Below are positions 1 to 64,000 of a stretch of 64,000 nucleotides of DNA, one piece after another; positions within the stretch are counted from its first letter, which is position 1, and each line of letters opens with the position of its first letter. The notes beneath the pieces were generated by a model. That model had not been told where the DNA came from, ran no database searches, and was given only the letters and a program-made list of their open reading frames with translations. Both the position numbers and the translations under genes were made by a program. Source of the stretch: a virus; IMG/VR virus record IMGVR_UViG_3300045988_183796, one strand, 5' to 3'.

Positions 1-1611
1 GTTGTAGTCACTGACCCGAAAGGCGAAATTCACAACGATATGCGTAAACTTTTGGAGTCCCGTGGCTATAAGGTCAAGGTCTTTAACCTTATCAATCTGG
101 ACCTTTCTAATGCGTGGGATTGTGTTCAGGAAATCTATGACCCGATTACTGGTAACATTGATGACCAGCGTGTGATTACCTTTTGTAAGACCGTTATTGC
201 TAACACGGGAGGCGGTGCAAACAGTAAGGGTGACCCGTTCTGGGAAAGCTCGGAAGAAAACTTGTTCCGCGTTGCTGTTTCCTATTGTGCGTATATCCGT
301 GAAAAGAGCTTGATTGAGATTTATGAGCGCCGTGCAAAAGAGCTTTTGACTCAGCTGCCGTATATCACTCAGGAAGATGAGCAATCTCTGATTGAGATTG
401 TAAAGAATCCGGAATCCGCAATGGTGGATAGACGCCGGGTTGTCGAATACCTTGCTCATTCGTTCTACGGTGATGAGGAAGGTGACAGGAAGCTTTCTGA
501 ATGGGAAGAAGATGCTCCGACCTGTAACATCTCTGATATCTATGACGCTCTGCTTCACAACGACCTGGATAAATGGGAAGCAAACTTCAAGTATGTACCG
601 CTGAGCCATCCGGCCGCATCTGCATGGGCAGTGTTTAAGGGTATGGGTGAGCGCGTACAGCCCAACATTGTTGGCGGTTTGAATACTCGACTCCAGCTGT
701 TCATGACCTACAAGGTTCGCCGCGTTATCAGTAACGATGACATTCGCCTGGCAAATCTTGGCGCGGAAAAAACCGCATTGTTCCTTATCATTTCCGATGA
801 TAACGCTTCTATGCAGCTGCTTTCCTCTCTGCTTTTGAGCTTCCTGTTCAAAGACCTGAAAGAAGCTTTCGATGCAGTTGGTGGTGAAGGACGCATCCCG
901 GTCAACGTTGTTGCGGACGAGTTGGCAAACACTGGCGTCTGGCCGAACTTTGAAAAGACGATTGCTACTGCACGTTCTCGTAAGATTGCAGTTTCCCTCA
1001 TTTTGCAGAGTTTGCCGCAGTTGACTCAGTTGTACGGCGAGGAAAACGCCGAAACTATCATCGGCTGCTGCAATACGATGCTGGTTCTGGGCTGTAATGA
1101 TAAGTATACAGCCGAATACATTTCCGATAAGAGCGGCATTGTTACGATTCGCGCCAAGAGCGTCAGCGATACTCGTGCTTCCTCTGCCGGAAATCGCGGC
1201 GTGATGCAAGGGTATTCGCTCAGTGAAGGCGACGGCAAACGCAATCTTGTGAACCCTGATGAAGTTCAGCATTTGGACAAGGAACAGATTTTGATTATGA
1301 CGAATGGCCAGAACATGTTGGAAGCCAAGCGCTTCGGATTTATTCATCATCCTCTGTTCAATGACCCGCATTTTGTCCCCACCAAATGGGCAGAACTTCC
1401 GAAAACCGCAGACCTTTATCCCAATGCCCGGAAACACGACGCAATTGAATCCCGTGAATCGTCGTTCGGTGATATCCAGCGCCAGAAAGAAATCAATACA
1501 GATATTACGCAGAAGCGTTCCGAAGAGCGCATGAAACCGCGTTTGTCCAAGAAAGATTTGCTGGCTACGGATGAACCTGCTCCCAAAAAGAAAAACGCAT
1601 TCAAAAAATAA
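1..1611 (+). CDS. Type IV secretion coupling protein (TraG/VirD4/TraD family), 5'-partial
   Basis: The frame is open from nt 1 (VVVTDPKGEI... upstream of the first Met). The TraG-D_C-like segment ...VADELANTGVWPNFEKTIATARSRKIAVSLILQSLPQLTQLYGEEN... matches the conserved C-terminal region of T4SS coupling ATPases. Confidence 0.8.
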   Translation, partial: VVVTDPKGEIHNDMRKLLESRGYKVKVFNLINLDLSNAWDCVQEIYDPITGNIDDQRVITFCKTVIANTGGGANSKGDPFWESSEENLFRVAVSYCAYIREKSLIEIYERRAKELLTQLPYITQEDEQSLIEIVKNPESAMVDRRRVVEYLAHSFYGDEEGDRKLSEWEEDAPTCNISDIYDALLHNDLDKWEANFKYVPLSHPAASAWAVFKGMGERVQPNIVGGLNTRLQLFMTYKVRRVISNDDIRLANLGAEKTALFLIISDDNASMQLLSSLLLSFLFKDLKEAFDAVGGEGRIPVNVVADELANTGVWPNFEKTIATARSRKIAVSLILQSLPQLTQLYGEENAETIIGCCNTMLVLGCNDKYTAEYISDKSGIVTIRAKSVSDTRASSAGNRGVMQGYSLSEGDGKRNLVNPDEVQHLDKEQILIMTNGQNMLEAKRFGFIHHPLFNDPHFVPTKWAELPKTADLYPNARKHDAIESRESSFGDIQRQKEINTDITQKRSEERMKPRLSKKDLLATDEPAPKKKNAFKK

Positions 1612-1812
1612 ATAGTTTGTTCCTTAACCCCTGGTTACTGATTGTGTGACCGGAGGTTTTCTTTTTCCCTGATTCGCTCCATGCGGGTCAGGAACCACAC
1701 AAATCGACAGCCTCCGCGCGGCGTGTGGTGGACAGTGCCCGAATCCTGCTACCGGGCAGCGACAAATGTCGATAATCTCATATTTCTTTTTAATACAAAG
1801 GAGACAAATACC

Positions 1813-2949
1813 ATGAACGAAAATGAAATGCTGAATCCCACTGCCGTTGAAACCAATGAAGCTGCTGTCGCTGCTGCGCCTGGAGAAAATGTAAACGCCG
1901 CGCCGGTATCTGAACCGCAGGAACCGAAAGAGGCTACCGAAGCAGCTCCCGCCGATGAGGGCGTTGACGAAGAAGTCAATGAGGTTCCTCGTGCGACTCG
2001 CCGCTTCAATGATGATGACTTGGCGATTGGTGCTTTCATTGATGACGGCAACGATATGCTGCATGTCGATATGCCCGAAGACCGCCGCGCTCGTGACCTG
2101 GCTGAGATGCGCCGCTGCGTTGCTGACAACAAGCACGGTCCTCGACGCTTCCTGCAGGGCAAGGTCTTTGGCGTTCGCCCGGTTCAGAACGGCAGCGCTG
2201 TCGTTGAAGTGAGCCGTGGCACGCTGCGCGTCATGATTCCGGCAGAGGACTTCTTCTACTTCAGTCTGATGAAGGGCATTGAGGAGAACGATGCGACTAC
2301 CCGGCAGCGCCGTTATCTGCGTAAGGCAAAGCTGATGAATGGCGCTATCATCAACTTCTGCCCGTACATGGAAGCCAAGTCTGAGGATGGCGAGGTCGTA
2401 TTCGCTGGCTCTCGTCAGGACGCTATGCAGCTCCAGCGCAACCGTCACTTCTTTGGCCGTAATGCGGATGTTCAGAACGGCTCCCGCGCTATCGCTTCTA
2501 TTCTGTCCAGCGGCCCGGATTACGTCATCGCTGAAGCTCTGGGCGTTGAGACCAGCATTGGTGCTGGTGCTCTGTCTGCTTACGAGTATATCGACGATGT
2601 GTCCAAGAAGTTCCATGTCGGTGAAGGCATTCCCGTGGTTATCGAAGACCTGAACGTGGATAACGAAAATGGCACTGTTAGCCTGCGCATGAACCGCGCT
2701 ATCCTGGAACGCCGCGCTAATCCCGCAATGAACATCCACAGCCTGGCTCGCAACGGCGCTTACGGTGCTACCGTGACTTCCGTTCAGGACAACTACTACC
2801 GCCTGATTGTGGATGTTGGCAACATTCAGGCTCGCGTTGCTCGTACCGCTTCCGATGAACTGCTGACTCGCGGCGACCGCGTGACGCTGCTTGTCTACGG
2901 TTACGACGATAAGCGCAACTACGTTTGGGGCGCTTGCCATAAGGCGTAA
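1813..2949 (+). CDS. Hypothetical protein with an acidic N-terminus (conjugation-module associated)
   Basis: ATG at 1813 preceded by AAGGAGACAAATACC. Long ORF with coding-like composition and no motif I recognise. The antisense ORF 1624..2964 is low-complexity A/S/V-rich and was rejected. Confidence 0.55.
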   Translation: MNENEMLNPTAVETNEAAVAAAPGENVNAAPVSEPQEPKEATEAAPADEGVDEEVNEVPRATRRFNDDDLAIGAFIDDGNDMLHVDMPEDRRARDLAEMRRCVADNKHGPRRFLQGKVFGVRPVQNGSAVVEVSRGTLRVMIPAEDFFYFSLMKGIEENDATTRQRRYLRKAKLMNGAIINFCPYMEAKSEDGEVVFAGSRQDAMQLQRNRHFFGRNADVQNGSRAIASILSSGPDYVIAEALGVETSIGAGALSAYEYIDDVSKKFHVGEGIPVVIEDLNVDNENGTVSLRMNRAILERRANPAMNIHSLARNGAYGATVTSVQDNYYRLIVDVGNIQARVARTASDELLTRGDRVTLLVYGYDDKRNYVWGACHKA

Positions 2950-3123
2950 CTGAAACCCGGCCACTTACTTTTTCTGGCGAGTGGCCGGATACCGCGCATT
3001 GTCATCAGCCTTCTCGCGGCGCGTGGTGAGCAACTGCAAAAATTGCAGGCCAATGATGACTCTTGTTGAAAATGAATTTATTAAGTGGTGACGAGGTGAT
3101 TTTTTGTGAGTAGGTGTGCGAAT

Positions 3124-3447
3124 ATGCGGTCGGGAATGTTTCATACGACAATAAATGACACAGAAATTTTTGTTACGTGCAGTATAAATGGGCCATGCGT
3201 CAAACTGACGGTCTCTGCGTTCTTTGAAAGTGATTTATCTGATATTTGCAGTCAGATGCAGGCAATGAAAAGCAAGCCGGTTTTGCTTTCAATGGATGTC
3301 TATAAAAACGGTGTAGTAGCAAACATCAGCGCTATTGGATTATTGTCCAGAAAAGAAAAGGAAGACCAGAATATGCTGATGCAGCTATATCGTAATTGCT
3401 GCGCCGCAATGCTTGTATTGGCTCGGCAAAAGGGGGAAGAAGCATGA
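3124..3447 (+). CDS. Small hypothetical protein, possibly translationally coupled to the downstream gene
   Basis: Its stop overlaps the next start as ATGA (3444-3447). The start is uncertain (GTG 3106 or ATG 3124). Confidence 0.35.
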   Translation: MRSGMFHTTINDTEIFVTCSINGPCVKLTVSAFFESDLSDICSQMQAMKSKPVLLSMDVYKNGVVANISAIGLLSRKEKEDQNMLMQLYRNCCAAMLVLARQKGEEA

Positions 3448-4781
3448 GTAAAGAAGAGCAGAAGCCAAATATTTATCAAATCCCCAAAAACTCGTTTGAT
3501 ACCGGGTATGTGTTGAACGGACAATTCAAAACTCGAAACTTCGTTGAAGGTATCATCCTGGCACTACCGTTCTTGGGAATTTTCATTTATGGATGGCATG
3601 ATTTGGGATGGGATGTACAAAGTACCGTGGCCTATTGCGCAATACTCTGTGCTGCTGCTTTCCTTGGTGCAGCTCATGGTGTTGGCGGCGATAGCTTGTT
3701 TGAGTTTATTCAACGTGTTATCCGTTTCCGGCAAAGTCGCAGAATCTCAAAATACAATCCTCGTATCAAAACCGAACTTGAACCGGAATATCTGATTCAT
3801 GACGGGCGGATGCTCCCGAAAGACAAGCTCAAGCAAATGCTTGGCACTGTAAAGGGAAAAGTTCTTGGTGAAGAGAACGGTCCTATCAGTTCCGACATTA
3901 CAGATGAAGAGCTCAAGGTCTTCTACGATGATGACTATGGGTTCCTAGAAAAACCGGATGCCCTCAAATCTAAAGCAGAACTCCGTGCTGAAGCAAAACA
4001 GCGTGCGAAAGAAGAGAAGGAATACATTAACTCTTTGCCCCGTTCTGAACGCAAGGCTGCCAGAGAAGAAATCAAGCGTAAGCGTGAACAGGAAGAGGCT
4101 GAGAAGAAGGCAAAAGAAGCAGAGCGCGAACGCATTATTAACGAAGCTATTAAGAAGCGTCTGGATAAAGCCGAGCGTGTTAAGACCGCACAGTATTACG
4201 AGAAGTTCATGGACCCCGACAATGAGCAGGAAAATGACAAGCCGGAAGAGAATAACGCTGAACTGAATCCTCAGGCTGTAGAGTTCAAGCCCGTCACTAT
4301 AGGGCCGAGCAATAATGCGGTTCAGGATGATGTCGATATCTTTGACAGTGAAGAAAGCATCGACACCGATGAAGTAGAAGCGAATGTGGAAGCAGATGCG
4401 GATACAGAGCTGTTTGAGGACGGCACTGATACCGATATCCAAGTCCCGCAGATTGATGATGTAGTCTTTGACGATGAAGCGGAAGTACTTGACGTCGATG
4501 AGGACTTGGATGACTTATCGGTTGATATCCAGGATACTCAGTCTGCACAGCCCGCAAAGCAGGGCAGGGGACAAGTCGTGAACAGCGATGACGATGTCAG
4601 CTTGGATGATGTAGACCTTTTCGATGACAGCACGGTCAGCCGCACAGAGGAAAGACCTCAGAACGTCAAAACCTCTGGAAAGACGATGGGCTCGCAAAAG
4701 CAGCCGCAAACCACACAGAACAACAGCGATATTGATTATATGTCCTTGAATGACATTTCTATCTTTGATAGTGAGGAGTGA
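3444..4781 (+). CDS. PrgI/VirB3-like (TcpE-like) conjugal membrane protein with a long acidic/charged low-complexity C-terminal extension
   Basis: ATG 3444 after AAGGGGGAAGAAGC. Two N-terminal TM helices (ILALPFLGIFIYGW..., AYCAILCAAAFLGAAHG). It sits immediately upstream of VirB4, as in Tn916 orf17/orf16. The tail is rich in E/K/D repeats. Confidence 0.6.
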   Translation: MSKEEQKPNIYQIPKNSFDTGYVLNGQFKTRNFVEGIILALPFLGIFIYGWHDLGWDVQSTVAYCAILCAAAFLGAAHGVGGDSLFEFIQRVIRFRQSRRISKYNPRIKTELEPEYLIHDGRMLPKDKLKQMLGTVKGKVLGEENGPISSDITDEELKVFYDDDYGFLEKPDALKSKAELRAEAKQRAKEEKEYINSLPRSERKAAREEIKRKREQEEAEKKAKEAERERIINEAIKKRLDKAERVKTAQYYEKFMDPDNEQENDKPEENNAELNPQAVEFKPVTIGPSNNAVQDDVDIFDSEESIDTDEVEANVEADADTELFEDGTDTDIQVPQIDDVVFDDEAEVLDVDEDLDDLSVDIQDTQSAQPAKQGRGQVVNSDDDVSLDDVDLFDDSTVSRTEERPQNVKTSGKTMGSQKQPQTTQNNSDIDYMSLNDISIFDSEE

Positions 4782-4786
4782 AGCCT

Positions 4787-7447
4787 ATGTTTCGATTCAA
4801 AAATGGCGGAGAAATCCCCCACGGTGTTGTGGAACAGAGTATCGGTACAATCCCGCTGACGAAAAAGGAACGCGATGAAATCGCCAAAGAAGAGCGGCGG
4901 CGGATGAATCAAAAGCTGGAAGCTCAGAATGAGCGCTATCAAATCATTCGAAGCACACAGCGTATCATCCCTATTGAGGATATTTACGGCGGCATTGTTG
5001 TGACAAAGGACCACCGATATATCAAAATCATGGAATTTCGCCCTATCAACTTTGCCTATATGGACGCGGAAACTCAAAACCGTATTATTTCGCTTTTCTA
5101 TCAAACGTTCAAAGCAACTCCCTGCAATATCCAGTTCAAAACCTTTTCTCGTAAAGCTGATGTCGAGAATTCAATCGCGACCGTGACGGACTATTACAAA
5201 GCAGAAAAGAATCCGAGTCGTAAGCGAATGCTGCAGGCATACATCGGATTGCTTCGTAAGACGGCTTTGTCCGTTGGTATTACTCGTCGCTTCTTTGTGG
5301 TCGTAGAATTCCAGCGCACTATTAGTAACGATGGTTCTAAATTTGAAATGGTTGTGGCCGACTTGAATGCCGTTGCGGCAAACGTCCGCTCTCACATGGA
5401 ACAGTGTGGTAATATCTTTATTCCTGCACTTGGTAACCCTGACGGAAACGAGGACGCAGGTCTACACCAGCTTTTTTACCAGCTCTTGAACCGTAGAAAA
5501 AGCGAGACCATCACGTTCAAGCACCACATGGACCCCATTGTGGACCGTTATTTTGAAGCCGAAAAGAATGGCGTTAAGACGTCTTTGCAGGCAACGGAAC
5601 TGATTGCTCCAGACTGGATTGACTTTACGCATCACGATTACATTGTCATTGATGGCAAGTTTTATACTTTCGCTTACATTCCCTCGAACGGGTTCAGCCA
5701 GCGTGTCTATGCGGGCTGGGTGGCTACGTTCGTAAATGCTGGTGAAGGCATTGACGTCGATATGTTCTTTGAGCACATGTCCCGTGAAGCTGTCTTCAAT
5801 AAAATCAGTACACAGCTTCGTCTGAGCCGTGCAAACGCCATGGACAGTCACGATACTGACTCTGACTATCAGGCGCGTATGGAAAAAATTTCGTCCAGTG
5901 AATATATGCTGCGCGGCCTTTCCAGCGGCGAAGAGTTCTATTACCTGTCAATGCTCATCACTATCGTGGCAGATACAAAGAAGGAACTCGATTATAAGTT
6001 CGATGCTTTGAAAAAGCGTATCGAAGGTCAGAGCATGAAGATTCGCCGTGCGGATTTCATGATGGAAGAATGCTTCGATTCCTGCCTGCTTCCTCTTGCG
6101 AAAATCAATAAGGAGCTGGCAAAGAAATCTCATCGCAATCTTCTGACTTCGGGTGTTGCATCCTGCTATCCGTTCATCTCGTTTGAAATGCAGGACCCGG
6201 GCGGCGTTATGGTCGGTACAAACCATGTCAACAACTCTCTGGTCACCATCGATATGTTTGATACCCGTGCTCATGCAAACGCAAACGCCGTTATCCTGGG
6301 CTCTTCCGGCTACGGCAAGACTTTCACCGCACAACTGTTCGCACTACGCTTGTCTGAGATGGACACGCAAGTGTTTATCATCTCTCCTCTGAAAGGTTTG
6401 GAGGACTACGGCGGCGGTTGTAAGGCAGTCAATGGTCAGTTCGTCTCCATGGACCCCTCTTCGGACAACAACATCAACATCATGGACATTCGCGCTCCTG
6501 ACGATGAGGACGCAAAACTGCTGGATGATTATGAGGCTTCTGGCTCCTTCTTGACCAAAAAGATTCACACGATTCTTTCGTTCCTGCACCTGGTTGTTCG
6601 CAATATGACGCAGGAAGAAGAGCAGCTGATTGACGGCTGCCTGTATGCGACATACGCAAAGTTCGGCATTACCCGTGATAACAACTCTATCTACGATAAA
6701 GATGGCAACTATAAGGTGATGCCGCTGTTGGAAGATTTGCAGGAAGAAATGAGAAAAAAACCTGAACTGCATACCGTCTGCAACATCTTGAATCCGCTAA
6801 TTAACGGTTCTATGGCTTGCTTCAATCACCACACCAACGTGGACCTTGACTCCAAGTACATCGTATTTGACTTCAATGGCATGAAAGGCTCTTTGCTTAC
6901 CATGTCTATGTTCGTGGTTCTGGACTTTGTCTGGACGAAAATCAAAGAGGACCGTACACAGCGCAAAGCCGTATTTATTGACGAATGCTGGAAATTGATT
7001 GGTACTGACTCCAACGAGCAGGCAGCTGAAGACGTTGTTGAAATCTTCCGTACGATTCGTGCTTATGGCGGTTCCGCTTTTGCTATGACTCAGGATATTT
7101 CTCAGTTCTACGAATACAAGGGCGGCAAATACGGCAAGGCAATTATTGGTAACGCCGATACCAAAATCATCATGCACCTGATTCCGTCCGAAGCAAAAGC
7201 CCTTCAGGAAGCCATTCAGCTGACCAGCGTTGAGATGGAAGCGGTATCCAGCCTGCCGCGTGGTCAAGGTCTGGTTTGCTCTGCATCCGCAAAACTGTTC
7301 GTTGATTTTGTGGCCGATGACTATGAAGCCAAGGAAATCACAACCGATGCTAAGTCCTTCTACGAACGCCGCAAGGCTCTGGAAAAGAAAAAGCGGGAAG
7401 AAGAAGAGAAGGCGGCGGAAAATACCGTCATCGATGTTGAAATGTGA
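4787..7447 (+). CDS. VirB4/TrsE/TcpF-like T4SS ATPase
   Basis: Walker A ILGSSGYGKTF and Walker B VFIDECW. About 887 aa. RBS GAGGAG about 8 nt upstream of ATG 4787. Overlaps the stop of the upstream gene. Confidence 0.85.
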   Translation: MFRFKNGGEIPHGVVEQSIGTIPLTKKERDEIAKEERRRMNQKLEAQNERYQIIRSTQRIIPIEDIYGGIVVTKDHRYIKIMEFRPINFAYMDAETQNRIISLFYQTFKATPCNIQFKTFSRKADVENSIATVTDYYKAEKNPSRKRMLQAYIGLLRKTALSVGITRRFFVVVEFQRTISNDGSKFEMVVADLNAVAANVRSHMEQCGNIFIPALGNPDGNEDAGLHQLFYQLLNRRKSETITFKHHMDPIVDRYFEAEKNGVKTSLQATELIAPDWIDFTHHDYIVIDGKFYTFAYIPSNGFSQRVYAGWVATFVNAGEGIDVDMFFEHMSREAVFNKISTQLRLSRANAMDSHDTDSDYQARMEKISSSEYMLRGLSSGEEFYYLSMLITIVADTKKELDYKFDALKKRIEGQSMKIRRADFMMEECFDSCLLPLAKINKELAKKSHRNLLTSGVASCYPFISFEMQDPGGVMVGTNHVNNSLVTIDMFDTRAHANANAVILGSSGYGKTFTAQLFALRLSEMDTQVFIISPLKGLEDYGGGCKAVNGQFVSMDPSSDNNINIMDIRAPDDEDAKLLDDYEASGSFLTKKIHTILSFLHLVVRNMTQEEEQLIDGCLYATYAKFGITRDNNSIYDKDGNYKVMPLLEDLQEEMRKKPELHTVCNILNPLINGSMACFNHHTNVDLDSKYIVFDFNGMKGSLLTMSMFVVLDFVWTKIKEDRTQRKAVFIDECWKLIGTDSNEQAAEDVVEIFRTIRAYGGSAFAMTQDISQFYEYKGGKYGKAIIGNADTKIIMHLIPSEAKALQEAIQLTSVEMEAVSSLPRGQGLVCSASAKLFVDFVADDYEAKEITTDAKSFYERRKALEKKKREEEEKAAENTVIDVEM

Positions 7448-7701
7448 TATTTGAAACGTCAAAATGAGGCGAAGGAGCGCTGATTATTATAAAGAATGAT
7501 ACATTTTGAGTAAAGCTGTGAATGTACACGTTAAAATGTGTTCATTTTGCACTTTCAAAATGTGTCATTCTTTTTCTTTTATCCATAAAAAGGCACAATT
7601 CAATTTCACGTAAGCACAACGCTAATGCGTTTAATTTATGGTTCACAAACGGCAAAAGAACACATTGGTTCATTTTGCTAGAAATGAAAGGAGACATTTG
7701 T

Positions 7702-8292
7702 ATGTCTGAGATTCACAATTCCGATATCCGCGAACTGCTGGATGCCATCCCCGTTATTCCCAATGAACTGATGGCCGAGTATCTCACTCGTCAATATCAG
7801 GTCAGCAAAAATATGGCACAGGAAATCATTTACAACGCCTGCCGTAAAGGCTCCAACCGCCGTCCGGCTTGCTATCCTACCAAAGAAGGGTTGGCGAAAG
7901 CCGATTACATCACGATGACGAGCAGTATCCGCAAGCGCTGCCGTGCTTTCCGCGTTGCATGTGAATTTTTGCCGGAGAGTCGTAATTTTACGATTCCCAG
8001 CGGCACTCCCTGGCTGTTGAGCTTCTGCTTCGATGGCAGTGTCTACTATGTTTGTGAATTTGAACGTGGCAACGAACTTATTTTGGGAGACACGATTCGG
8101 AGCCTTGGCATTCGTGAGGATATGATGCCGGTCACTTCCCGTATCGCAATCCTGGCCCCCGGCGCAAATCGAAAGCTTCTGAGTGAATGCGGGATTCGTT
8201 ATTTCTGCATGGTCAGCGACAACTATGACCTGAATGTGACGGAACAAATTGACGACGAGGATGTTTGGAATGGCGTTCCCATCATTAAATGA
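7702..8292 (+). CDS. Hypothetical protein
   Basis: ATG 7702 after GAAAGGAGACATTTGT. The upstream part of the tracked ORF overlaps inverted repeats and a promoter-like region. Confidence 0.5.
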   Translation: MSEIHNSDIRELLDAIPVIPNELMAEYLTRQYQVSKNMAQEIIYNACRKGSNRRPACYPTKEGLAKADYITMTSSIRKRCRAFRVACEFLPESRNFTIPSGTPWLLSFCFDGSVYYVCEFERGNELILGDTIRSLGIREDMMPVTSRIAILAPGANRKLLSECGIRYFCMVSDNYDLNVTEQIDDEDVWNGVPIIK

Positions 8293-9037
8293 TTATAAAC
8301 GTTGCATCGATAAAAACGATGTCAAACGCAACGCCGGTGATGATGCCCCTGAAGCCGAATATCAAGCCCCGGTTTTGTACAATGCATCGACAAAGTTCGT
8401 AAAAAGCAAGCTCAAAAAGGCAGTGGATGCTTTGAAATCGGTTCCGGATGATGTTCCCTTGAAAAAGCTGCCGGATTCCATTCGCAATGATGTCTCGATT
8501 GAGATTCTTAAAGCCGAGCGGTCAATCCTTGTCTCATTTGAGAGTGATGAAGCCCCTGCACCGTATCAGCGAAAAAACATTGCAACGTCAATTCAAAACG
8601 ATTTCTGTATGGTTTCTATCCCTCAAAATGGCTTTCTCAAGCTCCGGTTTTCTTCCTTTTTGCCGCCTTTTCAGCATGAGTGGTACAGCCGCAAGGCAAA
8701 GGCGAAAGACGCTGTTGGGCAGTATTATCTTGATGCCGAATTCGATTACATCACAGAGGCTGCTATCAAGGCATTTATCGCTCAAAATGGGCCAATTAAC
8801 CTGCCTTCCGAACAGCTTTTTCTCGTGTTTTGTCGCGGCGTTTCACCCACGAAAAAGACCCCGATTGACAGCAACAATGTCTATACGGGAGCCATCACAA
8901 ATGCCATTTGCAGGGTGCTCCAACACGGTGATGGATGGGATATGATGAGCTTCCTTTACACTGCAATTCCGACCGAATATGACCCATATTTGGAAGTGAT
9001 TCTTTGCTCAAAAGCCGACCTCTTCCATTGGCTTTAA
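8249..9037 (+). CDS. Hypothetical protein
   Basis: Long ORF with coding-like composition. The start is ambiguous (8249, 8261 or 8270). Confidence 0.45.
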   Translation: MTTRMFGMAFPSLNDYKRCIDKNDVKRNAGDDAPEAEYQAPVLYNASTKFVKSKLKKAVDALKSVPDDVPLKKLPDSIRNDVSIEILKAERSILVSFESDEAPAPYQRKNIATSIQNDFCMVSIPQNGFLKLRFSSFLPPFQHEWYSRKAKAKDAVGQYYLDAEFDYITEAAIKAFIAQNGPINLPSEQLFLVFCRGVSPTKKTPIDSNNVYTGAITNAICRVLQHGDGWDMMSFLYTAIPTEYDPYLEVILCSKADLFHWL

Positions 9038-9209
9038 CGTAGTCCGGTAGTAACATTTTAAGGGATATAAAAGAGTAACATTTTTAGGTGTCATATTTTC
9101 GTTCCCTAGAAATGTTACTCTTTCTTTTTGATTTTACGCGGTACGATATGAATTTCAGCCCTGCGATTCGTATGAGGTACGGAATCGAACGGACAACTTT
9201 GGTGGTACT

Positions 9210-10487
9210 ATGACGAACGAACAAAAGCTTCTCGTATATCTCTATGGCGTTGATTCTATCCAGCACAAGCAGCTTGCCATTGCTCTCTCTGACATCCCAT
9301 ATCAATGCGTTACCAAAGCTCTGAGAGCGGCCAAAAAGCATGGGTATGTTGAGGTCTTTATGAGAGATGAATCGCGGTATGTGCGTATCTCTCCGGACGG
9401 TCTGAAATACATTCGAAGCACTCAAAAAGACGCTCTGGATGTAGACAAGCGGGCGGCTATGAAGCGGCGAATCAAAGGCGAACAAGGACGGCTCACCAGG
9501 GTGGAAACGACACTCTGCATGTGCCGAGCAGCGGGAATTCAGCCTGCCAAGGAAGCTGGTATCAAGTTAATCGATGTGCTTGACCCCGAGCAGGATGCGA
9601 CCCAAACTTTCATGAATGACTTCTTCTATGACAAAGGACTTCTTTTCCTGTCCGATGAAATCTCTGCAACTATCAAGACGAGCACCACAATGGGCGAGGA
9701 GTACACGCTCGGTCAAAGCCGTCTGGTAGGTATCGTAATCAACCGCACAGGCATTTCTTTTCTCTACTGTACGCTCGATAAACTGATGCGATGGGTTGTG
9801 TCTTACGAACAGCGGCGTGTAAGTGCAGTGATGGAACTCTTGAAATCCAGCTCACTTGCGGCAACTGACGAGGACTTCGCAACAATCTGCAATATGTCTC
9901 CTAAGTGCATCGTTATCGGCAAGACCTGCGCTATAGTTCCAAAAATCATTACTGGCGATAAGTATGGCAAAGCAATCGACAGCACTGATATTATCAAAAC
10001 CCATAACGCAACAAGGCTCTTGACGCTCACGAATCTCGAACAAGTCTACAAGTACAGCTATTTCGTTCCAACAAGTTCTATCGGCGTGGAACTTCTTGCT
10101 CGAACAGCAGCTTTAACACGAAACGAACTCAATGAAATGATTTCCGTGTGGCTGGATGAGATGGCTGAAAGCCATACAACCGTTACTACTGGGCGATATG
10201 TTGAAGCATACATCAATGAACAGAAATGCAAAACCATAACGCTGCCGGTCATTGAGTTTGAAGAACTCGAATATCAAAAAAACGGACGAGTGCCTTATCA
10301 TGTCGTTTGTGAGCGAGGAACGCAAGACGGTATCAGCCGGGCACTAGGAAGCAAAGTTCTCGATTTCAAGGATTTTGACAACATCCCAATGCCAGCACAT
10401 AAATACGACGACGACGGAATTCGCCGCGATGGGATTAACCCATTGACGCATAATGGATACAATGAAGAGGAGATGGATGACCAATGA
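9210..10487 (+). CDS. Hypothetical protein, possibly with an N-terminal wHTH
   Basis: RBS GGTGGTACT upstream. A perfect palindrome AAAGAGTAACATTT/AAATGTTACTCTTT lies upstream at about 9069-9121. Confidence 0.55.
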   Translation: MTNEQKLLVYLYGVDSIQHKQLAIALSDIPYQCVTKALRAAKKHGYVEVFMRDESRYVRISPDGLKYIRSTQKDALDVDKRAAMKRRIKGEQGRLTRVETTLCMCRAAGIQPAKEAGIKLIDVLDPEQDATQTFMNDFFYDKGLLFLSDEISATIKTSTTMGEEYTLGQSRLVGIVINRTGISFLYCTLDKLMRWVVSYEQRRVSAVMELLKSSSLAATDEDFATICNMSPKCIVIGKTCAIVPKIITGDKYGKAIDSTDIIKTHNATRLLTLTNLEQVYKYSYFVPTSSIGVELLARTAALTRNELNEMISVWLDEMAESHTTVTTGRYVEAYINEQKCKTITLPVIEFEELEYQKNGRVPYHVVCERGTQDGISRALGSKVLDFKDFDNIPMPAHKYDDDGIRRDGINPLTHNGYNEEEMDDQ

Positions 10488-10786
10488 TAGCGATTCGAGT
10501 ATGTCCAACCTGCAAGCGCAAGTTTGAAGCTCGTGTGGGAGAACCCCAAACTTATTGTGAAGAGTGTCTTGAACTCAAAACCATGAGTGAATCGTCCGTG
10601 TGCTCTTGGTTCTTTGATGACGATGACTTCGATGACGATTTCGATATCTCGGAAGCCGGAAAAGAAGAAAAGGCGGAGACACAAGAGAGAAAGCAGAGTA
10701 GACAAGTATTTGACTTGATTCCGCCGCACAAGGAAAAGACAAGACGCATGGACAACGCTTTCTTCCAGGAAGCATTGAAAGGCTGA
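10484..10786 (+). CDS. Small zinc-ribbon protein with an acidic tail
   Basis: CPTCKRKF...YCEECL gives a C-x2-C...C-x2-C pattern. Followed by a DDDDFDDDFD acidic stretch. Its start overlaps the stop of the upstream gene. Confidence 0.5.
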   Translation: MIAIRVCPTCKRKFEARVGEPQTYCEECLELKTMSESSVCSWFFDDDDFDDDFDISEAGKEEKAETQERKQSRQVFDLIPPHKEKTRRMDNAFFQEALKG

Positions 10787-11017
10787 CAGAATGGTTGATG
10801 GAGCTACTTCAACCTCTCGTCTGGCAGGCTGGCAACACTTTAACCGCTAATCGTGAACTTTCATTTAACAAACCGGCTTCCAAATTGAGAAAAAGTGCAA
10901 TTTATGGTATAATGCAGATATAGAAAAGAAAAATTGTACATACCTCTGACCACAAATCATTCAGATGCAATCTAATCAAAGTTTGAGGTTATCTAAATCA
11001 AATCGGAAGCATGTCCT

Positions 11018-11686
11018 ATGAAAAGAAAGTTTTTAATTTCATACGCTGCAGCAACACTGGCAATGGCAGCCGCAATCTGCACTGCCAGAATACCTTCCGT
11101 TGCTTTAGCAAGGACCTATGAGGGCTATAATGGAATGAAGCGTAGCTCGACGGCAGAAGAGACATTCCAGGAAATCAAAGTTCCTGCCTTTGCCTCCATC
11201 AAAGAAGTGACGGCGGAGGAAGCACGAAGTGTAGCTGATGGCATTATCGTTTTTGCATTTCCTACCTGCCCTTATTGCCGGAACCTGATGCCGGAACTTA
11301 TCGAGACCGCAAAAGAGGAGGGAAAGACCCTCTACTATTGCCAAATTGATAACTACCGCGACAAGTATGAATTTGATGAGACTCTGAATGGCCCGGTCAT
11401 GACCGTGGCTCCCGGAAAAGGGTATTATGAGCTTCTTGACTGGCTGAGCGATTATCTCATCGACTATACTGTGAAAGACGAGAACGGCGAAAGCATCAGT
11501 ATCGGTGAAAAGAGAATCGGAGCGCCCACCATAATTACAGTCCAGAACGGGGTTCCTGTATCCTCCTGGAAGCTGAGCATGGTAGAGAATGCCGAGTTCC
11601 CTGACAATGCGTATACTCGTTGGAGCCAGGAAACGCAGGAAATCGTATCGGAGTCACTGCATCAATATTTTGCTGAGGAGGCATAA
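11018..11686 (+). CDS. Secreted thioredoxin-like thiol-disulfide oxidoreductase
   Basis: Signal peptide MKRKFLISYAAATLAMAAAICTA. CxxC active-site motif FPTCPYCRNL. Regulon promoter at about 10885-10913. Confidence 0.7.
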   Translation: MKRKFLISYAAATLAMAAAICTARIPSVALARTYEGYNGMKRSSTAEETFQEIKVPAFASIKEVTAEEARSVADGIIVFAFPTCPYCRNLMPELIETAKEEGKTLYYCQIDNYRDKYEFDETLNGPVMTVAPGKGYYELLDWLSDYLIDYTVKDENGESISIGEKRIGAPTIITVQNGVPVSSWKLSMVENAEFPDNAYTRWSQETQEIVSESLHQYFAEEA

Positions 11687-11689
11687 ATC

Positions 11690-11914
11690 ATGTCGAATAT
11701 CACTGTTGGTCGAATCTTGCTTCTGGACCTTGTGTTCCTTGTTAATTCTGCTTTAACTCTTGTTGTTTTCAAGTTCGTTGGTCTTTTGGATGTTATGACT
11801 ACACCGGCCTTGTTCTTTCATTTTGTTGGTTCTTATATTATCCTGGCATATTTCATGTTTTGGATTTATCCGCAGATTCTGGAAGACCGGGAAAACAACG
11901 ACGACGATAAATAA
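11690..11914 (+). CDS. Small two-TM membrane protein
   Basis: Two hydrophobic helices and an acidic C-terminus. Starts 4 nt after the upstream stop. Confidence 0.45.
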   Translation: MSNITVGRILLLDLVFLVNSALTLVVFKFVGLLDVMTTPALFFHFVGSYIILAYFMFWIYPQILEDRENNDDDK

Positions 11915-12043
11915 CCTGGTCGGAACCGTAGGTGCTTGAAACCGTAGGTACTTGCCTAAAGTTGAGCGAAATGTACTTGCGGGAAGCGTAGCCGCAATAG
12001 ACTACTCCGAAAGTACCGTAGGCCCGCATACCGTAGGTCATAC
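11915..12043. repeat. Cluster of CGTAG-core direct repeats (ACCGTAGGTRC x4 and GAAGCGTAGCCGC)
   Basis: aaccgtaggtgcttg, aaccgtaggtacttg, gtaccgtaggcccg, ataccgtaggtcat and gaagcgtagccgc are read directly from the sequence. Related clusters lie at 13890-13990 and 57960-58030. Confidence 0.6.
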
Positions 12044-12411
12044 AGTCAACAACCCCGCCCAAACCGGTTCACCGGTTATAGACGGGGCTTGCGGGGCAAC
12101 CCGTAAGCCCGGTTGATTAGCCTTGGTGAACGGCAACTTCGGTTGCTGCGAACTCCGTTATGCATTTGATGAGCAATCATCTTCATAATATAGGCACCCC
12201 GATATGCTCCACAAGTGTCGGGCTCTGCGGGCAGTGTATGTATCAATGGCGCAAGCCGTTGATATGTATTACGTTAAAAATCTCTAAGGGTAGGAGATGT
12301 GCGGCTGCCATGCCGAAAGGCTGAAACAGTGCATAACATTGGCGAAGTGGACCACAGGGCGCAAGCCCTGACTTATAGTTTCATTACTATTTAACGAAAG
12401 GAGTATCTTGC
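12044..12411 (+). ncRNA. IscB-associated omega-RNA (HEARO-like) scaffold, copy 1
   Basis: About 365 nt of stop-rich non-coding sequence ending exactly at the iscB ATG. Contains GNRA-capped stems (cagggc-gcaa-gccctg; gcttgcgggg-caa-cccgtaagc; accggttcaccggt). Its 5' and 3' blocks are shared with a second copy at 30880-31198, and the two copies show compensatory base changes. Confidence 0.6.
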
Positions 12412-13605
12412 ATGAGCACTTGCGTTTGTGTTCTCAGCAACAGTGGTGAACGCTTAATGCCTACCTTCCGTCTTGGCAAGGTACGCCGACTCTTGAAAGA
12501 CGGAAAAGCAAAAATCGTTAAGCACCATCCATTTACTATCCAGTTACTGTATGACAGTAAAACAAACACGCAGCCCATCGAAATCTGCGAGGATGTGGGC
12601 TACAACTACATCGGCATCAGTGTAAAAAGTCAATCTCACGAGTATGTATCTGCGCAGTATGATACATTACAGGATGAGAAAGCCTGCCACGACAGTTGTC
12701 GTAAGTTGCGCCGAACCCGCAGAAATAGACTGCGCTACCGTAAACCGCGCTTCGATAACCGCAAGCGCGGCGAAGGTTGGCTTGCTCCTTCTTTGAAGCA
12801 TAAGAAAGAACTCAATGTCAACGTTGTCAAGATGTATTGTGCAGTAATGCCCATTACTCATGCAACGGTTGAGGTTGGTTCTTTTGATACGATGCTTGTA
12901 AAAGCAATTCAGGAGGGAAAAGCCATTCCTGAGGGAGCAGACTACCAGAAAGGTCCCCGCTACAACTTGGCAACTTTGCGTGAGGCAGTGTTCTACCGTG
13001 ATAATTACACCTGCCAAGTTTGTGGACGCAAAATCGCGGATGGTGCCATTTTACATATGCACCACATGTTCTACTGGAAAGGAAGACACGGCTACCAGCT
13101 TGATGAGTTGGTTACAGCGTGTGAAAAATGCCACACGCCAGCAAATCATCAAAAAGGCGGCAAGCTCTTCGGTTTTGGCGAAGATAAAGAATTTGCCAAT
13201 CTTTCAGGTGCAGCGTTTATGAACGCTGTTTGCTGGCAGATAGTAGATGCACTGCACGCCACATACGGTAAGGAATTTGTGACCATCACTTATGGTGCGA
13301 TGACAAAGGAAAAGCGAATCATTCTTGGCATAGAGAAAACCCACAACAACGATGCGTATGCAATGGGAGATTATCATCCGGTACATCGTTGCGTGTTTAG
13401 GCATTACCAAAAACGACGCAGAAACAATCGTGTGCTGGAAAAATTCTACGATGCCACTTATATCGACACCCGCACCGGTAACAAAGCAAAAGGTAAAGAA
13501 CTATTTAACGGCAGAATTAGCCGTAATCACAAAAAGAATTCTGAAGACCTGCACAAGTACCGCAGCAAAAAGGTATCGAAGGGCCGTCGCTCTATAAGAA
13601 GGTAG
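12412..13605 (+). CDS. iscB: IscB (IS200/605 OMEGA RNA-guided HNH/RuvC nuclease)
   Basis: N-terminal PLMP-type motif (SGERLMPTFRLGKVRRLLKDGKAKIVKHHPFTIQL). RuvC-I EDVGYNYIGISV. Arg-rich bridge helix RKLRRTRRNRLRYRKPRFDNR. RuvC-II ATVEVGSFD. HNH YTCQVCGRK...HMHH...ACEKCH. RuvC-III THNNDAYAM. No TnpA nearby. Confidence 0.8.
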   Translation: MSTCVCVLSNSGERLMPTFRLGKVRRLLKDGKAKIVKHHPFTIQLLYDSKTNTQPIEICEDVGYNYIGISVKSQSHEYVSAQYDTLQDEKACHDSCRKLRRTRRNRLRYRKPRFDNRKRGEGWLAPSLKHKKELNVNVVKMYCAVMPITHATVEVGSFDTMLVKAIQEGKAIPEGADYQKGPRYNLATLREAVFYRDNYTCQVCGRKIADGAILHMHHMFYWKGRHGYQLDELVTACEKCHTPANHQKGGKLFGFGEDKEFANLSGAAFMNAVCWQIVDALHATYGKEFVTITYGAMTKEKRIILGIEKTHNNDAYAMGDYHPVHRCVFRHYQKRRRNNRVLEKFYDATYIDTRTGNKAKGKELFNGRISRNHKKNSEDLHKYRSKKVSKGRRSIRR

Positions 13606-13889
13606 CGCTATGCAATTCAGCCATACGACACTGTGCGTCTCGAAGGTAAAACATACATTACAAGCGGGTGCCATAATAAAGGCACAAGACTTTTGATTCC
13701 TGCTAATGGGAAAAACAAGTCCGTAGCAATTTCCAAAGTTCAAGTTGTTTGCCATGCGGGAGCATGGATACAAATCATCTAAATATTGAAAGGAGGTAAG
13801 CAGGAAATGCTGTATCTTAGTCTTTTCTAAGAAACGCATTCCTCCCCACCTAAGCCTTACGGCTATAGATGGGGTGTCCTGCTCCATTA

Positions 13890-13990
13890 TCATGAAGCGT
13901 AGCTGCTTGTAAAGAAATGAAAGACGGATGACGGAAGCGTAGCCGCTGCCCGGTAACAGGCTGCCGGTTGCGTAGCTGCCATTCGTCTTT
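13890..13990. repeat. Three GCGTAGC(T/C)GC repeats with about 34-nt spacing
   Basis: gaagcgtagctgc, gaagcgtagccgc and ttgcgtagctgcc are read directly from the sequence. They lie downstream of iscB and upstream of gene 14014. Confidence 0.55.
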
Positions 13991-14013
13991 TTTGGTTTAG
14001 AGGAGAGACGAGA

Positions 14014-14247
14014 ATGGTATATGAGGTAATCAGTCCACGCCCACATGGTTCAGAAACATTCGTGGGATTGCATACAGAATACCCGGAATGCATCGACCCG
14101 TTGAGTGTGCAGGAAGCGATGCTCAGCGGCGGTAACAAAATTACATTCAAGGGCACTGAGAAAGAATATGAGGCGGTCAAGAAAAAGCTGGCAGCCAAAG
14201 TCAAGGTGACCATCATCAAAGAACAGAAAACGGAGAAAGAAAAATAA
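14014..14247 (+). CDS. Small hypothetical protein
   Basis: RBS AGGAGAGACGAGA before the ATG. 77 aa with a Lys-rich C-terminus. Confidence 0.5.
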   Translation: MVYEVISPRPHGSETFVGLHTEYPECIDPLSVQEAMLSGGNKITFKGTEKEYEAVKKKLAAKVKVTIIKEQKTEKEK

Positions 14248-14248
14248 T

Positions 14249-14998
14249 ATGGTAAAGACTGATTTCAAGAACACTTATGAAGCATTTATGCATTGCGATA
14301 AAAACAAGCTGGCGAAAGAATTTGCTGCCATGTATTCCGATAACGAGGAACAGGCGGCAGCAGTTAAGGAAGTCGATAGAGCATTTGCCAGAATGGAGAC
14401 CGTCACGCCAAAAGCAGTAAACCCGGATGAGCAAAGTATCATTGTGGTTTGCAAGGGATTTGGCGATGAAGGCGATGACACTGTCTGTATCGAAGTGAGA
14501 GACCTCCGTAACTGGAAAGAAAAGCACACGAAAAAGTCTGAGCCTATTAGTGACGAGATGCTGACCTTTATGAGCACGGACGAAATCGAAAACGCGGTGA
14601 TGAATCAGGACCTTCCCACGAAATATGCTTTTGAACTCAGCGCTTGGGACGAAATTCTTAGCTGGAAACTTGCACCATCTAGTATCTACATCTACGGCCT
14701 TGAGTTTTGCCTGTCCCGTGTGTTGTGGGAAATGACATTCTTCGGAGTGGATGAATCCGGTGTGGAGTTGGAAAAGGAAAAGCTCGATACGAGATTTGAG
14801 GAAGCGCAGAGGTCTTTTGATGAAAACAAAGAACCTCAAATCGGATTCTCGATTGAAGACATTGCTAAGAAACTTCTCGGCGATGATTATACAGAAGACT
14901 GGTATCCCGAAAAGGAGCAGGAACGCGACCGCCGAAATATGGTTATTTCCTCCTATAAGGACAACAATGAAATGGAACGGCTGCTCATGATGCTTTAA
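14249..14998 (+). CDS. Hypothetical protein
   Basis: Follows the upstream gene immediately. Coding-like acidic protein. No motif I recognise. Confidence 0.55.
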   Translation: MVKTDFKNTYEAFMHCDKNKLAKEFAAMYSDNEEQAAAVKEVDRAFARMETVTPKAVNPDEQSIIVVCKGFGDEGDDTVCIEVRDLRNWKEKHTKKSEPISDEMLTFMSTDEIENAVMNQDLPTKYAFELSAWDEILSWKLAPSSIYIYGLEFCLSRVLWEMTFFGVDESGVELEKEKLDTRFEEAQRSFDENKEPQIGFSIEDIAKKLLGDDYTEDWYPEKEQERDRRNMVISSYKDNNEMERLLMML

Positions 14999-15023
14999 GA
15001 GAAAACGAGAAGGGGAGATGAGG

Positions 15024-15863
15024 ATGAGCGAAATCTTCGTGGCGGGAGATATCCATGGAAACTATCAAGGATTGATGGAATCTCTCAATGCAGCAGGCTG
15101 GCAGGAAGGCGATACCATCATCTGCGTGGGAGATATCACCGACCGTGGAAAAGATAATGCCAGAACGGTGTCCTTTCTGCAGGAGCATGAATGTAATGTG
15201 AGATTGGTTCAGGGCAACCATGAGCTTCAACACAGGAAGATGCTTCAATACTATCATGTGTTAATCAAAGTCCCCCAAATTCGATTGTTTGCGGCAGGAA
15301 TATTCAGAACATACAAGGAAGGATATACTTATCCCAAAACAAAAGAAGAACTCAAAGAGTATGAGTGCAGTGCCGATAAACGAATCGAAATCATTCAGGG
15401 AAAGCCTAAGACCTTTCATGCTTTTGTTCGAGCCTTTATCGCTTATACATTAGCATGGGAAGACGATAGCCTTTGGAAGATTATTCTGTACTTGCTGGAA
15501 GTGATGTGCGGCAATCCCTATGATGCCGAAAGAACTATATACGAGTATCTCTCCTGTACAAGGAAACAAAGAGCAGCGTTTGAATGGCTTTGGAATCAGA
15601 CGGCTACTGAGGTTAATATCGATTATACGGAACCATATAAGTATCAGCATATAGTGATTACGCATAATAATCCTTTTGGAAGATATTATGGCTATGACCC
15701 GGATGAGGTACGGTCTGGACACGATAAGACGCTCTATATCTTTGGACACATCCCGCATTCCGAAATCGTCAGGTTTGACAGGGCTTGTTCTGGATGCACT
15801 TATCTGGACATTGACACATCTCCGACCTCGGTCGGCGTCATTAAGCTGAGTGATTATCTCTAA
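15024..15863 (+). CDS. Calcineurin-like metallophosphoesterase (Ser/Thr phosphatase / ApaH-like)
   Basis: GDIHGN, GDITDRG and GNHE motifs. RBS GAAGGGGAG. Intrinsic terminator downstream. Confidence 0.75.
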   Translation: MSEIFVAGDIHGNYQGLMESLNAAGWQEGDTIICVGDITDRGKDNARTVSFLQEHECNVRLVQGNHELQHRKMLQYYHVLIKVPQIRLFAAGIFRTYKEGYTYPKTKEELKEYECSADKRIEIIQGKPKTFHAFVRAFIAYTLAWEDDSLWKIILYLLEVMCGNPYDAERTIYEYLSCTRKQRAAFEWLWNQTATEVNIDYTEPYKYQHIVITHNNPFGRYYGYDPDEVRSGHDKTLYIFGHIPHSEIVRFDRACSGCTYLDIDTSPTSVGVIKLSDYL

Positions 15864-15873
15864 GAAAGCATAA

Positions 15874-15916
15874 GCACCATGGGGGCAGAGAGCCTCTGTG
15901 GTGCTTTTTCTTTTTG
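15874..15916 (+). terminator. Rho-independent terminator
   Basis: Stem gcaccatgggggcagagagcctctgtggtgc followed by a T-run. Confidence 0.7.
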
Positions 15917-16519
15917 TGCGGGTTCCCTTGCTCATACGAAAACGATGCGCAGGTAAGGGCTCTCTGGCGGATGTGAGGCGGTAAGGCAGCTAATCTAAAG
16001 CCTTGCTATACAATGCTCTGATGAACTCTCTACTAAGCCCAGATGTGGGCTCAGTGATTTTTGCGATATCATGGGCATCTGCAAAGATTCCATACTTGTC
16101 TTTCGGTGTTGGCTCTTTCCTATCAGAACAGACAGCCCGACTGGAACGAATCCAAGGCCGAGCATTCAGCTTTCGGCAGAGGACGACCGCCCTATATGAT
16201 AGGTCCAGAACGTCTGCAGCAGTTTGCGACAACTACCAGCTTGTCTTTTTGGCTGCCCGGTTGTCTCAGCAAACTCTCCTGTAACCAAAACCAGAGACTT
16301 GGCTATTCGGCTTTGATAAAAGCAGTTCACAAAGCGGACTTCCCATTGTATAATAGTGACATACATTTGAGTTTCGCAGGACTGATATCAGGTGGAGCAG
16401 ATGGGCAAGAATCGGATGAACCGCAGGGAAGCGTGAGCAAGGAAAATCACAAAGACCACAAATATAATCTTGGCAGAACGGGAAAATACCGATATCATTC
16501 AAGGAGGGAGGAATGTGAT

Positions 16520-17917
16520 ATGGAACGAATGATTGACGCAGAGACGGAGGAGCTCTCAAAGCGGGAAAAGTATCGTGAACGGCGCGGTGAGGAGTATGAT
16601 GTTGTCTCAAAAGTTGCTTTCCTTATTGGCGTGCCAGACTCTCACTGGAAAAGCCAGTATACGGGTTTGGATTCAGATATTTATGAGCAACTCAGCGATA
16701 ACCGAGACGCTCGCATCATCCGAAACCTCTGTGGCCTGCGGACCGAGATAGAGCGGAACTTCAAGCGCTTCTCAATGCTGATTCTGATGGAGTTAAAGAA
16801 CCTGCATACGATTCCGCAGACACAGGGAATGGTCAATCAACTCCGCAAGGATGGAATCGATATCATAAAAGCAAATCCAAAGCTGGAAGAATACCTTCCA
16901 AAAATCAATGCTCTCTTGCTGCAGCACATCGATGCCTGTAAATCTCTGTTTCCAATCTGGGTCAACTGGGAGTTCGTGCGGCAGCTGTTTATCATCCCTG
17001 GCGGCAACAGCACAAAGAAGTCCAAGGAAGTCTTCGAGTATTATATGGAGAACCTCGAACGCTATCCGTATCGCATGTTCATTAACTGGCGGTGGAGCAA
17101 AGACGAAGAGGGGAATCTTCTCTATAATGACGAAAAGTTCCTGAGCCGACTCTATCAGCAGAATGGTGAGGTGTTCACCGGTTATTCCAATGTCAGAGGA
17201 GAAGGAAGAGAAACCAAGAGAAACATTTATGGATTTGTGGATGCCAGCGAACAGACGGTTGCTCTCGTTGACTGCGAAAACTGTGACCCGCTGAAACTGT
17301 GTGCGGCTCTTCAAAGTATGCAGCCGGAAACACTTGCTAAAATCACAAAAATCATTTTGTACAATGATGTTAATGCTTCTTCTGCCTGGAATCTGCTTCA
17401 GAAACACACAAAGGCGGTTATTGAACATCAGATGTCGGAACGGGTCCTTACAGGGAAAAGCCTTGTGGATGTGATGCTAGTGGCAGGATGCTGTAAGGAG
17501 CACTATGTCAACAAGGTGGACAGTTTCTTACTGTTTTCATCGGATTCTGATTATTGGGGGCTTATCAGCTCGGTGTCCACTGCCAAATTTCTCGTGATGG
17601 TTGAGCAAAATAAAGTCAGCAGCGAAATTGTACAGAAAATGATTGACAGTGATATTCCCTTTTGCTATCTGGACCAGTTTTGCCAAGGTGGGCAATCTCA
17701 CAAAATGAAGGTCGATGCACTGCTCAGTGAATGCCAGCGCTTTGTCGGCAGGCACTTTGAAAGCTTTAATGTCAAGGAAATGATGAATGTAGCTCATCTA
17801 CAGACCCGCATCGAGCTTTCGAAGGCTGAGGAAAAACAGTTTTATGAACGATATATCAAAACCATGCGCATCAAGATTTCAGCGGATGGTTCCGTAAATA
17901 TTGAGTTCGGAAGCTGA
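16520..17917 (+). CDS. NYN/PIN-like (LabA/YacP-type) nuclease-domain protein
   Basis: Strong RBS AAGGAGGGAGG 8 nt before ATG 16520. C-terminal VDCENCDP ... FLLFSSDSDYWGLIS motifs are typical of NYN domains. An extended -10 (TTGTATAAT) lies about 170 nt upstream, giving a long leader. Confidence 0.55.
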   Translation: MERMIDAETEELSKREKYRERRGEEYDVVSKVAFLIGVPDSHWKSQYTGLDSDIYEQLSDNRDARIIRNLCGLRTEIERNFKRFSMLILMELKNLHTIPQTQGMVNQLRKDGIDIIKANPKLEEYLPKINALLLQHIDACKSLFPIWVNWEFVRQLFIIPGGNSTKKSKEVFEYYMENLERYPYRMFINWRWSKDEEGNLLYNDEKFLSRLYQQNGEVFTGYSNVRGEGRETKRNIYGFVDASEQTVALVDCENCDPLKLCAALQSMQPETLAKITKIILYNDVNASSAWNLLQKHTKAVIEHQMSERVLTGKSLVDVMLVAGCCKEHYVNKVDSFLLFSSDSDYWGLISSVSTAKFLVMVEQNKVSSEIVQKMIDSDIPFCYLDQFCQGGQSHKMKVDALLSECQRFVGRHFESFNVKEMMNVAHLQTRIELSKAEEKQFYERYIKTMRIKISADGSVNIEFGS

Positions 17918-18291
17918 AGACGATGCACAATGATAGCAAGGAGGGTAAATACCAAGTGATACCGATTGTATGTGTCGATGACCGATTCGGCATGGCGTTC
18001 ACCAAGCGGCGCTGCAGCTCGGATATGGCCGTCCTCAAAGATATTCTTGGCAGAACGGAAAATGCCAAGCTAAGGCGGCTGTGATAAGGGCCTTCCATCA
18101 CGCCAGGCGACTGCAAAAAGAAAAGGGTAGTGTTAGTTGTCCAGAAGAACTGGGAGGTTCAGTCGGGTACTATCTTTATCCCGTGTTTCTTCGAATCGGT
18201 GTATGCACGAAAAAGTAGAGGGTCACGAAGCCGTGGCTCTCTTTTGCTTTATCTGATATAATATAGCCAAAAATATTGCGGAGGAAGTCGC

Positions 18292-19437
18292 ATGGGAACA
18301 TACATCACGCACGAGGGTTTGCCATTCCATGGAAACCTCAAGAAAATCAGAATCAGGTCCTACCGAGCAACCGACCCATCTATGCCAGGATTTGATGAAG
18401 AGCAGCTTCTCGAAATCACACGGGACGGAACAGTGAAGCTCACGCAAAAGACTCCGTCAGGAACAGAAAAGGTGAAAACCCGTATTTCACAAGCTGATGC
18501 TGCTTATATCTTTGCTGCATTCTCCGAAGTATTCGCGAGCTATCGAAGGGAACACATCCCATCACTTAGTGGTCATTGGCGAGTTCGGCTTCTAACGGAT
18601 AATAATGAGGTATACTTCTACCACGGCGCAAATGGGCAGGATTACCGCTACCATGACGAGTCTCTTACGGATATTCTTCGACAAAGAACCGGAATGCAGA
18701 AACTATTTGGTCTGAGCGTTAAGGCTGAGACAAAGAGTAAGGTGGAATCCATAGAAATCAGTCTGGAACAGACTGCAACAGATGAGGTAAAAGACAAATA
18801 TGCCAGCGAGTATGGAATTTGTATACATGATATAAATGAGTGGCTGCTTGTCAGTTCAGAAGGTACGCTGACCTATAACCGCCGTATCGCAAAGATAGGA
18901 AGAGTCTCCTTGCAGTATGAGCTAAAAGACAAGGTGGCGGAATTCCTCAAACTATATGAGGACCGAGATGTGTTTTCTCGTCCAAAAGGGAACTCGCCAG
19001 ATACTGTACAAAATGAGATTCGAAAGACATACAAGATAGTTGTGACCCGTGATGACGGAGAAAGTTCCGTTCTGGAAGGCTCATTCGACAAGGACGGTCT
19101 GCCCGATAACTGGGCGGACTTTGTTGGCAGGCTGACAGACTTCTTCCAAGGTCAAAGCCTCGGGATGCTTTTCGATTCTCGCTCGTACAACAAGGTGCTG
19201 AGGAAGAACAATGAAGTGGCTTTTTGCGGCGTTGATATTGATGGCGCAGTAGGAACGCGCTATTACCGCTGCGGAGATGAAATCTGCGAGGGAGATACGG
19301 TCGTGGTCCCGACACCGATGAAGCACACATTGGCTATAGGACGGGCTGTCGAAATTCGGTATTGTCCCAAAGACCAGATTCCGAAAGAGATGGCGCAGGC
19401 ACAAGAGATTCTGGGCCTTGCCAAAGAAACAGAATAG
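18292..19437 (+). CDS. Hypothetical protein
   Basis: -10 GATATAATAT and RBS GGAGGAAG upstream. A hairpin with a T-run lies just upstream at about 18215-18250. Confidence 0.55.
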   Translation: MGTYITHEGLPFHGNLKKIRIRSYRATDPSMPGFDEEQLLEITRDGTVKLTQKTPSGTEKVKTRISQADAAYIFAAFSEVFASYRREHIPSLSGHWRVRLLTDNNEVYFYHGANGQDYRYHDESLTDILRQRTGMQKLFGLSVKAETKSKVESIEISLEQTATDEVKDKYASEYGICIHDINEWLLVSSEGTLTYNRRIAKIGRVSLQYELKDKVAEFLKLYEDRDVFSRPKGNSPDTVQNEIRKTYKIVVTRDDGESSVLEGSFDKDGLPDNWADFVGRLTDFFQGQSLGMLFDSRSYNKVLRKNNEVAFCGVDIDGAVGTRYYRCGDEICEGDTVVVPTPMKHTLAIGRAVEIRYCPKDQIPKEMAQAQEILGLAKETE

Positions 19438-19446
19438 GGAAAAGAA

Positions 19447-19478
19447 AAAAGAGGGGCTTAGAACAGCTCCTCTTTTCT
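19447..19478. terminator. Bidirectional intrinsic terminator
   Basis: agaggggcttagaacagctcctct is flanked by an A-run and a T-run, between convergent genes. Confidence 0.65.
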
Positions 19479-19485
19479 TGTTGCT

Positions 19486-19875
19486 TTATTCGCCCAGAGC
19501 CTCTCCGAGCGAAAGGACCGCATTGCGGACACATTCAGGGCAGGGACACAGAACTTTGCCGGTTCCAATGCCTTTCAGGTCCTTGCAGATGGTAGCACCG
19601 CATTTACGCTCGAAATTCTGTACAAGCTCTTTGGAAATACGGGGCGTGCCTTTGCCATCTGTGAGAATGCCTGCCACCATGACAGCGCCAATCAGGGCCC
19701 CGCAAGTGCTTTCCATACACCCCATCCCGGCAGCGTATCCCGCCGTCAGCTTCATCAGCGTTTCATCATCGATAGGTAGTTTATCCTCAAACACCTTGAC
19801 CACAGACTGTGTGCAGTTGCATTTCCCGGTCGCCTTCAGTTCAGCAGCCACCGCTGCGCGTTCCTCAATACTCAT
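19486..19875 (-). CDS. C_GCAxxG_C_C family redox protein
   Basis: ESTCGALIGAVM (C-GCAxxG) motif plus CxC...CPCPEC cysteine clusters. RBS AAGGAG on the minus strand. Confidence 0.7.
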   Translation of the reverse strand: MSIEERAAVAAELKATGKCNCTQSVVKVFEDKLPIDDETLMKLTAGYAAGMGCMESTCGALIGAVMVAGILTDGKGTPRISKELVQNFERKCGATICKDLKGIGTGKVLCPCPECVRNAVLSLGEALGE

Positions 19876-19994
19876 ATTTTACACTCCTTTTTCTTTCCAG
19901 TATACCACAAAAAGACGGGCACAGGCAAAAAAAGAAAGGAGCCACCCGAAGGTGACTCCAATAGTTTAGGTTCCTGTTTTAGCCGTAAAAAGCA

Positions 19995-21032
19995 TCAGGC
20001 GACAGATGGGGTATCCGTTGCTGCGTCAAAGAGCAGTGTGCCTTCGCCGTTATAGCTTGCGTCGTTCAGAGCGGCGTAGATGTAGTCAATGAAATAGCCA
20101 TCATCACCATTGTAGGTGGACTTCATGGAGACAAGATTGCCGTTGTCATCATAGGTGTTCTCGAAGGTCTGTTCGAAGTTGCCCATCGTAGCATCTTTGC
20201 CCTGCTGTTTGGTCATATTACCATGCTCATCGTATTCGGTCGAGACCTCACTGCCCTGACCAAAATAATAAGTGGTCTTGTTGTCGCTCACGCGCTTGTG
20301 ATACACAATGTCATCTGCACCATCTTCGCTGACAGTCTCGATATACAGACTATCGACGTCCATCGTATCAAAGTCACGAGTCGTGGTCTGAACGCCACTG
20401 TCATTCGTGATAACCTCCGTAACAGGCAGCTCGTGGGTGTCATCATAGGTGTAGGCGGTGGAGTAGTTCAGATACTGCTCACCATCACTTACGGTGTAGG
20501 ACTCTTCGCTCAGTTTCCGGCCGTTGTCATCATAGGTATACTGGCACACGATGGAAGGATTGCCATCCTCATCATCGCGTTCAATCAGGTCCCCGTGGTC
20601 GTTAAAAACCTGAGTGTACAGATAGTTTTGCTCGCCATTGAGGTAGGAGGTCATTTTCAGGACATTGCCGTTCTCGTCCAGCTCTTTGATGGTAACGGGG
20701 TCCATATCACTTGCTTTGTCGATTTCACGCATGAAAACCTCATTGCCGTTCTCATCGTACTTATGGACGGTAACAACGCCATCTTCATCATCAGCGCTGT
20801 AGTGCATCGTTTCGGTGCTCAACAGCAGGTCCTCTGCAGCAGCTTCGTCTACATCAGTGACCTCGGAAGGCACTTCCTCCGGCGTAGTCTCCTCAACCAC
20901 AGAACTTTCAGCCGGGGCGGTAGAAGCTGCTTCGGACGAGGAAGCGGCAGGCTTCTGGGTAGCACATCCGGCAAGCATCAGGGCTGTGGCGGTTGCCATG
21001 GCAGCGGCAGCGGTCAAGTTTTTGTTTCTCAT
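19995..21032 (-). CDS. YD-repeat lipoprotein
   Basis: Lipobox LMLAGCAT after a signal peptide. Repeated YDENGN/YTYDDNGR/TYDDNGNL YD-type repeats. ATG at 21032 with RBS GAAGGAGAACG. Confidence 0.65.
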   Translation of the reverse strand: MRNKNLTAAAAMATATALMLAGCATQKPAASSSEAASTAPAESSVVEETTPEEVPSEVTDVDEAAAEDLLLSTETMHYSADDEDGVVTVHKYDENGNEVFMREIDKASDMDPVTIKELDENGNVLKMTSYLNGEQNYLYTQVFNDHGDLIERDDEDGNPSIVCQYTYDDNGRKLSEESYTVSDGEQYLNYSTAYTYDDTHELPVTEVITNDSGVQTTTRDFDTMDVDSLYIETVSEDGADDIVYHKRVSDNKTTYYFGQGSEVSTEYDEHGNMTKQQGKDATMGNFEQTFENTYDDNGNLVSMKSTYNGDDGYFIDYIYAALNDASYNGEGTLLFDAATDTPSVA

Positions 21033-21359
21033 GTTCTTTCGTTCTCCTTCGTTTGGATAGTTTTTGCACAAATACTTCAATGTAGTATTTGTTGTACATC
21101 TCCTATTGTATCTGGCTCGCATATCCCGGCAAGCAAACAAGCATTACAAATTGGTAACCATTCGTGCAGCTACTGAAAAAATCGCGAAATTTCTTCGATG
21201 ACTTCCGGTTGTAGTGTATTTGATTGGACTTCCAAATTCTATTTTATCCGCACATATTGCAACTTACGGTTGTATTTGCTATACTATTAACAACCAATTA
21301 CAACCAGCAGAACATAAATAACAACCAACAGGTGTTGCAGCGGACGGAGGAGGCCAATC

Positions 21360-22661
21360 GTGGCGAGTGAACGAATCATTCTTCATTGTGACATGAATTG
21401 CTTTTATGCAAGCGTGGAGATGGCCTATAACCCAAAGCTGCAGGGGAAGCCGATTGCAGTATGTGGTGACCCGGAAAGGCGAAACGGCATTGTGTTGACT
21501 GCCTCGTATCCGGCCAAACGGATGGGCGTGAAAACCGGGATGGCACTCTGGGAAGCGCAGCAGCATTGCCGTGACATCATCTTTGTTCCGGCTCATTATG
21601 ACCTTTATACTAGGTACAGTAAATACACCAGAGAAATCTTCTTGCGTTTCACAGACCAGGTCGAATCGTTTGGCTTAGATGAAGCATGGCTTGATTGTAC
21701 CGCAAGCCAGTCTCTTTTTGGCAGCGGGCAAAAGATAGCCAAGCAAATCTCCGACGCCGTGAAGGATGAACTCGGCATCACCTGTTCTATCGGCGTGAGC
21801 TGGAATAAAGTCTTTGCAAAGCTGGGGTCCGACTATAAGAAACCGGATGCCACCACCATCATATCAAGGTCAAACTGGAAAGATATCGTATTCCCGCTGC
21901 CTGCCACAGACCTTTTGTATGTTGGGTCCAGAACGGGAAAAAAGTTATCAAGCTACTGTATCCATACAATCGGTGATTTGGCGACTGCCAATCCAAACTT
22001 TCTGAAAGAAAAACTCGGGAAAATCGGCCCGATGCTTTGGGGATTCGCCAATGGCCTTGACACGGGAGCAGTGGCGAAATACGAGGGAAGGGAAGCTCAG
22101 GCACCTATCAAGAGCATCGGAAACAGCTGGACAACGCCACGGGACTTGAAGACTGACCGGGATGTCTGGATTGTTATTTATCTGCTCGCGGAAAGTGTCG
22201 CTGCGCGGCTCAGAGAGAATCATTTCCGTTGCCGAGGCGTGGAAGTGAGCCTCCGGGATTCCAGCCTTTTCAGTTTCGAGCGGCAAGTGAAGCTGTCTCA
22301 GCCAACGATGCAGGAAAAGGATATTGCGGAGGCAGCTTACCAGCTGTATAAGAAGAACTACCGGTGGAGTGAGCACCTACGCTCAGTTGGCGTGCGTGCC
22401 ATTGACCTGCGGCCAGATACGGAACCAAACCAGATATCTTTTGAGTACAGCGCCGAAAAGCAGGAAGAGACCGAGCGGCTTGAATCCGCGATTGACGGGA
22501 TACGGAACCGATTCGGGTATTACTCTGTGCAGCGAGCCGTCATGTACAAAGACCGGTTTCTCTCTCATTGTGATGCAAAGGGAGACCATACGATTCACCC
22601 ACATGGGTATTTACAGGGAAACACAGGGGAGCATCTAATCTATGTCAGAACCAAGAATTAA
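21360..22661 (+). CDS. Y-family DNA polymerase (DinB/UmuC-like)
   Basis: N-terminus ILHCDMNCFYASVE...GKPIAVCG and FGLDEAWLD catalytic motifs. GTG start after GGAGGAGGCCAATC. Confidence 0.85.
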   Translation: MASERIILHCDMNCFYASVEMAYNPKLQGKPIAVCGDPERRNGIVLTASYPAKRMGVKTGMALWEAQQHCRDIIFVPAHYDLYTRYSKYTREIFLRFTDQVESFGLDEAWLDCTASQSLFGSGQKIAKQISDAVKDELGITCSIGVSWNKVFAKLGSDYKKPDATTIISRSNWKDIVFPLPATDLLYVGSRTGKKLSSYCIHTIGDLATANPNFLKEKLGKIGPMLWGFANGLDTGAVAKYEGREAQAPIKSIGNSWTTPRDLKTDRDVWIVIYLLAESVAARLRENHFRCRGVEVSLRDSSLFSFERQVKLSQPTMQEKDIAEAAYQLYKKNYRWSEHLRSVGVRAIDLRPDTEPNQISFEYSAEKQEETERLESAIDGIRNRFGYYSVQRAVMYKDRFLSHCDAKGDHTIHPHGYLQGNTGEHLIYVRTKN

Positions 22662-22902
22662 GAAATATGTCGAGGTCATTGCCGATTTCTCTCCTGAAGG
22701 CATTTTGACACCGCAGACAGTCATCTGGGACACAGGCCAGAAATTTGACATCACCTGCATCTCAGAAGTATTGCCGCGTAAATACTCAAAGACCGGCGGC
22801 ATTGGGGTGCGCTATACCTGCCAGATAGGCAGAGCAAAAACATACCTATACTACGAAGTGGATAAATGGTTCGTCGAAGCAAAGGAGGGACAATGTGAAT
22901 AA
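22642..22902 (+). CDS. Small hypothetical protein (possibly a YolD-like accessory to the polymerase)
   Basis: Overlaps the end of the polymerase gene. 86 aa. Functional call is weak. Confidence 0.4.
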   Translation: MSEPRIKKYVEVIADFSPEGILTPQTVIWDTGQKFDITCISEVLPRKYSKTGGIGVRYTCQIGRAKTYLYYEVDKWFVEAKEGQCE

Positions 22903-23449
22903 TAAATACCGAGAGCAAACCTGCTGCTTTGTCGGGCACAAAGATATTCCGCCAGGAGAACAGCTTAAAATATTAGTCAGGGTAGAGCATCGGCTCATTC
23001 CACTCATTCAGCAGGGGGCCACCTATTTTGGCATCGGCGGTTCCTTAGGCTTCGATACCCTCATGGCAGACATGTTAATTTCCTTAAAAGCTGCGCATCC
23101 ACGGATTCGGATTATTGAGGTTTTGCCATTTGAGGGATACCGTTCTAAATGGAGCTTGGAACAGCAGCGGCACGCAGAGAAGATAGACAAACAGGTGGAT
23201 AAGATTGTCTATGCGGTGAAAGAGCCAAGCAGGGGAGTATATCTTTTAAGAGACCGGCATTTAGTGGATTGTTCTGCCTATTGCATCTCCTATTGTACTA
23301 GAAATACTGGAGGCACAGCATATACGGTAAAATACGCTCTGGAACATGGCGTAACGGTGTATAACGCTTCCAGTTTCGATGTGAGCGCCTTGCTTCAGGC
23401 TCAGCCGCTTGGGAAGAACGAACAGGTAGTGTCTTCGCACAAAATATGA
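22895..23449 (+). CDS. DUF1273/SLOG (YpsA-like) protein
   Basis: TCCFVGHKDIP signature of the YpsA/DUF1273 family. Overlaps the upstream stop. Confidence 0.7.
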   Translation: MNNKYREQTCCFVGHKDIPPGEQLKILVRVEHRLIPLIQQGATYFGIGGSLGFDTLMADMLISLKAAHPRIRIIEVLPFEGYRSKWSLEQQRHAEKIDKQVDKIVYAVKEPSRGVYLLRDRHLVDCSAYCISYCTRNTGGTAYTVKYALEHGVTVYNASSFDVSALLQAQPLGKNEQVVSSHKI

Positions 23450-23790
23450 GGGAGATTTCCTGGCGTTTGGAGAAATACCCATAGGACTTTGAGCTTTGCT
23501 GCACAAAAACAAGCCTCCGCTCTTTGGCGGGGGCTCTTCTTGTATTCTCAAAAACGTTGAATTTAATTTCACTGAATTCCGATTCAGCATTATTTGGCGT
23601 GGCTCAGCTTGGCCCGGCAGCACGATACCATGGCGGCCGAACACAATGATTCTCCAGAACGGAATTCTCGACATTCGGTGCGAATCGTATATAATCTAAA
23701 TAATAAAACAGTATAGGAATATAGCTAAGCCGCCAAGCGAGTGAAATCGTTTGGTGGCTTTTCTTTTTGCTACGGAAAAGTAGATATTGT

Positions 23791-23875
23791 ACTTGTCATG
23801 AGCTTGTTGCATACTTGCTACGAACTTGCTAAAAACTTGCTAAGCACTTGCTACGCTTTACCTCGAAGCAAGTTC
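23791..23875. repeat. Iteron-like array: about five direct repeats of ACTTGCTA at 11-bp spacing plus one inverted copy
   Basis: atacttgctacg / aacttgctaaa / aacttgctaag / cacttgctacg, then gaagcaagtt. Read directly from the sequence. Confidence 0.65.
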
Positions 23876-24373
23876 ATTTTTTTGCGCGAAAGAATATCGG
23901 ATAAGTGACGCTTCCTACTCGTATGACCGAGAGAAAACATGCAAAGACTCTACCATTCTGGTAGGGCTTTTTTGCTGCCCAAAAAGTTGGAAAAATGTCG
24001 CAAGCGAGCCGCTGAAACCTCAGAATTTTGTCGCAGCCTTTCCGAATATGAGATGTATCTCACAAAAGCGAAATGCGCTGCTTCGTATCTGTGGTGAGAC
24101 AATCGGAACAGGCGAATAGCAAAATCTCAGCTGCCGCAAATGCTGTCAAGTTCAAATCACAACTCCCAAAAGTCTCGTTTGGGAAAGCCTGCATTAAAAG
24201 TTTCGTTCTGGGAAATGCAGAGGGGAAAGGAAAATGTCGAAGCATATATGCACTGATTTTCTTCTTGCTATTTGTGCAATCCGCTCAAATTGGCGATAAA
24301 TATTCCCAAAATAAATAAGTCAAAGTGCTTTTGGTGTATAATGGCTCTGACAAACAGAAAAAAGGAGAACACT

Positions 24374-25456
24374 ATGAAAAAGGTTGTATCATTAGCACTT
24401 TCGACTTTGCTCGTCCTCTCGTTGGCTGCCTGCGGCAAGGCGAATAGTTCCGCTGCAACAGCCGCAAGTGAATCCAAGTCAAGTGCTTCGTCAAATAGCA
24501 CTTCCAATAGCACGCAAGATTACAGCCCTGACGGGATTAAAGTAGGAGAGACATATACTACAGAAGACGGCAAAACATATGAAAGGGTGTGGAACGGCAC
24601 AGGCAGCGATTTACCTACGCCGTCCCCCGAACCCAAAATTACATACGATAATGATTTCCAGGCACAGACACTTGTTGATAATGAAGAATGCACCATTATC
24701 TTGCAGAGCGTCGGTTACGATGATGATTACGGCTATTATTGGAAGCTTTATTTCAAGAATAAGACATCAGATAAAAAACTCGGTTACTCGTTTGATGACT
24801 GCACATTGAATGGCGTGGGTGCGAGCCTTTGGCTTACGAGTGTTGAACCTGGTCAAGAGGAAACGGAGATTCATCATTGGGAAAGTTCCGGGCTTAAAAT
24901 TTATAACATCAATCCGCAGGATATCAATACGGTAAGTTTTTATCTCGATGTCTATAACGAATTAGATTATGATGTTATCCCACGGCATGACTTTGTTGAT
25001 GACGATTTCGTGGTTTATCCAAAAGGGGAAGAAAACGCAACCGAGCCAAAGCATGAAACCCAACCCACAGACCTCGTACTGGCCGACAATGACGCTTGCA
25101 CTCTGATGATTTGTGGATTTGACCCCGATGGCCTGCACGGTTATACGACCAAAGCTTACATAGAAAACAAAACAGATAAAGAAATCATGCTTGCCTTTAG
25201 AAGTGGAGGTTCCATAAATGGCTTTGAGTGCTTCCCTGAAACAGATACAATGGGAATTGATGCGCACACTAATGCCTATGTAGACATCTACTATTACGAT
25301 TATTTAGATACTTATGAGGCCAACGGTAAAGACCCCACCTCTATCACCGAAATGGTGATGCCAATCGTTATAAACAATTTCAATACTCGGGACATCTATG
25401 TAGATGAGACTTTCACTATTAACCCTCAGACAAATTCCGTGACAACATCGAAATAA
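24374..25456 (+). CDS. Lipoprotein, paralog 1 of a tandem pair
   Basis: MKKVVSLALSTLLVLSLAACG lipobox. Extended -10 TGTATAAT upstream. About 45% identity to the next gene. Confidence 0.7.
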   Translation: MKKVVSLALSTLLVLSLAACGKANSSAATAASESKSSASSNSTSNSTQDYSPDGIKVGETYTTEDGKTYERVWNGTGSDLPTPSPEPKITYDNDFQAQTLVDNEECTIILQSVGYDDDYGYYWKLYFKNKTSDKKLGYSFDDCTLNGVGASLWLTSVEPGQEETEIHHWESSGLKIYNINPQDINTVSFYLDVYNELDYDVIPRHDFVDDDFVVYPKGEENATEPKHETQPTDLVLADNDACTLMICGFDPDGLHGYTTKAYIENKTDKEIMLAFRSGGSINGFECFPETDTMGIDAHTNAYVDIYYYDYLDTYEANGKDPTSITEMVMPIVINNFNTRDIYVDETFTINPQTNSVTTSK

Positions 25457-25613
25457 TTTGACGCCCTCCTGCGATTAAAATTATTAACTTTCCCGGGCAT
25501 CGTTTGCGACTTTGTAAGTAAAGGTTTCGTTCTGGGAAAACACGGTGGAAAAGTAAAATGTCGAAGCGCTTTTGATGTATAATAGCCTTATACAAAGAAA
25601 AAAGGAGAAAATC

Positions 25614-26636
25614 ATGAAAAAGGTTGTATCATTAGCACTTTCGGCTTTGCTTGTACTTTCCCTGGCCGCCTGTAGCAGCTCTAACACTACCAGTACTGCT
25701 GCCAGCAGTGCAGCTACATCTGATGCTGCATCCTCCGAGGAAAGCACCAGCGACTCTTCAACGAGTACTGCAAGTAGTGCTGCCGATAATGCAACGGCTG
25801 AACCCGACATCCAGTTCGATGAGAGCTTCCAGCCACAGACGATTGCCGACAACGATACCTGTACCATCATCTTGCAGAACGTGGGTTATGATGACAGCTA
25901 TGGCTACTACTGGACCGTTGATTTCCAAAATAAAACGGATGACAAAACTCTTTGCGCTATCACAAGCAGCTCGTCCTTGAATGGAATCCCGGCAGATACC
26001 AGTTGGTTCCCGGAAATTGGACCAGGAGTGAAAACCACCGAGGTCGTTTCGTGGGATAAAGCAGGACTGGAAATCTATGGAGTGAAACCGCAAGACATCG
26101 ATACCGTCAAACTTCACATCGATGTCTATGATGAAGCAGAATGGGATGTGTCGAATCGTGATGACCCTGTCGATGATGACTTTGTGATTTATCCGAAAGG
26201 TGAAGAGAAAGCGACAGAACCAAAACACGAGATTCAGCCCACGGATATTGTGCTGTTCGACAATAATGCCTGCAGCATGGTCGTTTGCGGATTTTATTCT
26301 GATAGTTTCATGGGCTACACGGCAAAAGCCTACTATCAGAATAAGACAGATGACCGTATCGACATTATTCTGGATAAAGGCTCCATCAATGGCTTTGAGT
26401 GTACCCCGGGAGGAACAACATTGCTGGAACCACATTCTAATGCCTACGTGGATATCCGTTGGCAGGAATATGCCGAAACCTACGCAGAAAATGGCAATGA
26501 CCCAACATCCATCACAGAAATTGTAATGCCAGTTTTTGTGAGAAAAGACACAGGGAGCAATACGGTATACATTGACGCCACTTATTCCATTGACTCACAA
26601 GCAAGAACAGCAACGCCGATAGTGAATCCCCAATGA
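25614..26636 (+). CDS. Lipoprotein, paralog 2 of a tandem pair
   Basis: MKKVVSLALSALLVLSLAACS lipobox. Duplicated leader (tttcgttctgggaaa...aaaatgtcgaagc...tgtataat) as in paralog 1. Confidence 0.7.
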   Translation: MKKVVSLALSALLVLSLAACSSSNTTSTAASSAATSDAASSEESTSDSSTSTASSAADNATAEPDIQFDESFQPQTIADNDTCTIILQNVGYDDSYGYYWTVDFQNKTDDKTLCAITSSSSLNGIPADTSWFPEIGPGVKTTEVVSWDKAGLEIYGVKPQDIDTVKLHIDVYDEAEWDVSNRDDPVDDDFVIYPKGEEKATEPKHEIQPTDIVLFDNNACSMVVCGFYSDSFMGYTAKAYYQNKTDDRIDIILDKGSINGFECTPGGTTLLEPHSNAYVDIRWQEYAETYAENGNDPTSITEIVMPVFVRKDTGSNTVYIDATYSIDSQARTATPIVNPQ

Positions 26637-26746
26637 TAGCCGCATAATTTTCCAAAGCCAAATAAATTCTTTGGAAAACAGCAAAACTTTTCTGAGTTCA
26701 AAAAACTTTTAGTATTTTTGGGAAAAGTTTTCTGGAACGGAAAAAA

Positions 26747-26780
26747 TTAAAGCGCTCACCATCTTCGGTGGGCGCTTTCG
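26747..26780. terminator. Bidirectional terminator between convergent genes
   Basis: agcgctcaccatcttcggtgggcgct with T-runs on both strands. Confidence 0.55.
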
Positions 26781-26783
26781 TGT

Positions 26784-28313
26784 TTATTCTTCAGTTTTCT
26801 TTTTCAGCCACTGCCTTCTAACGAACGGTGTTACATAGGTTTCATCACTCTTCAGCTCATAGCCATAGCTTTCAGCTATCATGGTAGCACGTTCACTCGC
26901 TTTCTGCCCGGCAGGCAGGCGACGAATAAAACCATTGATGTTCTTGGACGAAGCATCATACTTGGACTTGTCGAACACCCGCAGCGGCTCGTCGTCATCA
27001 TTGCCTTTCTTGCGATAATCGCGGGGCTTTCCGCCAATCATCAGACAACGAATCCTGAATGGAGCATCCGCGTGTGTCACAAACGAAGACCGGAACGACG
27101 CATCAGTGGGCAGGACATCCGGCAAATCACAGGCGAGAGAAGTGTACAGCCAGAGAATCAGATTCGTGACGCTGTCAACCAGCTCTGGAAATTGAGCTCG
27201 GTCAGTCAAAATATAAAACCACTCGGTGCTTGTGTTATAGTATCCGGCCAGGTCACCGAACTTGGTTACGATTTTATACAGACACACAATCTCGTTGTCG
27301 CGGCAAGTCTCTTTCAGCTTAATTTCCTGTATCAGCTGGCAGGCATCAAACTGAAACAATGCACCGTTGGCGGGAAGAGTTCTGCGGCGATGGTGCAGCG
27401 TATCTTTCAAAAACTCTGTCGTATATTTGGGTGAGATGGGCTTTGGCCACCAGGACCACATGTTCGGAGTATTCTCAATCAGCGGCTTGTCCGGCAGCAT
27501 GTCCACGGTATACTCGTTCACATAGGTAGCCATCGAAAGGACTGTGTTCGTATACAGATGTGAGAGCAAAGCGAGGTTGTTGATGCTGTCGAAGTCGGCA
27601 ACGTCCTCATAACCATAACGCTTGTAGTACGAAAAGACCATATCCAGACGTCTATCTTCAGAAATCTGAGAATCGCATTTGTCGTATGGCCGATTGTTGA
27701 AAAGAGCATCACTATAATAGACAGGAACATCGGCGAGGGGATAGGGGTCCCGAATAATGATTGGCTCGTTCTCAGTTGAGATACCGACAATGTTGTTCAC
27801 AATATCGAATTCCTGAGGCTTGAGGTATTCGCTCCCCTGCATCAGCATATCGATTACCGCGTACAAGACAGAATCATTACGTTCCACAATTCCGTCAATG
27901 GTCAAACCTAAATGAACGCATTCCTGCGCATAAGCAATAGCCTTAAAATACAGAGCATAGTCCTTATTCTTCTTGATGGGCTTTGTGAGCTCCTGCAAGA
28001 ACCGATGATATCCCTTGATGAATTTATCAGAGTTCGCCATGGCGAGCTCTATCTGAGAGTTAACGGCCTCAATAAGAGGTTTGCACTCCTCAGCTCCACG
28101 GGCCAGGTGAAAGAGGAAAGTAGATGCTTTCCCAAAATCCATGTCATGCAATGTCGTCGCAACCTGGCAAGCGCTGGACAGGGTTCTTCTCTGAAATACC
28201 CAGATAGACTCGCCTTTGCTCCGATACTTCTTATCCCATACCGGTACGTATTTATCGACTAGGGCATTACCGAAATCTTCCTGCACTGCCAAAACACCAT
28301 TTTCGTTCTGCAC
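26784..28313 (-). CDS. Large hypothetical protein (509 aa), downstream partner of the HD-domain gene
   Basis: Long ORF with coding-like composition and no motif I recognise. Lies 73 nt downstream of the HD gene on the same strand. Confidence 0.6.
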   Translation of the reverse strand: MQNENGVLAVQEDFGNALVDKYVPVWDKKYRSKGESIWVFQRRTLSSACQVATTLHDMDFGKASTFLFHLARGAEECKPLIEAVNSQIELAMANSDKFIKGYHRFLQELTKPIKKNKDYALYFKAIAYAQECVHLGLTIDGIVERNDSVLYAVIDMLMQGSEYLKPQEFDIVNNIVGISTENEPIIIRDPYPLADVPVYYSDALFNNRPYDKCDSQISEDRRLDMVFSYYKRYGYEDVADFDSINNLALLSHLYTNTVLSMATYVNEYTVDMLPDKPLIENTPNMWSWWPKPISPKYTTEFLKDTLHHRRRTLPANGALFQFDACQLIQEIKLKETCRDNEIVCLYKIVTKFGDLAGYYNTSTEWFYILTDRAQFPELVDSVTNLILWLYTSLACDLPDVLPTDASFRSSFVTHADAPFRIRCLMIGGKPRDYRKKGNDDDEPLRVFDKSKYDASSKNINGFIRRLPAGQKASERATMIAESYGYELKSDETYVTPFVRRQWLKKKTEE

Positions 28314-28386
28314 AGTATCCTCCTCATAGTTTCAGCTGCCCTACACAGCTCTGCGCAGTGGGCAGTAGTTTGTGGGCCATCTCGTT

Positions 28387-29721
28387 TCAAAAATACTTGG
28401 GGTCCACGGCCCGCATCCCGAACCGCACACGGTCCAGGGCATCTGCGTCTTTCAGAATCGTATACAGCAGCCACACCCGTTCTTTGTCCCGGATATTGGA
28501 TGCTTTGAGGTCTGCAAGAGCCTTGCGGTCATCCAAGCAATGATACTCGATGAGGAAAGCAGTTGCCGGATTGCAGTCGGAGTCTGCGTCATAATAAATG
28601 TCCCTGGACTTTGCTCCGTGACTGTCATCGACATCATCATTCGTCCGCCCAATATCATGATAAAGAATCGCATCACATAGCTGGTGGGATTCTTTTTTTG
28701 TTAAGGCAATGCCCTGAACCTGAACCAAAAGCAGCGCATCAAAGAGAACTCGCAGCGTATGCTCGGCGTCGTGCTCCTCGTCATCAATCCGGCCATAATC
28801 ATCGTACAGTGCGGAGATACGGCTCCGGTAGCACTGATAGAGCGAATAAAACGCTGGGATTTTGTCTGCCAGAGCGTCGATACCGTAAAGTGTATCAATC
28901 TTGACTTCATTTATAGCAGCTGGTGAAATGAGAACTTCTTTTTCTTCATCACGCGAAAAGTATTCGATGATATCACTTTTGTTGACGTGAGCAGTTATGA
29001 TTCTGCTGTTATCAACACTTGGAATACGACAGGCAAAGAAACAGGCTGCCTTGTAGCTTGTGGTCCAGGAGAAAGATTTCTCGTATGGAGTTGACTTACT
29101 CCCTTCCCCACGATAGATGGTCACAATATCCGGCAGGCTGGATAGCTTCTTTTCAGTGTCCTGCTTTTGCTTCTGAGACTTTCCAGAAAAGACTTTCTGA
29201 AGGTTATCCTCTTTGAGAGCCGAGAACCCAAAATCACTGGTACGATAGAAGTCCAGAAAAAGCGCGTATAGATTCTCACCCGGACTGGACAACTCAATGT
29301 ATTTAGAAAGAACCGATACACGCAGGCTGTCTTCCAGGGAAAAGAGGTAGCTGCGAATGAAGGGGGCGTTTCCCGATGAGATTTTCTCGGCCCTATCCAG
29401 AACTCTCTGCTGAAACTTTTCGTCCGATTCGCCGTTCACAGCCAAGCGTTTGTCTCCATAAATGTTCAGAGAAAGAACAATAGGAATTATCGGATTGTTA
29501 AGCTCACAATAATATAGCGATGCCAGCATATTGTGCGTAGCATAGATTCTGGCGACAGGAAGCCTCGGATACTTCTTAGCAAATTCGTTGGCCGTTATGC
29601 CGACACTGTAGCCTTCTTTGTAGTACCGTTCGATATCTGCGCTTGTTTTCACTGCTGTAAGGGGAAGCATCGTGTCGAGATTTGCTTGATTTATTTGTAT
29701 CAGGATATCTCCGATTGTCAT
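28387..29721 (-). CDS. HD-domain phosphohydrolase-like protein with an N-terminal domain of unknown function
   Basis: C-terminal H...HD...D motifs (EHTLRVLF, YHDIGR, LKDADALDRV). Start chosen at MTIGDI because the extended -10 TGGTATAAT lies inside the longer ORF. Confidence 0.65.
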   Translation of the reverse strand: MTIGDILIQINQANLDTMLPLTAVKTSADIERYYKEGYSVGITANEFAKKYPRLPVARIYATHNMLASLYYCELNNPIIPIVLSLNIYGDKRLAVNGESDEKFQQRVLDRAEKISSGNAPFIRSYLFSLEDSLRVSVLSKYIELSSPGENLYALFLDFYRTSDFGFSALKEDNLQKVFSGKSQKQKQDTEKKLSSLPDIVTIYRGEGSKSTPYEKSFSWTTSYKAACFFACRIPSVDNSRIITAHVNKSDIIEYFSRDEEKEVLISPAAINEVKIDTLYGIDALADKIPAFYSLYQCYRSRISALYDDYGRIDDEEHDAEHTLRVLFDALLLVQVQGIALTKKESHQLCDAILYHDIGRTNDDVDDSHGAKSRDIYYDADSDCNPATAFLIEYHCLDDRKALADLKASNIRDKERVWLLYTILKDADALDRVRFGMRAVDPKYF

Positions 29722-29892
29722 AATTCTTTTCTTTCTACATTTCTTTACAAATGCATTATACCATATTTTGGTGATTACAGGGCTAAATCGCAAAATCGTT
29801 CATGAATGCTTTACTTTTGCAATGTGTTGGCGTTAACGACCTGCGCGTCCAGATACGCAACACTTTCTAAGGGGTCGCGTGAGGCTCGAACG

Positions 29893-30300
29893 TCAGATTC
29901 TCATTAGAAGTTCTGTCGGAGTAAATGCGACTACTTTGCTTCTTGTGAAATCACGAACGTTTCTCGTAATAATATAATCGGCATGAATTTGTTCTGCAGT
30001 AGCACTTTGAACTGCATCTTCAAAATCCTTCCAGTTCATTTCAACAGCTTTTGAAAGAATAGAAGAACTGAAATCAGCAAATTCAAAAATCAAACACAGT
30101 TTGTGATATACTTCTTCGATTTTATCGGAAGTGAGTTCTTTTCGGAGAATATACATAATATTTGCGAAGGATAGCGTGGAAATATAGCCTTTTGCTTGCT
30201 CTGTTTCGCATAGCTTCCATATCATCGCGGATTCCTTCACAAAGTTTTCTCGGTTTTGCAATACATCCAATACGATGTTAGCGTCAATCAGTAAGGTCAT
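29893..30300 (-). CDS. PIN-domain toxin (VapC-like)
   Basis: MTLLIDANIVLD..., with acidic residues in PIN positions. Overlaps the antitoxin gene by 17 nt. Confidence 0.8.
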   Translation of the reverse strand: MTLLIDANIVLDVLQNRENFVKESAMIWKLCETEQAKGYISTLSFANIMYILRKELTSDKIEEVYHKLCLIFEFADFSSSILSKAVEMNWKDFEDAVQSATAEQIHADYIITRNVRDFTRSKVVAFTPTELLMRI

Positions 30301-30535
30301 ACTTTTCTCTCAGCCTTTCCTCTTTCACTTCGTCAAGGTTGTAATTTCCTTTAAGGATGCCGGTGAGGGAATCTGTGAGATAGGAAACGGCAGCATCTTT
30401 GGGAATGAAACGACCAACTTCACGGCCGTTTTTTGTTACGATTATTTCCTGACCAGACATAACGAGATTCAAGTATCTTCCAAAATTATTCTGCATTTCA
30501 GTTGCGGTTGCAGTAGCAGTAATCATAACTGACAC
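30284..30535 (-). CDS. Phd/YefM-family antitoxin
   Basis: About 83 aa with the typical Phd fold sequence (QNNFGRYLNLVMSGQEIIVTKNGREV). Confidence 0.8.
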   Translation of the reverse strand: MSVMITATATATEMQNNFGRYLNLVMSGQEIIVTKNGREVGRFIPKDAAVSYLTDSLTGILKGNYNLDEVKEERLREKYDLTD

Positions 30536-30539
30536 CTCC

Positions 30540-30585
30540 TTTTAGCTAATTATATTATACACAAAGTTAGCTAATTTTGCAACTT
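30540..30585 (-). promoter_or_regulatory. Toxin-antitoxin promoter with twin TTAGCTAA palindromic operators flanking the -10
   Basis: Reverse complement reads TTGCAA-N17-TATAAT. The palindromes TTAGCTAA lie at about 30542-30549 and 30567-30574. Confidence 0.6.
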
Positions 30586-30615
30586 GAAAATATTTGGAAC
30601 CAAGCAAATTTGCTC

Positions 30616-30643
30616 TTGCGCTGCTGTGCGAACTTCGTACAAT
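30616..30643 (+). promoter_or_regulatory. Regulon promoter (TTGCGC-tgctGTGCGAACttcg-TACAAT) driving a short terminated transcript
   Basis: Member of the conserved-spacer promoter family. Followed by an intrinsic terminator at 30747-30785. Confidence 0.55.
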
Positions 30644-30746
30644 AAGAATTGTACAAGAGAAACGGCAAGAGACATTTGTAGTGATTGTAGTTGGTCGCCA
30701 CGAATCGATACCGTGTCTGCTTGCGCATAATTACCTCTTTTCGAAG

Positions 30747-30785
30747 CCCACAGGTCATTCTCTCACCTGTGGGTTTTGTTTATTG
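30747..30785 (+). terminator. Intrinsic terminator (perfect 9-bp stem plus T-run)
   Basis: cccacaggtcattctctcacctgtggg ttttgtttatt. Confidence 0.7.
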
Positions 30786-30810
30786 CGGAATCGTGCGAAT
30801 TGCAGATAAT
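30783..30810 (+). promoter_or_regulatory. Regulon promoter upstream of omega-RNA-like copy 2
   Basis: TTGCGG-aatcGTGCGAATtgca-GATAAT. Confidence 0.55.
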
Positions 30811-30879
30811 TAAAGACAAAGCGATTGTGAGATGGGGCGATACCGATGCAGTAGGGATGAGAATCTTAGCAGCTAAAAG

Positions 30880-31198
30880 AGTCAACAACCCCGCCTAAAC
30901 CGGTTCGCCGGTTATAGACGGGGCTTGCGGGGCAACCTGTAAGCCCAGTTGATTAGCCTAAGCCCATTGCTCCGGCAGTGGGGAAAACTACGTTGTGTAC
31001 TAATAATATAGGCACCTTATCCATGCTCCACAAGTGGTGAGCTCTGCAGGCGTTTCGTTAAACATCTCCGAGGGGAGGAGAAGTGCGAGCGTCATGTCGA
31101 AAGGCTAAAACAGTGCATAACATTGGCGAAGTGGACCACAGGACGCAAGTCCTGACTTATAGTTTTATTACTATTTTACGAATGGAGAAACAAAAATT
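30880..31198 (+). ncRNA. Omega-RNA/HEARO-like scaffold copy 2 (no iscB), abutting the flotillin start codon
   Basis: Shares the 5' ~75-nt and 3' ~95-nt blocks with copy 1. The middle is divergent. Shows compensatory base changes (caggac-gcaa-gtcctg versus cagggc-gcaa-gccctg). Confidence 0.5.
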
Positions 31199-32842
31199 AT
31201 GGTATATGTGATTGGAATTGTAGCAGCCCTGATTATTCTCTTTGGATTTCTCTGCTACAAGAAAGCTCCGCCCACGGAGGCTATCGTTGTAACTGGCTTT
31301 GGCCTGTCTAAGCCTAAAGTGGTTTGCGGAAAGGGTACATTTGTTCTGCCCGTTCTTCAACGGGCTGACCGACTGAATATGCGCCTTTTGAAAATCGATG
31401 TCAAGACTCCTGAAACAGGTGTTAAGACGAAGAACGGCGTAAGTCTCTGGATTGACTCTGTTGTCACGATTCAAGTCTACAGCGAAAACTCTACCGTTCT
31501 GGATGAAGAAGTGAAGGCATCCGGTCTGAAAGACGCCAAGGCGTACATCATGTCCCGCCAGCAGGCAGCCATCTCGAACTTTCTCGGCATGAACGAGCAG
31601 GGCATCAATGAGAAAGTTAATGACGTTCTGCAGGGCAATTTGCGTGAGATTGTCTCTGACATGACCGTTGACCAAATTCTGACGAACCGCAAGCAGATGG
31701 CTGTGAGCGTTATCGAGAATGCTCGCCCCGACCTTGCTAAGATGGGACTTGAGGTCGTGACTTTTAATGTCCAGGACATCAGGGATGCAGTGGATGTTCA
31801 AGGCCACAATCACGGCGTTATCGAAGCTATCGGCATCGAACAGGAAGAGCTCGTAAAGAAACAGGCTGAAATTGCCCGTGCTCAGGCTGCCCGTGATGTA
31901 GCCTGCGCGAAGGCCGATGCTGAGATGGCTGCAAATGCCAAAGAAGTTGAAGCGCAGACTGCGATTGCAAAACGCAACAATGAATTGCAGCTCGCCAAGG
32001 CAAAGCTGAAAGCTGAAGCTGATAAAGCTGCGGCTGACGCAGATGCTGCCGGTCAGATTCAGATGAATCTCCGCGCCAAAGAAATCAAAGAAGCGGAAGC
32101 GGATGCTGAAATTGCCAAGCAGAAGAAAATGGTAGACCTTGCCGCACAGGAAGCCGAGGTCCAACAACGCAAACTGGATGCGGAAGTCCGCAAACAGGCA
32201 GATGCTGACCTGTACCGCCGCCAGAAAGAGGCAGAAGCCAAGAAATATGAGGCGGAACGTGCAGCTGAGGCACAGAAGTTCTCCAAGCAGCAGGAAGCAG
32301 AAGGCATCGAGCTTGTCGGTAAGGCAGAAGCTGAAGCGATTCGTCAGAAAGGCTTGGCTGAAGCGGAAGCTATGAAACAGAAAGCAGAGGCATATAAGCA
32401 GTATAACGATGCGGCTGTGGCTGAAATGCTCATCAAGGTTCTTCCGGACATTGCCAAGAGCGTGGCTCAGCCTTTGTCCAGCATTGATAAGGTTTCTATC
32501 ATTGGCGGTGATGCCTCCGGCGTATCCGGCGTTTCCGGGAACGTTCCTATCCTGATGGCTCAAACCATGCAGACGGTGAAAGAAGCGACCGGCATTGACA
32601 TGGGCGAAATTGTCCGTGCCAACAGCATCCAGGCAAAGACAGACCGCAACATCAACATTATGACTCAATGTGAACAGCCTGAGAATAACAAAGAGAAAGG
32701 AGGTGCCAAGGCAATGGAACGCGTAGAAGGCGGCTATCTGATTCATGAGAAGAGTCTCAACGGTGAGGAAGTCACTCATTTTCGACCGGATGTGACCGAA
32801 GAAGAGAAGGCTATCATGAAAGACAAAAAAGCCAAAGATTAA
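31199..32842 (+). CDS. Flotillin-like SPFH/Band-7 protein
   Basis: N-terminal TM helix, then an SPFH domain (VVTGFGLSKPKVVCGKGTFVLPVLQRADRLNMR...) and a long EA/K-rich coiled-coil. The antisense 581-aa ORF was rejected. Confidence 0.8.
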   Translation: MVYVIGIVAALIILFGFLCYKKAPPTEAIVVTGFGLSKPKVVCGKGTFVLPVLQRADRLNMRLLKIDVKTPETGVKTKNGVSLWIDSVVTIQVYSENSTVLDEEVKASGLKDAKAYIMSRQQAAISNFLGMNEQGINEKVNDVLQGNLREIVSDMTVDQILTNRKQMAVSVIENARPDLAKMGLEVVTFNVQDIRDAVDVQGHNHGVIEAIGIEQEELVKKQAEIARAQAARDVACAKADAEMAANAKEVEAQTAIAKRNNELQLAKAKLKAEADKAAADADAAGQIQMNLRAKEIKEAEADAEIAKQKKMVDLAAQEAEVQQRKLDAEVRKQADADLYRRQKEAEAKKYEAERAAEAQKFSKQQEAEGIELVGKAEAEAIRQKGLAEAEAMKQKAEAYKQYNDAAVAEMLIKVLPDIAKSVAQPLSSIDKVSIIGGDASGVSGVSGNVPILMAQTMQTVKEATGIDMGEIVRANSIQAKTDRNINIMTQCEQPENNKEKGGAKAMERVEGGYLIHEKSLNGEEVTHFRPDVTEEEKAIMKDKKAKD

Positions 32843-32964
32843 AGACAACGAATAAAAAGAGGGTGACTCGAAAGAGCCATCCTTTTTTCTGTTGTGACGC
32901 AAACGAAAAGCTCATGGTAGCCATCCAATTAGGGTGACTGTCTTTTTTGCATGTTAAGGCTTTG

Positions 32965-32992
32965 TTGCTGAATTGTGCGAATTGAAGATAAT
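32965..32992 (+). promoter_or_regulatory. Regulon promoter
   Basis: TTGCTG-aattGTGCGAATtgaa-GATAAT. Upstream of gene 33047. Confidence 0.55.
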
Positions 32993-33046
32993 TAAAAACA
33001 AAAGATGCTTTGTATCAAATCGATTGAAACCGAAGAGGTGAAGTTA

Positions 33047-33850
33047 ATGCTCGGCGTGAGTTTGATTATCATAGCAGCGGCTATAGTCTACATGGTCGAA
33101 ACCTATATCAGCACCTATTACACTATCGAATACATGCACGGAACATCGCTGTTCCTTATCCTCCTTGCGAAATATGGCACGCCGGTCCTGTTCCTGCTGC
33201 TCTGCGCATACATTGCATATCGCAATTTTCTCAAAAAGCAGAAAGCTGCGGCTTCTGCTGCATCTGAACGGCCTGCAAGCAAAGAAGAGCTGTATACCAA
33301 CAAAATTCAAACGGCAGTAAAGACAAAAAGCGTCTTCTCAGAGCAGGCTGACCAAATGCTGTATCAGGTACGGCGCTTCGGGCAAAAAATGGCCGTTGCC
33401 TACAGCATGACCCAGGATAGCAAGACATCCGGGGAACAAGCCAAGTGCCTAACGTTATTGGAATCCGCAGAACGTATCTTCTATGACCGACTGGATGACG
33501 CGATTCGCTCGGCTTCAATGTTTGATGAAACGGAATACAAGGCTTTCTGTCAAGGCTCTATCTCGTTTGGAAACAAAGAAGAAGCGCAGAAAAAGAAAGA
33601 AATCTACAATGGTATCGTAAGTACCGTGGATAAGGTAGTTCATGACAATGAGCGCTTAATCCTCCGATTAGATTCTTTAGCATACGCTCTGAACCAACGT
33701 TCTGCCCAGAATCCATGGGATGCAGAGGTTGTCCTCGCAATGTCTAAGCTCGACGCTGTCATCAACAAGACGACGCAGGACATCGAGCAGGATGAAGTAA
33801 TCAGCCGCGAGGCTATGAAGCAATATGATATTTTGAAAGGAGAGTCTTAA
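33047..33850 (+). CDS. Membrane protein (two N-terminal TM helices plus a helical domain; TelA/XpaC-like guess)
   Basis: RBS GAAGAGGTGAAG. Two TM helices, then a coiled region. Confidence 0.5.
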   Translation: MLGVSLIIIAAAIVYMVETYISTYYTIEYMHGTSLFLILLAKYGTPVLFLLLCAYIAYRNFLKKQKAAASAASERPASKEELYTNKIQTAVKTKSVFSEQADQMLYQVRRFGQKMAVAYSMTQDSKTSGEQAKCLTLLESAERIFYDRLDDAIRSASMFDETEYKAFCQGSISFGNKEEAQKKKEIYNGIVSTVDKVVHDNERLILRLDSLAYALNQRSAQNPWDAEVVLAMSKLDAVINKTTQDIEQDEVISREAMKQYDILKGES

Positions 33851-33851
33851 C

Positions 33852-35546
33852 GTGACGAAGAAAAATATTTTCCCTGTAGTTGCAACCATCGCCGTGGTGG
33901 GTGTTGTTCTCGGCGTGTTTTCGACGACTGTGCTGCGCGACTCGAATGTCAGCATCAGCACGATGACTTCCGAGCAGGCGTATGCGGATTTAAGCGGAAA
34001 GATGAAACGTATCGGGGTGCAGGAAGTATCCGTCAATCCGCAACAGCTTGATGTATCGGAGTTTCTGGACGCAAAAGATGAGTTGCCGGATATCGACTCC
34101 TCCTACCCGTTTGTGGTGGAGGGAAACGGTGATGTCAACATTGAAATTTTCTCTTCCGGCGAGAAAGCAGCAGAATCCGGCTCCGATTCTTTCCTGACAA
34201 GCATGGCAAAGAAGTTCAACGCCCAGCACAACAAGACTTCCGGAGACAAGACTATGAGTGTCTCCCTGCGCTCCATTCCGTCCGGTACGGCGGCTGAGTA
34301 CATCTCGACGGGAAAGTATCAGCCCGAGTGCTATACCCCTTCAAATACGCTCTTTGGCGAGCTGGTGAAGAACGAGGGCGTAGAATTGACCGTTGAGGCT
34401 GACCGTCTGGTCGGCAATGTGGCGGGTATTCTCGTATCAAAGAAGACAGGGGATATGCTTCGCTCTGAATACGGTGAAGCGTCTGTTTCTTCCGTTCTGA
34501 ACGCAACCATCGATGGCAAACTCATGATGGGGTATTCCAACCCATATACCAGCGCAACTGGTCTTAACTTCCTGCTTGCTGCATTGGCAAGCAGCGGCAG
34601 CGATACGATTGTCGATACGGCTGCTGTTGAGAATTTCCAGAAATTTCAAGCGAACGTCCCTCTCGTATCCTTCACGACCCAGCAGATGGTCCAGTCGGCA
34701 GACAAGGGCATCGTGGACGGCGTTGTCATGGAGTATCAGTCTTATCAGAATGACCCGACCTTACAGCGCAACTACGAGTTCATCCCGTTCGGTGTGCGGC
34801 ATGATAACCCCCTGTATTCTATTGGAAGCATCTCGGCCGAAAAGAAGGAAGTTATTGCTGCGTTCGTTTCCCTCTGCGCCCAGAATCAGGCAGAAGCGAC
34901 GAAGGACGGGTTCAATGGTCTTGACGACTATGCTTATACAGGCAAGGCATACGACGGCAACACCATCGCACAGGCTCAGAGTGTCTGGAAAGAAGAGAAG
35001 GATTCCGGTATTCCTATTGTGGCAGAGTTCGTTGTCGATACTTCCGGCTCGATGCGCGGCGAACCCCTGAATGCCCTGAAAACCGCGATGATAAACACCA
35101 TCCAGTATATCAATGACGACAACTATATCGGCATCATTGGCTTTGATTCAGATGTCAGGGAATACCTGCCCATTGACCAGTTCTCTCTGACCCAGAAAAC
35201 TCTGTATAAGGGTGCCGTGAACTCCCTCGATGCGAACGGCAGCACCGCAATGTACAACGGTCTTTGCGTTGCTATGGACCGCATCTACCAGAAATCTCAG
35301 GAACTGGGTGGGAATTGCACGCCCATCATCTTTGTGCTCACGGACGGTGACAACAATACCGGATATGGCTTCTCCGATACGAAGAACATCATTGCCGGTA
35401 TGGATATCCCCATTTACACCATCAGCTACAACTACGCAGCGGATAGTCTTTCGGAGCTCGCTTCCATCAACGAAGCGGCAGCTATCGTTGGTAACAGCGA
35501 GGATATCACCTACAAGCTCCGCAACCTGTTTAACGCAGAGATGTAA
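33852..35546 (+). CDS. von Willebrand factor A domain protein with an N-terminal TM anchor
   Basis: C-terminal vWA/MIDAS motif VVDTSGSMRGEP ... TDGDNNTG. N-terminal TM helix. Starts 2 nt after the upstream stop. Confidence 0.7.
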   Translation: MTKKNIFPVVATIAVVGVVLGVFSTTVLRDSNVSISTMTSEQAYADLSGKMKRIGVQEVSVNPQQLDVSEFLDAKDELPDIDSSYPFVVEGNGDVNIEIFSSGEKAAESGSDSFLTSMAKKFNAQHNKTSGDKTMSVSLRSIPSGTAAEYISTGKYQPECYTPSNTLFGELVKNEGVELTVEADRLVGNVAGILVSKKTGDMLRSEYGEASVSSVLNATIDGKLMMGYSNPYTSATGLNFLLAALASSGSDTIVDTAAVENFQKFQANVPLVSFTTQQMVQSADKGIVDGVVMEYQSYQNDPTLQRNYEFIPFGVRHDNPLYSIGSISAEKKEVIAAFVSLCAQNQAEATKDGFNGLDDYAYTGKAYDGNTIAQAQSVWKEEKDSGIPIVAEFVVDTSGSMRGEPLNALKTAMINTIQYINDDNYIGIIGFDSDVREYLPIDQFSLTQKTLYKGAVNSLDANGSTAMYNGLCVAMDRIYQKSQELGGNCTPIIFVLTDGDNNTGYGFSDTKNIIAGMDIPIYTISYNYAADSLSELASINEAAAIVGNSEDITYKLRNLFNAEM

Positions 35547-35665
35547 CTCAAAAGCGCGGTTTTGTCCGCGCAGCTGCTCCAAAAGACAGCCTCCACGCGG
35601 CGAGCAGCGGGCAACGGGAGACAGTCCCGGCAAATTGTCTTTGAGACGGAAGGAAGAAGTGCCCT

Positions 35666-36055
35666 ATGCGAGTACAACAGGTTCCGAACTCACCCTATTT
35701 CATCCATTACGACGATGAGGGCTTTTGCTGTATATCCAAAAGCAGAGAAAGCCAAGAACCTATCCCGGAATCTGAGATGCAAGCGTTCCTTGATGCAGTA
35801 GCCAACGGGTTACTCTACATCGAGAAAGAGCGAAAGAGCAGATACCAGCGCATCGAAGAAGCCGAAAAAGCAGCTTTTGCCAAGGGTGAAGCGGAAGGTC
35901 GAGAAGATAAGCTGCTCGCCACAGTCAAGGAGCTGAAGGAAGAACAAGCGTCAAGAGCAGAGTATGAGCGCAAGCTGCAATATGAAGTATATGCTCATCA
36001 TACTTCGCACACCACGAAAACCGAGTGGGTTCGCCTTGGTCGTGGAGGATGGTAA
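35666..36055 (+). CDS. Hypothetical protein
   Basis: RBS GGAAGGAAGAAG upstream. Coiled-coil C-terminus. Confidence 0.45.
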   Translation: MRVQQVPNSPYFIHYDDEGFCCISKSRESQEPIPESEMQAFLDAVANGLLYIEKERKSRYQRIEEAEKAAFAKGEAEGREDKLLATVKELKEEQASRAEYERKLQYEVYAHHTSHTTKTEWVRLGRGGW

Positions 36056-36060
36056 TTGAC

Positions 36061-36321
36061 ATGATGGGAAGCATTCTGATTCCGAATACCAGATTTTATC
36101 TGACCAGCATCGACGGCAAGAAATGGTCAGTGACAGAATATTATAGAACAGCACCGTTTAATCCCAACAAGGAGACCTACGACTTGTACAAGGCGTTTGC
36201 GGAAGCATTCCGAAAAAACGAAATAGAAGAACAGGAGTTTCCGGAAGAACTCAAAAAGGCCGTGAACAAGGCTTACGGAAACGGCTTATATGCCGGGCGG
36301 CATAGTGTTGATTTTGGCTGA
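36061..36321 (+). CDS. Small hypothetical protein
   Basis: RBS GGAGGATGG before the ATG. Confidence 0.45.
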   Translation: MMGSILIPNTRFYLTSIDGKKWSVTEYYRTAPFNPNKETYDLYKAFAEAFRKNEIEEQEFPEELKKAVNKAYGNGLYAGRHSVDFG

Positions 36322-36367
36322 GCCGAACAAGAAAAGAAGAACGGCACAGGAAAGCGGCAGAACGAAT

Positions 36368-36613
36368 ATGAGCATAGCAAAAATCGAAACGGCATCCGGC
36401 GTAACGCTGGTTCTCAACGGCAAAACAGTTTTCGCCTCAGATGATACCTCATACCGGATGCAGGGGTCTAAAATCATCGACGAAAACGGTCGGATTTGTG
36501 GGAACGCCGAGACTATCCGAGATGCCCTGTGCATAGTCTTGGCAAAGCACGGCGGGCTAAAAGGCAAAAATATAAAACATACAAAACCGAAAAAGGTGGT
36601 GAAAACATGGTAG
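36368..36613 (+). CDS. Small protein, family B paralog 1
   Basis: Shares the pattern ...NG...Y..G..L.G.G.VISY.C.S.DEA...V..LYGG with 36607-36789, 36809-37018 and 56159-56368. Confidence 0.5.
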   Translation: MSIAKIETASGVTLVLNGKTVFASDDTSYRMQGSKIIDENGRICGNAETIRDALCIVLAKHGGLKGKNIKHTKPKKVVKTW

Positions 36614-36789
36614 TATACACAAAATCCAGTGTGACGGTGAATTGCTACGGCAATATTATGACGGCATCGGACGGCAAGACCTACAACCTCTGCGGCAGGA
36701 TGTTGACCTGCAGCGGCAAGGTCATTAGCTACAACTGTCAGTCGAAAGACGAAGCACTGGGTACGGTCGTGGGACTGTACGGCGGTTGA
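36607..36789 (+). CDS. Small protein, family B paralog 2
   Basis: ATG overlaps the upstream stop. RBS AAAAGGTGGTG. Ends in ...VGLYGG. Confidence 0.5.
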   Translation: MVVYTKSSVTVNCYGNIMTASDGKTYNLCGRMLTCSGKVISYNCQSKDEALGTVVGLYGG

Positions 36790-36808
36790 AGGTTCTAGGA
36801 GGTACAAT

Positions 36809-37018
36809 ATGCAAACGGTCACGACAAACAACGGTGTAGAACTGCATGTTAAGGGCAGCATCATTTACACAACCGATGCCAAGGCGTTTTGGCGCAGCGG
36901 GAATATGCTGGTCGGAAACGGTACGGTCATCAGCTACCAGTGCCGGTCGATGGATGAGGCGGTCGATATGGTCGCCGCCTTGTACAATGGCAGAAAAATA
37001 GAAGCAGCGCAAGCATAA
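36809..37018 (+). CDS. Small protein, family B paralog 3
   Basis: RBS AGGAGGTACAAT. Contains ...VISYQCRSMDEAVDMVAALYNG. Confidence 0.5.
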   Translation: MQTVTTNNGVELHVKGSIIYTTDAKAFWRSGNMLVGNGTVISYQCRSMDEAVDMVAALYNGRKIEAAQA

Positions 37019-37037
37019 CCATCCTGCAAAAATATAT

Positions 37038-37075
37038 GCCGTTCATCTTTTTGGGTGGACGGCTTTTTGTTTTGT
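37038..37075 (+). terminator. Intrinsic terminator
   Basis: gccgttcatctttttgggtggacggc followed by a T-run. Confidence 0.5.
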
Positions 37076-37106
37076 GAATACAGCGATTCAGTGGCGAAGC
37101 GAGCCG

Positions 37107-37165
37107 ATTTTACCAGCAGTTTGATATTCTGCGGCATGATTTCCAGCAGTTTGATACTCTGTGGG
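37107..37165. repeat. Two tandem copies of a 27-bp element TTT(T/C)ACCAGCAGTTTGATA(T/C)TCTG(C/T)GG
   Basis: A third copy lies at 43312-43339 (ATTTTACCAGCACTTTGATATTTTGTGG). All three are immediately upstream of promoters. Confidence 0.6.
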
Positions 37166-37168
37166 CAG

Positions 37169-37196
37169 TTGCACAGCCGTGCAAATTGCATACAAT
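37169..37196 (+). promoter_or_regulatory. Regulon promoter (variant GTGCAAAT)
   Basis: TTGCAC-agccGTGCAAATtgca-TACAAT. Followed by a 340-nt leader before gene 37538. Confidence 0.5.
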
Positions 37197-37537
37197 GGGA
37201 ATTGGAGAACAAAAAAGCGATGCAAGGATGTATTTGCAATAAATATGGCGGCTGTTTTTGGTATTCACGAAACAACACGAAATTAAACGAAACGCGAAGA
37301 GGATACAAGAAAAGACGAATGAAATCCGGCTGAGGTGGATAATACTTGTGCCGAGTAGTTTAAAGTCCGGACAATGGGACAGCTAAAGTGGTAAAATGAA
37401 ACTAGGAATACCTAAAATCAGATTTAACCGAAAAAACAAAAACCATGAATGAATAATTGGTTGCTAAAAAGTAACCGCTCGCTTTTATACCCAAACCAAC
37501 AAATGACCCAAATCTGTTTAGGAAGGATAGGTACAAA

Positions 37538-39571
37538 ATGGTAAGAAGAAAAGCAAACGACTTGGAAAATCAGATGTCGCTGATGGACATGATGGCATCG
37601 AAAAGCCCCGAATATACCGAAGAAGGCCCGGAAGAACTCTTGGACCCCGGCGAGGACATGGAGGACAGTGAAGGGCAGACGGATAAGCCCTTCAAACTCG
37701 TGGCGAACAAGACCACGAAGGCAAAGGCGAGCATCTCCACGCAGGCGTTGAGTGTTGTGAAGGCGGTATATGCTGATACGGTAGAAACGAATTGGGAAGA
37801 GTTGTTTGACGGGTTCGACAGACTCTATGCTATCACTTTTTCGTCCGGTATCGAGTTCGTGAATAAGGTCATCAACAAGTTCTCGTATGCGGAAGTCGTG
37901 TTCGGATGCGAGAAAATCATCGCCAACGACATTGCTGCCATCATGTCGGTGCAAATCGACAGCGTGCAGCGGCTCGCTAAGTCTAAGTCGGCAGGGAACC
38001 TTGCGAACCGCCTCGATGACGGGTCCTTGCAGCTGTATGTATCGCGAGACACGAAATCGCACGAGAAAATCTTTATCTTGGAGAGCGCTGACCATAAGCG
38101 TGTCCGAGTCATCACCGGCAGTGCGAATATGTCGGCATCGGCGTTTTGCGGCATTCAGCGAGAGAATATCGTCTGCTTCGATGACGAGGCGGCATTTTCG
38201 CATTACAAGGTTCTGTTCGAGACCTTCAAGGAGACCTGCTCCGACAATGTCTCCTATAAGGCAGTCGTGAACACCATGAACCAGGAAGATTATCTGAAAG
38301 AGAACATCAAAGAAGTGCCCGTCTTTCAGTCTATTGAAAAGCAGAAGCTTGTCTTTCTGGAACAGGCACAGCCTGAGGATGAGGTCGAATACGAGATAGC
38401 TGCCGATGTCAAGAAAATGCAGGAACTCGTCAAGCCAATCATGCCTAAGATGCCGGTACAGGCGAATCGTATTGTAGTGGCAGCGGAACCGATGCGCGTT
38501 TTCGGGAAACGATATACCGAGGTGCGGCGTGTGGCAGCTGAGGCAGTTAAGCAGCTCCCAAAATTACATATCGACTATGATGCCGGGACCATGACCTTCA
38601 ACGACGAAAATATCGACCTCAATCCGAATCTCAGCGAGGTGGCAAAGAACATCAAGAGCATCCAGAAGTTCTTCTCAGGCATGGACTACTTTTACGGCGA
38701 TGTCGAACAGGCCAAGAAGGACTACTTCAAGTACATGACCTGGTATCTGGCTACTCCGTTCATGGCGTATCTGCGGTATTTCGCATCGAGGAACAACTAC
38801 GATACGAAGCTGTTCCCGATGTACGGCGTTATATACGGCGACTCAAACGGCGGCAAGACGACCTTTATAAAATTTCTTGTCAAACTCATGTGCGGTGAGA
38901 CCGTTAAGATGAACACGACGGAGGATTTCACAGCCACAAGAATCGACGGCCTCAAACGAGTTTGTGAGGGACTGCCGCTGAACATCGACGACCTCGCCAA
39001 GACCCAGTTTCAGAACCATTCAGAACGGGTAATCAAGAACGATGAATGGGGTATCTCGGACAGGCTCGTGAACTATCCTGCTGTATCTATCACATCGAAT
39101 AAAATTACCTCGCTGACAAAAGACCTCTCGAAACGTGCTATCATCTGTCGAATTGGTGCTAAAATCGACAACGAGCGCGGTGCCAAGAACTCAAAGCGTG
39201 TGAATGAGAGTATGTCGGAGCTGACAACCGCGTTCTATGGCGAATATGTCCGCCGAATGCTTGTTTGCATCGATGAGATGACGACGGAAATGCGTGAAAA
39301 TGCGAATGGCAAGGAATACTTCCCGGATATCTTCCACGCTTCGTCTAGTGTCATTGCAGATATCTTCGAGGCATGCGGAATCGATTTGCCGGACTATGTG
39401 CGTATCCTGTACTATAACGACTATATGGGTGATGAGAGCATTGGTCGTGCTGCAATTGAGAAAATCGAACTGGCATGGCATGGCAGGCTGACCCGAGCAA
39501 GTTCCGGGTTGATAAGAAGCAGAACAGGCTCATTTACTCCTATCCGCCGGATGGACCGTGGTACGAACTGA
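37538..39571 (+). CDS. Fusion protein: N-terminal PLD-like (HxK...GSxN) domain plus C-terminal SF3/D5-type P-loop NTPase
   Basis: HEKIFILESADHKRVRVITGSANMS resembles the PLD HKD motif. Walker A YGDSNGGKTTF, with a downstream SITSN motif-C-like element. RBS GGAAGGATAGG. Confidence 0.65.
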   Translation: MVRRKANDLENQMSLMDMMASKSPEYTEEGPEELLDPGEDMEDSEGQTDKPFKLVANKTTKAKASISTQALSVVKAVYADTVETNWEELFDGFDRLYAITFSSGIEFVNKVINKFSYAEVVFGCEKIIANDIAAIMSVQIDSVQRLAKSKSAGNLANRLDDGSLQLYVSRDTKSHEKIFILESADHKRVRVITGSANMSASAFCGIQRENIVCFDDEAAFSHYKVLFETFKETCSDNVSYKAVVNTMNQEDYLKENIKEVPVFQSIEKQKLVFLEQAQPEDEVEYEIAADVKKMQELVKPIMPKMPVQANRIVVAAEPMRVFGKRYTEVRRVAAEAVKQLPKLHIDYDAGTMTFNDENIDLNPNLSEVAKNIKSIQKFFSGMDYFYGDVEQAKKDYFKYMTWYLATPFMAYLRYFASRNNYDTKLFPMYGVIYGDSNGGKTTFIKFLVKLMCGETVKMNTTEDFTATRIDGLKRVCEGLPLNIDDLAKTQFQNHSERVIKNDEWGISDRLVNYPAVSITSNKITSLTKDLSKRAIICRIGAKIDNERGAKNSKRVNESMSELTTAFYGEYVRRMLVCIDEMTTEMRENANGKEYFPDIFHASSSVIADIFEACGIDLPDYVRILYYNDYMGDESIGRAAIEKIELAWHGRLTRASSGLIRSRTGSFTPIRRMDRGTN

Positions 39572-39759
39572 AATACATTGCAGATGAGCTGCCGAACTCC
39601 CTCGAAGCAGAGATTTCTGGCGGCAACCAGCTTATCATGAACTACGAGCAGGCACAGAAATTGTTCGGCATCAAGTTTCGGCGCTGGCTGGGCATCTTTA
39701 ACCTCTAATATGCATGGCAGGTTCTTTTCGGAGCCTGCCTTCTTATTTCGCAAAAATAG

Positions 39760-39787
39760 TTGCCCATTTGTGCGAATTGCAGACAAT
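39760..39787 (+). promoter_or_regulatory. Regulon promoter
   Basis: TTGCCC-atttGTGCGAATtgca-GACAAT. Confidence 0.55.
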
Positions 39788-39870
39788 CAGAAATAAAGCG
39801 TAAAGCAAAGGAGCTGAGTACCATCTCAAAATTTGCAAGCAAAAAGTTGATTGAGCGAAATTGCAATATC

Positions 39871-40359
39871 ATGAAAGACTACGGCAACGGCTATTCCATT
39901 GAGGAGCTTGCCGCAAAATACAGGTTGAGCGTCCGTACATGCTATCGAGCGTTAGACGACGCGAAACAGGAGGCCAGAATTCAGCTGGCACAGGTTGAGG
40001 ATGCCAGAAAAGCTGAAATCCTTGCGGCATACAAGAACAGTGTCCCTCTCAAGGAAATGATTGCGAAATTCAACGTGACAGAAGGATATTGCGGCATGGT
40101 TGCCAACGATGCGGGCCTGACTGAAAACCGCAGAAACGAGCGCATCAAAATTAGACAAAGACCGCGCAACGAGAATATCTTTCGAGAATACGAGAGTGGC
40201 GTGCCGGTGCAGAAACTATCCGAAAAGTATCAGCTCTCGGTTCCTGGTATTTACAAGGTTATCCAGCGAGTGAGAAGGCAAAAGGAGGCGATGGAGTTTT
40301 GCAATGGATTGTTAAGCAAACCAAATCGAAAGGATATGAGTTCACCTTCGATATCGTGA
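39871..40359 (+). CDS. HTH-domain protein (repeated resolvase/sigma-region-4-like HTH units)
   Basis: Repeated motifs YSIEELAAKYRLSVRTCYRAL, PLKEMIAKFNVTEGYC and VQKLSEKYQLSVPGIYKVI. The start is uncertain; a non-ATG start further upstream near RBS AAAGGAG is possible. Confidence 0.45.
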   Translation: MKDYGNGYSIEELAAKYRLSVRTCYRALDDAKQEARIQLAQVEDARKAEILAAYKNSVPLKEMIAKFNVTEGYCGMVANDAGLTENRRNERIKIRQRPRNENIFREYESGVPVQKLSEKYQLSVPGIYKVIQRVRRQKEAMEFCNGLLSKPNRKDMSSPSIS

Positions 40360-40937
40360 AAGGCAAGGCCGTTATCGGGCAGGCACACTATATTCCGAAA
40401 GTGCTGCGGCAAGGTTATGGCATCCGGCTGAATGATTCCAAGTTCCTGCTGCAATACATGCCAGCTGGTGACGCAAGGGCGTACATGCGCGGCATCAACA
40501 CGAAAGATATTCTGAGACACCCTTTTGCTATCTGTGAGAACAACCGCACGGTAGGCGAGATTTCCGTCATCCATACAAAAACCGGATTCCTCCAAGGATA
40601 CAATTCTATCACCATGCAGCTGTATGGCGAGGAATACCAGAGCTACAAAATTGGTTTTGGAAAAGAAGGAGTATGCTGCCCTGTATTCCTTTGCGGACAG
40701 CAAATCGCCCAAATCAATAAGAGCGCGGTGGTCAAGGATAATCTGGATGAATACCTGATTTACGCAGTGAATGAAAAGGCACTGATGCCGTCCGTCGTGT
40801 TCGCCATTTATATCGATGGGATATACTACGCAAACCGCGGCGTGTATACGAATGACGCGACAACTATTAAGTGCGAGTACTGCCTGAATGAGGATGTCCT
40901 GTCTCACTATGACCCGAACTTCATCAAGGGGTTGTAA
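40299..40937 (+). CDS. Hypothetical protein
   Basis: Probable TTG start after AAGGAGG. Overlaps the end of the upstream gene. Confidence 0.45.
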   Translation: MQWIVKQTKSKGYEFTFDIVKGKAVIGQAHYIPKVLRQGYGIRLNDSKFLLQYMPAGDARAYMRGINTKDILRHPFAICENNRTVGEISVIHTKTGFLQGYNSITMQLYGEEYQSYKIGFGKEGVCCPVFLCGQQIAQINKSAVVKDNLDEYLIYAVNEKALMPSVVFAIYIDGIYYANRGVYTNDATTIKCEYCLNEDVLSHYDPNFIKGL

Positions 40938-40970
40938 TTCCAACGCCTGGCATTCACAGACAATATCATG

Positions 40971-40998
40971 TTGCGAAACTGTGCGAATCGCAGACAAT
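40971..40998 (+). promoter_or_regulatory. Regulon promoter
   Basis: TTGCGA-aactGTGCGAATcgca-GACAAT. Confidence 0.55.
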
Positions 40999-41034
40999 TA
41001 AGAACAGATGAAGTACAAAAGCTGAGGTTACACA

Positions 41035-41631
41035 ATGAGCTACGAACCTATCATAACACCTGGTAATAACTTTTTTCTTGTCTCAACAGAATACAAAGAG
41101 AGCTGCTTCGCCTGGTGCCGCAAGCAAATTAGAGCGACACTGAGGACCTGTCAGGGACGAGTCATCATCATTGATGCAACGGGCGAGTACGCGGACTTGG
41201 CGCTTGAGCATGACAGATTGATTCGAGAGAAAATTCCGTCCATTATTTATCGGTATAAGCTGGTGGACGGGAAACCGTATATTGCTCATGTCATTGAAGT
41301 TGATACGGAAGCAAATGAAGCACCGCACCTGATTGTATACGATATCAGCCGGACCATAATCACCAGCTGGAAGGTCGGCGTAGAGGCAATTGATAAAATC
41401 CTGCAATCCTATGCCGTGATGCAAGACAGTGAAATCGCGTGGTTGTATGTTCCGCTGGACTTATATACCAATGTCAAGCCCGAAAGCGAATCCTGGAACA
41501 TTCTGGAACGAACCATCAAGGGCAATGAAGGAAAGCTCATGACAGTGCTAACGACTCGAAAATTCACCATCGGCATGGTTCAGCGCTGTTTGCATATGAC
41601 AAAAAATAAACTTTTGGAGGATAGCAAATGA
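41035..41631 (+). CDS. Hypothetical protein
   Basis: RBS GCTGAGGTTACACA. Coding-like composition. Confidence 0.55.
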   Translation: MSYEPIITPGNNFFLVSTEYKESCFAWCRKQIRATLRTCQGRVIIIDATGEYADLALEHDRLIREKIPSIIYRYKLVDGKPYIAHVIEVDTEANEAPHLIVYDISRTIITSWKVGVEAIDKILQSYAVMQDSEIAWLYVPLDLYTNVKPESESWNILERTIKGNEGKLMTVLTTRKFTIGMVQRCLHMTKNKLLEDSK

Positions 41632-42515
41632 CCAAGGAACAGCTGAGAATCGCATTGACGGCGAATGCCGTTACCAAACAGACCCGTAACCATTTTGGGT
41701 TCAGTGACCCGTGTGGGAAGACTCTGGAAGAGTACAACAAATCTTCAATGCTTTGCTGTGTGACGGCAGCGCAGAAAATGAACACGCCGGGTTTCGAGCG
41801 TGTCCTTGCTGCACAGATTTTCCCCTGCTTCACCATCGGCTGCTGGAACCAGACGAAGACGGTCTGTGATTTTGACTACGAGTTCCAGAAAATTCTTATG
41901 GATACGGATGACATGGCGATTCATCAGGATATCCTGCAGCGGCTTCCGATTCGTGATTTCTTTATCCCGGTGTATGACAGCTACGACTACAACGGTATGT
42001 TCGTGCATGTGGAATTCGAAGAGAAAGAGAAGACCACTGCTTTCGGCATCGTTCTTGTCGGCCCGGCCAAAGGCAGCCATGATGATTTCACGTTCCTGAC
42101 TCTGCCTGCCTGGGCCAAAGAAAACCAGAGTTTGACGGAAGCAACTCGGAGCACGAAAGAATACCTGGAAAAGGCAGCCGGGCAGCGGCAGGTAAATGGT
42201 ATCAGCGTACCGGCTGTGATGGAAGCAGTTCCTTCGGTCTTTGACGGCGGCACACCTTATGTTCGCCTGGCAATCCTGTGTGCCTACTATCTTGCCAGTA
42301 AGAACCCTGATGTCCGCTTGGAAACTTCCAAAAAGCGTGACCGCCCGGTATTCGTGTTTCAGGGAAAGGCACAGCGAATCAACGTCAAGACATATACCGT
42401 TGGTGAGAATGCGGCCAAAGAATACAAAAAGAATGGGGAAGGCAAAACTCCCCGCTGGCAGCATTACTGGTGCGGCAATGGCCGGGAACGCCGGGAATGC
42501 AAGTTTATTTACTGA
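41628..42515 (+). CDS. Hypothetical protein
   Basis: ATGA overlap with the upstream gene. RBS TGGAGGATAGCAA. Confidence 0.55.
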   Translation: MTKEQLRIALTANAVTKQTRNHFGFSDPCGKTLEEYNKSSMLCCVTAAQKMNTPGFERVLAAQIFPCFTIGCWNQTKTVCDFDYEFQKILMDTDDMAIHQDILQRLPIRDFFIPVYDSYDYNGMFVHVEFEEKEKTTAFGIVLVGPAKGSHDDFTFLTLPAWAKENQSLTEATRSTKEYLEKAAGQRQVNGISVPAVMEAVPSVFDGGTPYVRLAILCAYYLASKNPDVRLETSKKRDRPVFVFQGKAQRINVKTYTVGENAAKEYKKNGEGKTPRWQHYWCGNGRERRECKFIY

Positions 42516-42533
42516 TGGCGGTGAGGGTGAATC

Positions 42534-43241
42534 ATGGCTCCCCATACTTATCAGGACCCGATTGGGTTCTATGAATGGTTCGATGACCTTCCTTATGCTA
42601 TCCAGGATAGTATTCTGAAACACCTGCCGCATATGGAAGGCGAGGAATGGCTCATTGTCATTATCCTTGCAGCTCTTCTTCTGATGATTCTGGTTTCAGC
42701 GTATCTGTGCTATGCAAGGCATAATGTCAGAAAGACGAGTGAACGACTCAACGCTCTGAAAGAACTGAATGCTGCAACAAAGTTTATACCGGTCGAGACG
42801 CAGTACCGATACTACCTACGCTCTGATACGAAACTGGAATACGAGGAGTTTTCACTCCCGAAATTCTTCCGCCGCGAAGTGAGAGAAAACTTTAAGCTGT
42901 TCAACACTCTTCTTGGCAATGCTCGGGCAAACACGATATTTTATGAAACATATGCCCTCGAAATCCAGGAACTCCCGGATTGGACAGAATCGGATGACGA
43001 TTGCGGGCGGCATATCCCGTTCTTCCTCTACCACAACATCGAGAAAGAGTTGTACGATGAAACTGTCCTGGACTGCCCTGTAACGAACCCTGAGTTTGTC
43101 TGTACGAAAAGTTATCTGCCCAAAGATGCCAAAGAGCCGATTGAGACGGAAGAGACCTATACACTGGAGGAACTGGAAGAGTACATACGCCGCTTGAAGG
43201 TTGCAGCCGAGGTTAAGAAAAGCGGCCAGAGTGCAAGCTGA
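42534..43241 (+). CDS. Hypothetical membrane protein (single TM helix)
   Basis: TM helix LIVIILAALLLMILVSAYL. RBS GGTGAGGGTGAA. Confidence 0.5.
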   Translation: MAPHTYQDPIGFYEWFDDLPYAIQDSILKHLPHMEGEEWLIVIILAALLLMILVSAYLCYARHNVRKTSERLNALKELNAATKFIPVETQYRYYLRSDTKLEYEEFSLPKFFRREVRENFKLFNTLLGNARANTIFYETYALEIQELPDWTESDDDCGRHIPFFLYHNIEKELYDETVLDCPVTNPEFVCTKSYLPKDAKEPIETEETYTLEELEEYIRRLKVAAEVKKSGQSAS

Positions 43242-43339
43242 AAAAAGTCAGCAGCCATAAGCAAGAGGCAGGGCCCTGTGTTTCATGGTTCCAGAACGTC
43301 TTCCCACCTTAATTTTACCAGCACTTTGATATTTTGTGG

Positions 43340-43405
43340 TTATTGACAAACGGCGCAAAAGGTGCTTGGGTTAAAAGCCCTTGCAAAAAGTGCGATATCC
43401 ATATA
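43340..43405 (+). promoter_or_regulatory. sigma70-like promoter (TTGCAA ... TATAAT) preceded by a copy of the 27-bp element
   Basis: ttgcaaaaagtgcgatatccatataataaa, with ATTTTACCAGCACTTTGATATTTTGTGG just upstream. Confidence 0.45.
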
Positions 43406-43437
43406 ATAAATTGAAATTCAAAAGGGAGATACACATT

Positions 43438-44046
43438 ATGAGTGAACAGAAAGAAAATGCTCAGCTCGAAGCTTATCGGAAGCTCGTTGAAGATTTCAAG
43501 CGCTTTGTCAGCTCTGAGATTCGAACGGAGGAAAACAGTTACCGAATTGTGGACATGACTTCCGAAGATGCCGAAATCGATGACCCGAGCGTTCCGGTGA
43601 CTCAACTGGAGGACGAAAAAGCAGAGAAGCTTGCCGGTATTTGCATGGACCTGTCCAATGCCACGCTGTGGCTCTACTACAACCGTGACAAATTTGCAAA
43701 CGTCGAGTTCATGCCCCTGACTGATGAAACTCTGAAAGAATACCAGAAGCAGGCTCAGAATGCTCTGAATGAACCGAAGAGCCCTCTGTATCTGAAATCC
43801 TGGTATCAGCTCATTGAAATGTTGAGTCAGGAATGTATCCCGCAGCGCTACGAGGACGACGGTCAGCGATATACAGACGTCTATGTGAACACCTATATGC
43901 TCATGTACCTGACCATGACCCGACTCAAGAACGGCGGAACCTTTACACGCCTTGCAAACGGGCAGGGAAGCGATGCTGTGAAAATCACGACCATCGCAAT
44001 GTACTACTTCTCCAGCCTTTTGACGGTTCTCTGCACTGAATATTAA
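43438..44046 (+). CDS. Hypothetical protein
   Basis: RBS AAAAGGGAGATACACATT. Confidence 0.55.
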   Translation: MSEQKENAQLEAYRKLVEDFKRFVSSEIRTEENSYRIVDMTSEDAEIDDPSVPVTQLEDEKAEKLAGICMDLSNATLWLYYNRDKFANVEFMPLTDETLKEYQKQAQNALNEPKSPLYLKSWYQLIEMLSQECIPQRYEDDGQRYTDVYVNTYMLMYLTMTRLKNGGTFTRLANGQGSDAVKITTIAMYYFSSLLTVLCTEY

Positions 44047-44056
44047 GAAATTTTTT

Positions 44057-44094
44057 CCCGTGTGAGCAGCGACGCTCATGCGGGAATTTTTTTG
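44057..44094. terminator. Intrinsic terminator
   Basis: cccgtgtgagcagcgacgctcatgcggg followed by a T-run. Confidence 0.7.
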
Positions 44095-44104
44095 TGATTT
44101 TCTA

Positions 44105-44132
44105 TTGTCAATCTGTGCGAATTACGTACAAT
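44105..44132 (+). promoter_or_regulatory. Regulon promoter
   Basis: TTGTCA-atctGTGCGAATtacg-TACAAT. Confidence 0.6.
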
Positions 44133-44165
44133 GAAAAATATAAACCAAAAATATATCTTATCGTT

Positions 44166-44200
44166 GTCCCGCATGAGTTGTTTGTGCGGGACTTTTTTGT
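44166..44200 (+). terminator. Leader-embedded intrinsic terminator/attenuator between the promoter and gene 44221
   Basis: Perfect 8-bp stem gtcccgca...tgcgggac followed by TTTTTTG. Confidence 0.6.
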
Positions 44201-44220
44201 TTGCGGAAAGGAAATGCACT

Positions 44221-44418
44221 ATGTACGGTTTATCAGAAGAAAGCTTAACGATTGTTGGTGTTATTTTGATTGTGGTTGGTGTCGCTATGATTGGTTGGGG
44301 ATTTGAATGGAATCAGGACATTACCAATGATAAACGGGTCGGAACCGTTGTCAGAGACATTGGCGTTATGGTTTTGGCAACCGGCATTATATTTGTGATG
44401 CAGCGGGCAATGAACTAA
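44221..44418 (+). CDS. Small two-TM membrane protein
   Basis: RBS GGAAAGGAAATG. Two hydrophobic helices. Confidence 0.45.
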   Translation: MYGLSEESLTIVGVILIVVGVAMIGWGFEWNQDITNDKRVGTVVRDIGVMVLATGIIFVMQRAMN

Positions 44419-44434
44419 ATTGAGAAAAAGTAAG

Positions 44435-44465
44435 GCAGGCTCATTTCGGGCCTGCTTGTTTTTTG
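44435..44465 (+). terminator. Intrinsic terminator
   Basis: gcaggctcatttcgggcctgc followed by a T-run. Confidence 0.7.
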
Positions 44466-44473
44466 GGTGAAAT

Positions 44474-46669
44474 ATGATTACAACAAAGAAGATTGACCCA
44501 CGGCCATATCAGCAGAAAGCTGCTGCGGCGATTCATAGAGAGTGGGATGCCGGGAATAAGAAAACGCTGGTTGTGATGCCGACCGGAACCGGCAAAACTA
44601 TTGTGTTTGCAAGCATCGTGAACGACCAGGTGGAAAAGGGCGAACACGTTTTGATTCTTGCGCACCGGGAAGAGCTTTTACAGCAGGCAAGCGACAAGCT
44701 CAAGATGGTGACGGGGCTAGAGACCGCATTGGAGAAAGCTCAGAACTCGGCACTTGATTCCGATAAAATGGTCGTTGTCGCCAGTGTTCAGACTCTCTCT
44801 AAGCAGAATCGGTTAATGAAGTATCCGCGTGATTATTTCGGGGCTATCATCATTGATGAAGCGCATCACACGGCAGCCAAAACTTACAAGGGAATTCTCG
44901 AGCATTTCATTGATGCCAAAGTGTTGGGCGTGACTGCAACACCCGACCGAAGCGACATGAAATCCCTATCTGATATCTTTGATAGTCTTGCATTTGAATA
45001 TAAGCTCCCGGATGCAATTCGGGAAGGATATCTCTGCAAAATTAACACGAAGACAATTCCGGTCGAGGTAGACATCAGCAAGGTTCATATCAATGCCGGT
45101 GATTTCAGTGCTCAGGACCTCGGCAATGTTCTTGACCTGTATCTGGACACGATTGCGGATGCCATTGTGCGAGAATGCCTGAACCGAAAGACTGTCATCT
45201 TTACGCCTCTGGTACGAATCAGCAAAAGACTGTGCAATATCCTCAATAAGCGAAACTTCAAGACCGCAGAAGTCAATGGCGCGTCTGCGGACCGGGAGGA
45301 CGTTCTGAAAGGGTTTGACAATGGCGAGTACAAGGCGCTGACGAACGCGATGCTCCTGACGGAAGGCTGGGATTGCCCGACCGTTGACTGTATCATCTGC
45401 TTGCGTCCTACCAAGAGCCGTAGCCTGTATGCGCAGATTGTGGGACGCGGAACACGCCTATGTGAAGGGAAAAAGAATCTTCTCGTGCTGGATTTCCTGT
45501 GGCTGACAAAGAAACATAGTCTTTGCCATCCTGCTGATATTTTCTGTGAAGACCCGGAAGTGGCACAAAAGACCACCGATATGCTGGCGGATGCGGCACT
45601 CACCGGTTCGAATAGCCAGGAAAATTTCGGGAGTCCCGAATTGGGGCTGATTGAGGCAATCGAGGAAGCACAGACTGAGCTGGACGAGGAAAAGCGGAAA
45701 GCACTGTGTGAACTCGAAAAGCAGGATACGATTCAGCGCAAGCTCAAGGCACAGCGTCAAAAGCCGAGAGGATTGGTTGACCCGCTGCAGTACATTTTCA
45801 GCATCGAAGCGCCGGAACTCAACGATTATCAGCCGATGTTTGAGAGTGAGAGGCAGGAGCCTTCCGATGACATCATCGATAGTATTTCGTGCTACGGCGT
45901 AAAAGGGGATGCCATCAAATCTCAGGGCCTTGCCGCTGCAATTCTCAAACGACTCATTGCTCGCAGAGCCAGCGGAATGGCTACCCCGAAACAAATTCGG
46001 TGTCTTGAAAGTTTTGGGTTCGTCCATGTTGGGCGCTGGACATTGCGGTATGCAAGCGGCTTTTTGGACATCATCAGTTCTCATGACTGGAAACTTCCGA
46101 ATGGGTTCGACGCATCCACGCTGGACCCGGAAAAGAATACGGCAGAAGACCTCGCCAAGCTGTATCCAGACTACAAGGAAGATGAGACGAAGAAAGCACC
46201 GCGTGGGGATGCTTTCATCTGCTGCTACTACGATGCAAGCTACAATTTGGCTCGCAAGAAGGTCTGCAACAGTGAAAAAGAAATGTTGAATCTGTATTAT
46301 TCACTGTTCAATACTTGCGAAGCAAAGTACTTCTATTATACGAAGGAAGCTGATGCCTGGATGGCAGAAAAGCAGAATCTAATTGCCAGAAAGACTGGAA
46401 CACCGATTCCTGCCGCACAGCCGACTCAGGCAACACCCGCAGTACCTCCTCCCTTTGTCCCGACAGCTCCCGCTAAGAGCCACGAATATTATTGCTGCCT
46501 TGCCCGATGGGATGGGTCCTACATTGGCTATGAAACTTACAAGAGTGAGCAGGCAGCTCAGAATGCCCGAAAGCAGATTGCCCGGCGCGGTGAGACGGCA
46601 GTGTATGCCACAGTAGAGGAAGCCGAAGCGTGGGTCGAACAACAGAAGGCGGCAAGAACCAGGAGGTAA
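44474..46669 (+). CDS. SF2 DEAD/DEAH-box helicase (type III restriction-res-like helicase core) with a C-terminal extension
   Basis: Walker A VVMPTGTGKT. DEAH box IIIDEAHH. Helicase C motifs LTEGWDCP, QIVGRGTR. Confidence 0.8.
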   Translation: MITTKKIDPRPYQQKAAAAIHREWDAGNKKTLVVMPTGTGKTIVFASIVNDQVEKGEHVLILAHREELLQQASDKLKMVTGLETALEKAQNSALDSDKMVVVASVQTLSKQNRLMKYPRDYFGAIIIDEAHHTAAKTYKGILEHFIDAKVLGVTATPDRSDMKSLSDIFDSLAFEYKLPDAIREGYLCKINTKTIPVEVDISKVHINAGDFSAQDLGNVLDLYLDTIADAIVRECLNRKTVIFTPLVRISKRLCNILNKRNFKTAEVNGASADREDVLKGFDNGEYKALTNAMLLTEGWDCPTVDCIICLRPTKSRSLYAQIVGRGTRLCEGKKNLLVLDFLWLTKKHSLCHPADIFCEDPEVAQKTTDMLADAALTGSNSQENFGSPELGLIEAIEEAQTELDEEKRKALCELEKQDTIQRKLKAQRQKPRGLVDPLQYIFSIEAPELNDYQPMFESERQEPSDDIIDSISCYGVKGDAIKSQGLAAAILKRLIARRASGMATPKQIRCLESFGFVHVGRWTLRYASGFLDIISSHDWKLPNGFDASTLDPEKNTAEDLAKLYPDYKEDETKKAPRGDAFICCYYDASYNLARKKVCNSEKEMLNLYYSLFNTCEAKYFYYTKEADAWMAEKQNLIARKTGTPIPAAQPTQATPAVPPPFVPTAPAKSHEYYCCLARWDGSYIGYETYKSEQAAQNARKQIARRGETAVYATVEEAEAWVEQQKAARTRR

Positions 46670-46673
46670 CAAG

Positions 46674-47216
46674 ATGCGTACAAACAAGACGGCAAGCCAT
46701 ATTTACTATGAGCTTGACCACGATGTGCAGGAATATGCGAAACGGCTTTTAGCCAAAAAAATTCTGCACGCGGCACAGCAGAATAATGCCGCTCCGTTAT
46801 CTGATAAAACGGCAAAGAAGACTGCTGAGACGGCAGTATTTCTGACCGAACGCCTCGCGCTTTTGTATGAGCTGAATTCTGGATTCCGAGGCATCCGATT
46901 CAGCACTTTCGGAGAACAACCTGCTGTTTACACTACCATGGTCCAGCACAATGCTCCGCTGTACGATGAGCTGATGCTTGGACGGGCCTATAACCTTGCC
47001 AACTACCTTACTGCTGATAATGAGGATATCAAAGAATCTGCTTTGATGAAGCACAAGGTTTTGGCAGCAATTTATAGTGCCGCTGCATACATGAAAGGGC
47101 AGACTCCGGAGCAGGGAAAAATCTCGATTCAGAACCAGCTGTTTGTGTCTACGGCTGTTGAGCTGTTTGATGGTCTTTTGAGTGCAGCGGAAGAGAAAAA
47201 AGAACGGCAGCGATAA
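46674..47216 (+). CDS. Hypothetical protein
   Basis: Starts 5 nt after the helicase stop. Confidence 0.5.
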   Translation: MRTNKTASHIYYELDHDVQEYAKRLLAKKILHAAQQNNAAPLSDKTAKKTAETAVFLTERLALLYELNSGFRGIRFSTFGEQPAVYTTMVQHNAPLYDELMLGRAYNLANYLTADNEDIKESALMKHKVLAAIYSAAAYMKGQTPEQGKISIQNQLFVSTAVELFDGLLSAAEEKKERQR

Positions 47217-47251
47217 AAGTGTCGCCTGAGTTAGAAATTAGGAGAATTTGC

Positions 47252-47704
47252 ATGATTCGAGTTAAGAAAGAGAACCACCGTAGTTGGTTCATGAGCAACT
47301 ATTATCCTTGCGAATTTGTGATGAATGGGATTCGCTACAAGAACGCTGAAGCAGCGTTTCAGAGTCACAAGGTCCCACTGGAAGAGCGCAGACAGTTTGC
47401 GGACATGCCACCGGCTTCTGCCAAGCGCTTTGGCCGCAATGTAGCTATCCCCGCAAACTGGGGTGAGGCTCGGGACGACGTGATGCGCCGCGTGGTGATG
47501 GCCAAGTTCGAGCAGAATGAGGACCTCAAACAGCGCCTCCTCGAAACGGGTACGCAGCCTATTGAGGAAGACACGACCAGCTGGCATGACAATTACTGGG
47601 GCAACTGCCACTGCCCGAAATGCCAGAACATCCCAGGTCAAAACCGGCTTGGGATTATTCTGATGGAAACGAGGGACAAGCTAAAAAAACAAACGAGTAA
47701 ATAA
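47252..47704 (+). CDS. NADAR (YbiA/DUF1768) family ADP-ribosyl N-glycosidase
   Basis: SNYYPCEF, YKNAEAAFQSHK, WHDNYWGNC and GQNRLGIILMETR match NADAR signatures. Confidence 0.75.
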   Translation: MIRVKKENHRSWFMSNYYPCEFVMNGIRYKNAEAAFQSHKVPLEERRQFADMPPASAKRFGRNVAIPANWGEARDDVMRRVVMAKFEQNEDLKQRLLETGTQPIEEDTTSWHDNYWGNCHCPKCQNIPGQNRLGIILMETRDKLKKQTSK

Positions 47705-47735
47705 TATTTGCGAGTCATTTCCTTTTTTAAGACAA

Positions 47736-47776
47736 AAGGCTGCCGCCCATCACGGGTAGCAGCCTTCTTTTTTTGT
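47736..47776. terminator. Bidirectional intrinsic terminator
   Basis: aaggctgccgcccatcacgggtagcagcctt with flanking A- and T-runs. Confidence 0.7.
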
Positions 47777-48229
47777 TTAGTGGGTGTCGTGGCACACATG
47801 CTCGAAATCGACGAGCAGCTCATTTGCTGCCTTTTGCACACATGCTATGGCCGGTTCATCCTTGACTTTTTCAGGTAAAAGGATAAGGCACGGACGGTTA
47901 ATATCAGTTGAGCTGCTATAGTGGCAGGAGAGCAACTCTTCTCCAAATTCGTGATTAAGGGCGGAGGCAAGACATTTACCGAGCAAAGCACAATCCTCAT
48001 CTTTCGCCAAAAGCCTATCCGCCTCATCGTAGTTAATGCGGCCGTTATCGAGACATATACGGTCAAGAAATGCACGAACAGAAGCAGATGCGCTCATGGC
48101 ATCTATAGTCTGACGATGATTCTCAAGAAAAATGCAAAATATCGGCTTTTCGATTTCATCCAAGTAAAAGCCAAGGCCGGTAATACGGGTATTGGTATCG
48201 GTTTGTGTCATAGGAAACACCTCATCCAT
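47777..48229 (-). CDS. Hypothetical protein
   Basis: Coding-like. No motif I recognise. Confidence 0.45.
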   Translation of the reverse strand: MDEVFPMTQTDTNTRITGLGFYLDEIEKPIFCIFLENHRQTIDAMSASASVRAFLDRICLDNGRINYDEADRLLAKDEDCALLGKCLASALNHEFGEELLSCHYSSSTDINRPCLILLPEKVKDEPAIACVQKAANELLVDFEHVCHDTH

Positions 48230-48265
48230 TATGGCAGCGAATCACCTTGCCGCATTCAGAACAAC

Positions 48266-50152
48266 TCACTGAACAACTTCGCCAAGGTCATTTGCGTATT
48301 TCGGGTCACACATCATGAAATAGTTGACGGGGCCGTACTCCAGACCGAGCTCCTGCGCGTATGCCTTGATGACTTCCAGAACGTCCTCTTTCTTGAGATT
48401 ATACTTGGAATGCAGACGGGCAAACTCTTTGTCAGAGACAGAAACGCAAGAGCAATTTTCTGCATCGGTTTCTTTGCTGCCCAGCATCCCGTCAAAGATG
48501 TCCTGCCCTGCACAGAGAATCGTCTCATTGTTCATCGCATAGGCGATAACGGAAGCCTTACAGTCAAAGTCGCTGTTTTCCACAAGGAAATCCTCAGGGC
48601 GGCCGTGACGTTCAACAACGTTTTCATAGATGTCCCGGAGTTCGATAGGAGCAGAAGGAGCGGTCAGAGCTGCTTTATGAAGGCGCATGAATTCCACAAA
48701 CTTTTCATTCGAGAGGGTATCGGTATAAAAGCCGATGCCGGAAACGCGAACCTTCACTTCGCTGGCAAAGTAATCGTCAATTTTGGAGACGATTTTCTGC
48801 TGAACCCGCTTGTACGCTTCCTGAACATTGGAAGCCGTGTAAAATACCGGGAACTTCATGATGTCGATTCCCTCCGGCAGACTCGCGTCATAGGCCGCAT
48901 CAATGCCGCCTCGCAGCGCCGGAACCGCGTCATGAAGCTCTTTCACAGAAGAAATGTATCCGGTAATGTACAGCTCATCGTTTTTGCTGTAATGCCCGAT
49001 AAGTCCCACATAGAGGGTCTGCATCAGCATCCGCTTGAAGCTGAACCAACATAGACGAATGGGTAGAATGACATTAGCAGCCGTACCTTCCGCACGATAG
49101 GTGCCGGGGGCAGAGACCTTTTCCAGCAGAATCTGGTCGTTCTTGTCACCGTATTTTTCCTTGAAAAGAGCTTGAAGAATTTCAGTGGACGAAAGAGGAG
49201 TGGACATTGGAATCGTTTCATTCAGAAAAGAGAGGAATGCATCCACATTGTCTTTCTGCCATGCGTCATTAGACATGCTTGCACGCTGCATAGAGAGCTT
49301 GTCTTTCCTATCATCGGGCAGGGGCTCATACCCACAGGCGATACGAAGTTCGTTCTCCGTGACAGCATCCGTTGCACTTGCAATTTTTTTGATGGTGTTC
49401 TCGGTCGGCTGAGCTTTTGCGTTGCCATTCACGAGGCTGCTGATATACCCACGAGTCAGCCCCGCTTGAAACGCAAACTTACCCTGTGTGCGGGTTCCGA
49501 TGGCTTTTTTGACCAGCGATGCCAGCCTTTGAAAGTCGGGCTCTTTGGGAAAGGTGGCCTCCGCATCCTTATTGCTGTTCTTTTCAAGTACCGACTTGTC
49601 CCAACCGGTGACAAGAGAATACCCAATATCCTTCAAGGATTGATAGGCAACCCCGTTCTGGTCAAGAGCCGGGGAGTATGTACCGCTGTTATCTTCCAGC
49701 TGCTCTACTGCCTCACGCACCATCCTTGCTTCGTTCATCAGGATGACGTCCGGGGCTTCAAGCCGGGCAAGACTCTTGTACCGATTATTGAGGCGCTCGA
49801 CTCGTGCGGCCAATGCAGTGATGTTGGCAACTTGGTCTTCCGTTGCATGGGCAGAGATATCTGCACCAAGTTCAAAATGGTTTAGTGCAGGAATATCCAC
49901 GCCTTTGCTCTTGGCGAATTCCACAATGGCTTCCGCGCCATAGAAACGCTTCTCATGGGCTGCGACAACTTTCGTTATCGTGTCGGCCGAGTTGTCCAGC
50001 TCAAGCACTTCACCTTTTCCGGCATCCTCGACATAACACCTGGTGTTGGTGAGAAAGCCTTTCAAAAAATCAGCATCCACATCCAGCTTCTTAGCGATGC
50101 CGGGCAGCTGCTTATAGAAAATCACGCGCGTGGCGAGGTTAACAGAAATCAT
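48266..50152 (-). CDS. Large hypothetical protein with an internal XRE-like HTH
   Basis: GLTRGYISSLVNG resembles a Cro/C1 HTH. 628 aa. Confidence 0.5.
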   Translation of the reverse strand: MISVNLATRVIFYKQLPGIAKKLDVDADFLKGFLTNTRCYVEDAGKGEVLELDNSADTITKVVAAHEKRFYGAEAIVEFAKSKGVDIPALNHFELGADISAHATEDQVANITALAARVERLNNRYKSLARLEAPDVILMNEARMVREAVEQLEDNSGTYSPALDQNGVAYQSLKDIGYSLVTGWDKSVLEKNSNKDAEATFPKEPDFQRLASLVKKAIGTRTQGKFAFQAGLTRGYISSLVNGNAKAQPTENTIKKIASATDAVTENELRIACGYEPLPDDRKDKLSMQRASMSNDAWQKDNVDAFLSFLNETIPMSTPLSSTEILQALFKEKYGDKNDQILLEKVSAPGTYRAEGTAANVILPIRLCWFSFKRMLMQTLYVGLIGHYSKNDELYITGYISSVKELHDAVPALRGGIDAAYDASLPEGIDIMKFPVFYTASNVQEAYKRVQQKIVSKIDDYFASEVKVRVSGIGFYTDTLSNEKFVEFMRLHKAALTAPSAPIELRDIYENVVERHGRPEDFLVENSDFDCKASVIAYAMNNETILCAGQDIFDGMLGSKETDAENCSCVSVSDKEFARLHSKYNLKKEDVLEVIKAYAQELGLEYGPVNYFMMCDPKYANDLGEVVQ

Positions 50153-50389
50153 GGTGTACTCCTTTCAAATATGTCATTAGCTGTACAATGCTGTCATCTT
50201 CTGTAATTATAATAGCACATCCCGCACCAAAAAGCAAGCATGAATTTACAAAAAATGACAAGAAAATACACAAGATGACATATTTGGGCAAAGCAGTTGA
50301 TTTCCGAGTCTTTGCTACCCCGTGATGGAACATGCCCTGTGCGTCTTGTCTATGCCACAGTTTTGCCACGATTTTGCCATGATTTTGCC

Positions 50390-50418
50390 TTGTGCATCCG
50401 TGCGAATTGGATATGATA
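50390..50418 (+). promoter_or_regulatory. Regulon promoter preceded by three GATTTTGCC direct repeats
   Basis: TTGTGC-atccGTGCGAATtgga-TATGAT. Repeats at about 50360-50390. Confidence 0.5.
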
Positions 50419-50441
50419 GGAAATATAAGATAAATAAGTGT

Positions 50442-50523
50442 AGCCGCAGAGATTTCGATTTCTGCGGCTCATTTCTTTTGTGGTCCCCATGCGGATGAAA
50501 ATGTCTGCGTGGGGATTTTTTAT
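50442..50523 (+). terminator. Two tandem leader hairpins with T-runs between the promoter and the methyltransferase gene
   Basis: agccgcagagatttcgatttctgcggct followed by catttctttt, then tccccatgcggatgaaaatgtctgcgtgggga followed by tttttt. Confidence 0.5.
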
Positions 50524-50537
50524 TTGGAGATATAGAC

Positions 50538-51632
50538 ATGGCAAAGAATGAGAATCTGCACAAGGCAAAGGATGCCAAGAACGACGAGTTCTATACGCTG
50601 TTGAGCAGTATATCCGAAGAACTCAGACACTACAAGCAGCATTTCGCTGCAAAAATTGTATTCTGCAACTGCGATGACCCGACATGGTCTGCTTTCTGGC
50701 GGTATTTCCACCTGAACTTTGCAGAACTTGGCTTAAAGAAGCTGATTTCCACGCACTATGACCGTACAGAACCCACCTACAAGATGGAGTATGAGGGCGG
50801 AGACGACAATGATGTGGAGGTCGGTGTGAAGACCCCGCTGGAAGGCAATGGTGATTTCCGCAGTCAAGAATGCCTTAATTTGCTGGATGAGTGCGATATC
50901 GTGGTAACCAACCCGCCCTTCAGCCTTTTTAGAGAATTCGTCGGGACGTTGATGGAACACGATAAGAAGTTCATTATTTGGGGCAACAACAATGCCATTA
51001 CATACAAAGAGTTCTTTCCACTTTTGAAAGAAAACAAGGTGTGGCTTGGTTATACAGCGAATAAGACGTGTACATTTAGAGTTGCCGAAGGCTATCGCTT
51101 CGACGAAAAACTTACTGCACAATTCAATGACGGGCACAAGTATGGGAAAGTGCCCGCCATTTCTATTTTTACCAACCTCGACATCCAGAAGCGCCACGAA
51201 AAGCTGATTCTTTGGCAGAGATACTATGACGATAACGGGAATCCGTTGCCGGATGCGGAGGAGAGATACCCCCACTACGATAATTACGATGCCATCAATG
51301 TAGACAGGGTTGCTGATATTCCGGTGGATTATCGAGACGTAATGGGTGTGCCGATTACGTTCTTGGATAAGTATAATCCGAAAGAATTTGAAATTTTAGG
51401 CTACACGGGCGGTTTGGGGTGGAATAACCAAAACAATATAAAAACCACCAAAGAGTATTTGGAATGCAAACAGCACAACCCAGACGGGAGTATTACAAGT
51501 GGGGGCAAGGTAAATACTGGCGCGGCATTGTGCTTTAGTGAAATTCCTGCACAAAGATACTATTCGGCATCAAATTGCGACGGATATCTACTCAGAACAT
51601 ACGGACGAATTCTTATTTGCAAGACGAAATGA
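50538..51632 (+). CDS. N6-adenine DNA methyltransferase (orphan; NPPF motif IV)
   Basis: VVTNPPFSLF catalytic motif. N-terminal DEFYT element, as in EcoRI-methylase-like phage/plasmid methyltransferases. Confidence 0.75.
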   Translation: MAKNENLHKAKDAKNDEFYTLLSSISEELRHYKQHFAAKIVFCNCDDPTWSAFWRYFHLNFAELGLKKLISTHYDRTEPTYKMEYEGGDDNDVEVGVKTPLEGNGDFRSQECLNLLDECDIVVTNPPFSLFREFVGTLMEHDKKFIIWGNNNAITYKEFFPLLKENKVWLGYTANKTCTFRVAEGYRFDEKLTAQFNDGHKYGKVPAISIFTNLDIQKRHEKLILWQRYYDDNGNPLPDAEERYPHYDNYDAINVDRVADIPVDYRDVMGVPITFLDKYNPKEFEILGYTGGLGWNNQNNIKTTKEYLECKQHNPDGSITSGGKVNTGAALCFSEIPAQRYYSASNCDGYLLRTYGRILICKTK

Positions 51633-51646
51633 ATGGTGGAATTGGA

Positions 51647-52456
51647 ATGGATATAAAATGGGAAATCGCCTATTATTTAATTGAAGCGAAAAAAGCTGTC
51701 GATTCTTTATGGTATATATCAAACCATGTCGGCGAATTATATGATGTCAGGCAATTATGCAACGATAGACGAAGTCAGTATTACATTAACACCTGTGCCG
51801 TCTTGGATAAAACTGTGTGTAATGGTAAAGGAAAGAAAAAGGAATTAACGCAAAGCGACAATGTTATTGCACACATCTATTACGAAAGAGATAAGCACTA
51901 TGCTCACAAAGATAGTGATTATAGACAAAACTATCCGTGGACAAATTTGGAGCAAGAAGCGTTTGCATTACAAGAGGAATTGCGCCACATTTCAAAAAAA
52001 TGTAAGGATTATCTTCCACAAGTGCTTACACTCGACTTTGTATGTTATGACAGCGTCCAATATCGATATATCAATAAAATTGGCAAAAGTGATGAAGAAA
52101 AAATAAAGAATGAAAAGTATCCTTTTTACAATAAGCCGTTTATAGTAAATGGAAAGACAATTAAAAAGAAACCTATATACGATATTGAAACCATAAAAAG
52201 CATCCCTACTGATAAGCATAATGAATATTGCGTTATTATAGAAAGTGGCTTGACATTTGAAGAAGATTTGCAAAATAGGCAAGATGCCTTAATTAAATTA
52301 AACGTCCTATGTGGTGGAAGTCTTTGGTATGCAAGAAACGAAACCATGTGGAATGAATGTCTCAGGTTACGAGAATTGGGAATATTTGATGCTTTTGGGA
52401 AAATAAATCGTGAAAGAATTAAAGAGGAGATAAAGAAAGGAAATAAAATCCTATGA
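51647..52456 (+). CDS. Hypothetical protein encoded on an AT-rich insert
   Basis: GC drops visibly (about 32-35%) between about 51650 and 52450. Start is 51629 or 51647. Confidence 0.45.
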   Translation: MDIKWEIAYYLIEAKKAVDSLWYISNHVGELYDVRQLCNDRRSQYYINTCAVLDKTVCNGKGKKKELTQSDNVIAHIYYERDKHYAHKDSDYRQNYPWTNLEQEAFALQEELRHISKKCKDYLPQVLTLDFVCYDSVQYRYINKIGKSDEEKIKNEKYPFYNKPFIVNGKTIKKKPIYDIETIKSIPTDKHNEYCVIIESGLTFEEDLQNRQDALIKLNVLCGGSLWYARNETMWNECLRLRELGIFDAFGKINRERIKEEIKKGNKIL

Positions 52457-53589
52457 AAATTACAGAAACGAAAATCAAGGTATTCGACCTTGTCGAGAAT
52501 TACAAGGACAACGGTGATGGCGGTGTCTTTGGCTACAATGACCGTCTTACGATTCGCCCGTCCTTCCAGCGTGAATTTATATATGGGGAGAAGCAGCGTA
52601 CCGCTGTTATTGATTCCGTAATGAACGGATTCCCTTTGAACGTTATGTACTGGTCCAAGACAGGAGATGACACCTACGAGGTTCTTGATGGACAACAACG
52701 TACTATCTCTATTGCTCAGTACATCAACAAGGATTTTCCTGTCAAAGTCAACGGCAATGATAAGTTCTTCCAGAACCTGACCAACGAAGAAAAGCAGGCA
52801 ATTCTGGACTACGAGCTGACGGTTTATGTCTGCGAAGGCACCGAGGCTGAGAAGCTTGAATGGTTTAAGCGCATCAATATCGCTGGTGAGGTTTTGACTC
52901 CGCAGGAACTTCTGAACGCTACATACACAGGACCGTGGCTGGCCGATGCAAAGAACTACTTCTCAAAGCGCAACTGCGTGGCTGTTAAGATGGCAGATGG
53001 CTATTTGAAAGGCAACCCGATTCGACAGGAACTGCTGGAAAAGGCACTGATTTGGATTGCGGACCGGGATGGTCTGGAATCCGGGCAGATGTACATGGCG
53101 ATTCACCAGCATGACGAGGACGCCAATGACCTCTGGCTTTACTTCCAGTCGGTAATCAACTGGGCCAAAATGCTGTTCCCGTCTAAGCGGAAGGGGATTA
53201 CGGATGCACAGGCATGGGGACTGCTCTACAACAAGTACCATTCGAAGCAGTACAACAGCAACGCTCTGGAAGCAGACATCAAGAAGCTCGTGATGGACGA
53301 TGATGTGACGAAGAAAGCAGGCATCGTTCCGTACATCCTGTCTGACCGTACATGGCGTGACGAAAAGCATCTGTCTCTGCGTGCGTTTACTGAGTCTCAG
53401 AAGCTCCGTGCCTATGAGCGGCAGGGACATAAGTGTCCGCTGTGCGTTGCGAACGGTATCAACACCGAGTATGCCTATGAGGATATGGAAGGTGACCACA
53501 TCATTCCTTGGAGCAAGGGTGGGCATACCACGGATGACAATTTGCAGATGCTGTGCAAGAAGTGTAATTCGGCAAAGTCGGATATGTGA
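52453..53589 (+). CDS. DUF262 (ParB/Srx-like, DGQQR) plus C-terminal HNH endonuclease: type IV restriction / defence-like nuclease
   Basis: VLDGQQRT motif. C-terminal HKCPLC...GDHIIPWSKGG...NLQMLCKKCN HNH motif. Confidence 0.75.
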   Translation: MKITETKIKVFDLVENYKDNGDGGVFGYNDRLTIRPSFQREFIYGEKQRTAVIDSVMNGFPLNVMYWSKTGDDTYEVLDGQQRTISIAQYINKDFPVKVNGNDKFFQNLTNEEKQAILDYELTVYVCEGTEAEKLEWFKRINIAGEVLTPQELLNATYTGPWLADAKNYFSKRNCVAVKMADGYLKGNPIRQELLEKALIWIADRDGLESGQMYMAIHQHDEDANDLWLYFQSVINWAKMLFPSKRKGITDAQAWGLLYNKYHSKQYNSNALEADIKKLVMDDDVTKKAGIVPYILSDRTWRDEKHLSLRAFTESQKLRAYERQGHKCPLCVANGINTEYAYEDMEGDHIIPWSKGGHTTDDNLQMLCKKCNSAKSDM

Positions 53590-53604
53590 TGGTGGGAGCA
53601 TATC

Positions 53605-54063
53605 ATGAAAAAATATTGCTATTTCATGTTCGGTATGTTCACCGGCACAGACGGAAACAAATACAACATCTGCATCCCGTCGCCGTTTGTCCGAGACTCA
53701 AAAGCTGAAGCTATGAAGGATGAAAATTTTGCTTACCGCTTTTTGACAATCGACTCGGCCGGACCTATGCTGGTCGCTTTTGCAAACGAGCACTTCAAAC
53801 CCATGAACAACGGCAAAATGCAGTTGAAATGCTGGGTGGATAAGGATGTTGCCGGGAACTATACCTTTGAAGAATTCAAGAAAAATGGCGGGTATATTCG
53901 ACAACTGAAGCCGAGTAGCAAGGGAAAATATGTAACTGATGAGTCGGACTTTATTGATGCTGATAAGGCATTTGCCGATGTATTCCCCAATGTGGAGCAA
54001 GGGAAGCTCTACTATGTGGATGATGAGGCTTATTTCATCGGGAATGTGACGAAAATCAAATAA
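53605..54063 (+). CDS. Hypothetical protein
   Basis: RBS GGTGGGAGCATATC. Confidence 0.5.
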   Translation: MKKYCYFMFGMFTGTDGNKYNICIPSPFVRDSKAEAMKDENFAYRFLTIDSAGPMLVAFANEHFKPMNNGKMQLKCWVDKDVAGNYTFEEFKKNGGYIRQLKPSSKGKYVTDESDFIDADKAFADVFPNVEQGKLYYVDDEAYFIGNVTKIK

Positions 54064-54085
54064 TATAAAGCTGGAGGGACCCTTT

Positions 54086-54442
54086 ATGGTAGTTAAAGGA
54101 GAAGCTTGTTTTGTTTCTATGCAGTTGAGCATGAAATCTACTGACACCACGAGCAAAGGAATTATCATGCCAGATTTTCTTTGCTCTAGTGCAGATTTTT
54201 CGCTTCCTTACAATCCAGAGATTATCGACAAATTTGTCTATGACGACAAAATGATTTCTCACATGGTCCACGAATTGTACAGTCTCGTGAAGTGCCTACG
54301 CCCTGATAAATTGGATGACAAAGAAAAATGCCTGGTACTGGATATTGACGTGGATGATGAATTCTATGATTTCTACGATGTATATGTAACTATGAGCAAA
54401 GATACTTGTACCTACAGGGTCGAAGAAGATGATGACTACTGA
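54086..54442 (+). CDS. Acidic small protein, family A paralog 1
   Basis: VHELYSLVKCLRPDKLDDKEKCLVLDIDVDD aligns with paralogs at 54707 and 56697. Start is 54086 or 54122. Confidence 0.5.
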   Translation: MVVKGEACFVSMQLSMKSTDTTSKGIIMPDFLCSSADFSLPYNPEIIDKFVYDDKMISHMVHELYSLVKCLRPDKLDDKEKCLVLDIDVDDEFYDFYDVYVTMSKDTCTYRVEEDDDY

Positions 54443-54630
54443 TATACTGTGCTCTCTCATCGAACGATGTAACGTTCTGAACAGCGCTCATGGCGCTGCT
54501 TGGGCTGACAGGCACCGGAGCTTATCACTAAAACCTTGAAAAAAGAAGTGGAACGCAACAATATAGAAAATTATTAAAAAATATTTTTTTGAGAAATCCG
54601 ACCTAGCCGGATTCCACGCTACTGGACCGA

Positions 54631-54658
54631 TTGACCGTCCTTGCGAACTGCGTAGAAT
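54631..54658 (+). promoter_or_regulatory. Regulon promoter (variant TGCGAAC)
   Basis: TTGACC-gtccTTGCGAACtgcg-TAGAAT. Confidence 0.5.
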
Positions 54659-54706
54659 TAAAGGTGTAAGAAGAAACCCGTAACACACACAAAGGGGAAT
54701 ACCAAC

Positions 54707-55027
54707 ATGTATACTTGCACCTTAAAATTCGAAGCTACCGCGTTCCGCGAGGATGATGACAACGAGCTCGAAAGCATCTCTGCTTCCATCAGCGTCCCCG
54801 TAAAAGGTGATGATGAAACGGTTGAAGAAACGCTGAGTAATGAGAAGCTGATTGTCCGCACTGTTGTAGCGTTGTACGAAATCGTTAGCTACCTGCGCCC
54901 CAACTGGCTGGACAACGAGGCTACCAGCCTGACGCTGGATATTTCCATCGATGGCAGTGAAGTTCAGTCGCGTGGCGGCCTTGTTACCATGAAACCGGAA
55001 GGCTTTATCTTTAACCTGGATGATTAA
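54707..55027 (+). CDS. Acidic small protein, family A paralog 2
   Basis: RBS AAAGGGGAATACCAAC. About 40% identity to 56697-57017. Confidence 0.55.
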   Translation: MYTCTLKFEATAFREDDDNELESISASISVPVKGDDETVEETLSNEKLIVRTVVALYEIVSYLRPNWLDNEATSLTLDISIDGSEVQSRGGLVTMKPEGFIFNLDD

Positions 55028-55040
55028 GTAAAGTTGATTG

Positions 55041-55078
55041 GGAGTCTTACCTGCAAAAGCGGGCAAGACTCCTTTTTT
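55041..55078 (+). terminator. Intrinsic terminator
   Basis: ggagtcttacctgcaaaagcgggcaagactcc followed by a T-run. Confidence 0.65.
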
Positions 55079-55094
55079 ATAAGCAGGTGAACAT

Positions 55095-55982
55095 ATGAAC
55101 ATTGCGTTTTATGACGGTATACTTTTGCAAGTGAACTTGCATAACAGCAAAGCCACCGTTCTTTCGAAACACAAAATTGGAACCGACACCATAGATTTCT
55201 ACAACTACTTCACAAAACACCGCCCGTCTCCTGAAGAGCCGCTTTTGGAGTTGTCGAACTTTCCGGCAAATGAAGCCATCAAAATCATTTCCGGGCAGCC
55301 CCTTGTCAATCAATTCTTTTCGGATTACATCGATACTAGCCAGGAAAACAATCAGGCCACTGCAAAAGAAGCTTTGGCCTATACTCACAATCTTGTCCAG
55401 AATGTTTTTTCTGATATAGATGCTGCTTTGGCGATGCATTCTGGTGTTAATGCTAAGGGATTCGAAGGTAACCAGATGCTTTTCGGAGCTGACCAGTTCA
55501 CGATGGTCTTTGCTCTGTTGGGCAATCGAATTGTTCAGGTCTACACGGTAAAAGACCTGCGTGAATATCTCCTGCTTGATTTATACTACGCCAATTTTGT
55601 GCCGGATTTCTCAAAAAAGATTGCTATTTGCCCTTGCTGCGGAAAGACTTTCCGTTTGAGTCAGCGGAACAAGGTATACTGCAGCAAGGCTTGCAAAGAT
55701 AAAAGCATTCGGGCAAACAACAAGAAAGACCCATACTATTCAAAATACCGATACCTGCAGCAATACAACAACCGGCAACTCAACAAGCAGCGCAGGCGTA
55801 TGGCAGATTCATCGCTACAAGCGCAGAAGCTGCGAGATGCCTATACCACCTGGAACAAATGGGCACGCTCTGAATACAAGCAGGTGAGTGGCATCTCAGA
55901 CCACACGCAGCGGGTGAATGTTGAAGAGTTCGATGGGCGCTTGAAAGAGCGGTGGAAGGCTCTAACATGGGACCTGAATTAA
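55095..55982 (+). CDS. Hypothetical protein with a C-terminal zinc ribbon and a basic tail
   Basis: CPCCGKTF...YCSKACKDK motif. RBS AAGCAGGTGAAC. Confidence 0.55.
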   Translation: MNIAFYDGILLQVNLHNSKATVLSKHKIGTDTIDFYNYFTKHRPSPEEPLLELSNFPANEAIKIISGQPLVNQFFSDYIDTSQENNQATAKEALAYTHNLVQNVFSDIDAALAMHSGVNAKGFEGNQMLFGADQFTMVFALLGNRIVQVYTVKDLREYLLLDLYYANFVPDFSKKIAICPCCGKTFRLSQRNKVYCSKACKDKSIRANNKKDPYYSKYRYLQQYNNRQLNKQRRRMADSSLQAQKLRDAYTTWNKWARSEYKQVSGISDHTQRVNVEEFDGRLKERWKALTWDLN

Positions 55983-56003
55983 AGTGCTCAGCATGAAGAA
56001 CGA

Positions 56004-56040
56004 CCTACCTGCCATAAACAGGTGGGGCTTTTTCTTTTTG
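56004..56040 (+). terminator. Intrinsic terminator
   Basis: acctgccataaacaggtgggg followed by cttttt. Confidence 0.55.
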
Positions 56041-56105
56041 TGTTGACAGCAGGCTAAAGAGGAGAAAACCGCCCCAATGGAATGCTCATTCCAGAACGTC
56101 AGAAA

Positions 56106-56133
56106 TTGACTCATTATGCGATTTGCCTAGAAT
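56106..56133 (+). promoter_or_regulatory. Regulon promoter (variant ATGCGATT)
   Basis: TTGACT-cattATGCGATTtgcc-TAGAAT. Confidence 0.45.
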
Positions 56134-56158
56134 GAAAAGAAATGAGGCAGAAAGTGAG

Positions 56159-56368
56159 ATGCGTAATATGTTTGCAATGTGCCGAGACGGTTCAGCCGTT
56201 CATGTCTTCGGAAATACCATCAGCGTCAGTGGCCGGGGCATGAGCGAAACCTACGTCCTCTGCGGGAACATGCTGACCGGTCCGCACGGGTTCCGGTCGA
56301 TGAACTGCAGAAGTATCGATGAGGCATTTTGCCTGGTGTGCGGCGTACATGGCGGTAAGAGCTGGTGA
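56159..56368 (+). CDS. Small protein, family B paralog 4
   Basis: ...YVLCGNMLTGPHGFRSMNCRSIDEAFCLVCGVHGG matches family B. Start is uncertain (56159, 56168 or 56177). Confidence 0.4.
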   Translation: MRNMFAMCRDGSAVHVFGNTISVSGRGMSETYVLCGNMLTGPHGFRSMNCRSIDEAFCLVCGVHGGKSW

Positions 56369-56384
56369 AGCAAAATTCTTGATT

Positions 56385-56460
56385 TGTGTTGTTTTCGGCC
56401 CCTCTAAAGGTCTTGACTTGTGAGGCTTTTGACCTTCCAAAAGTCTTGATTTGTGTTGAA
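56385..56460. repeat. Three direct repeats (G)TCTTGAYTTGTG upstream of a promoter
   Basis: ttcttgatttgtgtt, ggtcttgacttgtgagg and agtcttgatttgtgttg. Confidence 0.5.
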
Positions 56461-56482
56461 CGCCAAGGCAAATACAAGAAGT

Positions 56483-56510
56483 TTGACACCTTATGCGACT
56501 TGCATACAAT
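56483..56510 (+). promoter_or_regulatory. Regulon promoter with a consensus -35
   Basis: TTGACA-ccttATGCGACTtgca-TACAAT. Confidence 0.55.
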
Positions 56511-56696
56511 AATACTTATGCAGTACACCAGAGCAAACAAACGGATATATACGCTTGCACAGTATAGCAAGTACGGCAAAATAAAAGCTCGAAACAGATT
56601 GAAAAGTATAAGACCGTATAATAGAGTCAAGCAGGTTGAAAGGTAAAAGATGGTTTCTAGGACTGCATAAATATAATCTAAAAGGAGATATTCCCA

Positions 56697-57017
56697 ATGA
56701 ACACCAGTATCTTGAAACTTGAAGCCAGCGTGATTCGCCCCAAAGATTTTGACGAACTCGACGGTCTTGCTGCTTCCATCAGCTTCCCCGTCGAATACGA
56801 TGATGAGGCAATCGGTGAGGCTCTGGCCGACCAGGACCTGATGGCCTATGTCGTCGGTGAGCTGCATGACCTCGTTGTCCGTATGCGCCCCGAATGGCAG
56901 GATAACGAAGATACCAGCCTGACTATCAAGGCATTCCTGGACGAAGCCGAGTGCCAGACGCTCAAGGGCCTTGTCGCAATGAAAGAGGACAGCTACACCT
57001 TCGTCATTGAGGGCTAA
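56697..57017 (+). CDS. Acidic small protein, family A paralog 3
   Basis: RBS AAAAGGAGATATTCCCA. Aligns with 54707-55027. Confidence 0.55.
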   Translation: MNTSILKLEASVIRPKDFDELDGLAASISFPVEYDDEAIGEALADQDLMAYVVGELHDLVVRMRPEWQDNEDTSLTIKAFLDEAECQTLKGLVAMKEDSYTFVIEG

Positions 57018-57350
57018 TAGCTAAAAGAACAAGTGAAAACCCTGCTCGCAGTAAAATGCGGGCGGGGTCTTTTTTTGTTTGACAAGGTGTGCGAGATGGC
57101 TATGATGATTATTGTATCAAAGATACCACTTACCTTCATTTTTAACATTCCGCTTTTGCAAGGACAGCCTCATTCCGAGGTTGTCCTTTTTCTTTTGCGT
57201 AACTCTCCACGGAAACACTTGTCCCCGTGTTTAACATAAATCCGCAAGCTGCTCTAAATTTTGGAACAGCTTAGTCAATTCAAATCGTACGAAAGTACGA
57301 AAACACTACGCAAACATTCTGCGTAGACTGTAAAAAAAGGAGTAATAATT

Positions 57351-57848
57351 ATGAAGTTCGAAAATCTTTACATCCGTGCCACCCGTCATGGCAGCCAGGA
57401 ACCCACCGAAATCAACCTTGCGGATGCCCTGAAGCTTCTCGGCATCCTTGACGCAGCCAACATAGCTCACTTTGACCTTGTGGTCAAGGACGAGAACGGC
57501 TGCGAAATCGCCGCCCAGGTCGATGGCGAAGGCGTCCTTTCGGACGGAATCAACATCGAAGGCGTGAACGAAGCTGGTGAACCTACCGGTTTTGCCCACG
57601 TCGCTCTCCCCAGTGAGGATTGCCCTCACATTGTCACCGAAATCCTGTGAGGCGACGGTGACACCGAAGACCTTGACCATCCGGTTCTCGTGCGCGTCCC
57701 TGACTGCGTGCGTGCCGAAGGGGACAAGAGTCTCCGCAAGGTGTACTTCGACAAGGAAGTTGCGAGTGCAACTGGCTTCAACACGGAGGAAGACCAGTCC
57801 AAGCTCAACGCATCCACCGTGGATGAGTACGCCCTCATGAAGAAGTGA
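57351..57848 (+). pseudogene. Acidic protein ORF interrupted by an in-frame TGA at 57648-57650 (recoding/readthrough candidate or nonsense pseudogene)
   Basis: RBS AAAAAAGGAGTAATAATT before ATG 57351. After the TGA the same frame stays open for 65 more codons (GDGDTEDLDHPVLVRVPDCVRAEGDKSLRKVYFDKEVASATGFNTEEDQSKLNASTVDEYALMKK), with similar acidic composition and codon usage. Confidence 0.45.
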
Positions 57849-57959
57849 TTCTTCATTTTTTCCAAACGTTGCCTTTAAGCTTTGTTTCTAGCTGCAGTAT
57901 GAATCAAGGTTAAAATGGCCTGGCTTGAAAGTCGTTCACCTTTTGGTGAGCGGCTTTTT

Positions 57960-58030
57960 CTTTTTGCTCATTTGCGTAGCTGCGCTTCTTTGTTGTTGGA
58001 ACCGTAGGTGCCAGGATGCGTAGCTGCCAG
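57960..58030. repeat. CGTAG-core repeat cluster (GCGTAGCTGC x2 and ACCGTAGGTGCC)
   Basis: ttgcgtagctgcg, aaccgtaggtgcc and atgcgtagctgcc. Same motif family as the clusters flanking the IscB locus. Confidence 0.55.
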
Positions 58031-58036
58031 TATGAC

Positions 58037-58064
58037 TTGACCTGATGTGCGAATCTTATACAAT
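58037..58064 (+). promoter_or_regulatory. Regulon promoter driving a short transcript
   Basis: TTGACC-tgatGTGCGAATctta-TACAAT. A second regulon promoter lies 90 nt downstream. Confidence 0.5.
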
Positions 58065-58142
58065 CAGATTTGTACGAGAGATACTATTCACACAATAGGA
58101 TTCACACGAAGCTGCTCGGGAGCCGTATGGCTGCTGGGTGGC

Positions 58143-58170
58143 TTTTTCTTTTGTGCGAGTTGCGTACAAT
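58143..58170 (+). promoter_or_regulatory. Regulon promoter (weak -35) for the lipoprotein / macro / MazG operon
   Basis: ttttGTGCGAGTtgcg-TACAAT. Confidence 0.45.
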
Positions 58171-58194
58171 ATAAATCAAACGGAGGAAATTACC

Positions 58195-58602
58195 ATGAAA
58201 AAATTTATTGAAACTGCTTTGGCATTATGCTGCCTGGCTATGCCTTTGGCTGGCTGTGAGGACGCAATCAGCACTGTGACAAGTACTACGATGTCTGAAC
58301 TCGAAGATATCCCGGGTCAGATATTGTCTACACCAGAAAGTGCTGAGACAGTACCGGAATACAATTACATTCATTTTCGCTACGACAACATTTGGACCGT
58401 ATCCGCTCTCGTAAGCTACGAAATCGTGGACAACGGGCAAAACATCAAATTTGAAATCAGTGATAGCCGTTACCGAGACAAGGTTTTCTATACCAGCATG
58501 TCGAATGTAGAGCTCGTATACCGAGACAATAACGTTGATTATGGCACAGACTATGCTATTTATCCAGGGAATGCTTCGAAATTTGGAAAGGGGAGTAAGT
58601 GA
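58195..58602 (+). CDS. Lipoprotein
   Basis: Signal peptide plus lipobox LAMPLAGCE. RBS AACGGAGGAAATTACC. Confidence 0.55.
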   Translation: MKKFIETALALCCLAMPLAGCEDAISTVTSTTMSELEDIPGQILSTPESAETVPEYNYIHFRYDNIWTVSALVSYEIVDNGQNIKFEISDSRYRDKVFYTSMSNVELVYRDNNVDYGTDYAIYPGNASKFGKGSK

Positions 58603-58603
58603 G

Positions 58604-59080
58604 ATGAGCGTGAAATTCATTGACGGCGATATCCTTTCCAAACGTTCTGAAGACGAACTGACCTACATCTGCCAGCAGGTAAATTGCCGTGGCGTGATGG
58701 GAGCCGGGCTCGCTCTGCAAATCCGAAACAAGTGGCCGGTCGTGTATCGGCGTTATCTGGGGCTCTGCTACGGCAGCGACGGAAACAAGCTCGGAATGTA
58801 TCAGGAGGTTTTGGTTGGACCGAAGCTGTATATTGTGAATTTGTTCGGTCAGGATGGCTATGGTCGGAGCGAAAGACAGACGAATTACGCTGCACTCGCA
58901 GCTGCGCTGTTCTCGTTTTTTAAGGACTGTGCCCAAAAGAATCGGGACGCAACCATCCGGCTGCCATATGGTTTAGGCTGCGGCCTTGCTGGGGGTGACT
59001 GGAACATGGTTCTCACCATCATCAGCGATGCGGCTAAAGCCTCAAACCTGAATGTCGAGATTTGGAAACTTCAGAAATAA
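58604..59080 (+). CDS. Macro-domain protein (ADP-ribose binding/hydrolase)
   Basis: ICQQVNCRGVMGAGLALQI, NLFGQDGYG and LPYGLGCGLAGGDW are macro-domain signatures. RBS AAAGGGGAGTAAGTGAG. Confidence 0.75.
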   Translation: MSVKFIDGDILSKRSEDELTYICQQVNCRGVMGAGLALQIRNKWPVVYRRYLGLCYGSDGNKLGMYQEVLVGPKLYIVNLFGQDGYGRSERQTNYAALAAALFSFFKDCAQKNRDATIRLPYGLGCGLAGGDWNMVLTIISDAAKASNLNVEIWKLQK

Positions 59081-59090
59081 TAGCAAAAAA

Positions 59091-59126
59091 GCCCTTACCG
59101 AAAACGGTAGGGGTCTTTCTTTTTTG
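59091..59126 (+). terminator. Intrinsic terminator
   Basis: gcccttaccgaaaacggtaggggtc followed by a T-run. Confidence 0.7.
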
Positions 59127-59220
59127 TAGGGACATAAATATGTACAGATTGCAAACAAATAGCACCTGCTGTTGCGGGAAAAGCACGATAGTGAGATAAT
59201 ATTCTTTGAAGGAGCCGAGA

Positions 59221-59640
59221 ATGAACGAGAAACCGCAAACACCTGTCGTGAGCTGCGCATGCCGCTGCGGCGCTGTAAACTGGGAGGAGCATAAGCCTAT
59301 GATGTACCAGAAATTAGTTCGGGACAACATCCCGGCAATTATCGAAAAGAGCGGTGAGACCTGTGTAACCCGTAAGCTGTCCGACAAGGAGTATGAAGAC
59401 GCTCTGGTAGAAAAATTACAGGAAGAAGTAAAGGAGCTGTTGGAAGCGTACACCTCCAAGGAACGGAGCGTTCTGGACTGTGCTGAGGAAATGGCAGATG
59501 TGATGGAGGTCCTGTACGCTATGGGTAAGACCTGCGCTGTTTCCAAGCGGGAAATAGAACAGGTTCGAAGCCAGAAGGCAGCAGAGAAGGGAACTTTTTC
59601 CAAAAAAGTCTTCTTGGTATCAACGGAAAAGCACACCTAA
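59221..59640 (+). CDS. MazG-like nucleoside triphosphate pyrophosphohydrolase
   Basis: KLVRDNIPAII, EELLEA and EEMADVMEVL are MazG/PRA-PH-like signatures. RBS GAAGGAGCCGAGA. Confidence 0.7.
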   Translation: MNEKPQTPVVSCACRCGAVNWEEHKPMMYQKLVRDNIPAIIEKSGETCVTRKLSDKEYEDALVEKLQEEVKELLEAYTSKERSVLDCAEEMADVMEVLYAMGKTCAVSKREIEQVRSQKAAEKGTFSKKVFLVSTEKHT

Positions 59641-59653
59641 GAGGAGGCACACA

Positions 59654-60073
59654 GTGAATCAAGATGAAGCGTTGCTGATTCGGAAACTGATTTTCGCAAA
59701 AAACAGCCAAGACATTACGCACTTTTCTCGCCTCATGGACGAAATTGCACAAGCATTTGAACAGCAAGGTGATAGAGAAAGCGCTCGTGCTATTCTTCAG
59801 ACTCTTCATAACGGTTACGTCCAGTCGTACTTTGAACTAGGTAGGCAGGTACAACCAGAAGGATGCCCGTATGTAACCTACGAGCCTGCATATACAATCG
59901 AATACAGAGATATGGCGCTACGAATGGCACGGGAATCCACGCGACCCATGCGTGTGCGACATATTTTAGAGTATGTAGAGTGCGGCAATGTTGTAGCCAA
60001 AGATGTTCTGGAATATGACAGAAACACGGAAAAGTGGGTTCGGATTGAAAATGAATGTGTCGCGTTGACATAA
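59654..60073 (+). CDS. Hypothetical protein
   Basis: GTG start after GAGGAGGCACACA. Confidence 0.5.
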   Translation: MNQDEALLIRKLIFAKNSQDITHFSRLMDEIAQAFEQQGDRESARAILQTLHNGYVQSYFELGRQVQPEGCPYVTYEPAYTIEYRDMALRMARESTRPMRVRHILEYVECGNVVAKDVLEYDRNTEKWVRIENECVALT

Positions 60074-60093
60074 AATAGCAAGGAAGTGATATA

Positions 60094-61101
60094 GTGACCA
60101 ATGTAGAATTGAAAGCAATTTTCCAACGCGAAGAATACGATTTTTTACGTACCAACAAACATCTGGGAGATAACATCCTGTTTTTGACCGTCGGCGGCAG
60201 CCATGCTTACGGAACCAACGTTGAAGGCTCTGACATCGATATCCGTGGCGTGGCAGGCTCGCCTGAAATTTTGGGATTCAATCATTTTGAGCAGGCAATC
60301 GATAACCAAACGGATACCGTCATCTACGCGGTCAACAAATTCGTCAGTTTGCTTGTGCAGGGCAACCCCAACATTATCGAACTTCTTGGCAATGACCCGG
60401 AGTTGTACGTTAATATGACACCGGAAGGCCAAATGCTGCTTGACAATCGGACACTGTTCTTGACGCGGCGTATTGCCTACAGCTACGGCGGCTTTGCAAA
60501 CGACCAGCTCAGACGCCTGCAGATGGGCCTTCTTCGGAATGGGACCTCGCCGGAAGCATTTAAGAACAAATTTGAGAAGAGGAGCCTGGAACGGTCGATT
60601 GCCGGTTGGGGTAAGGATGACATTTTTGAAATCTCCATCAGCGAAGATGCGGATGAAGAAGGCAAACATCCGCTCCTGATTTCCGGCAATTTGAACGATT
60701 ATCCGGTCATCTCTCTCAAGTCCCTGCTAAAGAGTCTGACTACGACCATCGACCAGTATGAGCAGCCGCAGCATCCGAAAGCACAAAAAGATGCTGCCCA
60801 CATCAACAAACACGCGATGCACATTGTGCGGTTGTACTACACGGCGTTCGATATTCTGGAAAAAGGCGAGATTATCACTCACCGAGACAAGGAACGCGAG
60901 GAATTGTTGGCGATTCGCAACGGCAAGTACCTGCGTGAAGACGGGTCGTACGCACCCGAATTCTTTGAGTTTGTTGATGCGCTTGAAAAGAGATTTCAGG
61001 ATGACGTGAGGAAAACCTCTCTTCCTGCTAAGCCTGACTTTGGAAAAATTGAGGAGCTTCTGGTGGAAATCAACAAGTCATATTTGCGGCGTATCGTGTA
61101 A
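60094..61101 (+). CDS. Nucleotidyltransferase-domain protein (pol-beta superfamily)
   Basis: LFLTVGGSHAYGTNVEGSDIDIRGV matches the GS...D.D nucleotidyltransferase motif. Confidence 0.6.
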   Translation: MTNVELKAIFQREEYDFLRTNKHLGDNILFLTVGGSHAYGTNVEGSDIDIRGVAGSPEILGFNHFEQAIDNQTDTVIYAVNKFVSLLVQGNPNIIELLGNDPELYVNMTPEGQMLLDNRTLFLTRRIAYSYGGFANDQLRRLQMGLLRNGTSPEAFKNKFEKRSLERSIAGWGKDDIFEISISEDADEEGKHPLLISGNLNDYPVISLKSLLKSLTTTIDQYEQPQHPKAQKDAAHINKHAMHIVRLYYTAFDILEKGEIITHRDKEREELLAIRNGKYLREDGSYAPEFFEFVDALEKRFQDDVRKTSLPAKPDFGKIEELLVEINKSYLRRIV

Positions 61102-61217
61102 AGCGGAACACCAACGACAACAACCATCAAGGCTGTACAAGACTATGCGCTCATTCGCAAGTTGCGGGTGGGCGTTCTTTTTTGCCCAAAAAACAAAAAT
61201 AAACATAGTAAAAAGCC

Positions 61218-61245
61218 TTGCACATCTGTGCGAATCAGATATAAT
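61218..61245 (+). promoter_or_regulatory. Regulon promoter
   Basis: TTGCAC-atctGTGCGAATcaga-TATAAT. Confidence 0.55.
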
Positions 61246-61268
61246 AACCCTAATAAGATAAAAATTGT

Positions 61269-61314
61269 GCCCTGACGGCATCTGAATTGGATGCTGCCGG
61301 GGCTTTTTGTTTTT
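61269..61314 (+). terminator. Leader-embedded intrinsic terminator/attenuator between the promoter and the helicase gene
   Basis: gccctgacggcatctgaattggatgctgccggggc followed by TTTTTGTTTTT. Confidence 0.55.
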
Positions 61315-61329
61315 CAAGGAGATATGGCT

Positions 61330-64000
61330 ATGACACTGAACGACTTGTCAAGCGAACAGCAGGAGTTCGTACATTTGGCACTGTCGGGCAAGAACGTATT
61401 GTGTGACGCCTGCATTGGCAGCGGAAAAACATCTACCATCAATGTGCTCTGTGATGCGTACCCGCCAGAACGGCGTATTTTGTACTTGACCTATAACCGA
61501 CTGCTCAAACTGGATGCCAAAGACAAAATCAAGAATGGCAATGTCCTGGTTCAGAACTATCATGGATTTGCAAGCCTGCTACTGAACAAAAAGGGAATCC
61601 GGAATTGCGGACAGGGCGAACAGCTTGCCATGGTATTGGAAAAGAAAATTCCGATTCCGCCGATTGATACTCTTATCATTGACGAGTATCAGGATATCAA
61701 TGACGAGATTGCAGAACTGCTCAAATATATTCGTTCTCAGAATCCGGGCCTTCAAATCGTCGCAGTGGGCGATATGAAGCAGAAAATCTACGATGATACA
61801 GCACTGGATGTCTGGGAGTTTATGCAGGATTTTCTCGGCCGCCATGAACAGGTGGTTTTCACGAAATGCTTCCGTATTTCTCATGACTTGGCAGAACGAC
61901 TCGGCAATATCTGGGGCAAGACCATCAACGGCGTAAATGGTTCCTGCATCGTGGAACAGATGTCGGTCGATGAGGTGACGGAGTTTCTGAATAAACAAAA
62001 CCCGAAAGATGTTTTGTGTCTGGGCGCTCGAATCGGAGCTATGACAAAGGTGCTCAATGACCTGGAAAATCGCCCCGGAAACCTCTATGACAAGCATCAC
62101 GTCTATGCAAGTATCGCGGACAATGACGGGGATAAGGCGGTAGCACCCTCCTCGGATGTTGGTATCTTCACAACATTTGACGGCAGCAAAGGTATGGAGC
62201 GACCTATCTGTGTCGTGTTCGATTTCACTGAAGAATACTGGTCGTCCCGCACAAGCAAGCCGATGTCACGATATGAGATTCTTCGGAATCTGTTTTGTGT
62301 CGCAGCAAGCCGAGGAAAGCAGCGGATTATCTTCGTGAACTATGACCATCCGTTGAGCGATAAATCCCTGATGACTCCGACTGGAATGAATTGCGTGTTC
62401 CGGCATCCGTTTTCGTTCTCCGAGATGTTCGACCACAAATTCATCGAAGATGTGGATGCCTGCTATAAGCTGCTGGAAGTCACACCGATTGAACGCGATG
62501 ACAATACGACCATTGATGTACAAACAGCAGACGCAATGATTGATTTATCCCCCTGTATCAGTATCTACATGCAGGCGGGCTTCTTTAATTCCTATGATAT
62601 CGATGATGCACTCGCTTATTACATGGACCTACACAAGGACATGCAGTATTTGAAAATCAAGAAGGGTGCAACGGTCGAGGATAAGGTTCTGCTGCTCACG
62701 GCGCTTGAAACGAATCAGTGCCGGTATGTAAAACAGGTCAAGCCTCCTTTTGTGAACGCAAAAGCCAAAATGTCGCTCAGTATGCGGCTTGGCACCGTGT
62801 TCACTCCCGATGAGTATGTTCAGGCACGCGGAGATATCGACATCCATACTAATGACCATAAAGTGATTTATACTTCGGGCCTTGCGGATGTCGTAAAGAA
62901 CAACACCGTCTACTGCATCAAGTTCATCAGCAGTCTGGCACACAAGCATTTTCTGCAGTGTGCGTGTTCTATGATTGCGCTGGGTCTTCCATATGGCGTT
63001 GTCTGGAACGTGAAAAGTAACCTGATGTACAGCGTAAAAATCAAGGATAAGGACGCTCTGATTGACGCAATCCTCAAGTGCATCACGAAACGAGCTTACA
63101 ACGGCGCGGATTATTACACCTGCCGAAAAGGCTTTGTACAGGATACGGCATCGATTATCGACCGCTGGACTGACGACGGATATGCGGAAGAACCCACCGC
63201 CATCACTTCAGGCGACGGTATCGCCATCATCAAGCAAGGAACTCGCTATTTTGTGATGGACGGGGCACGCCGAAACACTCTGAACGATAATTTTGGGCTT
63301 GGTTTTGCCGATGTGAAAGACGCTTGTCTTGCTTATGCGAAGAGTTGCGAACTTCAAAAGACTGTGGACCATGATTCTCCTTATTCCGAAGTCGAGTTCT
63401 GGCTCGACCAGAACAAGGCGTTTGAGGAATACATGACTCAGGTAAGCCATGAAATCGAGCAGCACAAAGAAGGACCGTATGCAAAATACAAGTCTTTTGC
63501 TACGCCTGCTGTCCGAAAGATGCTGGCGGAAAAGGGACTTGCCATCACATTCCCGGAAAAAGCCCTCATCAAGGTCTGGAAAATGCGCCGCGCCGAAGAT
63601 GCCATGTATCAGAAAATCGAAGAAGCAAATAAGCAGAACAATTCCAATGTGCCGCTCGATGAGGCGTTCTTTGACTCTGAACTGGTGGATTCTGTTGAGG
63701 GAAATACCGAAAGTGCCAAGGCAAAAGCCAAACCCCAAAAGGAATCCGCATTGCCGTTTTCCAAGTACGGCGCAGATGAAAAGAAGAGTTACCGTGTCGT
63801 GAAGAGTCCTGAACTTTCAAAGCCCAATCAGCCGCGCTATGTTGTGGTCGAGACGGCTACCGATACGGTCCTGGACAACGCCAACGGATACGGATACCTC
63901 TCCTATCAGGCTGCCTGGAAAGGGTATTCGTACAAGAGCAAGCATCATCTGGATGGGGCAAAGAAGCCTATGAGCAAGAGCGCAAAAGAACGGGCTAAGA
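61330..64000 (+). CDS. UvrD/Rep-family SF1 helicase, 3'-partial (runs off the window end)
   Basis: Walker A CIGSGKTSTI. Motif II IDEYQDIN. The frame is open to nt 64000. RBS AAGGAGATATGGCT. Confidence 0.8.
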   Translation, partial: MTLNDLSSEQQEFVHLALSGKNVLCDACIGSGKTSTINVLCDAYPPERRILYLTYNRLLKLDAKDKIKNGNVLVQNYHGFASLLLNKKGIRNCGQGEQLAMVLEKKIPIPPIDTLIIDEYQDINDEIAELLKYIRSQNPGLQIVAVGDMKQKIYDDTALDVWEFMQDFLGRHEQVVFTKCFRISHDLAERLGNIWGKTINGVNGSCIVEQMSVDEVTEFLNKQNPKDVLCLGARIGAMTKVLNDLENRPGNLYDKHHVYASIADNDGDKAVAPSSDVGIFTTFDGSKGMERPICVVFDFTEEYWSSRTSKPMSRYEILRNLFCVAASRGKQRIIFVNYDHPLSDKSLMTPTGMNCVFRHPFSFSEMFDHKFIEDVDACYKLLEVTPIERDDNTTIDVQTADAMIDLSPCISIYMQAGFFNSYDIDDALAYYMDLHKDMQYLKIKKGATVEDKVLLLTALETNQCRYVKQVKPPFVNAKAKMSLSMRLGTVFTPDEYVQARGDIDIHTNDHKVIYTSGLADVVKNNTVYCIKFISSLAHKHFLQCACSMIALGLPYGVVWNVKSNLMYSVKIKDKDALIDAILKCITKRAYNGADYYTCRKGFVQDTASIIDRWTDDGYAEEPTAITSGDGIAIIKQGTRYFVMDGARRNTLNDNFGLGFADVKDACLAYAKSCELQKTVDHDSPYSEVEFWLDQNKAFEEYMTQVSHEIEQHKEGPYAKYKSFATPAVRKMLAEKGLAITFPEKALIKVWKMRRAEDAMYQKIEEANKQNNSNVPLDEAFFDSELVDSVEGNTESAKAKAKPQKESALPFSKYGADEKKSYRVVKSPELSKPNQPRYVVVETATDTVLDNANGYGYLSYQAAWKGYSYKSKHHLDGAKKPMSKSAKERAK

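Follow-up and report, generated by a model that had tools for sequence, protein, structure and literature searches.

Nearly all accessory, defence and anti-defence units of a large, uncultured conjugative element of human-gut Clostridia start from one rigid promoter type with an invariant TGCGA core in the spacer. An element-owned transcription programme, run via one DNA-binding factor, is therefore probable. The stretch of DNA analyzed here (64,000 nucleotides, termed the window) is part of this T4SS-bearing element, which is larger than 200 kb and was seen in human-gut metagenomes only.

Architecture and Distribution of the Promoter Family

The promoters have the skeleton TTG-N8-TGCGA-N7-A-N-AAT in common. 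It is enriched above chance in the window, with 12 exact matches (0.02 expected) and 17 matches when up to one mismatch is allowed (0.6 expected). The true register is TTG-N7-GTGCGAAT-N4-TAnAAT, corresponding to a spacer of 16 bp throughout the family copies, and GTGCGAAT itself was found 11 times in the window, on the plus strand only (2.9 expected). The initial annotation had described such a family, and 14 of the 15 sites which it listed fit the one skeleton, with leave-one-out PWM scores of 19–38 bits; its written pattern has a wrong spacing and gives zero matches. The remaining site at 10885 scores −1 bit and is an ordinary-looking promoter instead of a member, because it reads GTGCAATT, shifted by one base. 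Three members were absent from that list, 23668 and 57079 on the plus strand and 21105 on the minus strand. All family promoters of the window are in gene orientation, and every site is intergenic according to our own gene calls (Table 1).

As proposed before, the sites look like sigma-A/sigma-70-type promoters, judged by their invariant TTG, the 16-bp spacer, TAnAAT and a pyrimidine/purine start, and we infer that transcription starts at them. A non-redundant set of 59 copies was compiled from the window and its relatives. A purine lies 8 nt after the −10 in 59/59 copies and is preceded by a pyrimidine in 55/59. TGCGA stands at the same register in 58/59 copies, and TTGC-N6-KTGC is present in 38/59. 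The promoters thereby carry an additional invariant core, which host RNA polymerase is not known to read.

In the relatives (832 kb), 294 motif matches are located on the gene strand and one on the opposite strand, and the motif is kept ahead of non-homologous genes. One relative carries the motif over more than 200 kb and not merely in a leading region; the initially suggested role in early or entry expression is conjectural. Across 185,579 species genomes, 28 exact skeleton matches were found in 26 stretches, with 12 matches in one MAG; the remaining ones are singletons, and about 35 are expected by chance. Due to this clustering in a single MAG, the motif is regarded as element-specific, and the composite motif was not found as a host-genome feature in these 185,579 genomes. 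The invariant core and its restriction to the element family naturally suggest one dedicated factor and a co-regulation of the units, as initially assumed.

Table 1. Promoters, terminators and further features of the window.
Feature	Position	Strand	Details
Non-member	10885..10913	+	TTGAGA-17-TATAAT; without TGCGA
P21105	21105..21132	-	exact skeleton; upstream of minus-strand RHS-repeat gene (~21032-19995)
P23668	23668..23695	+	one mismatch (TCG for TTG); terminated RNA ~62 nt
Leader terminator of P23668	23717..23772	+	dG -24.3 kcal/mol
P30616	30616..30643	+	transcript start GTACAAGAGAAAC; ~128 nt long
Leader terminator of P30616	30739..30785	+	dG -21.1 kcal/mol
P30783	30783..30810	+	HEARO RNA, then flotillin gene (31199-32842)
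HEARO RNA (IscB omega-RNA, RF02033)	30881..31141	+	91 bits (threshold 83); no adjoining IscB gene
P32965	32965..32992	+	heads 267/281-aa ORF and VWA-protein operon
P37169	37169..37196	+	core TGCAA; perfect dyad TGCAA-A-TTGCA; heads PLD/NgoFVII-like gene
P39760	39760..39787	+	top score, 39-40 bits; Mor-like gene 111 nt downstream
Mor-like protein	39871..40359	+	three tandem HTH repeats; start may lie further upstream
P40971	40971..40998	+	perfect dyad TGCGA-A-TCGCA; operon of 198-aa ORF, AcrVA2-like gene, 235-aa ORF
P44105	44105..44132	+	followed by leader terminator, 65-aa ORF, second terminator, ResIII helicase, 180-aa ORF, NADAR gene
Leader terminator of P44105	44162..44200	+	dG -17.5 kcal/mol; ends +54 from start
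Second terminator after P44105	44427-44465
XRE-628	48266..50152	-	RNA-polymerase-clamp-like N-terminal domain, XRE HTH, C-terminal part; divergent from P50390
P50390	50390..50417	+	-10 TATGAT; divergent XRE-628 gene opposite; two tandem terminators, then EcoRI-type methylase operon incl. GmrSD/HNH gene
Two tandem leader terminators of P50390	50428..50525	+	dG -22.4 and -24.7 kcal/mol
P54631	54631..54658	+	heads 106-aa ORF, paralogue of 56697-57017
P56106	56106..56133	+	core ATGCGA
P56483	56483..56510	+	hexamers TTGACA, TACAAT; heads 106-aa paralogue at 56697
P57079	57079..57106	+	weaker: 17 bits, one mismatch; terminator 57150-57196, then 99-aa ORF
P58037	58037..58064	+	transcript start GTACGAGAGATAC; leader 75 nt
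Terminator of P58037 leader	58107-58153		overlaps -35 of P58143
P58143	58143..58170	+	T-tract TTTTTC replaces -35; heads lipoprotein-like 135-aa ORF and macro-like ORF
P61218	61218..61245	+	52-nt leader with terminator (61265-61311); UvrD-like helicase ORF from 61324, running off window end

Transcript Starts and Leader Terminators

About half of the family promoters show a conserved transcript start (RTAMGATARATA) together with an intrinsic terminator ahead of the gene. For 30/59 promoters, a terminator was identified ahead of the ORF and no more than 140 nt from the start, and compensatory changes were found in 8 of 12 terminator pairs. The likeness of the initial transcribed regions, which had been noticed earlier, is real and extends to a 12-nt motif. 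Of the GTAC-type leaders, 11 were folded, and in 10 of these the predicted structure pairs the 5′ end with a downstream (C)GUAC block or a variant of it.

The description of each site as the head of a transcription unit is only roughly right and needs exceptions. P30783 drives a non-coding HEARO/IscB omega-RNA, and P23668, P30616 and P58037 give short terminated RNAs. One or two strong terminators separate P44105, P50390, P57079 and P61218 from the gene that follows. The tandem terminators of P50390 end 19 nt ahead of the methylase start codon. The terminator of the P30616 transcript abuts the next promoter, P30783.

Candidate Regulators

The reader of the TGCGA core is probably the three-HTH Mor-like protein, judged from its gene context and sequence. 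This protein, already named as a candidate in the initial annotation, is the best one in the window: the best promoter copy lies upstream of its gene, and a family promoter is located at the same distance of 111 nt in 40 of 41 close loci. In a subfamily with 40% identity, a family promoter with the same TGCGA precedes a two-gene HTH operon in 26 of 29 loci. The protein has Pfam Mor/HTH matches, and its three HTH repeats are seen in the sequence and in the AF2 model. A Foldseek search with this model gave no significant match (best E 0.4), and the same holds for Mor and C. Some relatives keep the motif although their 20-kb loci showed no Mor-like gene (L007, L008, L012 and L013); it could lie elsewhere in these elements.

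Furthermore, related loci contributed 130 and 87 additional protein clusters to a Pfam census. Among the 25 leading families that its tables list, sigma, NusG and Q-type families were absent, and the only DNA-binding regulators were Mor-like HTH proteins and a chromosomal Spo0A. XRE-628 is outside this census, because it clusters with the window protein. As the analysis covered a part of the element of more than 200 kb, the gene of a sigma factor or of a further regulator could lie in the remainder.

XRE-628, the second candidate proposed before, is probably not the reader of TGCGA, as its recognition helix and the repeats of its own promoter change between subfamilies whereas TGCGA is constant. 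From this co-variation it probably autoregulates via its own repeats. Its N-terminus mimics the RNA-polymerase clamp, being a copy of the surface which docks sigma region 2 (beta′ clamp helices).

Proposed Mechanism and Alternative Explanations

Tentatively, we favour promoters which combine recognition by the host primary sigma factor with a fixed-register site for one element-encoded factor, probably Mor-like, that exerts positive control. The host's primary sigma factor would use the −35 (TTGC/TTGA), the 16-bp spacer and the −10 (TAnAAT), with the start at the purine 8 nt after the −10. The recognition site of the single element-encoded protein would be located at −24 to −14, with the invariant TGCGA at −24 to −20. 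The candidate factor, most likely Mor-like, would contact the TTGC-N6-GTGCGAAT-TGCA surface and aid sigma-A RNA polymerase where the hexamers are weak. The best cores accompany TTGCnn and GAyAAT hexamers, and core strength is lower the closer the hexamers come to the sigma-A consensus (Spearman −0.39 and −0.37; p 0.002 and 0.004), a modest trend among copies that share descent and hence are not independent. About half of the units would have a second gate, consisting of better hexamers, the start RTAMGATARATA, a structured leader and a terminator; because an intrinsic terminator precedes the gene, these units would also need read-through by another factor. If positive control is true, the motif would be the address label of an element-specific transcription programme. 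We infer a protein that reads the core, its identity and the sign of its control.

Activator boxes at a fixed register in many promoters, read by one element-encoded activator, are known for Mu Mor/C, lambda cII (TTGC-N6-TTGC) and AcaCD/SetCD of IncC plasmids and SXT ICEs. These systems keep a sigma-70 −10, as is the case here, and the likeness includes the Pfam similarity to Mor and the TTGC-N6-KTGC copies. However, their boxes lie at or upstream of the −35 and replace it, whereas here TTG is invariant and the core lies downstream; the lambda cII site is about 3 bp further upstream than the TGCGA core. Two points weigh against positive control: repressor sites usually lie between −35 and −10, and we know of no activator class except MerR which works from this spacer. 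A MerR-like activator, as suggested initially, is not supported, because MerR-type promoters need spacers of 19–20 bp and all copies here have one of 16 bp.

A close rival, possible but less probable, is that the core is the operator of an autoregulated element repressor, either the Mor-like protein or one from outside the window. The promoters would give a sigma-A-constitutive burst on entering a repressor-free recipient and would then be throttled. Bound in the spacer, a protein would block access of RNA polymerase. The core forms an imperfect dyad (TGCGA-A-TYGCA, perfect at 37169 and 40971), and the hexamers are acceptable, scoring 8–11 of 12 consensus matches. In addition, a candidate regulator gene behind the best copy would allow negative feedback, the cargo includes anti-defence genes (AcrVA2-like, NADAR, orphan methylases), and a pentamer related to the core, TACGA or TAAGA at +2 to +6, could be a second operator. 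The repressor is modelled on p576 Reg576/EGeRS2, IncN ArdK/CUP, RK2 KorA/KorB and Aca/anti-CRISPR control, and every analogue for which published evidence exists is a repressor (PMC8708921, PMC6289460, PMC13551039).

By analogy, the promoter family belongs with the known plasmid regulons of repeated promoter/operator units. In Bacillus, Reg576 represses the establishment-regulon promoters EGeRS2 of p576 (pLS20 family), likewise a conjugative Firmicutes element, in which several operons are each preceded by a copy of a conserved regulatory sequence with a sigma-A promoter, the operon cargo is variable and mosaic, including anti-restriction genes, and a regulator gene follows one promoter copy (PMC8708921). 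However, p576 has four promoters, compared with 17 in 40 kb here, and in a relative the motif extends across more than 200 kb. The operators of Reg576, TTATCCC dual heptamers, are located not in the spacer but upstream of the −35 and sometimes after the start, whereas here TGCGA keeps one fixed position in the spacer; p576 is without the leader terminators present here. In the IncN CUP/ArdK system (pKM101/R46), repeated promoter/operator units head anti-restriction and maintenance genes and are bound by one autoregulated plasmid protein, ArdK (PMC6289460). ArdK is a proven repressor, and the system differs in its Gram-negative host, an unrelated 13-nt consensus, an unrelated protein and far fewer copies. 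Delver and Belogurov reportedly proposed in 1997 that CUP units are recombination sites for gene acquisition. Aca are HTH or RHH proteins which recognise a promoter-internal repeat; some of them additionally bind a conserved RNA motif that immediately follows the start site, and some control several neighbouring anti-defence operons (PMC13551039). A parallel is the AcrVA2-like gene in the unit adjoining the Mor-like gene. However, Aca are autorepressors encoded downstream of an acr gene and act on one to few promoters, whereas here an element-wide family, a three-HTH protein and terminating leaders are found.

Several observations argue against the repressor. The strongest cores occur with the weakest hexamers, the opposite of what a burst followed by repression needs, and the register is absolutely fixed, whereas known plasmid repressor operators vary in position (PMC8708921). 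With only 6 bp between the half-site centres, an HTH dimer would be hard to accommodate. Over more than 200 kb, the motif is also found ahead of genes for defence, surface and maintenance functions, which should stay on in an established host. Neither a Reg576-like RHH protein nor an ArdK-like protein was seen.

It is unlikely that the core is the loading site of a Q-like antiterminator, comparable to the lambda Q-binding element at PR′. Transcription would start constitutively and pause at a −10-like sequence within the first bases of the transcript, where the DNA-bound factor would modify the polymerase for read-through of leader and between-cassette terminators. As at PR′, the region between −35 and −10 holds a conserved DNA element whose distance to the start is constant, the first transcribed bases include a −10-like sequence, and a nearby terminator leads to a short RNA. 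TAnnnT is present at +2 to +7 in 19/30 promoters with a leader terminator and in 2/29 without (Fisher 6e-6), an association inflated by the shared ancestry of the leader types. Strong terminators, ending at +45 to +130, precede the genes, and the MTase/GmrSD operon can be reached only via two of them. However, the half of the promoters without pause-like element and terminator carry the best cores, and RNA pairing with a downstream CGUAC is a better explanation for the GTACG at the start of the transcript. Lambdoid phages have one Q-type promoter, in contrast to dozens here, half without a terminator, and the sequences scanned yielded no Q-family or NusG-like protein.

It is decidedly unlikely that the whole 36-bp consensus is the promoter of a sigma factor which the element encodes outside the sequences covered, like SigN of plasmid pBS32. 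XRE-628 could then be the matching anti-sigma, owing to its copy of the sigma region 2 docking surface. The motif holds about 27 bits compared with about 10–12 for ordinary sigma-70 promoters, the AAT of the −10 and the TTG of the −35 are conserved above the level of housekeeping promoters, and both the rigid register and the restriction to the element would fit. However, the hexamers and their spacing match the primary sigma factor, and no sigma factor is known to read −24 to −20. Neither the window proteins nor the non-window clusters scanned, of which the census tables list the 25 leading families, included a member of the sigma-70 family.

Very unlikely is the absence of any dedicated factor, in which case copies of one ancestral strong promoter would have spread with the cassettes and been homogenised by recombination, the core being read by host RNA polymerase alone or by nothing. 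Chimeric junctions, with 97 left and 91 right flank clusters in 132 combinations, indicate frequent recombination at the cores, and all copies belong to one mosaic element family. On the other hand, sequences outside the motif are unrelated between copies right to its edges, and the positions beside the nearly invariant TGCGA vary freely; such position-specific conservation points to selection, not recent copying. Host genomes are also without the motif.

Finally, it is extremely improbable that the core serves as a 0A box (TGNCGAA) for host Spo0A~P, which would tie the element's expression to stationary phase or sporulation of the host. The core contains CGAA, and a host Spo0A gene adjoins element DNA in locus L103. 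However, the core's invariant T and G conflict with the 0A box on both strands, TGCGAA is one base short, and a host regulon would put the composite motif in host genomes, where it is absent.

The promoter cores are joints for gene-cassette exchange, as seen from the chimeric junctions. With positive control by a Mor-like factor, the use of the identical 28-bp cores as crossover points for cassette swapping would be a by-product.

Register and Anatomy of the Promoter Family

The octamer GTGCGAAT was found 11 times in the window, with all copies on the plus strand, where 2.9 occurrences are expected. The initial annotation had placed a conserved sequence in the spacers of about 15 promoters. 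Its literal pattern is spaced wrongly and matches nothing in the window; re-reading the register from the 15 printed sites gave TTG-N7-GTGCGAAT-N4-TAnAAT with a spacer of 16 bp. Fourteen of these sites were retained, scoring 19-38 bits in a leave-one-out position matrix, whereas the site at 10885 (-1 bit), with the sequence GTGCAATT, is shifted off register by one base and was excluded from the family.

The enrichment of the motif was confirmed using the skeleton TTG-N8-TGCGA-N7-A-N-AAT, which was built from relatives and not from the window. Exact matches to it occur 12 times in the window compared to 0.02 expected, and 17 matches with at most one mismatch compare to 0.6 expected. Three members, at 23668, 57079 and 21105, were absent from the original list. 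The last one lies on the minus strand ahead of a minus-strand RHS gene, which shows that the orientation of the motif tracks that of the gene. Every copy is intergenic according to our own gene calls.

The anatomy of the motif was tallied on 39 and later on 59 non-redundant copies. The -35 region starts with TTG in 55 of the 59 (TTGC 41, TTGA 11, TTGT 3), and TGCGA, in the following called the core, occupies motif positions 11-15 in 58 of them. The core is followed by A, T/C, T/C, G, C and A/G, resulting in an imperfect dyad TGCGA-A-TYGCA that is perfect at two copies (37169 and 40971). The -10 region has the general form TA[C/G/T]AAT or GAyAAT (TACAAT 18, TAGAAT 18, GATAAT 6, GACAAT 4, TAAAAT 4, TATAAT 3, plus others). 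The discriminator is A-rich, and 7-8 nt past the -10 region lies a pyrimidine-purine step with a purine in 59/59 copies and a preceding pyrimidine in 55/59. The register is constant across copies, the spacer measures 16 bp in all aligned ones, and the information content of about 27 bits far exceeds that of an ordinary sigma-70 promoter. With a TTGACA-like -35, a 16-bp spacer and a TAnnnT-type -10, the copies have the parts of sigma-70/sigma-A promoters, and several of them were also listed by a promoter-consensus scan.

Gene Content and Setting of the Element

The first 30 kb of the window encode a type IV coupling protein, a VirB4-like ATPase and a Y-family polymerase, as well as an IscB transposon and a toxin-antitoxin pair. 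In the motif-rich region from 30 to 61 kb nearly all genes lie on the plus strand. The coordinates of the individual features are listed in the table.

Features in the window. P followed by a number denotes the family promoter beginning at that position; RNAs and terminators are predicted.
Feature	Position	Strand	Description
Antisense ORF	1642-2949		Antisense to a real gene; wrong strand if chosen by length only
Sequence upstream of IscB gene	12043-12403		Related to sequence downstream of P30783
IscB gene	12412-13605		RRXRR + HNH; within 12043-13896
Antisense ORF	19995-21140		Long ORFs on both strands; the real one is on the minus strand
P23668	23668		Terminated RNA of about 62 nt
P30616	30616	+	RNA of 128 nt; terminator adjoins P30783
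Orphan HEARO/IscB omega-RNA	30881-31141	+	Predicted P30783 transcript; no IscB gene alongside
Antisense ORF	31199-32842		Antisense to a real gene; wrong strand if chosen by length only
HDV-like ribozyme	35573-35642	+	Rfam HDV-F-prausnitzii, 60 bits (threshold 44)
Mor-like gene	39871-40359	+	Candidate regulator
Antisense ORF	40299-40937		Antisense to a real gene; wrong strand if chosen by length only
Antisense ORF	43381-44046		Antisense to a real gene; wrong strand if chosen by length only
P44105	44105	+	Terminators at +54 and +319, followed by helicase
XRE-628 gene	48266-50152	-	XRE-like protein
Inverted hexamer pairs	50153-50340		TGTCAT twice upstream, ATGACA twice downstream of the XRE-628 promoter
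11-bp direct repeats	50345-50389		Three copies, consensus ATGATTTTGCC, first two vary; directly upstream of P50390 -35
P50390	50390	+	Two tandem terminators; the second ends 19 nt 5′ of the methylase ATG
106-aa paralogue	54707-55027		Unknown function; own family promoter(s)
106-aa paralogue	56697-57017		Unknown function; own family promoter(s)
P57079	57079		Leader terminator, followed by 99-aa ORF
P58037	58037	+	Terminator overlapping P58143 -35
P61218	61218	+	Terminator, then UvrD-like helicase past the window end
UvrD-like helicase ORF	61324-64000	+	At least 892 aa; exits window end
Flotillin, VWA and PLD/NgoFVII-like genes	30-61 kb
Mor-like HTH protein and AcrVA2-like genes	30-61 kb
ResIII helicase and NADAR genes	30-61 kb
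EcoRI-type methylase and GmrSD/HNH genes	30-61 kb
MazG-like and RlaP-like genes	30-61 kb

A near-identity search with 20 kb against phage and plasmid collections returned no similar record. An index of public assemblies has the identical Mor-like protein in 300 blocks, on contigs of 75-260 kb; one of these contigs, ERZ1744822 NODE_16 (242,713 bp), matches window positions 29871-50359 at 100% identity. All recovered metagenomic loci (79/79) originate from the human gut. This uncultured element belongs to gut Clostridia and exceeds 200 kb. In one related locus (L103, 2966-8713) the Mor-like gene and its neighbors adjoin chromosomal purL, two AstE/AspA-like genes and spo0A, which suggests Spo0A-carrying Clostridia as host; this low-coverage contig of 9.3 kb may mark an integration junction or be a mis-join.

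Among long overlapping antisense ORFs, a codon-usage score was required throughout for the choice of the strand. The UvrD-like helicase ORF at the window end is missing from the ORF listing, and the first gene calls had spurious minus-strand ORFs in its place. Homologues of the 106-aa paralogues recur in five related loci (L008, L011, L012, L013 and L016).

Promoter Cores as Joints between Cassettes

Clustering of the 60 nt on either side of 271 distinct copies yielded 97 left and 91 right types in 132 combinations, with 19 left types joined to more than one right type. In L074 (7889) the upstream flank of P32965 is fused to the downstream side of P39760, and in L050 (1909) the upstream flank of P40971 is fused to the HEARO leader of P30783. 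Between L001 and the window, homology ends at 50408, within P50390. The promoter cores serve as recombination joints of cassettes, as seen across window positions 30616-61245 and loci L001-L120; one upstream flank can precede different downstream units, and one downstream unit can follow different upstream flanks.

The HDV-like ribozyme lies exactly at a cassette boundary, as homology to five relatives (L001-L003 and L005-L006) is interrupted from 35611 to 36894. In L001 the helicase cassette is replaced by a 228-nt element consisting of two ends only, which match 12043-12169 and 13796-13896.

Restriction to the Element Family

In close relatives the promoters are kept, while the cassettes differ. 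Relatives with an XRE-628 homologue at 39-55% identity carry the same core ahead of different genes, among them TPM/LemA genes, DNA methylases and TIR genes. Across 832 kb of metagenomic loci, 294 matches of at least 20 bits lie on the gene strand compared to a single one on the opposite strand.

A strict pattern scan of 185,579 species, with one genome each, gave 28 matches in 26 stretches. A single metagenome-assembled genome, Clostridiales bacterium HRGM_Genome_2451, holds 12 of the 28, and the remainder are singletons, compared to about 35 matches expected by chance. This distribution shows that the motif belongs to the element family and not to host promoters, ruling out a host-wide promoter type. 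Ten of the 12 matches share a strand of a 223,830-bp contig and form blocks across 1-208 kb; in this relative the motif is element-wide and not confined to one region. A literature search with GTGCGAAT returned unrelated primer sequences only.

Terminated Leaders

For 30 of the 59 promoters a strong intrinsic terminator was predicted to end no more than 140 nt after the inferred start, in most cases at +45 to +130, and ahead of the first ORF. The terminated transcripts are predicted to open with the 12-nt motif RTAMGATARATA, which appears as GTACGATAGATA or ATAAGATAAATA. In leaders of the GTAC type, base pairing is predicted between the 5′ GUACG and a CGUAC further downstream; of 11 folded leaders, 10 pair their 5′ end with this block or a variant of it. 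The pairing encloses a hairpin that differs among copies, followed by the invariant AAUUCACAAU and finally by the terminator, which shows compensatory changes in 8 of 12 pairs. No matching family was found in an Rfam search of the leaders.

A -10-like TAnnnT is present at +2 to +7 in 21 of the 59 copies. It occurs in 19 of the 30 copies with a terminator versus 2 of the 29 without (Fisher 6e-6), the copies being related by descent. Reading GTACGAT as a sigma-dependent pause is weakened by the predicted GUACG-CGUAC pairing of the 5′ end.

A Multi-HTH Protein as Candidate Reader

The initial annotation had named two possible readers of the spacer motif, an HTH protein and the XRE-like protein XRE-628. 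The latter was rejected, because its recognition helix covaries with its own repeats while TGCGA stays constant. The HTH protein, here called Mor-like, consists of three tandem HTH repeats. The Pfam Mor family (PF08765) matches it with E = 3.2e-12 and 46.9 bits (cut-off 24.9), at residues 92-139 only. In a Foldseek search its model had no significant match, with Mor (1rr7) and C (9l0x) at E 0.8-0.9, and the three tandem HTH units stand in place of the overall fold and dimer of Mor/C. The Mor/C binding site lies at -30 to -55, whereas the conserved site of the family lies at -24 to -14.

In 40 of 41 close loci, the Mor-like gene follows the best-scoring promoter at a distance of 111 nt. For a subfamily at 40% identity, 26 of 29 loci have the gene downstream of a family promoter, accompanied by a 181-aa paralogue and an AAA ATPase. 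Most genes of the element are likewise located behind such promoters, and the Mor-like protein is a candidate regulator. Some relatives showed no Mor-like gene in their 20-kb loci. The word-indexed search gave only relatives at 70% identity or above, and the 40% subfamily surfaced via tblastn on fetched loci and the metagenome scan. In this subfamily, L041 (2734-4741, minus strand) and contig 17 of HRGM_Genome_2451 carry two copies of the multi-HTH gene (181 aa and 161 aa) with an AAA+ ATPase gene after them, the three genes sharing one family promoter with a leader terminator. The RHH family is absent from the Pfam results of the window and from the 25 leading families listed for related loci.

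Sign of Control

The core score declines as the hexamers approach the consensus (rho -0.39 and -0.37), and the best cores go with TTGCnn and GAyAAT. Promoters gated by a terminator have better hexamers and weaker cores. Each unit would carry one gate, either dependence on a factor or a terminator. Based on the core-hexamer trend, the single gate per unit and the rigid register, positive control of the family promoters is tentatively favored from these sequence patterns.

A close rival is that the core constitutes the operator of a repressor, which is possible but given a lower probability. It is supported by the position of the site within the spacer and by the partial dyad, and every analogue with published evidence is an autorepressor, namely Reg576 (PMC8708921), ArdK acting on CUP (PMC6289460) and Aca (PMC13551039), but the core-hexamer trend leans against repression. 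It seems unlikely that the core is a Q-like loading site. The association of TAnnnT with leader terminators, found among non-independent copies, points in this direction, although RNA pairing offers an alternative reason for the sequence of this region and neither the window nor the families listed for further clusters, which cover part of the element, include a gene for a Q-family antiterminator. Recognition of the motif by an element-encoded sigma factor is improbable. No sigma-70, NusG or Q-type family was seen among the 25 leading families listed by the Pfam census of 130 + 87 clusters and 9 large proteins. Slightly less credit still is given to pure ancestry of the promoter copies.

The host regulator Spo0A was considered following a Spo0A_C match in the census of related loci. 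The Spo0A box is TGNCGAA. It is very improbable that Spo0A reads the core, since TGCGA(A) is one base short of this box on both strands and the gene is chromosomal, beside purL. Promoters of the MerR type are defined by a spacer of 19-20 bp with a centered dyad operator; the MerR-like activator proposed initially was dismissed, because all copies have a 16-bp spacer, despite the partial dyad TGCGA-A-TYGCA. A single-strand promoter of the Frpo type, known from plasmid leading regions, in which a long imperfect hairpin of the transferred strand restores the -35 and -10, was excluded for want of an inverted partner, the GTGCGAAT copies having one orientation and the hexamers an ordinary duplex register.

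Relation to Known Systems

RK2 Kor is a further plasmid example of a repeated promoter/operator unit ahead of many operons. The family shares with p576 EGeRS2, IncN CUP and RK2 Kor a repeated unit ahead of variable operons, with 17 copies in the window, T4SS genes, and copies that are kept in relatives. However, its motif is unrelated in sequence to the Reg576 operators (TTATCCCnnTTATCCC), and it differs from all three systems in motif, fixed spacer position and copy number as well as in the conserved terminating leader, the candidate three-HTH protein and the setting in an element of gut Clostridia larger than 200 kb. The family would work like these regulons and belongs to none of them at the sequence level.

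The element family occurs in many human-gut metagenomes with a changing load of defense and anti-defense genes. As a 28-bp signature heads nearly every unit of its accessory region, it provides a map of the regulon and a handle on the controlling factor. The same signature marks the exchange points of cassettes, so that regulation and shuffling are joined in one sequence. If positive or polymerase-loading control holds true, this logic would be new for conjugative elements of Firmicutes. Motif and leader could be used to predict unknown genes of the element programme.

XRE-628 and Its Clamp-Like Segment

XRE-628 is present in all relatives examined. The hexamer pairs around its promoter are replaced by TGTCTAAA/TTTAGACA and by TGTATC/GATACA in other subfamilies (region of L007, L012, L013 and L015). 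Recognition helix and repeats covary, with ATGACA in the window, TTAGACA at 55% identity and GATACA at about 40%. By sequence this covariation is an immunity-type pattern, and XRE-628 probably regulates itself.

A sequence search of the PDB with XRE-628 gave 73 matches, exclusively to RNA-polymerase beta′ (best E = 3e-6). Residues 110-176 align to E. coli beta′ 264-320, a stretch which we take to be the clamp helices. The top 50 Foldseek matches of the AF2 model (pLDDT 86) are likewise all beta′, over about 230 aligned columns, and the beta′-like segment is conserved across the XRE-628 family. A DNA-binding protein that copies the docking surface of sigma region 2/NusG is unusual, and XRE-628 may belong to the same regulatory circuit.

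It is conceivable, but doubtful, that the element runs a self-contained programme linking a core-docking factor, the terminating leader and the clamp copy of XRE-628. A multi-HTH factor on TGCGA would appropriate the sigma-A RNA polymerase or load in a Q-like manner, and the RTAMGATARATA start together with the structured leader would gate about half of the units via termination. XRE-628 would be the master protein with a copy of the beta′ clamp and clamp helices, titrating sigma region 2 or a NusG-type factor as a core-mimicking anti-sigma/anti-antiterminator and thereby setting the state of the whole regulon.

Finally, the 11-bp direct repeats next to P50390 recur in L010 (82% identity) as three copies and a degenerate fourth, and relatives with other XRE types, e.g., L013, lack them.

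Follow-up and report, generated by a model that had tools for sequence, protein, structure and literature searches.

A CGTAG-core repeat family split by an IscB insertion sequence is very probably a cis-regulatory motif of its host plasmid

The window, a 64-kb stretch of DNA analysed here at its full length, carries short repeats with a CGTAG core on both sides of an IscB insertion sequence (IS) and again in a third cluster, and the putative guide of the IS contains the same core. Do these repeats belong to the mobile element, or to the replicon in which it resides?

We found 11 copies of the motif, all on the plus strand, in the three clusters reported by the preliminary description (11915-12043, 13890-13990 and 57960-58030; clusters 1 to 3). 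The consensus is (A/T-rich)-S-CGTAG-S'-YGC, and there are two subtypes, with the cores CCGTAGG (A-type) and GCGTAGC (B-type). By sequence match, the A-type copies, ACCGTAGG(T/C), lie at 11925-11935 (copy 1, ACCGTAGGTGC), 11941-11951 (copy 2, ACCGTAGGTAC), 12015-12025 (copy 4, ACCGTAGGCCC), 12030-12040 (copy 5, ACCGTAGGTCA) and 58001-58011 (copy 10). The B-type copies, GCGTAGCYGC, lie at 11986-11995 (copy 3, GCGTAGCCGC), 13897-13906 (copy 6, GCGTAGCTGC), 13937-13946 (copy 7, GCGTAGCCGC), 13970-13979 (copy 8, GCGTAGCTGC), 57974-57983 (copy 9) and 58018-58027 (copy 11). The enrichment test proposed earlier was run against 100 dinucleotide-preserving shuffles. ACCGTAGG was found 5 times (0.61 expected), GCGTAGCYGC 6 times (0.18 expected) and CGTAGSYNC 13 times (3.3 expected), and for each of the three patterns no shuffle equalled the observed count. 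The motif is thus real and enriched, and a chance origin is rejected. Only three matches fall outside the clusters (5720, 22373 and 54292, all on the minus strand), the number expected by chance, so the entire excess is due to the clusters. The bases around CGTAG are complementary in 11 of 11 array copies, against 4 of 75 background CGTAG 5-mers, and the pairs are never mixed (CC..GG or GC..GC only). Spacing of the copies is irregular, at 14-44 nt. A second repeat, ACTTGCTA, occurs four times and is laid out like the CGTAG motif.

The window encodes VirD4 and VirB4-like proteins. An identical VirD4 adjoins Rep_3 with a repeat-rich non-coding region of more than 2 kb, and contigs of this plasmid type reach 290 kb. 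The 'Hodor' plasmid of the human gut combines Rep_3, a non-coding origin region of more than 2 kb, VirB4/VirD4, a size above 200 kb and a GC content of about 47% (PMC12934698). Matched by these features rather than by sequence, the window comes from a Hodor-type conjugative megaplasmid (Rep_3/T4SS) of gut Clostridia; a named carrier of the replicon is Oscillospiraceae bacterium SCCA1. The plasmid genes are almost unidirectional, and the cargo cassettes downstream of the arrays resemble anti-defence genes.

We compared the IscB locus with its empty site. In one contig (L001) and eight other near-identical contigs the IS is missing, the genes for a 74-aa and a 77-aa protein are about 250 bp apart, and all eight motif copies of clusters 1 and 2 are contiguous. 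This comparison places a non-autonomous IS200/IS605-type element at 12045-13891 (plus strand), between CATACA and ATGAAG, and indicates that clusters 1 and 2 are a single 8-copy array cut by the IS. Since the IS-free relatives carry the array intact, the array is older than the insertion. The two clusters said earlier to bracket the element are thus the halves of one divided array.

The element is built as expected of an IscB/omega-RNA unit, with a HEARO scaffold (12045 to about 12400, plus strand) directly 5' of iscB. HEARO (RF02033) matches 12045-12357 with E 1.8e-11; the 59 bits of this match fall short of the gathering score, which is 83. A second omega-RNA, at 30881-31141, is above the gathering score and 83% identical to this copy, and the likeness between the two begins exactly at 12045. 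The iscB gene (12412-13605, plus strand) encodes RRXRR (PF14239, 2.6e-45) and HNH (PF01844, 4e-07) domains and carries an in-frame stop, TAG at 13603 (codon 398), past which the frame continues to 13782. The element lacks tnpA and has the same orientation as the upstream gene. IscB elements of the IS200/IS605 family with an omega-RNA (HEARO) home on the donor joint, their guide is encoded outside the IS, and TTCAT has been reported as the TAM of a Geobacillus IscB element (10.1101/2023.03.14.532601). The 12045-13891 element resembles those described there in that the scaffold runs from the IS boundary, the guide comes from the flank and the target is TTCAT, and likewise in its orientation and its lack of tnpA. 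Judging from the empty site, the guide is the 16 nt of flanking DNA upstream of the scaffold (12029-12044, plus strand, TACCGTAGGTCATACA), outside the IS boundary. It overlaps motif copy 5 and contains CCGTAGG, as had been noted. The predicted TAM, ATGAA on the plus strand and TTCAT on the minus strand (13892-13896), abuts the opposite, iscB-distal end. The iscB gene differs from the published ones by its in-frame TAG, and the model of these elements covers the insertion only, not the repeats.

Could the repeats nevertheless be preferred targets, old joints, subterminal remnants or omega-RNA-guided sites of such elements, as suggested earlier? One IS does lie within an array, its guide carries CCGTAGG, and the GAA common before B-type copies forms part of the TTCAT target. 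However, the motif abuts only one of eight distinct omega-RNA-proximal flanks of the IS family, the seven other insertions having unrelated flanks. The CGTAG core is absent from both IS ends (GTCAACAACCCCGCC... and ...CTCCATTATC), and the motif from the vicinity of the second omega-RNA. Many promoter regions free of IS carry arrays, and we found no IS near cluster 3 or near the arrays in other plasmids. The 9 nt of the guide nearest the TAM, GGTCATACA, occur only once in the window, so the other repeats are not guide targets. IscB and TnpB elements are known to home against the empty site; the motif in the guide is a by-product, because IscB guides come from flanking DNA and this IS landed in the array. 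Remnants of the IS are rejected on the evidence of the empty site, which keeps all eight copies contiguous, and any origin of the repeats in the IS is extremely improbable. The position of the element inside the array is best taken as a chance landing, incidental to the repeats.

We analysed the surroundings of the 8-copy array, which follows the T4SS-side operon and precedes the first cargo gene. A predicted sigma-70-type promoter read from the sequence (TTGAGA-N17-TATAAT with an upstream TG; 10885-10913, plus strand) probably transcribes a thioredoxin-like gene (11018-11686), the 74-aa gene and the array. A B-type core, GCGTAGC, lies at 11140-11146 (plus strand), within the 5' part of the thioredoxin-like gene. 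In relatives this gene has 2-5 motif copies in another reading frame. In diverged lineages (L314, L322 and L046) copies are kept in the early coding sequence of the gene and, at about +9 to +80, in its leader; their persistence in a different frame implies that selection acts on the DNA sequence. Downstream of the 8-copy array we recognised no promoter. The array ends in a long hairpin with a U-run, of the intrinsic-terminator or attenuator type (13920-13994, plus strand), and the 77-aa gene starts 20 nt further on. In the RNA folds, copy 7 lies in the 5' arm of the inner stem and copy 8 in the 3' arm. The hairpin is kept in four plasmid lineages, with fold z-scores of -4.2 (window), -2.2 (L046), -4.8 (L322) and -3.7 (L314), and its outer stems differ. 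The base opposite the Y position of the motif gives C:G in the window, U:A in L046 and U.G in L322; in L314 the motif pairs with a non-motif partner sequence. We thus predict a G+C-rich intrinsic terminator with compensating changes across lineages. An AF2 model of the 77-aa protein (pLDDT 63) was too poor for use.

Cluster 3, the only other array site in the 64 kb, directly follows the intrinsic terminator of the upstream unit (57927-57958, plus strand) and precedes a predicted sigma-70-type promoter (TTGACC-N16-TACAAT, conserved spacer GTGCGAATC; 58037-58064, plus strand). Copy 11 ends 9 nt before its -35 hexamer. This promoter belongs to a family with at least nine members in the window. 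About 60-80 nt 3' of it, before a lipoprotein gene (ATG at 58195), lies a hairpin with a T-run (58129-58152, plus strand), and leader terminators are common downstream of the promoters of this plasmid.

The same arrangement recurs in related plasmids. Many gut contigs (GC 0.46-0.50) carry 1-3 motif copies directly 5' of the -35 element of near-consensus promoters, in four paralogous contexts (locus clusters of 31, 19, 17 and 12), the last copy starting 15, 19, 19, 25 or 41 nt from the -35. Identity is 98.6-99.7% in the motif columns and 86-91% in the spacers, a contrast that is biased because the search pattern partly fixed the core. Altogether, the motif occurs at operon junctions in arrays of 1-8 copies, in at least eight sequence contexts across four plasmid lineages. 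It is found 5' of sigma-70-type promoters, in a leader and 5' coding region, and in a terminator hairpin; in one contig (L030) the third copy is continuous with a terminator's 5' arm. Every one of the paralogous copies seen, roughly 60, points in the direction of transcription. The comparison shows that position and orientation are conserved across the plasmid lineages. The repeats are, with high probability, a cis-regulatory motif family of the host plasmid, to which the IS is incidental. Most copies lack a palindrome and all are direct repeats, so that REP/BIME elements (GTAG with an imperfect palindrome of 20-40 nt, usually alternating) were rejected.

How the motif may act is less certain. 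We tentatively favour duplex-DNA operators for a putative plasmid-encoded regulator that would control the passage of transcription through operon junctions. A close rival, possible if somewhat doubtful, is a hairpin signal on the RNA or the non-template strand, read by a putative antitermination or attenuation factor that, once bound, would allow RNA polymerase to pass the many intrinsic terminators between cassettes, either by occlusion of a terminator stem or by modification of the polymerase, as with RfaH at ops or lambda N at nut. Strict co-orientation with the genes, flank covariation in the arrays (11/11 and 8/8, against 4/75 in the background) and location of copies in a leader and early coding sequence all favour such a signal, as do the leader terminators after the plasmid's promoters. 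So do the pairing of the last copies before the 77-aa gene in four lineages, where the partner follows the Y position, and the joining of a copy to a terminator arm in L030. The second repeat, ACTTGCTA, shares the layout. IscB omega-RNAs require transcription entering from outside the IS (10.1101/2023.03.14.532601), which fits a transcribed array. However, the leader location holds for the 8-copy array and the thioredoxin-gene leader; cluster 3 and the arrays of Types I-IV are instead upstream of promoters, and little RNA is expected where cluster 3 and the Type II arrays lie, after a strong terminator and before a promoter. Stem occlusion covers only the arrays that overlap a terminator, a processive mechanism makes that overlap coincidental, and a stem of 2-3 bp is not stable enough to form by itself in RNA.

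In ops, GCGGTAG, a C3:G8 pair closes the G4-A7 loop on the non-template strand, and a flipped G3:C8 pair restores recruitment in part (PMC5995543). Our motif resembles ops (GGCGGTAGNNTG) in its sense-strand location, in its core (GCGTAGC is one loop base off), in the C:G pair that closes a small G..TA loop and in that pairing matters more than the identity of the pair. Like ops, it is found in long, horizontally acquired operons, conjugation operons included. It does not match the 12-nt ops consensus, since its core, GCGTAGC or CCGTAGG, is one G shorter and is followed by YGC. In contrast to known ops and nut sites, which are single, it forms arrays, many copies are 5' of promoters, and the host is a Firmicute, where ops has not been described. 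A tblastn search with RfaH and NusG found no match, and thus no NusG paralog, in about 2.9 Mb covering parts of the plasmids. Attenuation at RNA repeats is also known: TRAP uses (G/U)AG repeats and HutP UAG repeats. As there, a short UAG-containing motif is repeated 5' of, and overlapping, a terminator hairpin just before a gene; those repeats, however, are 3 nt long with a spacing of 2-4 nt, whereas our motif measures 7-10 nt with a spacing of 14-44 nt, and most of its arrays overlap no terminator.

Two further explanations concern the plasmid DNA itself. A signal on single-stranded DNA during conjugative entry or lagging-strand synthesis, such as a priming or SSB/primase-loading site 5' of the cassettes that makes promoters quickly double-stranded in a new host, would suit copies all on one strand of a plasmid with almost unidirectional genes, in intergenic arrays upstream of anti-defence-like cargo. 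The core presumably matches the C(GNA)G DNA mini-hairpin, and CTA, which we take to be the initiation trinucleotide of Firmicute DnaG, is present in the complement of the core. This reading is nonetheless improbable: there are just two array sites in 64 kb, the motif is linked to no primase, and the terminator-stem copies and conserved A/B order are left unexplained. That the repeats serve as replication iterons or as a partition centromere is very improbable. Arrays of direct repeats at several plasmid sites do recall the three heptad clusters of pSM19035 and the dispersed KorB sites, but the spacing is irregular and copies lie within a coding region and a terminator. Moreover, in L316 another family of repeats, AACGWAAATAAYCTC, surrounds the Rep_3 gene with about 20 copies within 2 kb, and the origin region there contains no CGTAG copies. 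Rep_3 iterons are therefore rejected, and the sequences show that the CGTAG motif is distinct from them.

The operator reading, the best single one, retains the earlier suggestion of operators for one regulator, and the comparison strengthens it, the motif being found upstream of promoters and at operon junctions in many related plasmids; binding of a regulator, and to duplex DNA, we infer. Such a plasmid-encoded, sequence-specific protein would bind the motif copies, occlude or modulate the adjacent strong promoters and stop read-through across the operon junction, and cargo and anti-defence cassettes would thereby be kept under common control. As to the direction of regulation, strong promoters beside arrays suit repression better than activation. 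The IscB element entered a TTCAT target within the largest array, and because of this its omega-RNA takes a motif copy into the guide. Operator sets of plasmid global regulators are known, namely KorA/KorB (RK2), omega (pSM19035), ArdK/StbA (R388) and Rco (pLS20). Here, as there, one plasmid carries a short motif at several of its promoters or junctions, the motif stays conserved between drifting spacers, and it adjoins strong promoters of transfer or establishment genes. The known sets, however, are palindromes, contiguous heptads or regularly phased repeats without uniform orientation, whereas here the spacing is irregular, the orientation uniform and the subtypes two and covarying, and some copies lie within coding DNA and a terminator stem. 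Against duplex operators, furthermore, stand the uniform co-orientation, which they do not need, and the perfect flank covariation, which is more in keeping with a hairpin, or with two separate specificities, than with independent half-sites. Helical phase is not kept in the distances to the -35, and the 8-copy array has its last two copies in a conserved terminator hairpin and no recognisable promoter downstream. Candidates for the putative regulator are a Mor-family protein with two HTH motifs (39871-40359) and a 425-aa protein (9210-10487) with an N-terminus that, judged by eye alone, resembles a winged helix.

The preliminary description had placed three clusters of a CGTAG-core repeat at 11915-12043, 13890-13990 and 57960-58030 (clusters 1-3), and each was found exactly there. 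On the + strand, A-type copies (ACCGTAGG; n=5) lie at 11925, 11941, 12015, 12030 and 58001, and B-type copies (GCGTAGCYGC; n=6) at 11986, 13897, 13937, 13970, 57974 and 58018. When compared with 100 dinucleotide-preserving shuffles of the window, the real count exceeded all 100 for every pattern tested: 5 A-type copies against 0.61 expected, 6 B-type copies against 0.18, and 13 matches to the looser CGTAGSYNC against 3.3, which rules out a chance origin of the clusters. Beyond the clusters there are three CGTAGSYNC matches, as expected by chance. All copies share the core S-CGTAG-S', and its flanks are complementary (CC..GG or GC..GC) in 11 of 11 array copies versus 4 of 75 background CGTAG 5-mers. 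Across ~64 kb of plasmid and the related loci, the motif is restricted to the arrays; a search of the literature with motif strings returned primers only.

The repeats are very probably a cis-regulatory element of the plasmid, to which the neighbouring IS200/IS605-type insert (omega-RNA scaffold and iscB) is incidental. Ten near-identical loci were retrieved with the DUF6557 protein (14249-14998), and 9 of them lack iscB between the genes for 74-aa and 77-aa proteins. The empty site of an IS-free relative reads ...ACCGTAGGTCATACA|ATGAAGCGTAGCTG..., which defines the IS as 12045-13891; position 12045 is also where the Rfam HEARO match starts and where similarity to a second omega-RNA (30881-31141) sets in. 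Copies therefore do occur on both sides of the IscB locus, as first described, not as two arrays but as a single 8-copy array of ~250 bp split by the IS. The guide of an IscB element is encoded beyond the transposon boundary, and its transcription has to enter from outside (10.1101/2023.03.14.532601); the guide here is thus simply TACCGTAGGTCATACA. At its opposite end the IS abuts ATGAA, which reads TTCAT on the - strand; a Geobacillus IscB element is reported to use TTCAT as its TAM (10.1101/2023.03.14.532601).

It had been proposed that the repeats are target sites or joint remnants of the IS, or that guide and repeats are functionally linked. We reject these ideas, because the array is uninterrupted in IS-free relatives, the motif occurs in only one of eight distinct omega-RNA-proximal flanks of the IS family (the array insertion studied here), and the guide is the flanking DNA of the insertion, with a TAM-proximal 9-mer that is unique within the window. 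Homing on the empty site is expected as ordinary IscB biology. A caution for that biology is that a repeat-like guide can come merely from the place of insertion. The second omega-RNA (30881-31141) passes the HEARO gathering score (91 bits) without a following iscB; it lies directly 5' of an SPFH/flotillin gene (31199-32842) and 3' of the promoter 30783-30812, and it has the same start, GTCAACAACCCCGCC, as the IS at 12045. The iscB gene carries an in-frame TAG at codon 398 (13603-13605), followed by 58 more codons to 13782, and an identical 397-aa product is called in the related contig L002. The TAG may be a nonsense mutation, or may reflect read-through or recoding.

Almost all genes of the window are on the + strand. 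The first of them encode a type IV coupling protein and a VirB4-like ATPase; among the products of the cargo that follows are a Y-family polymerase, a PLD nuclease, an EcoRI-type methylase, and GmrSD-like, AcrVA2-like, NADAR and macro-domain proteins. A look-up with the window's coupling protein revealed a RecD2-type helicase a few kb upstream of an identical coupling protein; the same relative encodes a Rep_3 initiator with a >2 kb non-coding flank holding ~20 iteron-like copies of AACGWAAATAAYCTC (L316 2360-4205), probably the replication origin of the plasmid. An extra IscB gene (512 aa) lies there between origin and helicase. As the Rep_3 origin has this other repeat, the CGTAG copies are not iterons; they are not REP-like elements either, since most copies lack an adjoining palindrome and all are direct repeats, and a role as a single-stranded-DNA priming signal is unlikely. 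By its coupling protein and VirB4, Rep_3 with repeat-rich non-coding DNA, GC near 47% and frequent filing as viral, the carrier matches the 'Hodor' conjugative megaplasmids, which are present in hundreds of human-gut metagenomes and are described in a 2026 preprint only (PMC12934698). The terms 'promoter', 'direct repeat' and 'IscB' are absent from the text of PMC12934698. Carrier contigs reach 290 kb, and one protein annotation names a carrier genome, Oscillospiraceae bacterium SCCA1. Megablast of 25 kb of the window against phage and plasmid collections gave zero matches.

Pattern scans of a viral-contig collection revealed many motif-bearing gut contigs at GC 0.46-0.50; many matches at GC <0.42 or >0.55 were unrelated coding tandem repeats. 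A three-copy pattern scan of a genome collection gave, among the matches listed, unrelated tandem repeats, mostly in high-GC genomes, and no related element. In four paralogous contexts one to three copies stand directly 5' of the -35 element of near-consensus promoters, with the subtype order kept as B-B-B, B-B-A or B-A-B (the order of cluster 3) and 15, 19, 19, 25 or 41 nt from the start of the last copy to the -35; the first copy often follows the T-run of a preceding terminator by 2-8 nt. Column identity was 98.6-99.7% in the motif versus 86-91% in the spacers, a comparison that is unbiased only for the YGC extension, as the core was partly set by the search pattern. Minus-strand singletons near the arrays of one of these contexts (Type I) are antisense within ORFs and chance-like.

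Four plasmid lineages, with VirB4 identity to the window of 100%, 80% and, in two more contig sets, 78-79%, were compared, the VirB4-based searches covering relatives of at least 78% identity and leaving out a second, deeply diverged plasmid group. The array 5' of the 77-aa gene is kept in all four, with 4-8 copies. In the diverged lineages the thioredoxin-like gene (11018-11686 in the window) holds additional copies: 3-4 in its leader, beginning ~9 nt past the predicted start site, and 2-5 within the 5' part of the coding sequence. These coding copies are read as aaG CGT AGC in the window and as aGC GTA GCt in two diverged lineages (L314 and L046), and the difference in frame suggests that selection acts at the level of DNA or RNA and not of protein. 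Directly after the stop codon of a 262-aa gene the window has ACGTAGT (9037-9043), where three other lineages have GCGTAGC. What resembles a compensatory G..C to A..T change is probably a site in decay, given that 6 of 21 close relatives carry a mutated core (CATAG).

Each of the four lineages has a long hairpin with a U-run ~20 nt ahead of the start codon of the 77-aa gene, and this hairpin encloses the final two copies of the array. RNA-fold z-scores of the hairpin were -4.2, -2.2, -4.8 and -3.7. Its outer stems differ between lineages, the partner of the motif's Y position covaries (C:G, U:A or U.G), and in L314 the pairing partner is non-motif sequence. In contig L030, which represents another context, copy three and the 5' arm of a terminator are fused. 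Neither inside nor 3' of the 8-copy array could a sigma-70-type promoter be detected; a TACAAT located where the IS inserted lacks a -35 partner. The closest promoter upstream is at 10885-10913.

Two mechanisms survive, and each fails on some contexts. Tentatively, and narrowly on priors, we prefer that the copies are operators, which a putative plasmid-encoded regulator would bind as duplex DNA. This reading rests on positions adjoining strong promoters and on prior experience that short repeats at several promoters of a plasmid are regulator sites. It gives no reason why ~60 paralogous copies all point the same way, why the flanks covary perfectly and why copies are embedded in a selected terminator stem. 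All three would be accounted for if the copies were read on RNA or on the non-template strand as a transcription-coupled hairpin, which we regard as somewhat less probable. Such a hairpin would resemble ops, where the G4-A7 loop is closed by a C3:G8 pair and RfaH recruitment is partly restored by flipping that pair (PMC5995543). It fits poorly, however, to arrays that follow a strong terminator and precede a promoter, such as cluster 3, and a tblastn search of ~2.9 Mb of sequence (parts of plasmids) for a NusG or RfaH paralog found nothing.

A more specific form, which we consider doubtful, is that CGTAG is a mini-hairpin read on the non-template strand or nascent RNA by a putative plasmid factor that makes the polymerase terminator-resistant. 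The copies would then be analogous to ops but shorter, with a G-T-A loop closed by C:G and a second pair that covaries. If so, a single wave of transcription would cross terminator-separated cargo cassettes, and a widespread human-gut megaplasmid would carry an array-based code for antiterminator recruitment in Firmicutes.

The 77-aa protein encoded 3' of the array has zero Pfam or PHROG matches and a poor AF2 model (pLDDT 63), and searching PDB sequences gave no match for either of two candidate readers of the motif, a 425-aa protein (9210-10487) and a Mor-like protein (39871-40359). The Mor-like protein (162 aa), product of the first gene after the promoter at 39760, has two helix-turn-helix motifs, HTH_28 at the N terminus and a Mor/late-activator type at the C terminus, and is a candidate for regulating the promoter families of the plasmid. 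Knowing which factor reads the motif would open a way to learn when the cassettes are expressed, for example upon entry into a new host.

At least nine + strand sigma-70-type promoters share a spacer element, TTGNNN-N4-GTGCGAAT(C/T)-N3-TANAAT (23668-23697, 30783-30812, 32965-32994, 39760-39789, 40971-41000, 44105-44134, 50390-50419, 58037-58064 and 61218-61247), with looser TGCGA versions at 30616, 43381, 54631, 56106, 56483 and 57079. That a conserved element lies between -35 and -10 points to a second regulator in common; the lambda Q site occupies this position. Many of these promoters are followed after ~50-130 nt, ahead of the ribosome-binding site, by a hairpin and T-run (23727-23768, 44170-44200, 50440-50530, 58129-58152 and 61268-61313); these units are either leaders subject to attenuation or genes for short RNAs. 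In contig L043 two units of array, promoter, short transcript and terminator stand in tandem. Together, the CGTAG arrays, GTGCGAAT-spacer promoters and frequent leader terminators outline a common control logic of the large and seemingly anti-defence cargo region. Its short same-strand cassettes (37538-61101, and L011-L013) are rich in anti-defence-like genes: AcrVA2-like, NADAR, macro domain, MazG-like, orphan EcoRI-type methylase, GmrSD-like, RlaP and an Apyc1-like protein of metallo-beta-lactamase fold.

Four copies of a second repeat, ACTTGCTA, recur every 11 nt at 23813-23853; the last copy forms a terminator-like hairpin with AGCAAGT (23867-23873) and a T-run (23877-23883), a layout kept with a different loop in the diverged plasmid L046. 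GTACTTGC has two further occurrences inside array 1, at 11948 and 11973. Finally, an HDV-like ribozyme of the Faecalibacterium prausnitzii type (RF02682, 60 bits) lies at 35573-35642, just 3' of a vWA-domain gene (33852-35546).

Follow-up and report, generated by a model that had tools for sequence, protein, structure and literature searches.

The DNA analysed here, a window of 64,000 nucleotides, is part of a 242,713-bp contig from a human-gut metagenome. At positions 12412..13605 it holds an open reading frame that resembles an IscB nuclease, preceded directly by a non-coding stretch with the look of a structured RNA. The locus raises the question of whether the two make up a complete RNA-guided nuclease unit and, if so, by what kind of element that unit is carried. 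An earlier note, made from the letters of the sequence, had described a complete IscB nuclease and its omega-RNA, forming a non-autonomous unit without the transposase TnpA inside a conjugative element. Most of this description holds upon closer analysis. The completeness of the nuclease does not.

A recent nonsense mutation in iscB

The 397-aa product of the ORF (12412..13605, plus strand) contains the PLMP, RuvC-I, bridge-helix, RuvC-II, HNH and RuvC-III segments. The PLMP segment and the arginine-rich bridge helix are recognisable in the translation as the motifs ERLMPT and RRTRRNRLRYR. Two Pfam profiles match the protein: RRXRR (PF14239; E 2.6e-45, residues 5-181) and HNH (PF01844; E 4e-7, residues 201-243), the latter lying between RuvC-II and RuvC-III. 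The best match among solved structures is 11hr_A (E 4e-34), labelled only "IscB", and OgeuIscB is matched through entries 7XHT (6.5e-33) and 7UTN (1e-32). The RuvC domain is split, and the predicted catalytic residues D61 of RuvC-I, E154 of RuvC-II, H218 of HNH and H311/D314 of RuvC-III are all present and invariant among the relatives; E154 and H218 align to E193 and H247, respectively, of OgeuIscB, whose catalytic residues are named in PMC9640706. A search of the protein database yielded 5380 relatives at E <= 1e-10. When Foldseek was run with the AlphaFold model of an intact homologue, the best 10 matches were all IscB or IsrB proteins (E 8e-19 to 4e-9). Confidence in this model is low (overall pLDDT 56, pTM 0.30), and its use was therefore limited to local secondary structure and to the ranking of fold matches. 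The Pfam, solved-structure, catalytic-residue and Foldseek evidence identifies the protein as an IscB, as the earlier note had proposed, rather than as a member of another HNH family.

The nuclease is not complete, however, and the full domain series previously attributed to it lacks its last member. An amber codon (TAG, codon 398; 13603..13605, plus strand) removes the C-terminal 59 amino acids. The orphaned 3' part of the gene (13606..13785, plus strand), consisting of 59 codons and a TAA at 13783-13785, continues in frame with 12412 and is predicted to encode the TAM-interacting beta-barrel. The nearest full-length relatives are 456 aa long, 89-95% identical to the window protein and alignable across the stop. 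At the position of the TAG, four of the closest five (P0001, P0002, P0004, P0006 and P0007) have Gln and the remaining one Arg, and only two residues encoded by the 59 downstream codons are unlike those of the closest relative. A copy with the 456-aa ORF is found on contig L006. It differs from the window at 2 of 1778 comparable bases, namely 13503 (A/T) and 13603 (T/C), the second being the single C-to-T change that turns CAG (Gln in the intact allele) into TAG.

The missing portion corresponds to a distinct structural unit. The AlphaFold prediction for the intact homologue contains six beta-strands within residues 407-455 (block pLDDT 77-83). The TI domain of OgeuIscB is a C-terminal five-stranded beta-barrel, in which E460, G461, R462, Y469 and W479 touch the TAM duplex and in which the changes G461P and Y469A abolish cleavage (PMC9640706). 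A C-terminal barrel of this type is absent from the window copy and present in the L006 allele. By sequence, the last 126 residues matched no solved structure, and in the profile search the C-terminus aligned to OrufIscB only and not to OgeuIscB. Loss of the 59-aa TAM-reading barrel makes it probable that the copy is inactive; the window nuclease is most likely dead, its TAM recognition gone, a conclusion that leans on OgeuIscB, which is ~20-24% identical in the Foldseek alignment. The window iscB would thus be a very recent pseudogene, flanked by an RNA gene and by element ends that are both intact.

The unit could still be active if the amber codon were read through, by means of a suppressor tRNA, recoding or leaky termination, or if the truncated protein were functional in its own right, in RNA binding or in some TAM-independent manner. 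In favour of continued activity, no catalytic residue has been lost, the RNA gene is intact, the 59 downstream codons are still open with their two differences from the closest relative, and the allele occurs on five contigs. Yet in a copy that differs by 2 bases from an intact one, recency by itself would account for the downstream frame still being open, and single substitutions in the TI domain of OgeuIscB suffice to abolish cleavage (PMC9640706). Recoding of the stop codon was considered and rejected: the window contains no tRNA genes, TAG behaves as an ordinary stop that terminates 17 of the 88 long ORFs, and reading it as sense brings no outsized gain in ORF length. Continued activity therefore appears improbable. 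We consider it very improbable that the transposon is really intact and that the T at 13603 arose as an error in sequencing or assembly. One base separates the window from the intact allele at the stop, and coverage of the source contig is low (cov 6.98), but the exact 397-aa product is found on five contigs from at least two accessions, among them a Logan assembly of SRR5279269 made independently, which argues against an assembly error.

Boundaries and ends of the insertion

The limits of the element were determined by comparing empty and occupied loci, collected by way of the adjoining 222-aa protein, which recurs across many contigs that represent this conjugative element. Contigs L003 and L005 carry this conjugative element without the insertion. 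The site reads ...TACCGTAGGTCATACA/ATGAAGCG... (the slash marks the joint) or, taken over other spans, ...GTCATACA/ATGAAGCG... and ...CATACCGTAGGTCATACA/ATGAAGCGTAGCTG.... In the window the site is occupied and reads ...GTCATACA/GTCAAC...CATTATC/ATGAAGCG..., with the junction ...GTCATACA/GTCAACAACCCC... at the omega-RNA side and ...CTCCATTATC/ATGAAGCG... at the iscB-distal side. The identical site is occupied by the same insertion in L006, which comes from another sample. Comparison of the empty and occupied alleles thus defines an insertion at 12045..13891 (1847 bp, plus strand), with unambiguous junctions and no target duplication. As in the IS200/IS605 family, the insertion is discrete and has neither target-site duplication nor terminal inverted repeats.

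Under the naming used for IS200/IS605 elements, the minus strand of the window is the element's top strand; position 12045 is the IS right end and position 13891 the left end. Both ends contain a subterminal imperfect palindrome. The one at the omega-RNA end (12053..12087, plus strand; CCCCGCC...TATAGACGGGG) lies 8 nt inside the tip and belongs to the base-paired part of the RNA consensus fold; the one at the iscB-distal end (13844..13874, plus strand; CCCCACC...TATAGATGGGG) lies 17 nt from the tip. The two palindromes are alike in sequence and on the same strand, another feature of IS200/IS605 elements. Folded as single-stranded DNA, the segment 13786-13900 gives a z-score of -4.4, none of 200 shuffled sequences folding equally well. 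The 1847 bp contain the RNA gene and iscB and no other gene. Internally deleted derivatives of 672 bp (L031 and L032) retain both ends and lack the nuclease.

No Y1 transposase (PF01797) was detected in the element or among the 52 window ORFs scanned, in agreement with the reported lack of TnpA, and none is annotated beside the relatives in 14 other loci. TnpA is found near only ~1.5% of iscB genes (bioRxiv 10.1101/2023.03.14.532601). With ~98.5% of iscB genes in the TnpA-less state, this state is the usual one and does not exclude membership in the IS200/IS605 family. The segment 12045-13891 is a non-autonomous insertion sequence of this family, made up of an omega-RNA gene and iscB only. The earlier description of a non-autonomous OMEGA unit on a mobile element is accordingly borne out, with a boundary that differs by 1 nt. 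The absence of TnpA and the orientation shared with the flanking operon could also suggest a fixed, domesticated HNH-nuclease gene, no longer mobile, whose structured 5' leader regulates it or the downstream genes, but this reading is contradicted outright by the empty sites. It is barely credible given the presence/absence polymorphism with exact boundaries, the retention of both ends in the 672-bp derivatives and the recurrence of the same ends beside ATGAA in every case, across at least 10 unrelated flanks.

Two genes of the window support the placement of the insertion inside a conjugative element, likewise proposed before. One, at 40-1611, encodes a VirD4/TraG-type coupling protein and the other, at 4778-7447, a TraG/AAA_10-type P-loop ATPase (the second also has a weak TraC-like match). 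IscB and TnpB units are numerous in this family of conjugative elements, in which a given site circulates in both occupied and empty form. The element had no match in annotated plasmid and phage collections. In a collection with one genome per species, IscB relatives were found at two loci, both on one contig of an uncultured Lachnospiraceae MAG; with just these two loci, on a single contig, the host stays uncertain.

The RNA gene

The cognate omega-RNA lies directly upstream of iscB on the same strand, as is typical of IscB loci. A HEARO-like scaffold extends over 12045..12400 (plus strand). In a local search, the Rfam model RF02033 matched 12045-12357 over its full length (model positions 1-211) with 59.2 bits and an E value of 1.9e-11. 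The comparison with the HEARO covariance model, suggested at the outset, thus gave a match over the whole model but a score under the gathering score of 83 bits. The shortfall is explained by two inserted GCAA-capped hairpins (insertions of ~17 nt and ~35 nt). As Meers et al. point out (bioRxiv 10.1101/2023.03.14.532601), RF02033 is without the 3' elements of the real omega-RNA; for hits just upstream of iscB, they took scores down to 15 bits.

The scaffold keeps the 5' GUCAAC stem, the nexus region and the 3' AACAUUGGCGA core of HEARO. The GNRA-capped stems that had been noticed upstream of the gene can be placed at 12168-12181, 12242-12263 and 12355-12370; all three are GCAA-capped, the first two are extra with respect to the consensus, and the third is the terminal hairpin, which is followed by a U-rich tract. 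An RNAalifold comparison of 10 distinct related scaffolds yielded 84 consensus pairs, 13 of them compensatory, with long-range closing helices included; since the 10 scaffolds are closely related, the support from covariation is moderate. On the strength of its predicted fold and of the full-model match, 12045-12400 is a structured HEARO-related RNA, consistent with the identification of this region as an omega-RNA scaffold in the earlier note. A scan of the plus strand ahead of the scaffold found no sigma-70-like promoter.

Guide and target motif

The first base of the insertion is also that of the scaffold. Hence, the preceding 16 nt, TACCGTAGGTCATACA (12029..12044, plus strand), which belong to the host flank directly 5' of the insertion and of HEARO position 1, would be the natural guide. 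In the omega-RNA transcript they would make up the 5' end and would serve there as the guide. The length of 16 nt is taken from the literature (PMC9640706), and we infer both this length and the ends of the RNA for the present locus. A guide had been proposed at this very location; the location stands, while the string given for it is shifted by 1-3 nt, the scaffold starting at 12045 and not at 12044. Among copies of the element, the 5' flanks vary and the scaffold is conserved.

At the opposite side, the host DNA adjoining the IS left end begins with ATGAA (13892..13896, plus strand; TTCAT on the minus strand), the candidate target motif and TAM. To survey distal ends, the last 19 nt of the element were scanned across metagenome contigs. 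ATGAA directly follows the distal end in 10 of 10 distinct non-tandem flanks (11 with the window's own site), and the sixth base after the end is variable. One more copy of the distal end adjoins another element in tandem. A soil contig, L038, in which the 19-nt end pattern was matched by chance, was left out. A fixed motif of 4-5 nt at the left end, here ATGAA/TTCAT, is a further property shared with IS200/IS605 elements. The TAM of wild-type GstIscB is TTCAT, lying on the 5' side of the IS left end (bioRxiv 10.1101/2023.03.14.532601), and the ATGA of the window is compatible with the NNRR TAM of OgeuIscB (PMC9640706). The natural empty alleles contain the guide match together with ATGAA, which occurs once in these sites (L003 and L005). 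Allowing up to three mismatches, the window contains no other match to this guide or to that of the solo scaffold described below (CTTAGCAGCTAAAAGA).

The guide includes the sequence CCGTAGG, which had been thought to recur in repeat clusters elsewhere in the window. The core is indeed within the guide, but "elsewhere" amounts to one copy: four of the five copies of CCGTAGG lie in the 120 bp immediately upstream of the element and the sole other one at 58002-58008. Likewise, the repeat ACCGTAGG has four copies at 11925-12037 and one at 58001. A second motif, GCGTAGCYGC, is found at 11986, 13897, 13937, 13970, 57974 and 58018. Both motifs are present in empty sites and are therefore part of the intergenic region of the host element rather than of the transposon. 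The occurrence of CCGTAGG in the guide is thus explained by the transposon having happened to land in, and split, a repeat-rich intergenic region.

A solo scaffold

A second omega-RNA sequence was found at 30865..31189 (plus strand). It consists of a 16-nt flank, CTTAGCAGCTAAAAGA, and of a scaffold at 30881-31189 that matches HEARO at 30881-31141 with 91.2 bits, the sole match above the gathering score in a scan of the whole window. The two scaffolds align from GTCAAC (at 12045 and 30881, respectively) to the ribosome-binding site, are 71% identical over 12045-12403 and have unrelated 5' flanks. Neither a second distal end nor a second IscB that might go with the scaffold at 30881 is present in the window. 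Four related loci lack this scaffold and read ...GCTAAAAAACTGAATGTGGAGAAAT... at the corresponding place. The solo scaffold ends in ...TTTTACGAA and is followed without a gap by TGGAGAAAC, which is the ribosome-binding site belonging to a flotillin-like gene (31199-32842), and one of the 672-bp internally deleted elements, L032, has the same left flank as the solo scaffold. The solo scaffold is likely to have arisen by a deletion between the GGAGs of the iscB and flotillin ribosome-binding sites. Such a deletion would have taken out iscB and the distal end, and a scaffold deprived of its distal end would no longer be able to transpose. What looked like the core of a third scaffold, at about 44.7 kb on the minus strand, falls within a helicase ORF, has no HEARO context and was dismissed as a chance match.

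Discussion

The locus is very probably an IS200/IS605-type insertion encoding IscB and its omega-RNA, whose nuclease was recently truncated by a CAG-to-TAG change and whose RNA gene and ends are intact. The boundaries, the lack of a duplication, the end hairpins, the invariant ATGAA, the conservation of the RNA structure, the homology to IscB and the nonsense change were all observed in this study. Transcription, use of the guide, cleavage, the supply of TnpA in trans and the loss of activity are what we infer from Meers et al. and from the structural papers.

These elements can be assembled into a model. The transposon would have inserted into single-stranded DNA beside TTCAT (ATGAA on the plus strand), at a place rich in repeats between genes of a large conjugative element of uncultured human-gut bacteria. 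Its movement would require a Y1 TnpA protein provided from elsewhere and acting in trans. Transcription would enter the element by read-through from the co-oriented upstream genes and would generate an RNA that starts with 16 nt of host sequence, TACCGTAGGTCATACA, and continues for its remaining ~350 nt as the scaffold to which IscB would bind. An intact IscB-RNA complex would then recognise and cut the element-free allele, in which the guide match is followed by ATGAA, and recombination with an occupied copy would restore the element. Restoration by cutting and subsequent recombination has been shown for the Geobacillus IscB (Meers et al., bioRxiv 10.1101/2023.03.14.532601). In the window copy, the nuclease step has most likely been lost. 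One could go further and suppose that, when two competing copies of the conjugative element meet in a cell, the IscB and TnpB units serve as homing drives between them, guided by RNA, and that solo scaffolds such as 30881-31189 lend additional guides in trans to some IscB from another part of the 243-kb contig. We regard this extension as improbable.

In practical terms, the window copy is to be annotated as a pseudogene rather than as a complete nuclease. Metagenome data alone suffice to read off the guide, the TAM, both ends, the target in its empty state and a sister allele that is intact, and the locus independently reproduces the published model of IscB elements; its significance beyond annotation is small. 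The intact 456-aa allele (L006, P0001-like), together with a scaffold of ~355 nt and an ATGAA TAM, would make a compact, gut-derived candidate editor.

All features of the locus agree with those of published IscB insertion sequences, of which it is a textbook case. The closest parallel is the ISGst element of Geobacillus stearothermophilus (bioRxiv 10.1101/2023.03.14.532601), which likewise has TTCAT beside its left end, lacks TnpA and is co-oriented with the upstream gene; the omega-RNA was placed at the transposon right end in that study, and it has the same position in the window. The element described here differs from ISGst in its setting, a conjugative element of an uncultured gut host as opposed to a Geobacillus chromosome, in its nonsense codon, and in being known from sequence. 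Its scaffold, at ~355 nt, has two extra hairpins and compares with an average of 242 nt in the same work (bioRxiv 10.1101/2023.03.14.532601). With OgeuIscB (7XHT, 7UTN, 8CSZ), the protein shares the order of the PLMP, RuvC, bridge-helix and HNH segments as well as a gut origin, and ATGA fits the NNRR consensus. OgeuIscB is the best match by fold (8CSZ) and among the best by sequence (7XHT, E 6.5e-33). The two proteins are nevertheless only ~20-24% identical (Foldseek), the C-terminal domain cannot be aligned by sequence, and the window protein is without that domain. The relation to HEARO RF02033 is one of alignment over the full model, with the scaffold at 12045 scoring under the gathering score and that at 30881 above it. 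Finally, the solo scaffold and the 672-bp elements L031 and L032 resemble the nuclease-less IS200/IS605 derivatives known as miniature or solo-end relics in keeping the omega-RNA, with or without ends; the solo scaffold of the window has lost the distal end as well.

OMEGA units across the element family

The family of large elements to which these contigs belong (contigs of 220-280 kb) seems to accumulate OMEGA units. On related contigs (L043-L046, L015, L017-L020 and L022), up to three genes of the RRXRR (IscB-like) type are found within 9 kb, and TnpB (OrfB_IS605) insertions adjoin the flotillin gene. TnpA is present in none of these contigs.

Internally deleted versions of the insertion sequence found at window positions 12045-13891 occur in related loci L031 and L032, as 672-bp elements, and in L036. 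Besides the omega-RNA and the two ends of the element, these derivatives retain the first 17 codons of iscB and roughly its final 50, and they still adjoin the ATGAA target motif; they are miniature elements without a nuclease. A separate arrangement is seen near position 4367 of contig L042. Here one element's distal end meets the start of another scaffold (GTCAATAACCC...) in place of ATGAA, and the junction resembles one left by a nested or tandem insertion. At one insertion site, the same IscB protein (P0020) is accompanied by either a long (~380-nt) or a short (~325-nt) type of scaffold (L047-L055 versus L051), and the scaffold in L032 is a mosaic of both window scaffolds. The association of either scaffold type with the same protein and site, together with this mosaic, suggests that copies recombine with each other.

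A solo omega-RNA scaffold

The second window scaffold, a HEARO/omega-RNA scoring 91.2 bits (above the Rfam cut-off), lies on the plus strand at 30865-31189, an interval that includes its 16-nt flank, CTTAGCAGCTAAAAGA. It has neither an iscB gene nor a distal transposon end. The gene that follows (31199-32842) is flotillin-like, and the scaffold is fused to its ribosome-binding site. Four related loci were found to have no solo scaffold at this location. Directly upstream, on the minus strand (29893-30535), is a gene pair for a PIN-domain toxin and a Phd/YefM-type antitoxin, replaced by ~250 bp of differing sequence in the related loci L013, L014 and L017.

Other features of the host element

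Two intergenic regions of the element contain clusters of short direct repeats (plus strand; 11925-12037, 13894-13980 and 57973-58027), with two motifs, ACCGTAGG(T) and GCGTAGC(C/T)GC. Both motifs also occur in alleles with an empty site, and downstream of the L032 mini-element. They may serve the conjugative host element as operator or iteron-like sites. The window further contains a Y-family polymerase gene (21360-22661) and a run of restriction- and defence-like genes encoding an NgoFVII/PLD-type nuclease (37538-39571), a ResIII helicase (44474-46669), an EcoRI-type adenine methyltransferase (50538-51632) and a GmrSD-HNH nuclease (52453-53589). Finally, a von Willebrand-A domain gene (33852-35546) is followed, 27 nt downstream, by an HDV-like ribozyme (35573-35642, plus strand). 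The ribozyme, also found in L017 (9375-9444), scores 60.4 bits with the Rfam HDV-F-prausnitzii model, whose gathering score is 44.

Follow-up and report, generated by a model that had tools for sequence, protein, structure and literature searches.

The Intergenic Gap and Its Repeat Array

Between a YpsA-like gene and a lipoprotein gene, the 64-kb stretch of DNA analysed here (called the window throughout) contains a composite 924-bp gap. In it are three terminators and two promoters, one from a deleted operon and one for the lipoprotein gene downstream (Table 1). Read from left to right, the YpsA terminator is followed by the orphan promoter, the operon terminator, the array module, and the third terminator, after which approximately 350 bp of DNA lead to the lipoprotein gene's own extended -10 promoter. 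An earlier note on this DNA had called the gap the largest noncoding stretch, which is true when the gene calls of related contigs are used (924 bp vs 875 bp for the gap with the HEARO RNA) but not when the ranking is of stretches without any ORF of 100 aa or more, in which case it comes third. The hairpin and T-run that the note had placed to the right of the repeats are present and fold like a true terminator (-14.6 kcal/mol, z -4.1).

The orphan promoter and the terminator next to the array are best understood from longer variants of the same element. An operon of ~6.3 kb lies precisely between the two in three contigs (L213, 2594-8935; L220, 10846-17222; and L211), and two more (L013 and L017) appear to share this long, operon-bearing form. 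The operon codes for a metallophosphatase, proteins of 53 and 331 aa, an Eco57I-like protein, and a T5orf172/ResIII protein. It is missing from the window, where ATAAA microhomology is found at the junction. Since the longer variants hold the operon between promoter and terminator, the pair in the window is a deletion scar, and a small RNA running from one to the other (23668-23770) was rejected as a candidate for the same reason. The operon site is thus a presence/absence polymorphism for a defence-like cassette. In one metagenome variant (L015, 6822-7961), an IS605-family TnpB element has inserted at approximately window position 23555, 5' of the orphan promoter, and the array remains with the right-hand (lipoprotein) side, unchanged by the insertion.

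The small ORFs of the gap (52, 81, 55, and 21 aa) have no family matches and are not kept in the other lineage of the element. The 21-aa ORF is hydrophobic (MSKHICTDFLLAICAIRSNWR) with a strong GGGGAAAGGAAA RBS, and a minus-strand terminator-like hairpin is located just 5' of it, a layout that is reminiscent of type I toxin-antitoxin loci and is not conserved in the G2 lineage. Neither the gathering threshold nor a cutoff of E up to 10 gave an Rfam match at the array, and the window contains no tRNAs.

The array consists of six units in one register (23791-23853), each made of an 8-bp core and a 3-bp spacer. Four of the units are exact in-phase copies of ACTTGCTA with a period of 11 bp, and TRF called a period-11 array over them; CTTG recurs six times in phase because two decayed units precede the exact ones. 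Of the five repeats at 11-bp phasing described in the earlier note, the phasing therefore stands and the count gives way to four exact plus two degenerate copies. The inverted copy that the note had seen after the direct repeats is where it was said to be: GAAGCAAGTT occupies 23865-23874 (8-bp core 23866-23873), its minus strand is one mismatch from the core, and it is positioned 20 bp, centre to centre, from the last direct unit. With box 1 on the left and the T-run plus GCGYGAAAGAAT on the right, these parts make up a module of 120 bp. Box 1 reads AAAAGTAGACATT in most relatives. Unit positions 1-8 carry 1.2-2.0 bits of information, against 0.25-0.65 bits for positions 9-11. Across the window, ACTTGCTA has 6 exact copies vs 1.68 expected, a number that 0 of 100 shuffles reached, and in-phase TTGCYA arrays number 2 vs 0.07 per shuffle.

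Table 1. Features of the window discussed in the text (in unit sequences, core in upper case and spacer in lower case)
Feature	Position	Strand	Sequence or remark
T4SS coupling protein gene	40..1611
VirB4-like ATPase gene	4778..7447
RRXRR+HNH (IscB-like) gene	12412..13605	+
YpsA terminator	23512..23535
Promoter (context)	23668..23695	+	sigma-70-like, TCGACA-16-TATAAT; in longer variants drives the 6.3-kb operon
Strong terminator of deleted operon (context)	23727..23770	+	-24.6 kcal/mol; array starts just 3' of it
Whole module	23776..23895		120 bp
Box 1	23776..23788	+	13 bp, AAAAGTAGATATT; directly 5' of array, one copy in window
Decayed in-phase pair	23791..23809	+	ACTTGTCA + GCTTGTTG
Unit 1	23791 (start)		ACTTGTCAtga; decayed, core ACTTGTCA
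Unit 2	23802 (start)		GCTTGTTGcat; decayed, core GCTTGTTG
Four exact ACTTGCTA units	23813..23853	+	intervening spacers cga, aaa, agc
Units 3-6	23813, 23824, 23835, 23846 (starts)		ACTTGCTAcga, ACTTGCTAaaa, ACTTGCTAagc, ACTTGCTAcgc; exact cores
Inverted copy	23865..23875	-	GAAGCAAGTTC on + strand, ACTTGCTT on - strand
Right-hand block	23877..23895	+	T7 run then GCGCGAAAGAAT; kept between both lineages
ATAAGTG stretch	23904..23914		ATAAGTGACGC
Terminator-like hairpin + T-run (context)	23948..23973	+	not conserved in diverged lineage
Terminator-like hairpin	24185..24163	-	just 5' of 21-aa ORF
21-aa ORF	24234..24299	+	MSKHICTDFLLAICAIRSNWR
HEARO (IscB omega-RNA family) match	30881..31141	+	91 bits
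HDV-like ribozyme	35573..35642	+	60 bits (gathering 44)
Second 11-bp array	50353..50389		ATGCCACAgtt, TTGCCACGatt, TTGCCATGatt, TTGCCTTG

A Hodor-Type Megaplasmid

The window belongs to a Rep_3 conjugative megaplasmid of the Hodor type and matches the G1 group, an assignment made because the Rep_3 gene with its 2.35-kb gap, ParA/ParB, and the GC content of 47% match the published group. Proteins of the window were matched exactly on human-gut metagenome contigs of 205-294 kb. Leftward of the T4SS coupling protein gene come the Rep_3 gene with its adjoining 2.35-kb noncoding region, then ParA, ParB, and SSB, and the VirB4-like ATPase gene is followed by a long same-strand run of genes with several anti-defence-type domains. 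The earlier note had stated that no Rep or Par gene is adjacent to the repeats; among the Pfam-scanned ORFs none was found anywhere in the window. Hodors were described in 2026 and occur in thousands of human gut metagenomes, with no cultured host and with cis-acting sites predicted from context (PMC12934698). Roughly 1,600 draft Hodor genomes exist, along with complete ones such as Hodor01, and the Hodor paper includes mapping of the PRJNA492158 data. The Hodor paper predicts the origin in the >2-kb gap adjoining Rep_3, puts a putative oriT beside an HD-type relaxase gene by genomic context alone, reports a ParM/ParR locus, and leaves iterons, centromeres, and repeats unmentioned (PMC12934698). 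Searches of PLSDB and INPHARED with the gap, with 25 kb of the window, and with the ParB protein gave no relative, and the only matches there for the Rep_3 protein were at 27% identity or less.

Several observations concern the cargo of the element. On one contig (L008), the lipoprotein gene directly precedes homologues of window genes 40299-43241, including an AcrVA2-like gene, and comparison with window positions ~25500-40000 indicates that plasmids nearly identical elsewhere differ in approximately 15 kb of cargo. The HEARO match is located 5' of a flotillin-like gene with no IscB gene adjoining, and the IscB-like gene has no Rfam HEARO match in the 726-bp gap 5' of it; related contigs have TnpB/IS605 insertions near these IscB-like/HEARO features. 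The HDV-like ribozyme, of the 'F. prausnitzii' family, lies just 3' of a VWA-domain gene and may hint at a host clade or a retroelement.

Conservation between Lineages

Close relatives are ~99% identical over the gap and for that reason carry little information. A diverged lineage (G2; L023 = L218), with contigs of 268-389 kb, genes at 65-73% DNA identity, and a Rep_3 protein that is 75% identical, was compared with the window. At ~70% identity, the sole noncoding DNA that aligns between the two is 23813-23898, within which no difference is seen in the cores, the inverted copy, or the right-hand block. The rest of the gap is unalignable. The spacers differ by lineage (cga/aaa/agc in the window vs cgg/aac in the diverged lineage). 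The order in the diverged lineage is three copies of AAAAGTAGACATT at a 21-bp period, three exact ACTTGCTA units, GAAGCAAGTT, T6, and GCGTGAAAGAAT. The exact copy number shifts in whole 11-bp units, three (L026) or four (L291, diverged lineage), and both numbers occur in each lineage. Such shifts keep the helical phase but break any frame, including that of an array-spanning ORF, and the array is therefore not coding. The distance from the inverted copy to the last direct unit is 19-20 bp in the G1 array and in G2 array B and 31 bp in G2 array A, or approximately two or three helical turns. The diverged lineage also has a second, decayed cluster of ~11 in-phase TTG units ~150 bp upstream, and this cluster has an inverted copy of its own at a distance of 31 bp.

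The flanking genes are unrelated in the two lineages, a metallophosphatase gene and an 84-aa ORF in L023 taking the places of the YpsA-like and lipoprotein genes, which makes the module autonomous. Full arrays occur once per element in the DNA examined. Over the 17 kb examined, a G2 sublineage typified by L217 has no more than a decayed three-unit version that lacks the inverted copy, ~70 bp 5' of a gene, and the full array may therefore be dispensable. The earlier note had named the absence of the repeats from related elements as a reason to abandon its reading; the array was found in relatives, the ~70%-identical lineage included. A pattern search with the right-hand block matched only Hodor contigs that were already known, the copies returned by a metagenome scan were all G2-type, and a full-text search of the literature for the motif gave no relevant match.

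This pattern of conservation bears directly on whether the array is a functionless tandem repeat produced by replication slippage. Copy number does vary in whole units, and perfect 11-mer tandems containing ACTTGCTA occur in unrelated genomes, both as slippage would have it. However, the unrelated arrays repeat the entire 11-mer, spacers included, whereas here the spacers differ and the cores are identical, and the module is the only intergenic DNA that the two lineages have kept, down to its nonrepeat parts (box 1, the inverted copy, and the right-hand block). Slippage with no function is a most improbable account of such a site. A separate proposal, that ACTTGCTA arrays outside Hodors are the sign of a widespread binding protein, was rejected. 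Those examined in viral contigs and GTDB species genomes proved to be perfect 11-mer tandems or chance-level matches, a 16-base pattern giving at least 13 matches per fixed spacing in this collection. Their neighbours (a serine recombinase, a terminase, and similar unrelated genes) share no protein with Hodors or, close relatives aside, with each other.

Replication and Partition

The earlier note read the repeats as a plasmid replication origin with iterons or as a partition centromere. In favour of an iteron-type origin, or of a Rep-titrating (handcuffing/incompatibility) iteron cluster, the run of direct repeats with an inverted partial copy behind it matches the classic Rep_3 layout of iterons plus operator, and in the diverged lineage three 21-bp-period repeats stand beside the 11-bp units, a pairing reminiscent of theta replicons of the pUCL287 type, in which repeats of 11 bp and 22 bp occur together. 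The position of the true origin speaks against this assignment. The Rep_3 gene lies ~8 kb upstream of the first base of the window, which puts it ~30 kb away from the repeats, no rep gene adjoins the array, and the 2.35-kb gap of Rep_3 holds ~20 copies of a different iteron, ACGWAAATAAYCTC, in both orientations (L072, 2076-4428, which is ~5.5-7.9 kb left of the window start; L198/L199, 7000-10000). None of these iterons is present in the gap of the array, and ACTTGCTA is at chance level near the Rep_3 origin region. The note had proposed looking for a DnaA box or an AT-rich unwinding element, and neither was found in the gap: a search of 23203-24672 that allowed up to one mismatch gave no DnaA box (TTATCCACA), and the minimum GC of the gap (~32-37%; 0.37-0.43 around the array in 60-bp windows) is no lower than that of other intergenic DNA. 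GC skew does not switch at the array, and the units are 11 bp long vs 17-22 bp for usual iterons.

Comparison of the lineages provided a further distinction. The G2 iteron has diverged (…TCGCGTTAATAATCTC…), which indicates that initiator and iteron specificity co-diverged, but the array cores did not change with them. The array is neither the vegetative origin nor a set of Rep_3 iterons, and a replication role of the kind proposed in the note is very improbable. The published assignment of the origin next to Rep_3 is compatible with the array, which is a separate element.

The partition reading calls for a closer look at the genes and repeats that would serve it. The parAB genes of the element are flanked by five to six ~30-bp repeats with internal dyad symmetry (GAAWTTnCACCAACAGG...GTTC; L198, 11683-12180 and 14899-14932), which are candidate parS sites. 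They are unrelated to the array, none is present in its gap, and their sequence is missing from the G2 lineage. In the product of the 160-aa gene that follows parB, two stretches look RHH-like by eye, a likeness that Pfam does not back. The stretch that runs from ~34 kb to the left of the window start to ~71 kb to its right yielded no actin-like (ParM) or ParR gene, and no Pfam match to the StbA, ParR, or RHH families was obtained among the array neighbours or the small ORFs of the gap, which are part of an element of ~350 kb. In the diverged lineage, a 565-aa coiled-coil/DUF2325 gene is located 1.7 kb 3' of the array and has no homologue in the window. Because the Rep iterons and the parAB repeats diverged and the cores did not, the binding protein would be either conserved or host-encoded, which is a mild argument against an incompatibility-determining centromere. 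Likewise, if the array were a centromere, identical cores would create incompatibility between the two lineages; the sharing fits better with a factor from the host or with a plasmid protein that is very conserved.

Transcription, RNA, and Transfer

Direct repeats at 11 bp are also the typical grammar of OmpR/PhoB-type regulators, and the array has this spacing. It could thus be an operator or upstream activating site for a response-regulator-type or other winged-helix factor, plasmid- or host-encoded, that acts in promoter control or as a roadblock. A second 11-bp array with a related core (TTGCCAYG x4, similar to the TTGCTA of the main array) sits in a promoter-like position 5' of an EcoRI-like methylase gene, the L217-type mini-array lies ~70 bp 5' of a gene start, and a minus-strand TACAAT hexamer resembling a -10 element (23792-23787) would put the exact units near -36, -47, -58, and -69. 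That hexamer reads TCCAAT in the diverged lineage, though, with the key A2 lost; the plus strand has no TANNNT -10 from the array to ~23945-23948; a promoter scan called none at the array; and over the ~120 kb of the element examined, no other operon has the motif upstream of it. We regard the operator reading as possible but unlikely. The second array lies between the methylase gene and a divergent 628-aa HTH_3 gene, and two terminator-like hairpins come directly after it, before the methylase RBS, an arrangement that may be an operator plus attenuator for the methylase.

If the module acted as RNA, the repeated ACUUGCUA with the complementary AGCAAGU and the U-run downstream could form a regulated terminator or a small RNA that sequesters an RNA-binding protein. 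A T6-7 run comes after the inverted copy in both lineages, in the same orientation as every flanking gene, and the loop would be CU-rich in both (ACCUC / CCUCACC). The hairpin of the inverted copy is weak, however, at -6.7 to -9.5 kcal/mol (z ~-2) vs -24.6 and -14.6 for the true flanking terminators. With its 7-bp stem and 13-14-nt loop, it is passed over by the terminator scan and departs from the stable GC-rich stem, 3-8-nt loop, and U-run of an intrinsic terminator. No promoter feeds the array, the sole upstream one belonging to the deleted operon with a strong terminator in between, and no Rfam family matches an RNA element here. G2 array A has kept the inverted copy with no T-run, and an inverted copy set at an integral number of turns is what DNA binding, rather than an RNA stem, would lead one to expect. 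An RNA-level role is accordingly quite improbable.

A role in conjugation was also weighed, with the array as a site for a relaxosome accessory protein or as the true oriT, at the start of an anti-defence-rich leading region. The window has the T4SS coupling protein and VirB4-like ATPase, and the long same-strand run downstream includes matches to AcrVA2-like, NADAR, orphan methylase, and Apyc1-like proteins. Origins of transfer commonly mix direct and inverted repeats, and MOBH-type oriTs are sometimes far from the relaxase gene. The ATAAGTG stretch to the right of the module bears what we take to be a loose resemblance to the MOBQ nick region ATAAGTGCGCC, but it is not kept in the diverged lineage, so the resemblance is probably due to chance. 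No strong hairpin of the nick-adjacent type is present, and the putative Hodor oriT has been published, from context, beside the HD-type relaxase gene (PMC12934698). A transfer site is therefore an answer to which we give little credence.

A Proposed Cooperative Protein-Binding Array

The array is real and conserved, an orphan candidate binding-site array on a newly described gut megaplasmid. Conservation of the core with a free spacer, the one-turn phase, an inverted unit at an integral number of turns, copies gained or lost unit by unit, and autonomy from the neighbouring genes all point to a cooperative protein-DNA array. Our preferred reading, at a probability of roughly 40%, is that the module is such an array of the StbA/ParR type and serves segregation and/or local control. 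A small sequence-specific protein would bind as dimers arrayed next to one another along a single helix face, with each of them reading the 8-bp core A-C-T-T-G-C-T-A, of which T-T-G is the most constrained part. The inverted copy two turns off might then close or nucleate the complex. Candidate binders would be the product of the 160-aa gene that follows parB, the ParR that partners ParM, and a tandem-HTH Mor-like protein of 199 aa (39760-40359). Positioning and segregation of the plasmid would be the most likely role, possibly together with local repression or insulation between cargo modules.

A related proposal is that the module is a tethering or positioning site for a host factor or for one very conserved plasmid protein, common to two megaplasmid lineages whose initiator-iteron and ParB-site specificities have diverged. 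Although decidedly unlikely in our estimation, such a site would be a segregation or anchoring handle independent of the plasmid's ParABS and ParM, which has not been described for Bacillota megaplasmids. Regardless of which protein might bind, a 120-bp site kept in two deeply diverged lineages is a handle with which to fish out a plasmid or host binding protein, and the module could be used for stability and incompatibility tests, for vector building, and for host tracing.

Comparison with Known Systems

The systems below are compared with the array on layout, and its membership in any named family is putative. The Rep_3 iterons with an inverted half-iteron operator (pSC101, pPS10, F, and R6K) share direct repeats, an inverted partial copy, and a Rep_3-using plasmid with the array. 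Unlike them, the array has units of half the usual length and no adjoining rep gene, DnaA box, or unwinding element, and the true iterons of the element differ from it in sequence and place. The single-protein partition site of pSK1 Par has several direct repeats plus one inverted repeat directly 5' of par; the array has the same grammar of direct repeats plus one inverted copy, but no Par-like HTH/coiled-coil gene adjoins it.

In the parC sites of R1, pB171, and pSK41, ParR binds cooperatively to repeats on one helix face, often in two clusters. The likeness lies in contiguous direct repeats of 10-11 bp: where parC calls for at least four of them at ~10-11 bp, the array has six in phase, four of which are exact. 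The difference lies in the setting. parC is immediately 5' of parMR and overlaps its promoter, whereas the array adjoins no partition gene, no promoter was called there, and no parM or parR was found in the ~-34 to +71 kb covered.

The closest described arrays are the StbA-bound stbDR/stbS of R388 (IncW), with the ParR-bound parC next. The stbDR unit is 9 bp, (C/T)TGCATCAT, with a 2-bp spacer in an 11-bp cycle, and R388 has stbDR arrays of 2, 3, 5, and 2x5 units in its maintenance/leading region (bioRxiv 10.1101/2022.04.29.490116). The two differ in that the core here is 8 bp with a 3-bp spacer rather than 9 + 2, in that the module includes an inverted copy and overlaps no promoter, and in that the element is a Bacillota-type megaplasmid in which no StbA homologue was found among the array neighbours or the ORFs of the gap. 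StbA-type arrays sit in the promoters that they repress, several to a plasmid, and here the DNA examined has one ACTTGCTA array per element, with no promoter at it. The first unit of the decayed G2 array (GATTGCATCAT; L218, 4071-4081) holds the exact stbDR consensus TTGCATCAT, which could be a coincidence, at a chance of ~2% with ~20 units. The features in common are TTGC in both cores, a place in the maintenance/leading part of a conjugative plasmid, contiguous direct units in arrays of 2-5 with a two-cluster layout in the diverged lineage, and a one-turn cycle of 11 bp in which a conserved core is followed by a short free spacer. An StbA-like site has a core and a short spacer in an 11-bp cycle in arrays of at least two, and the array answers to this description with 8 + 3 bp and four to six units.
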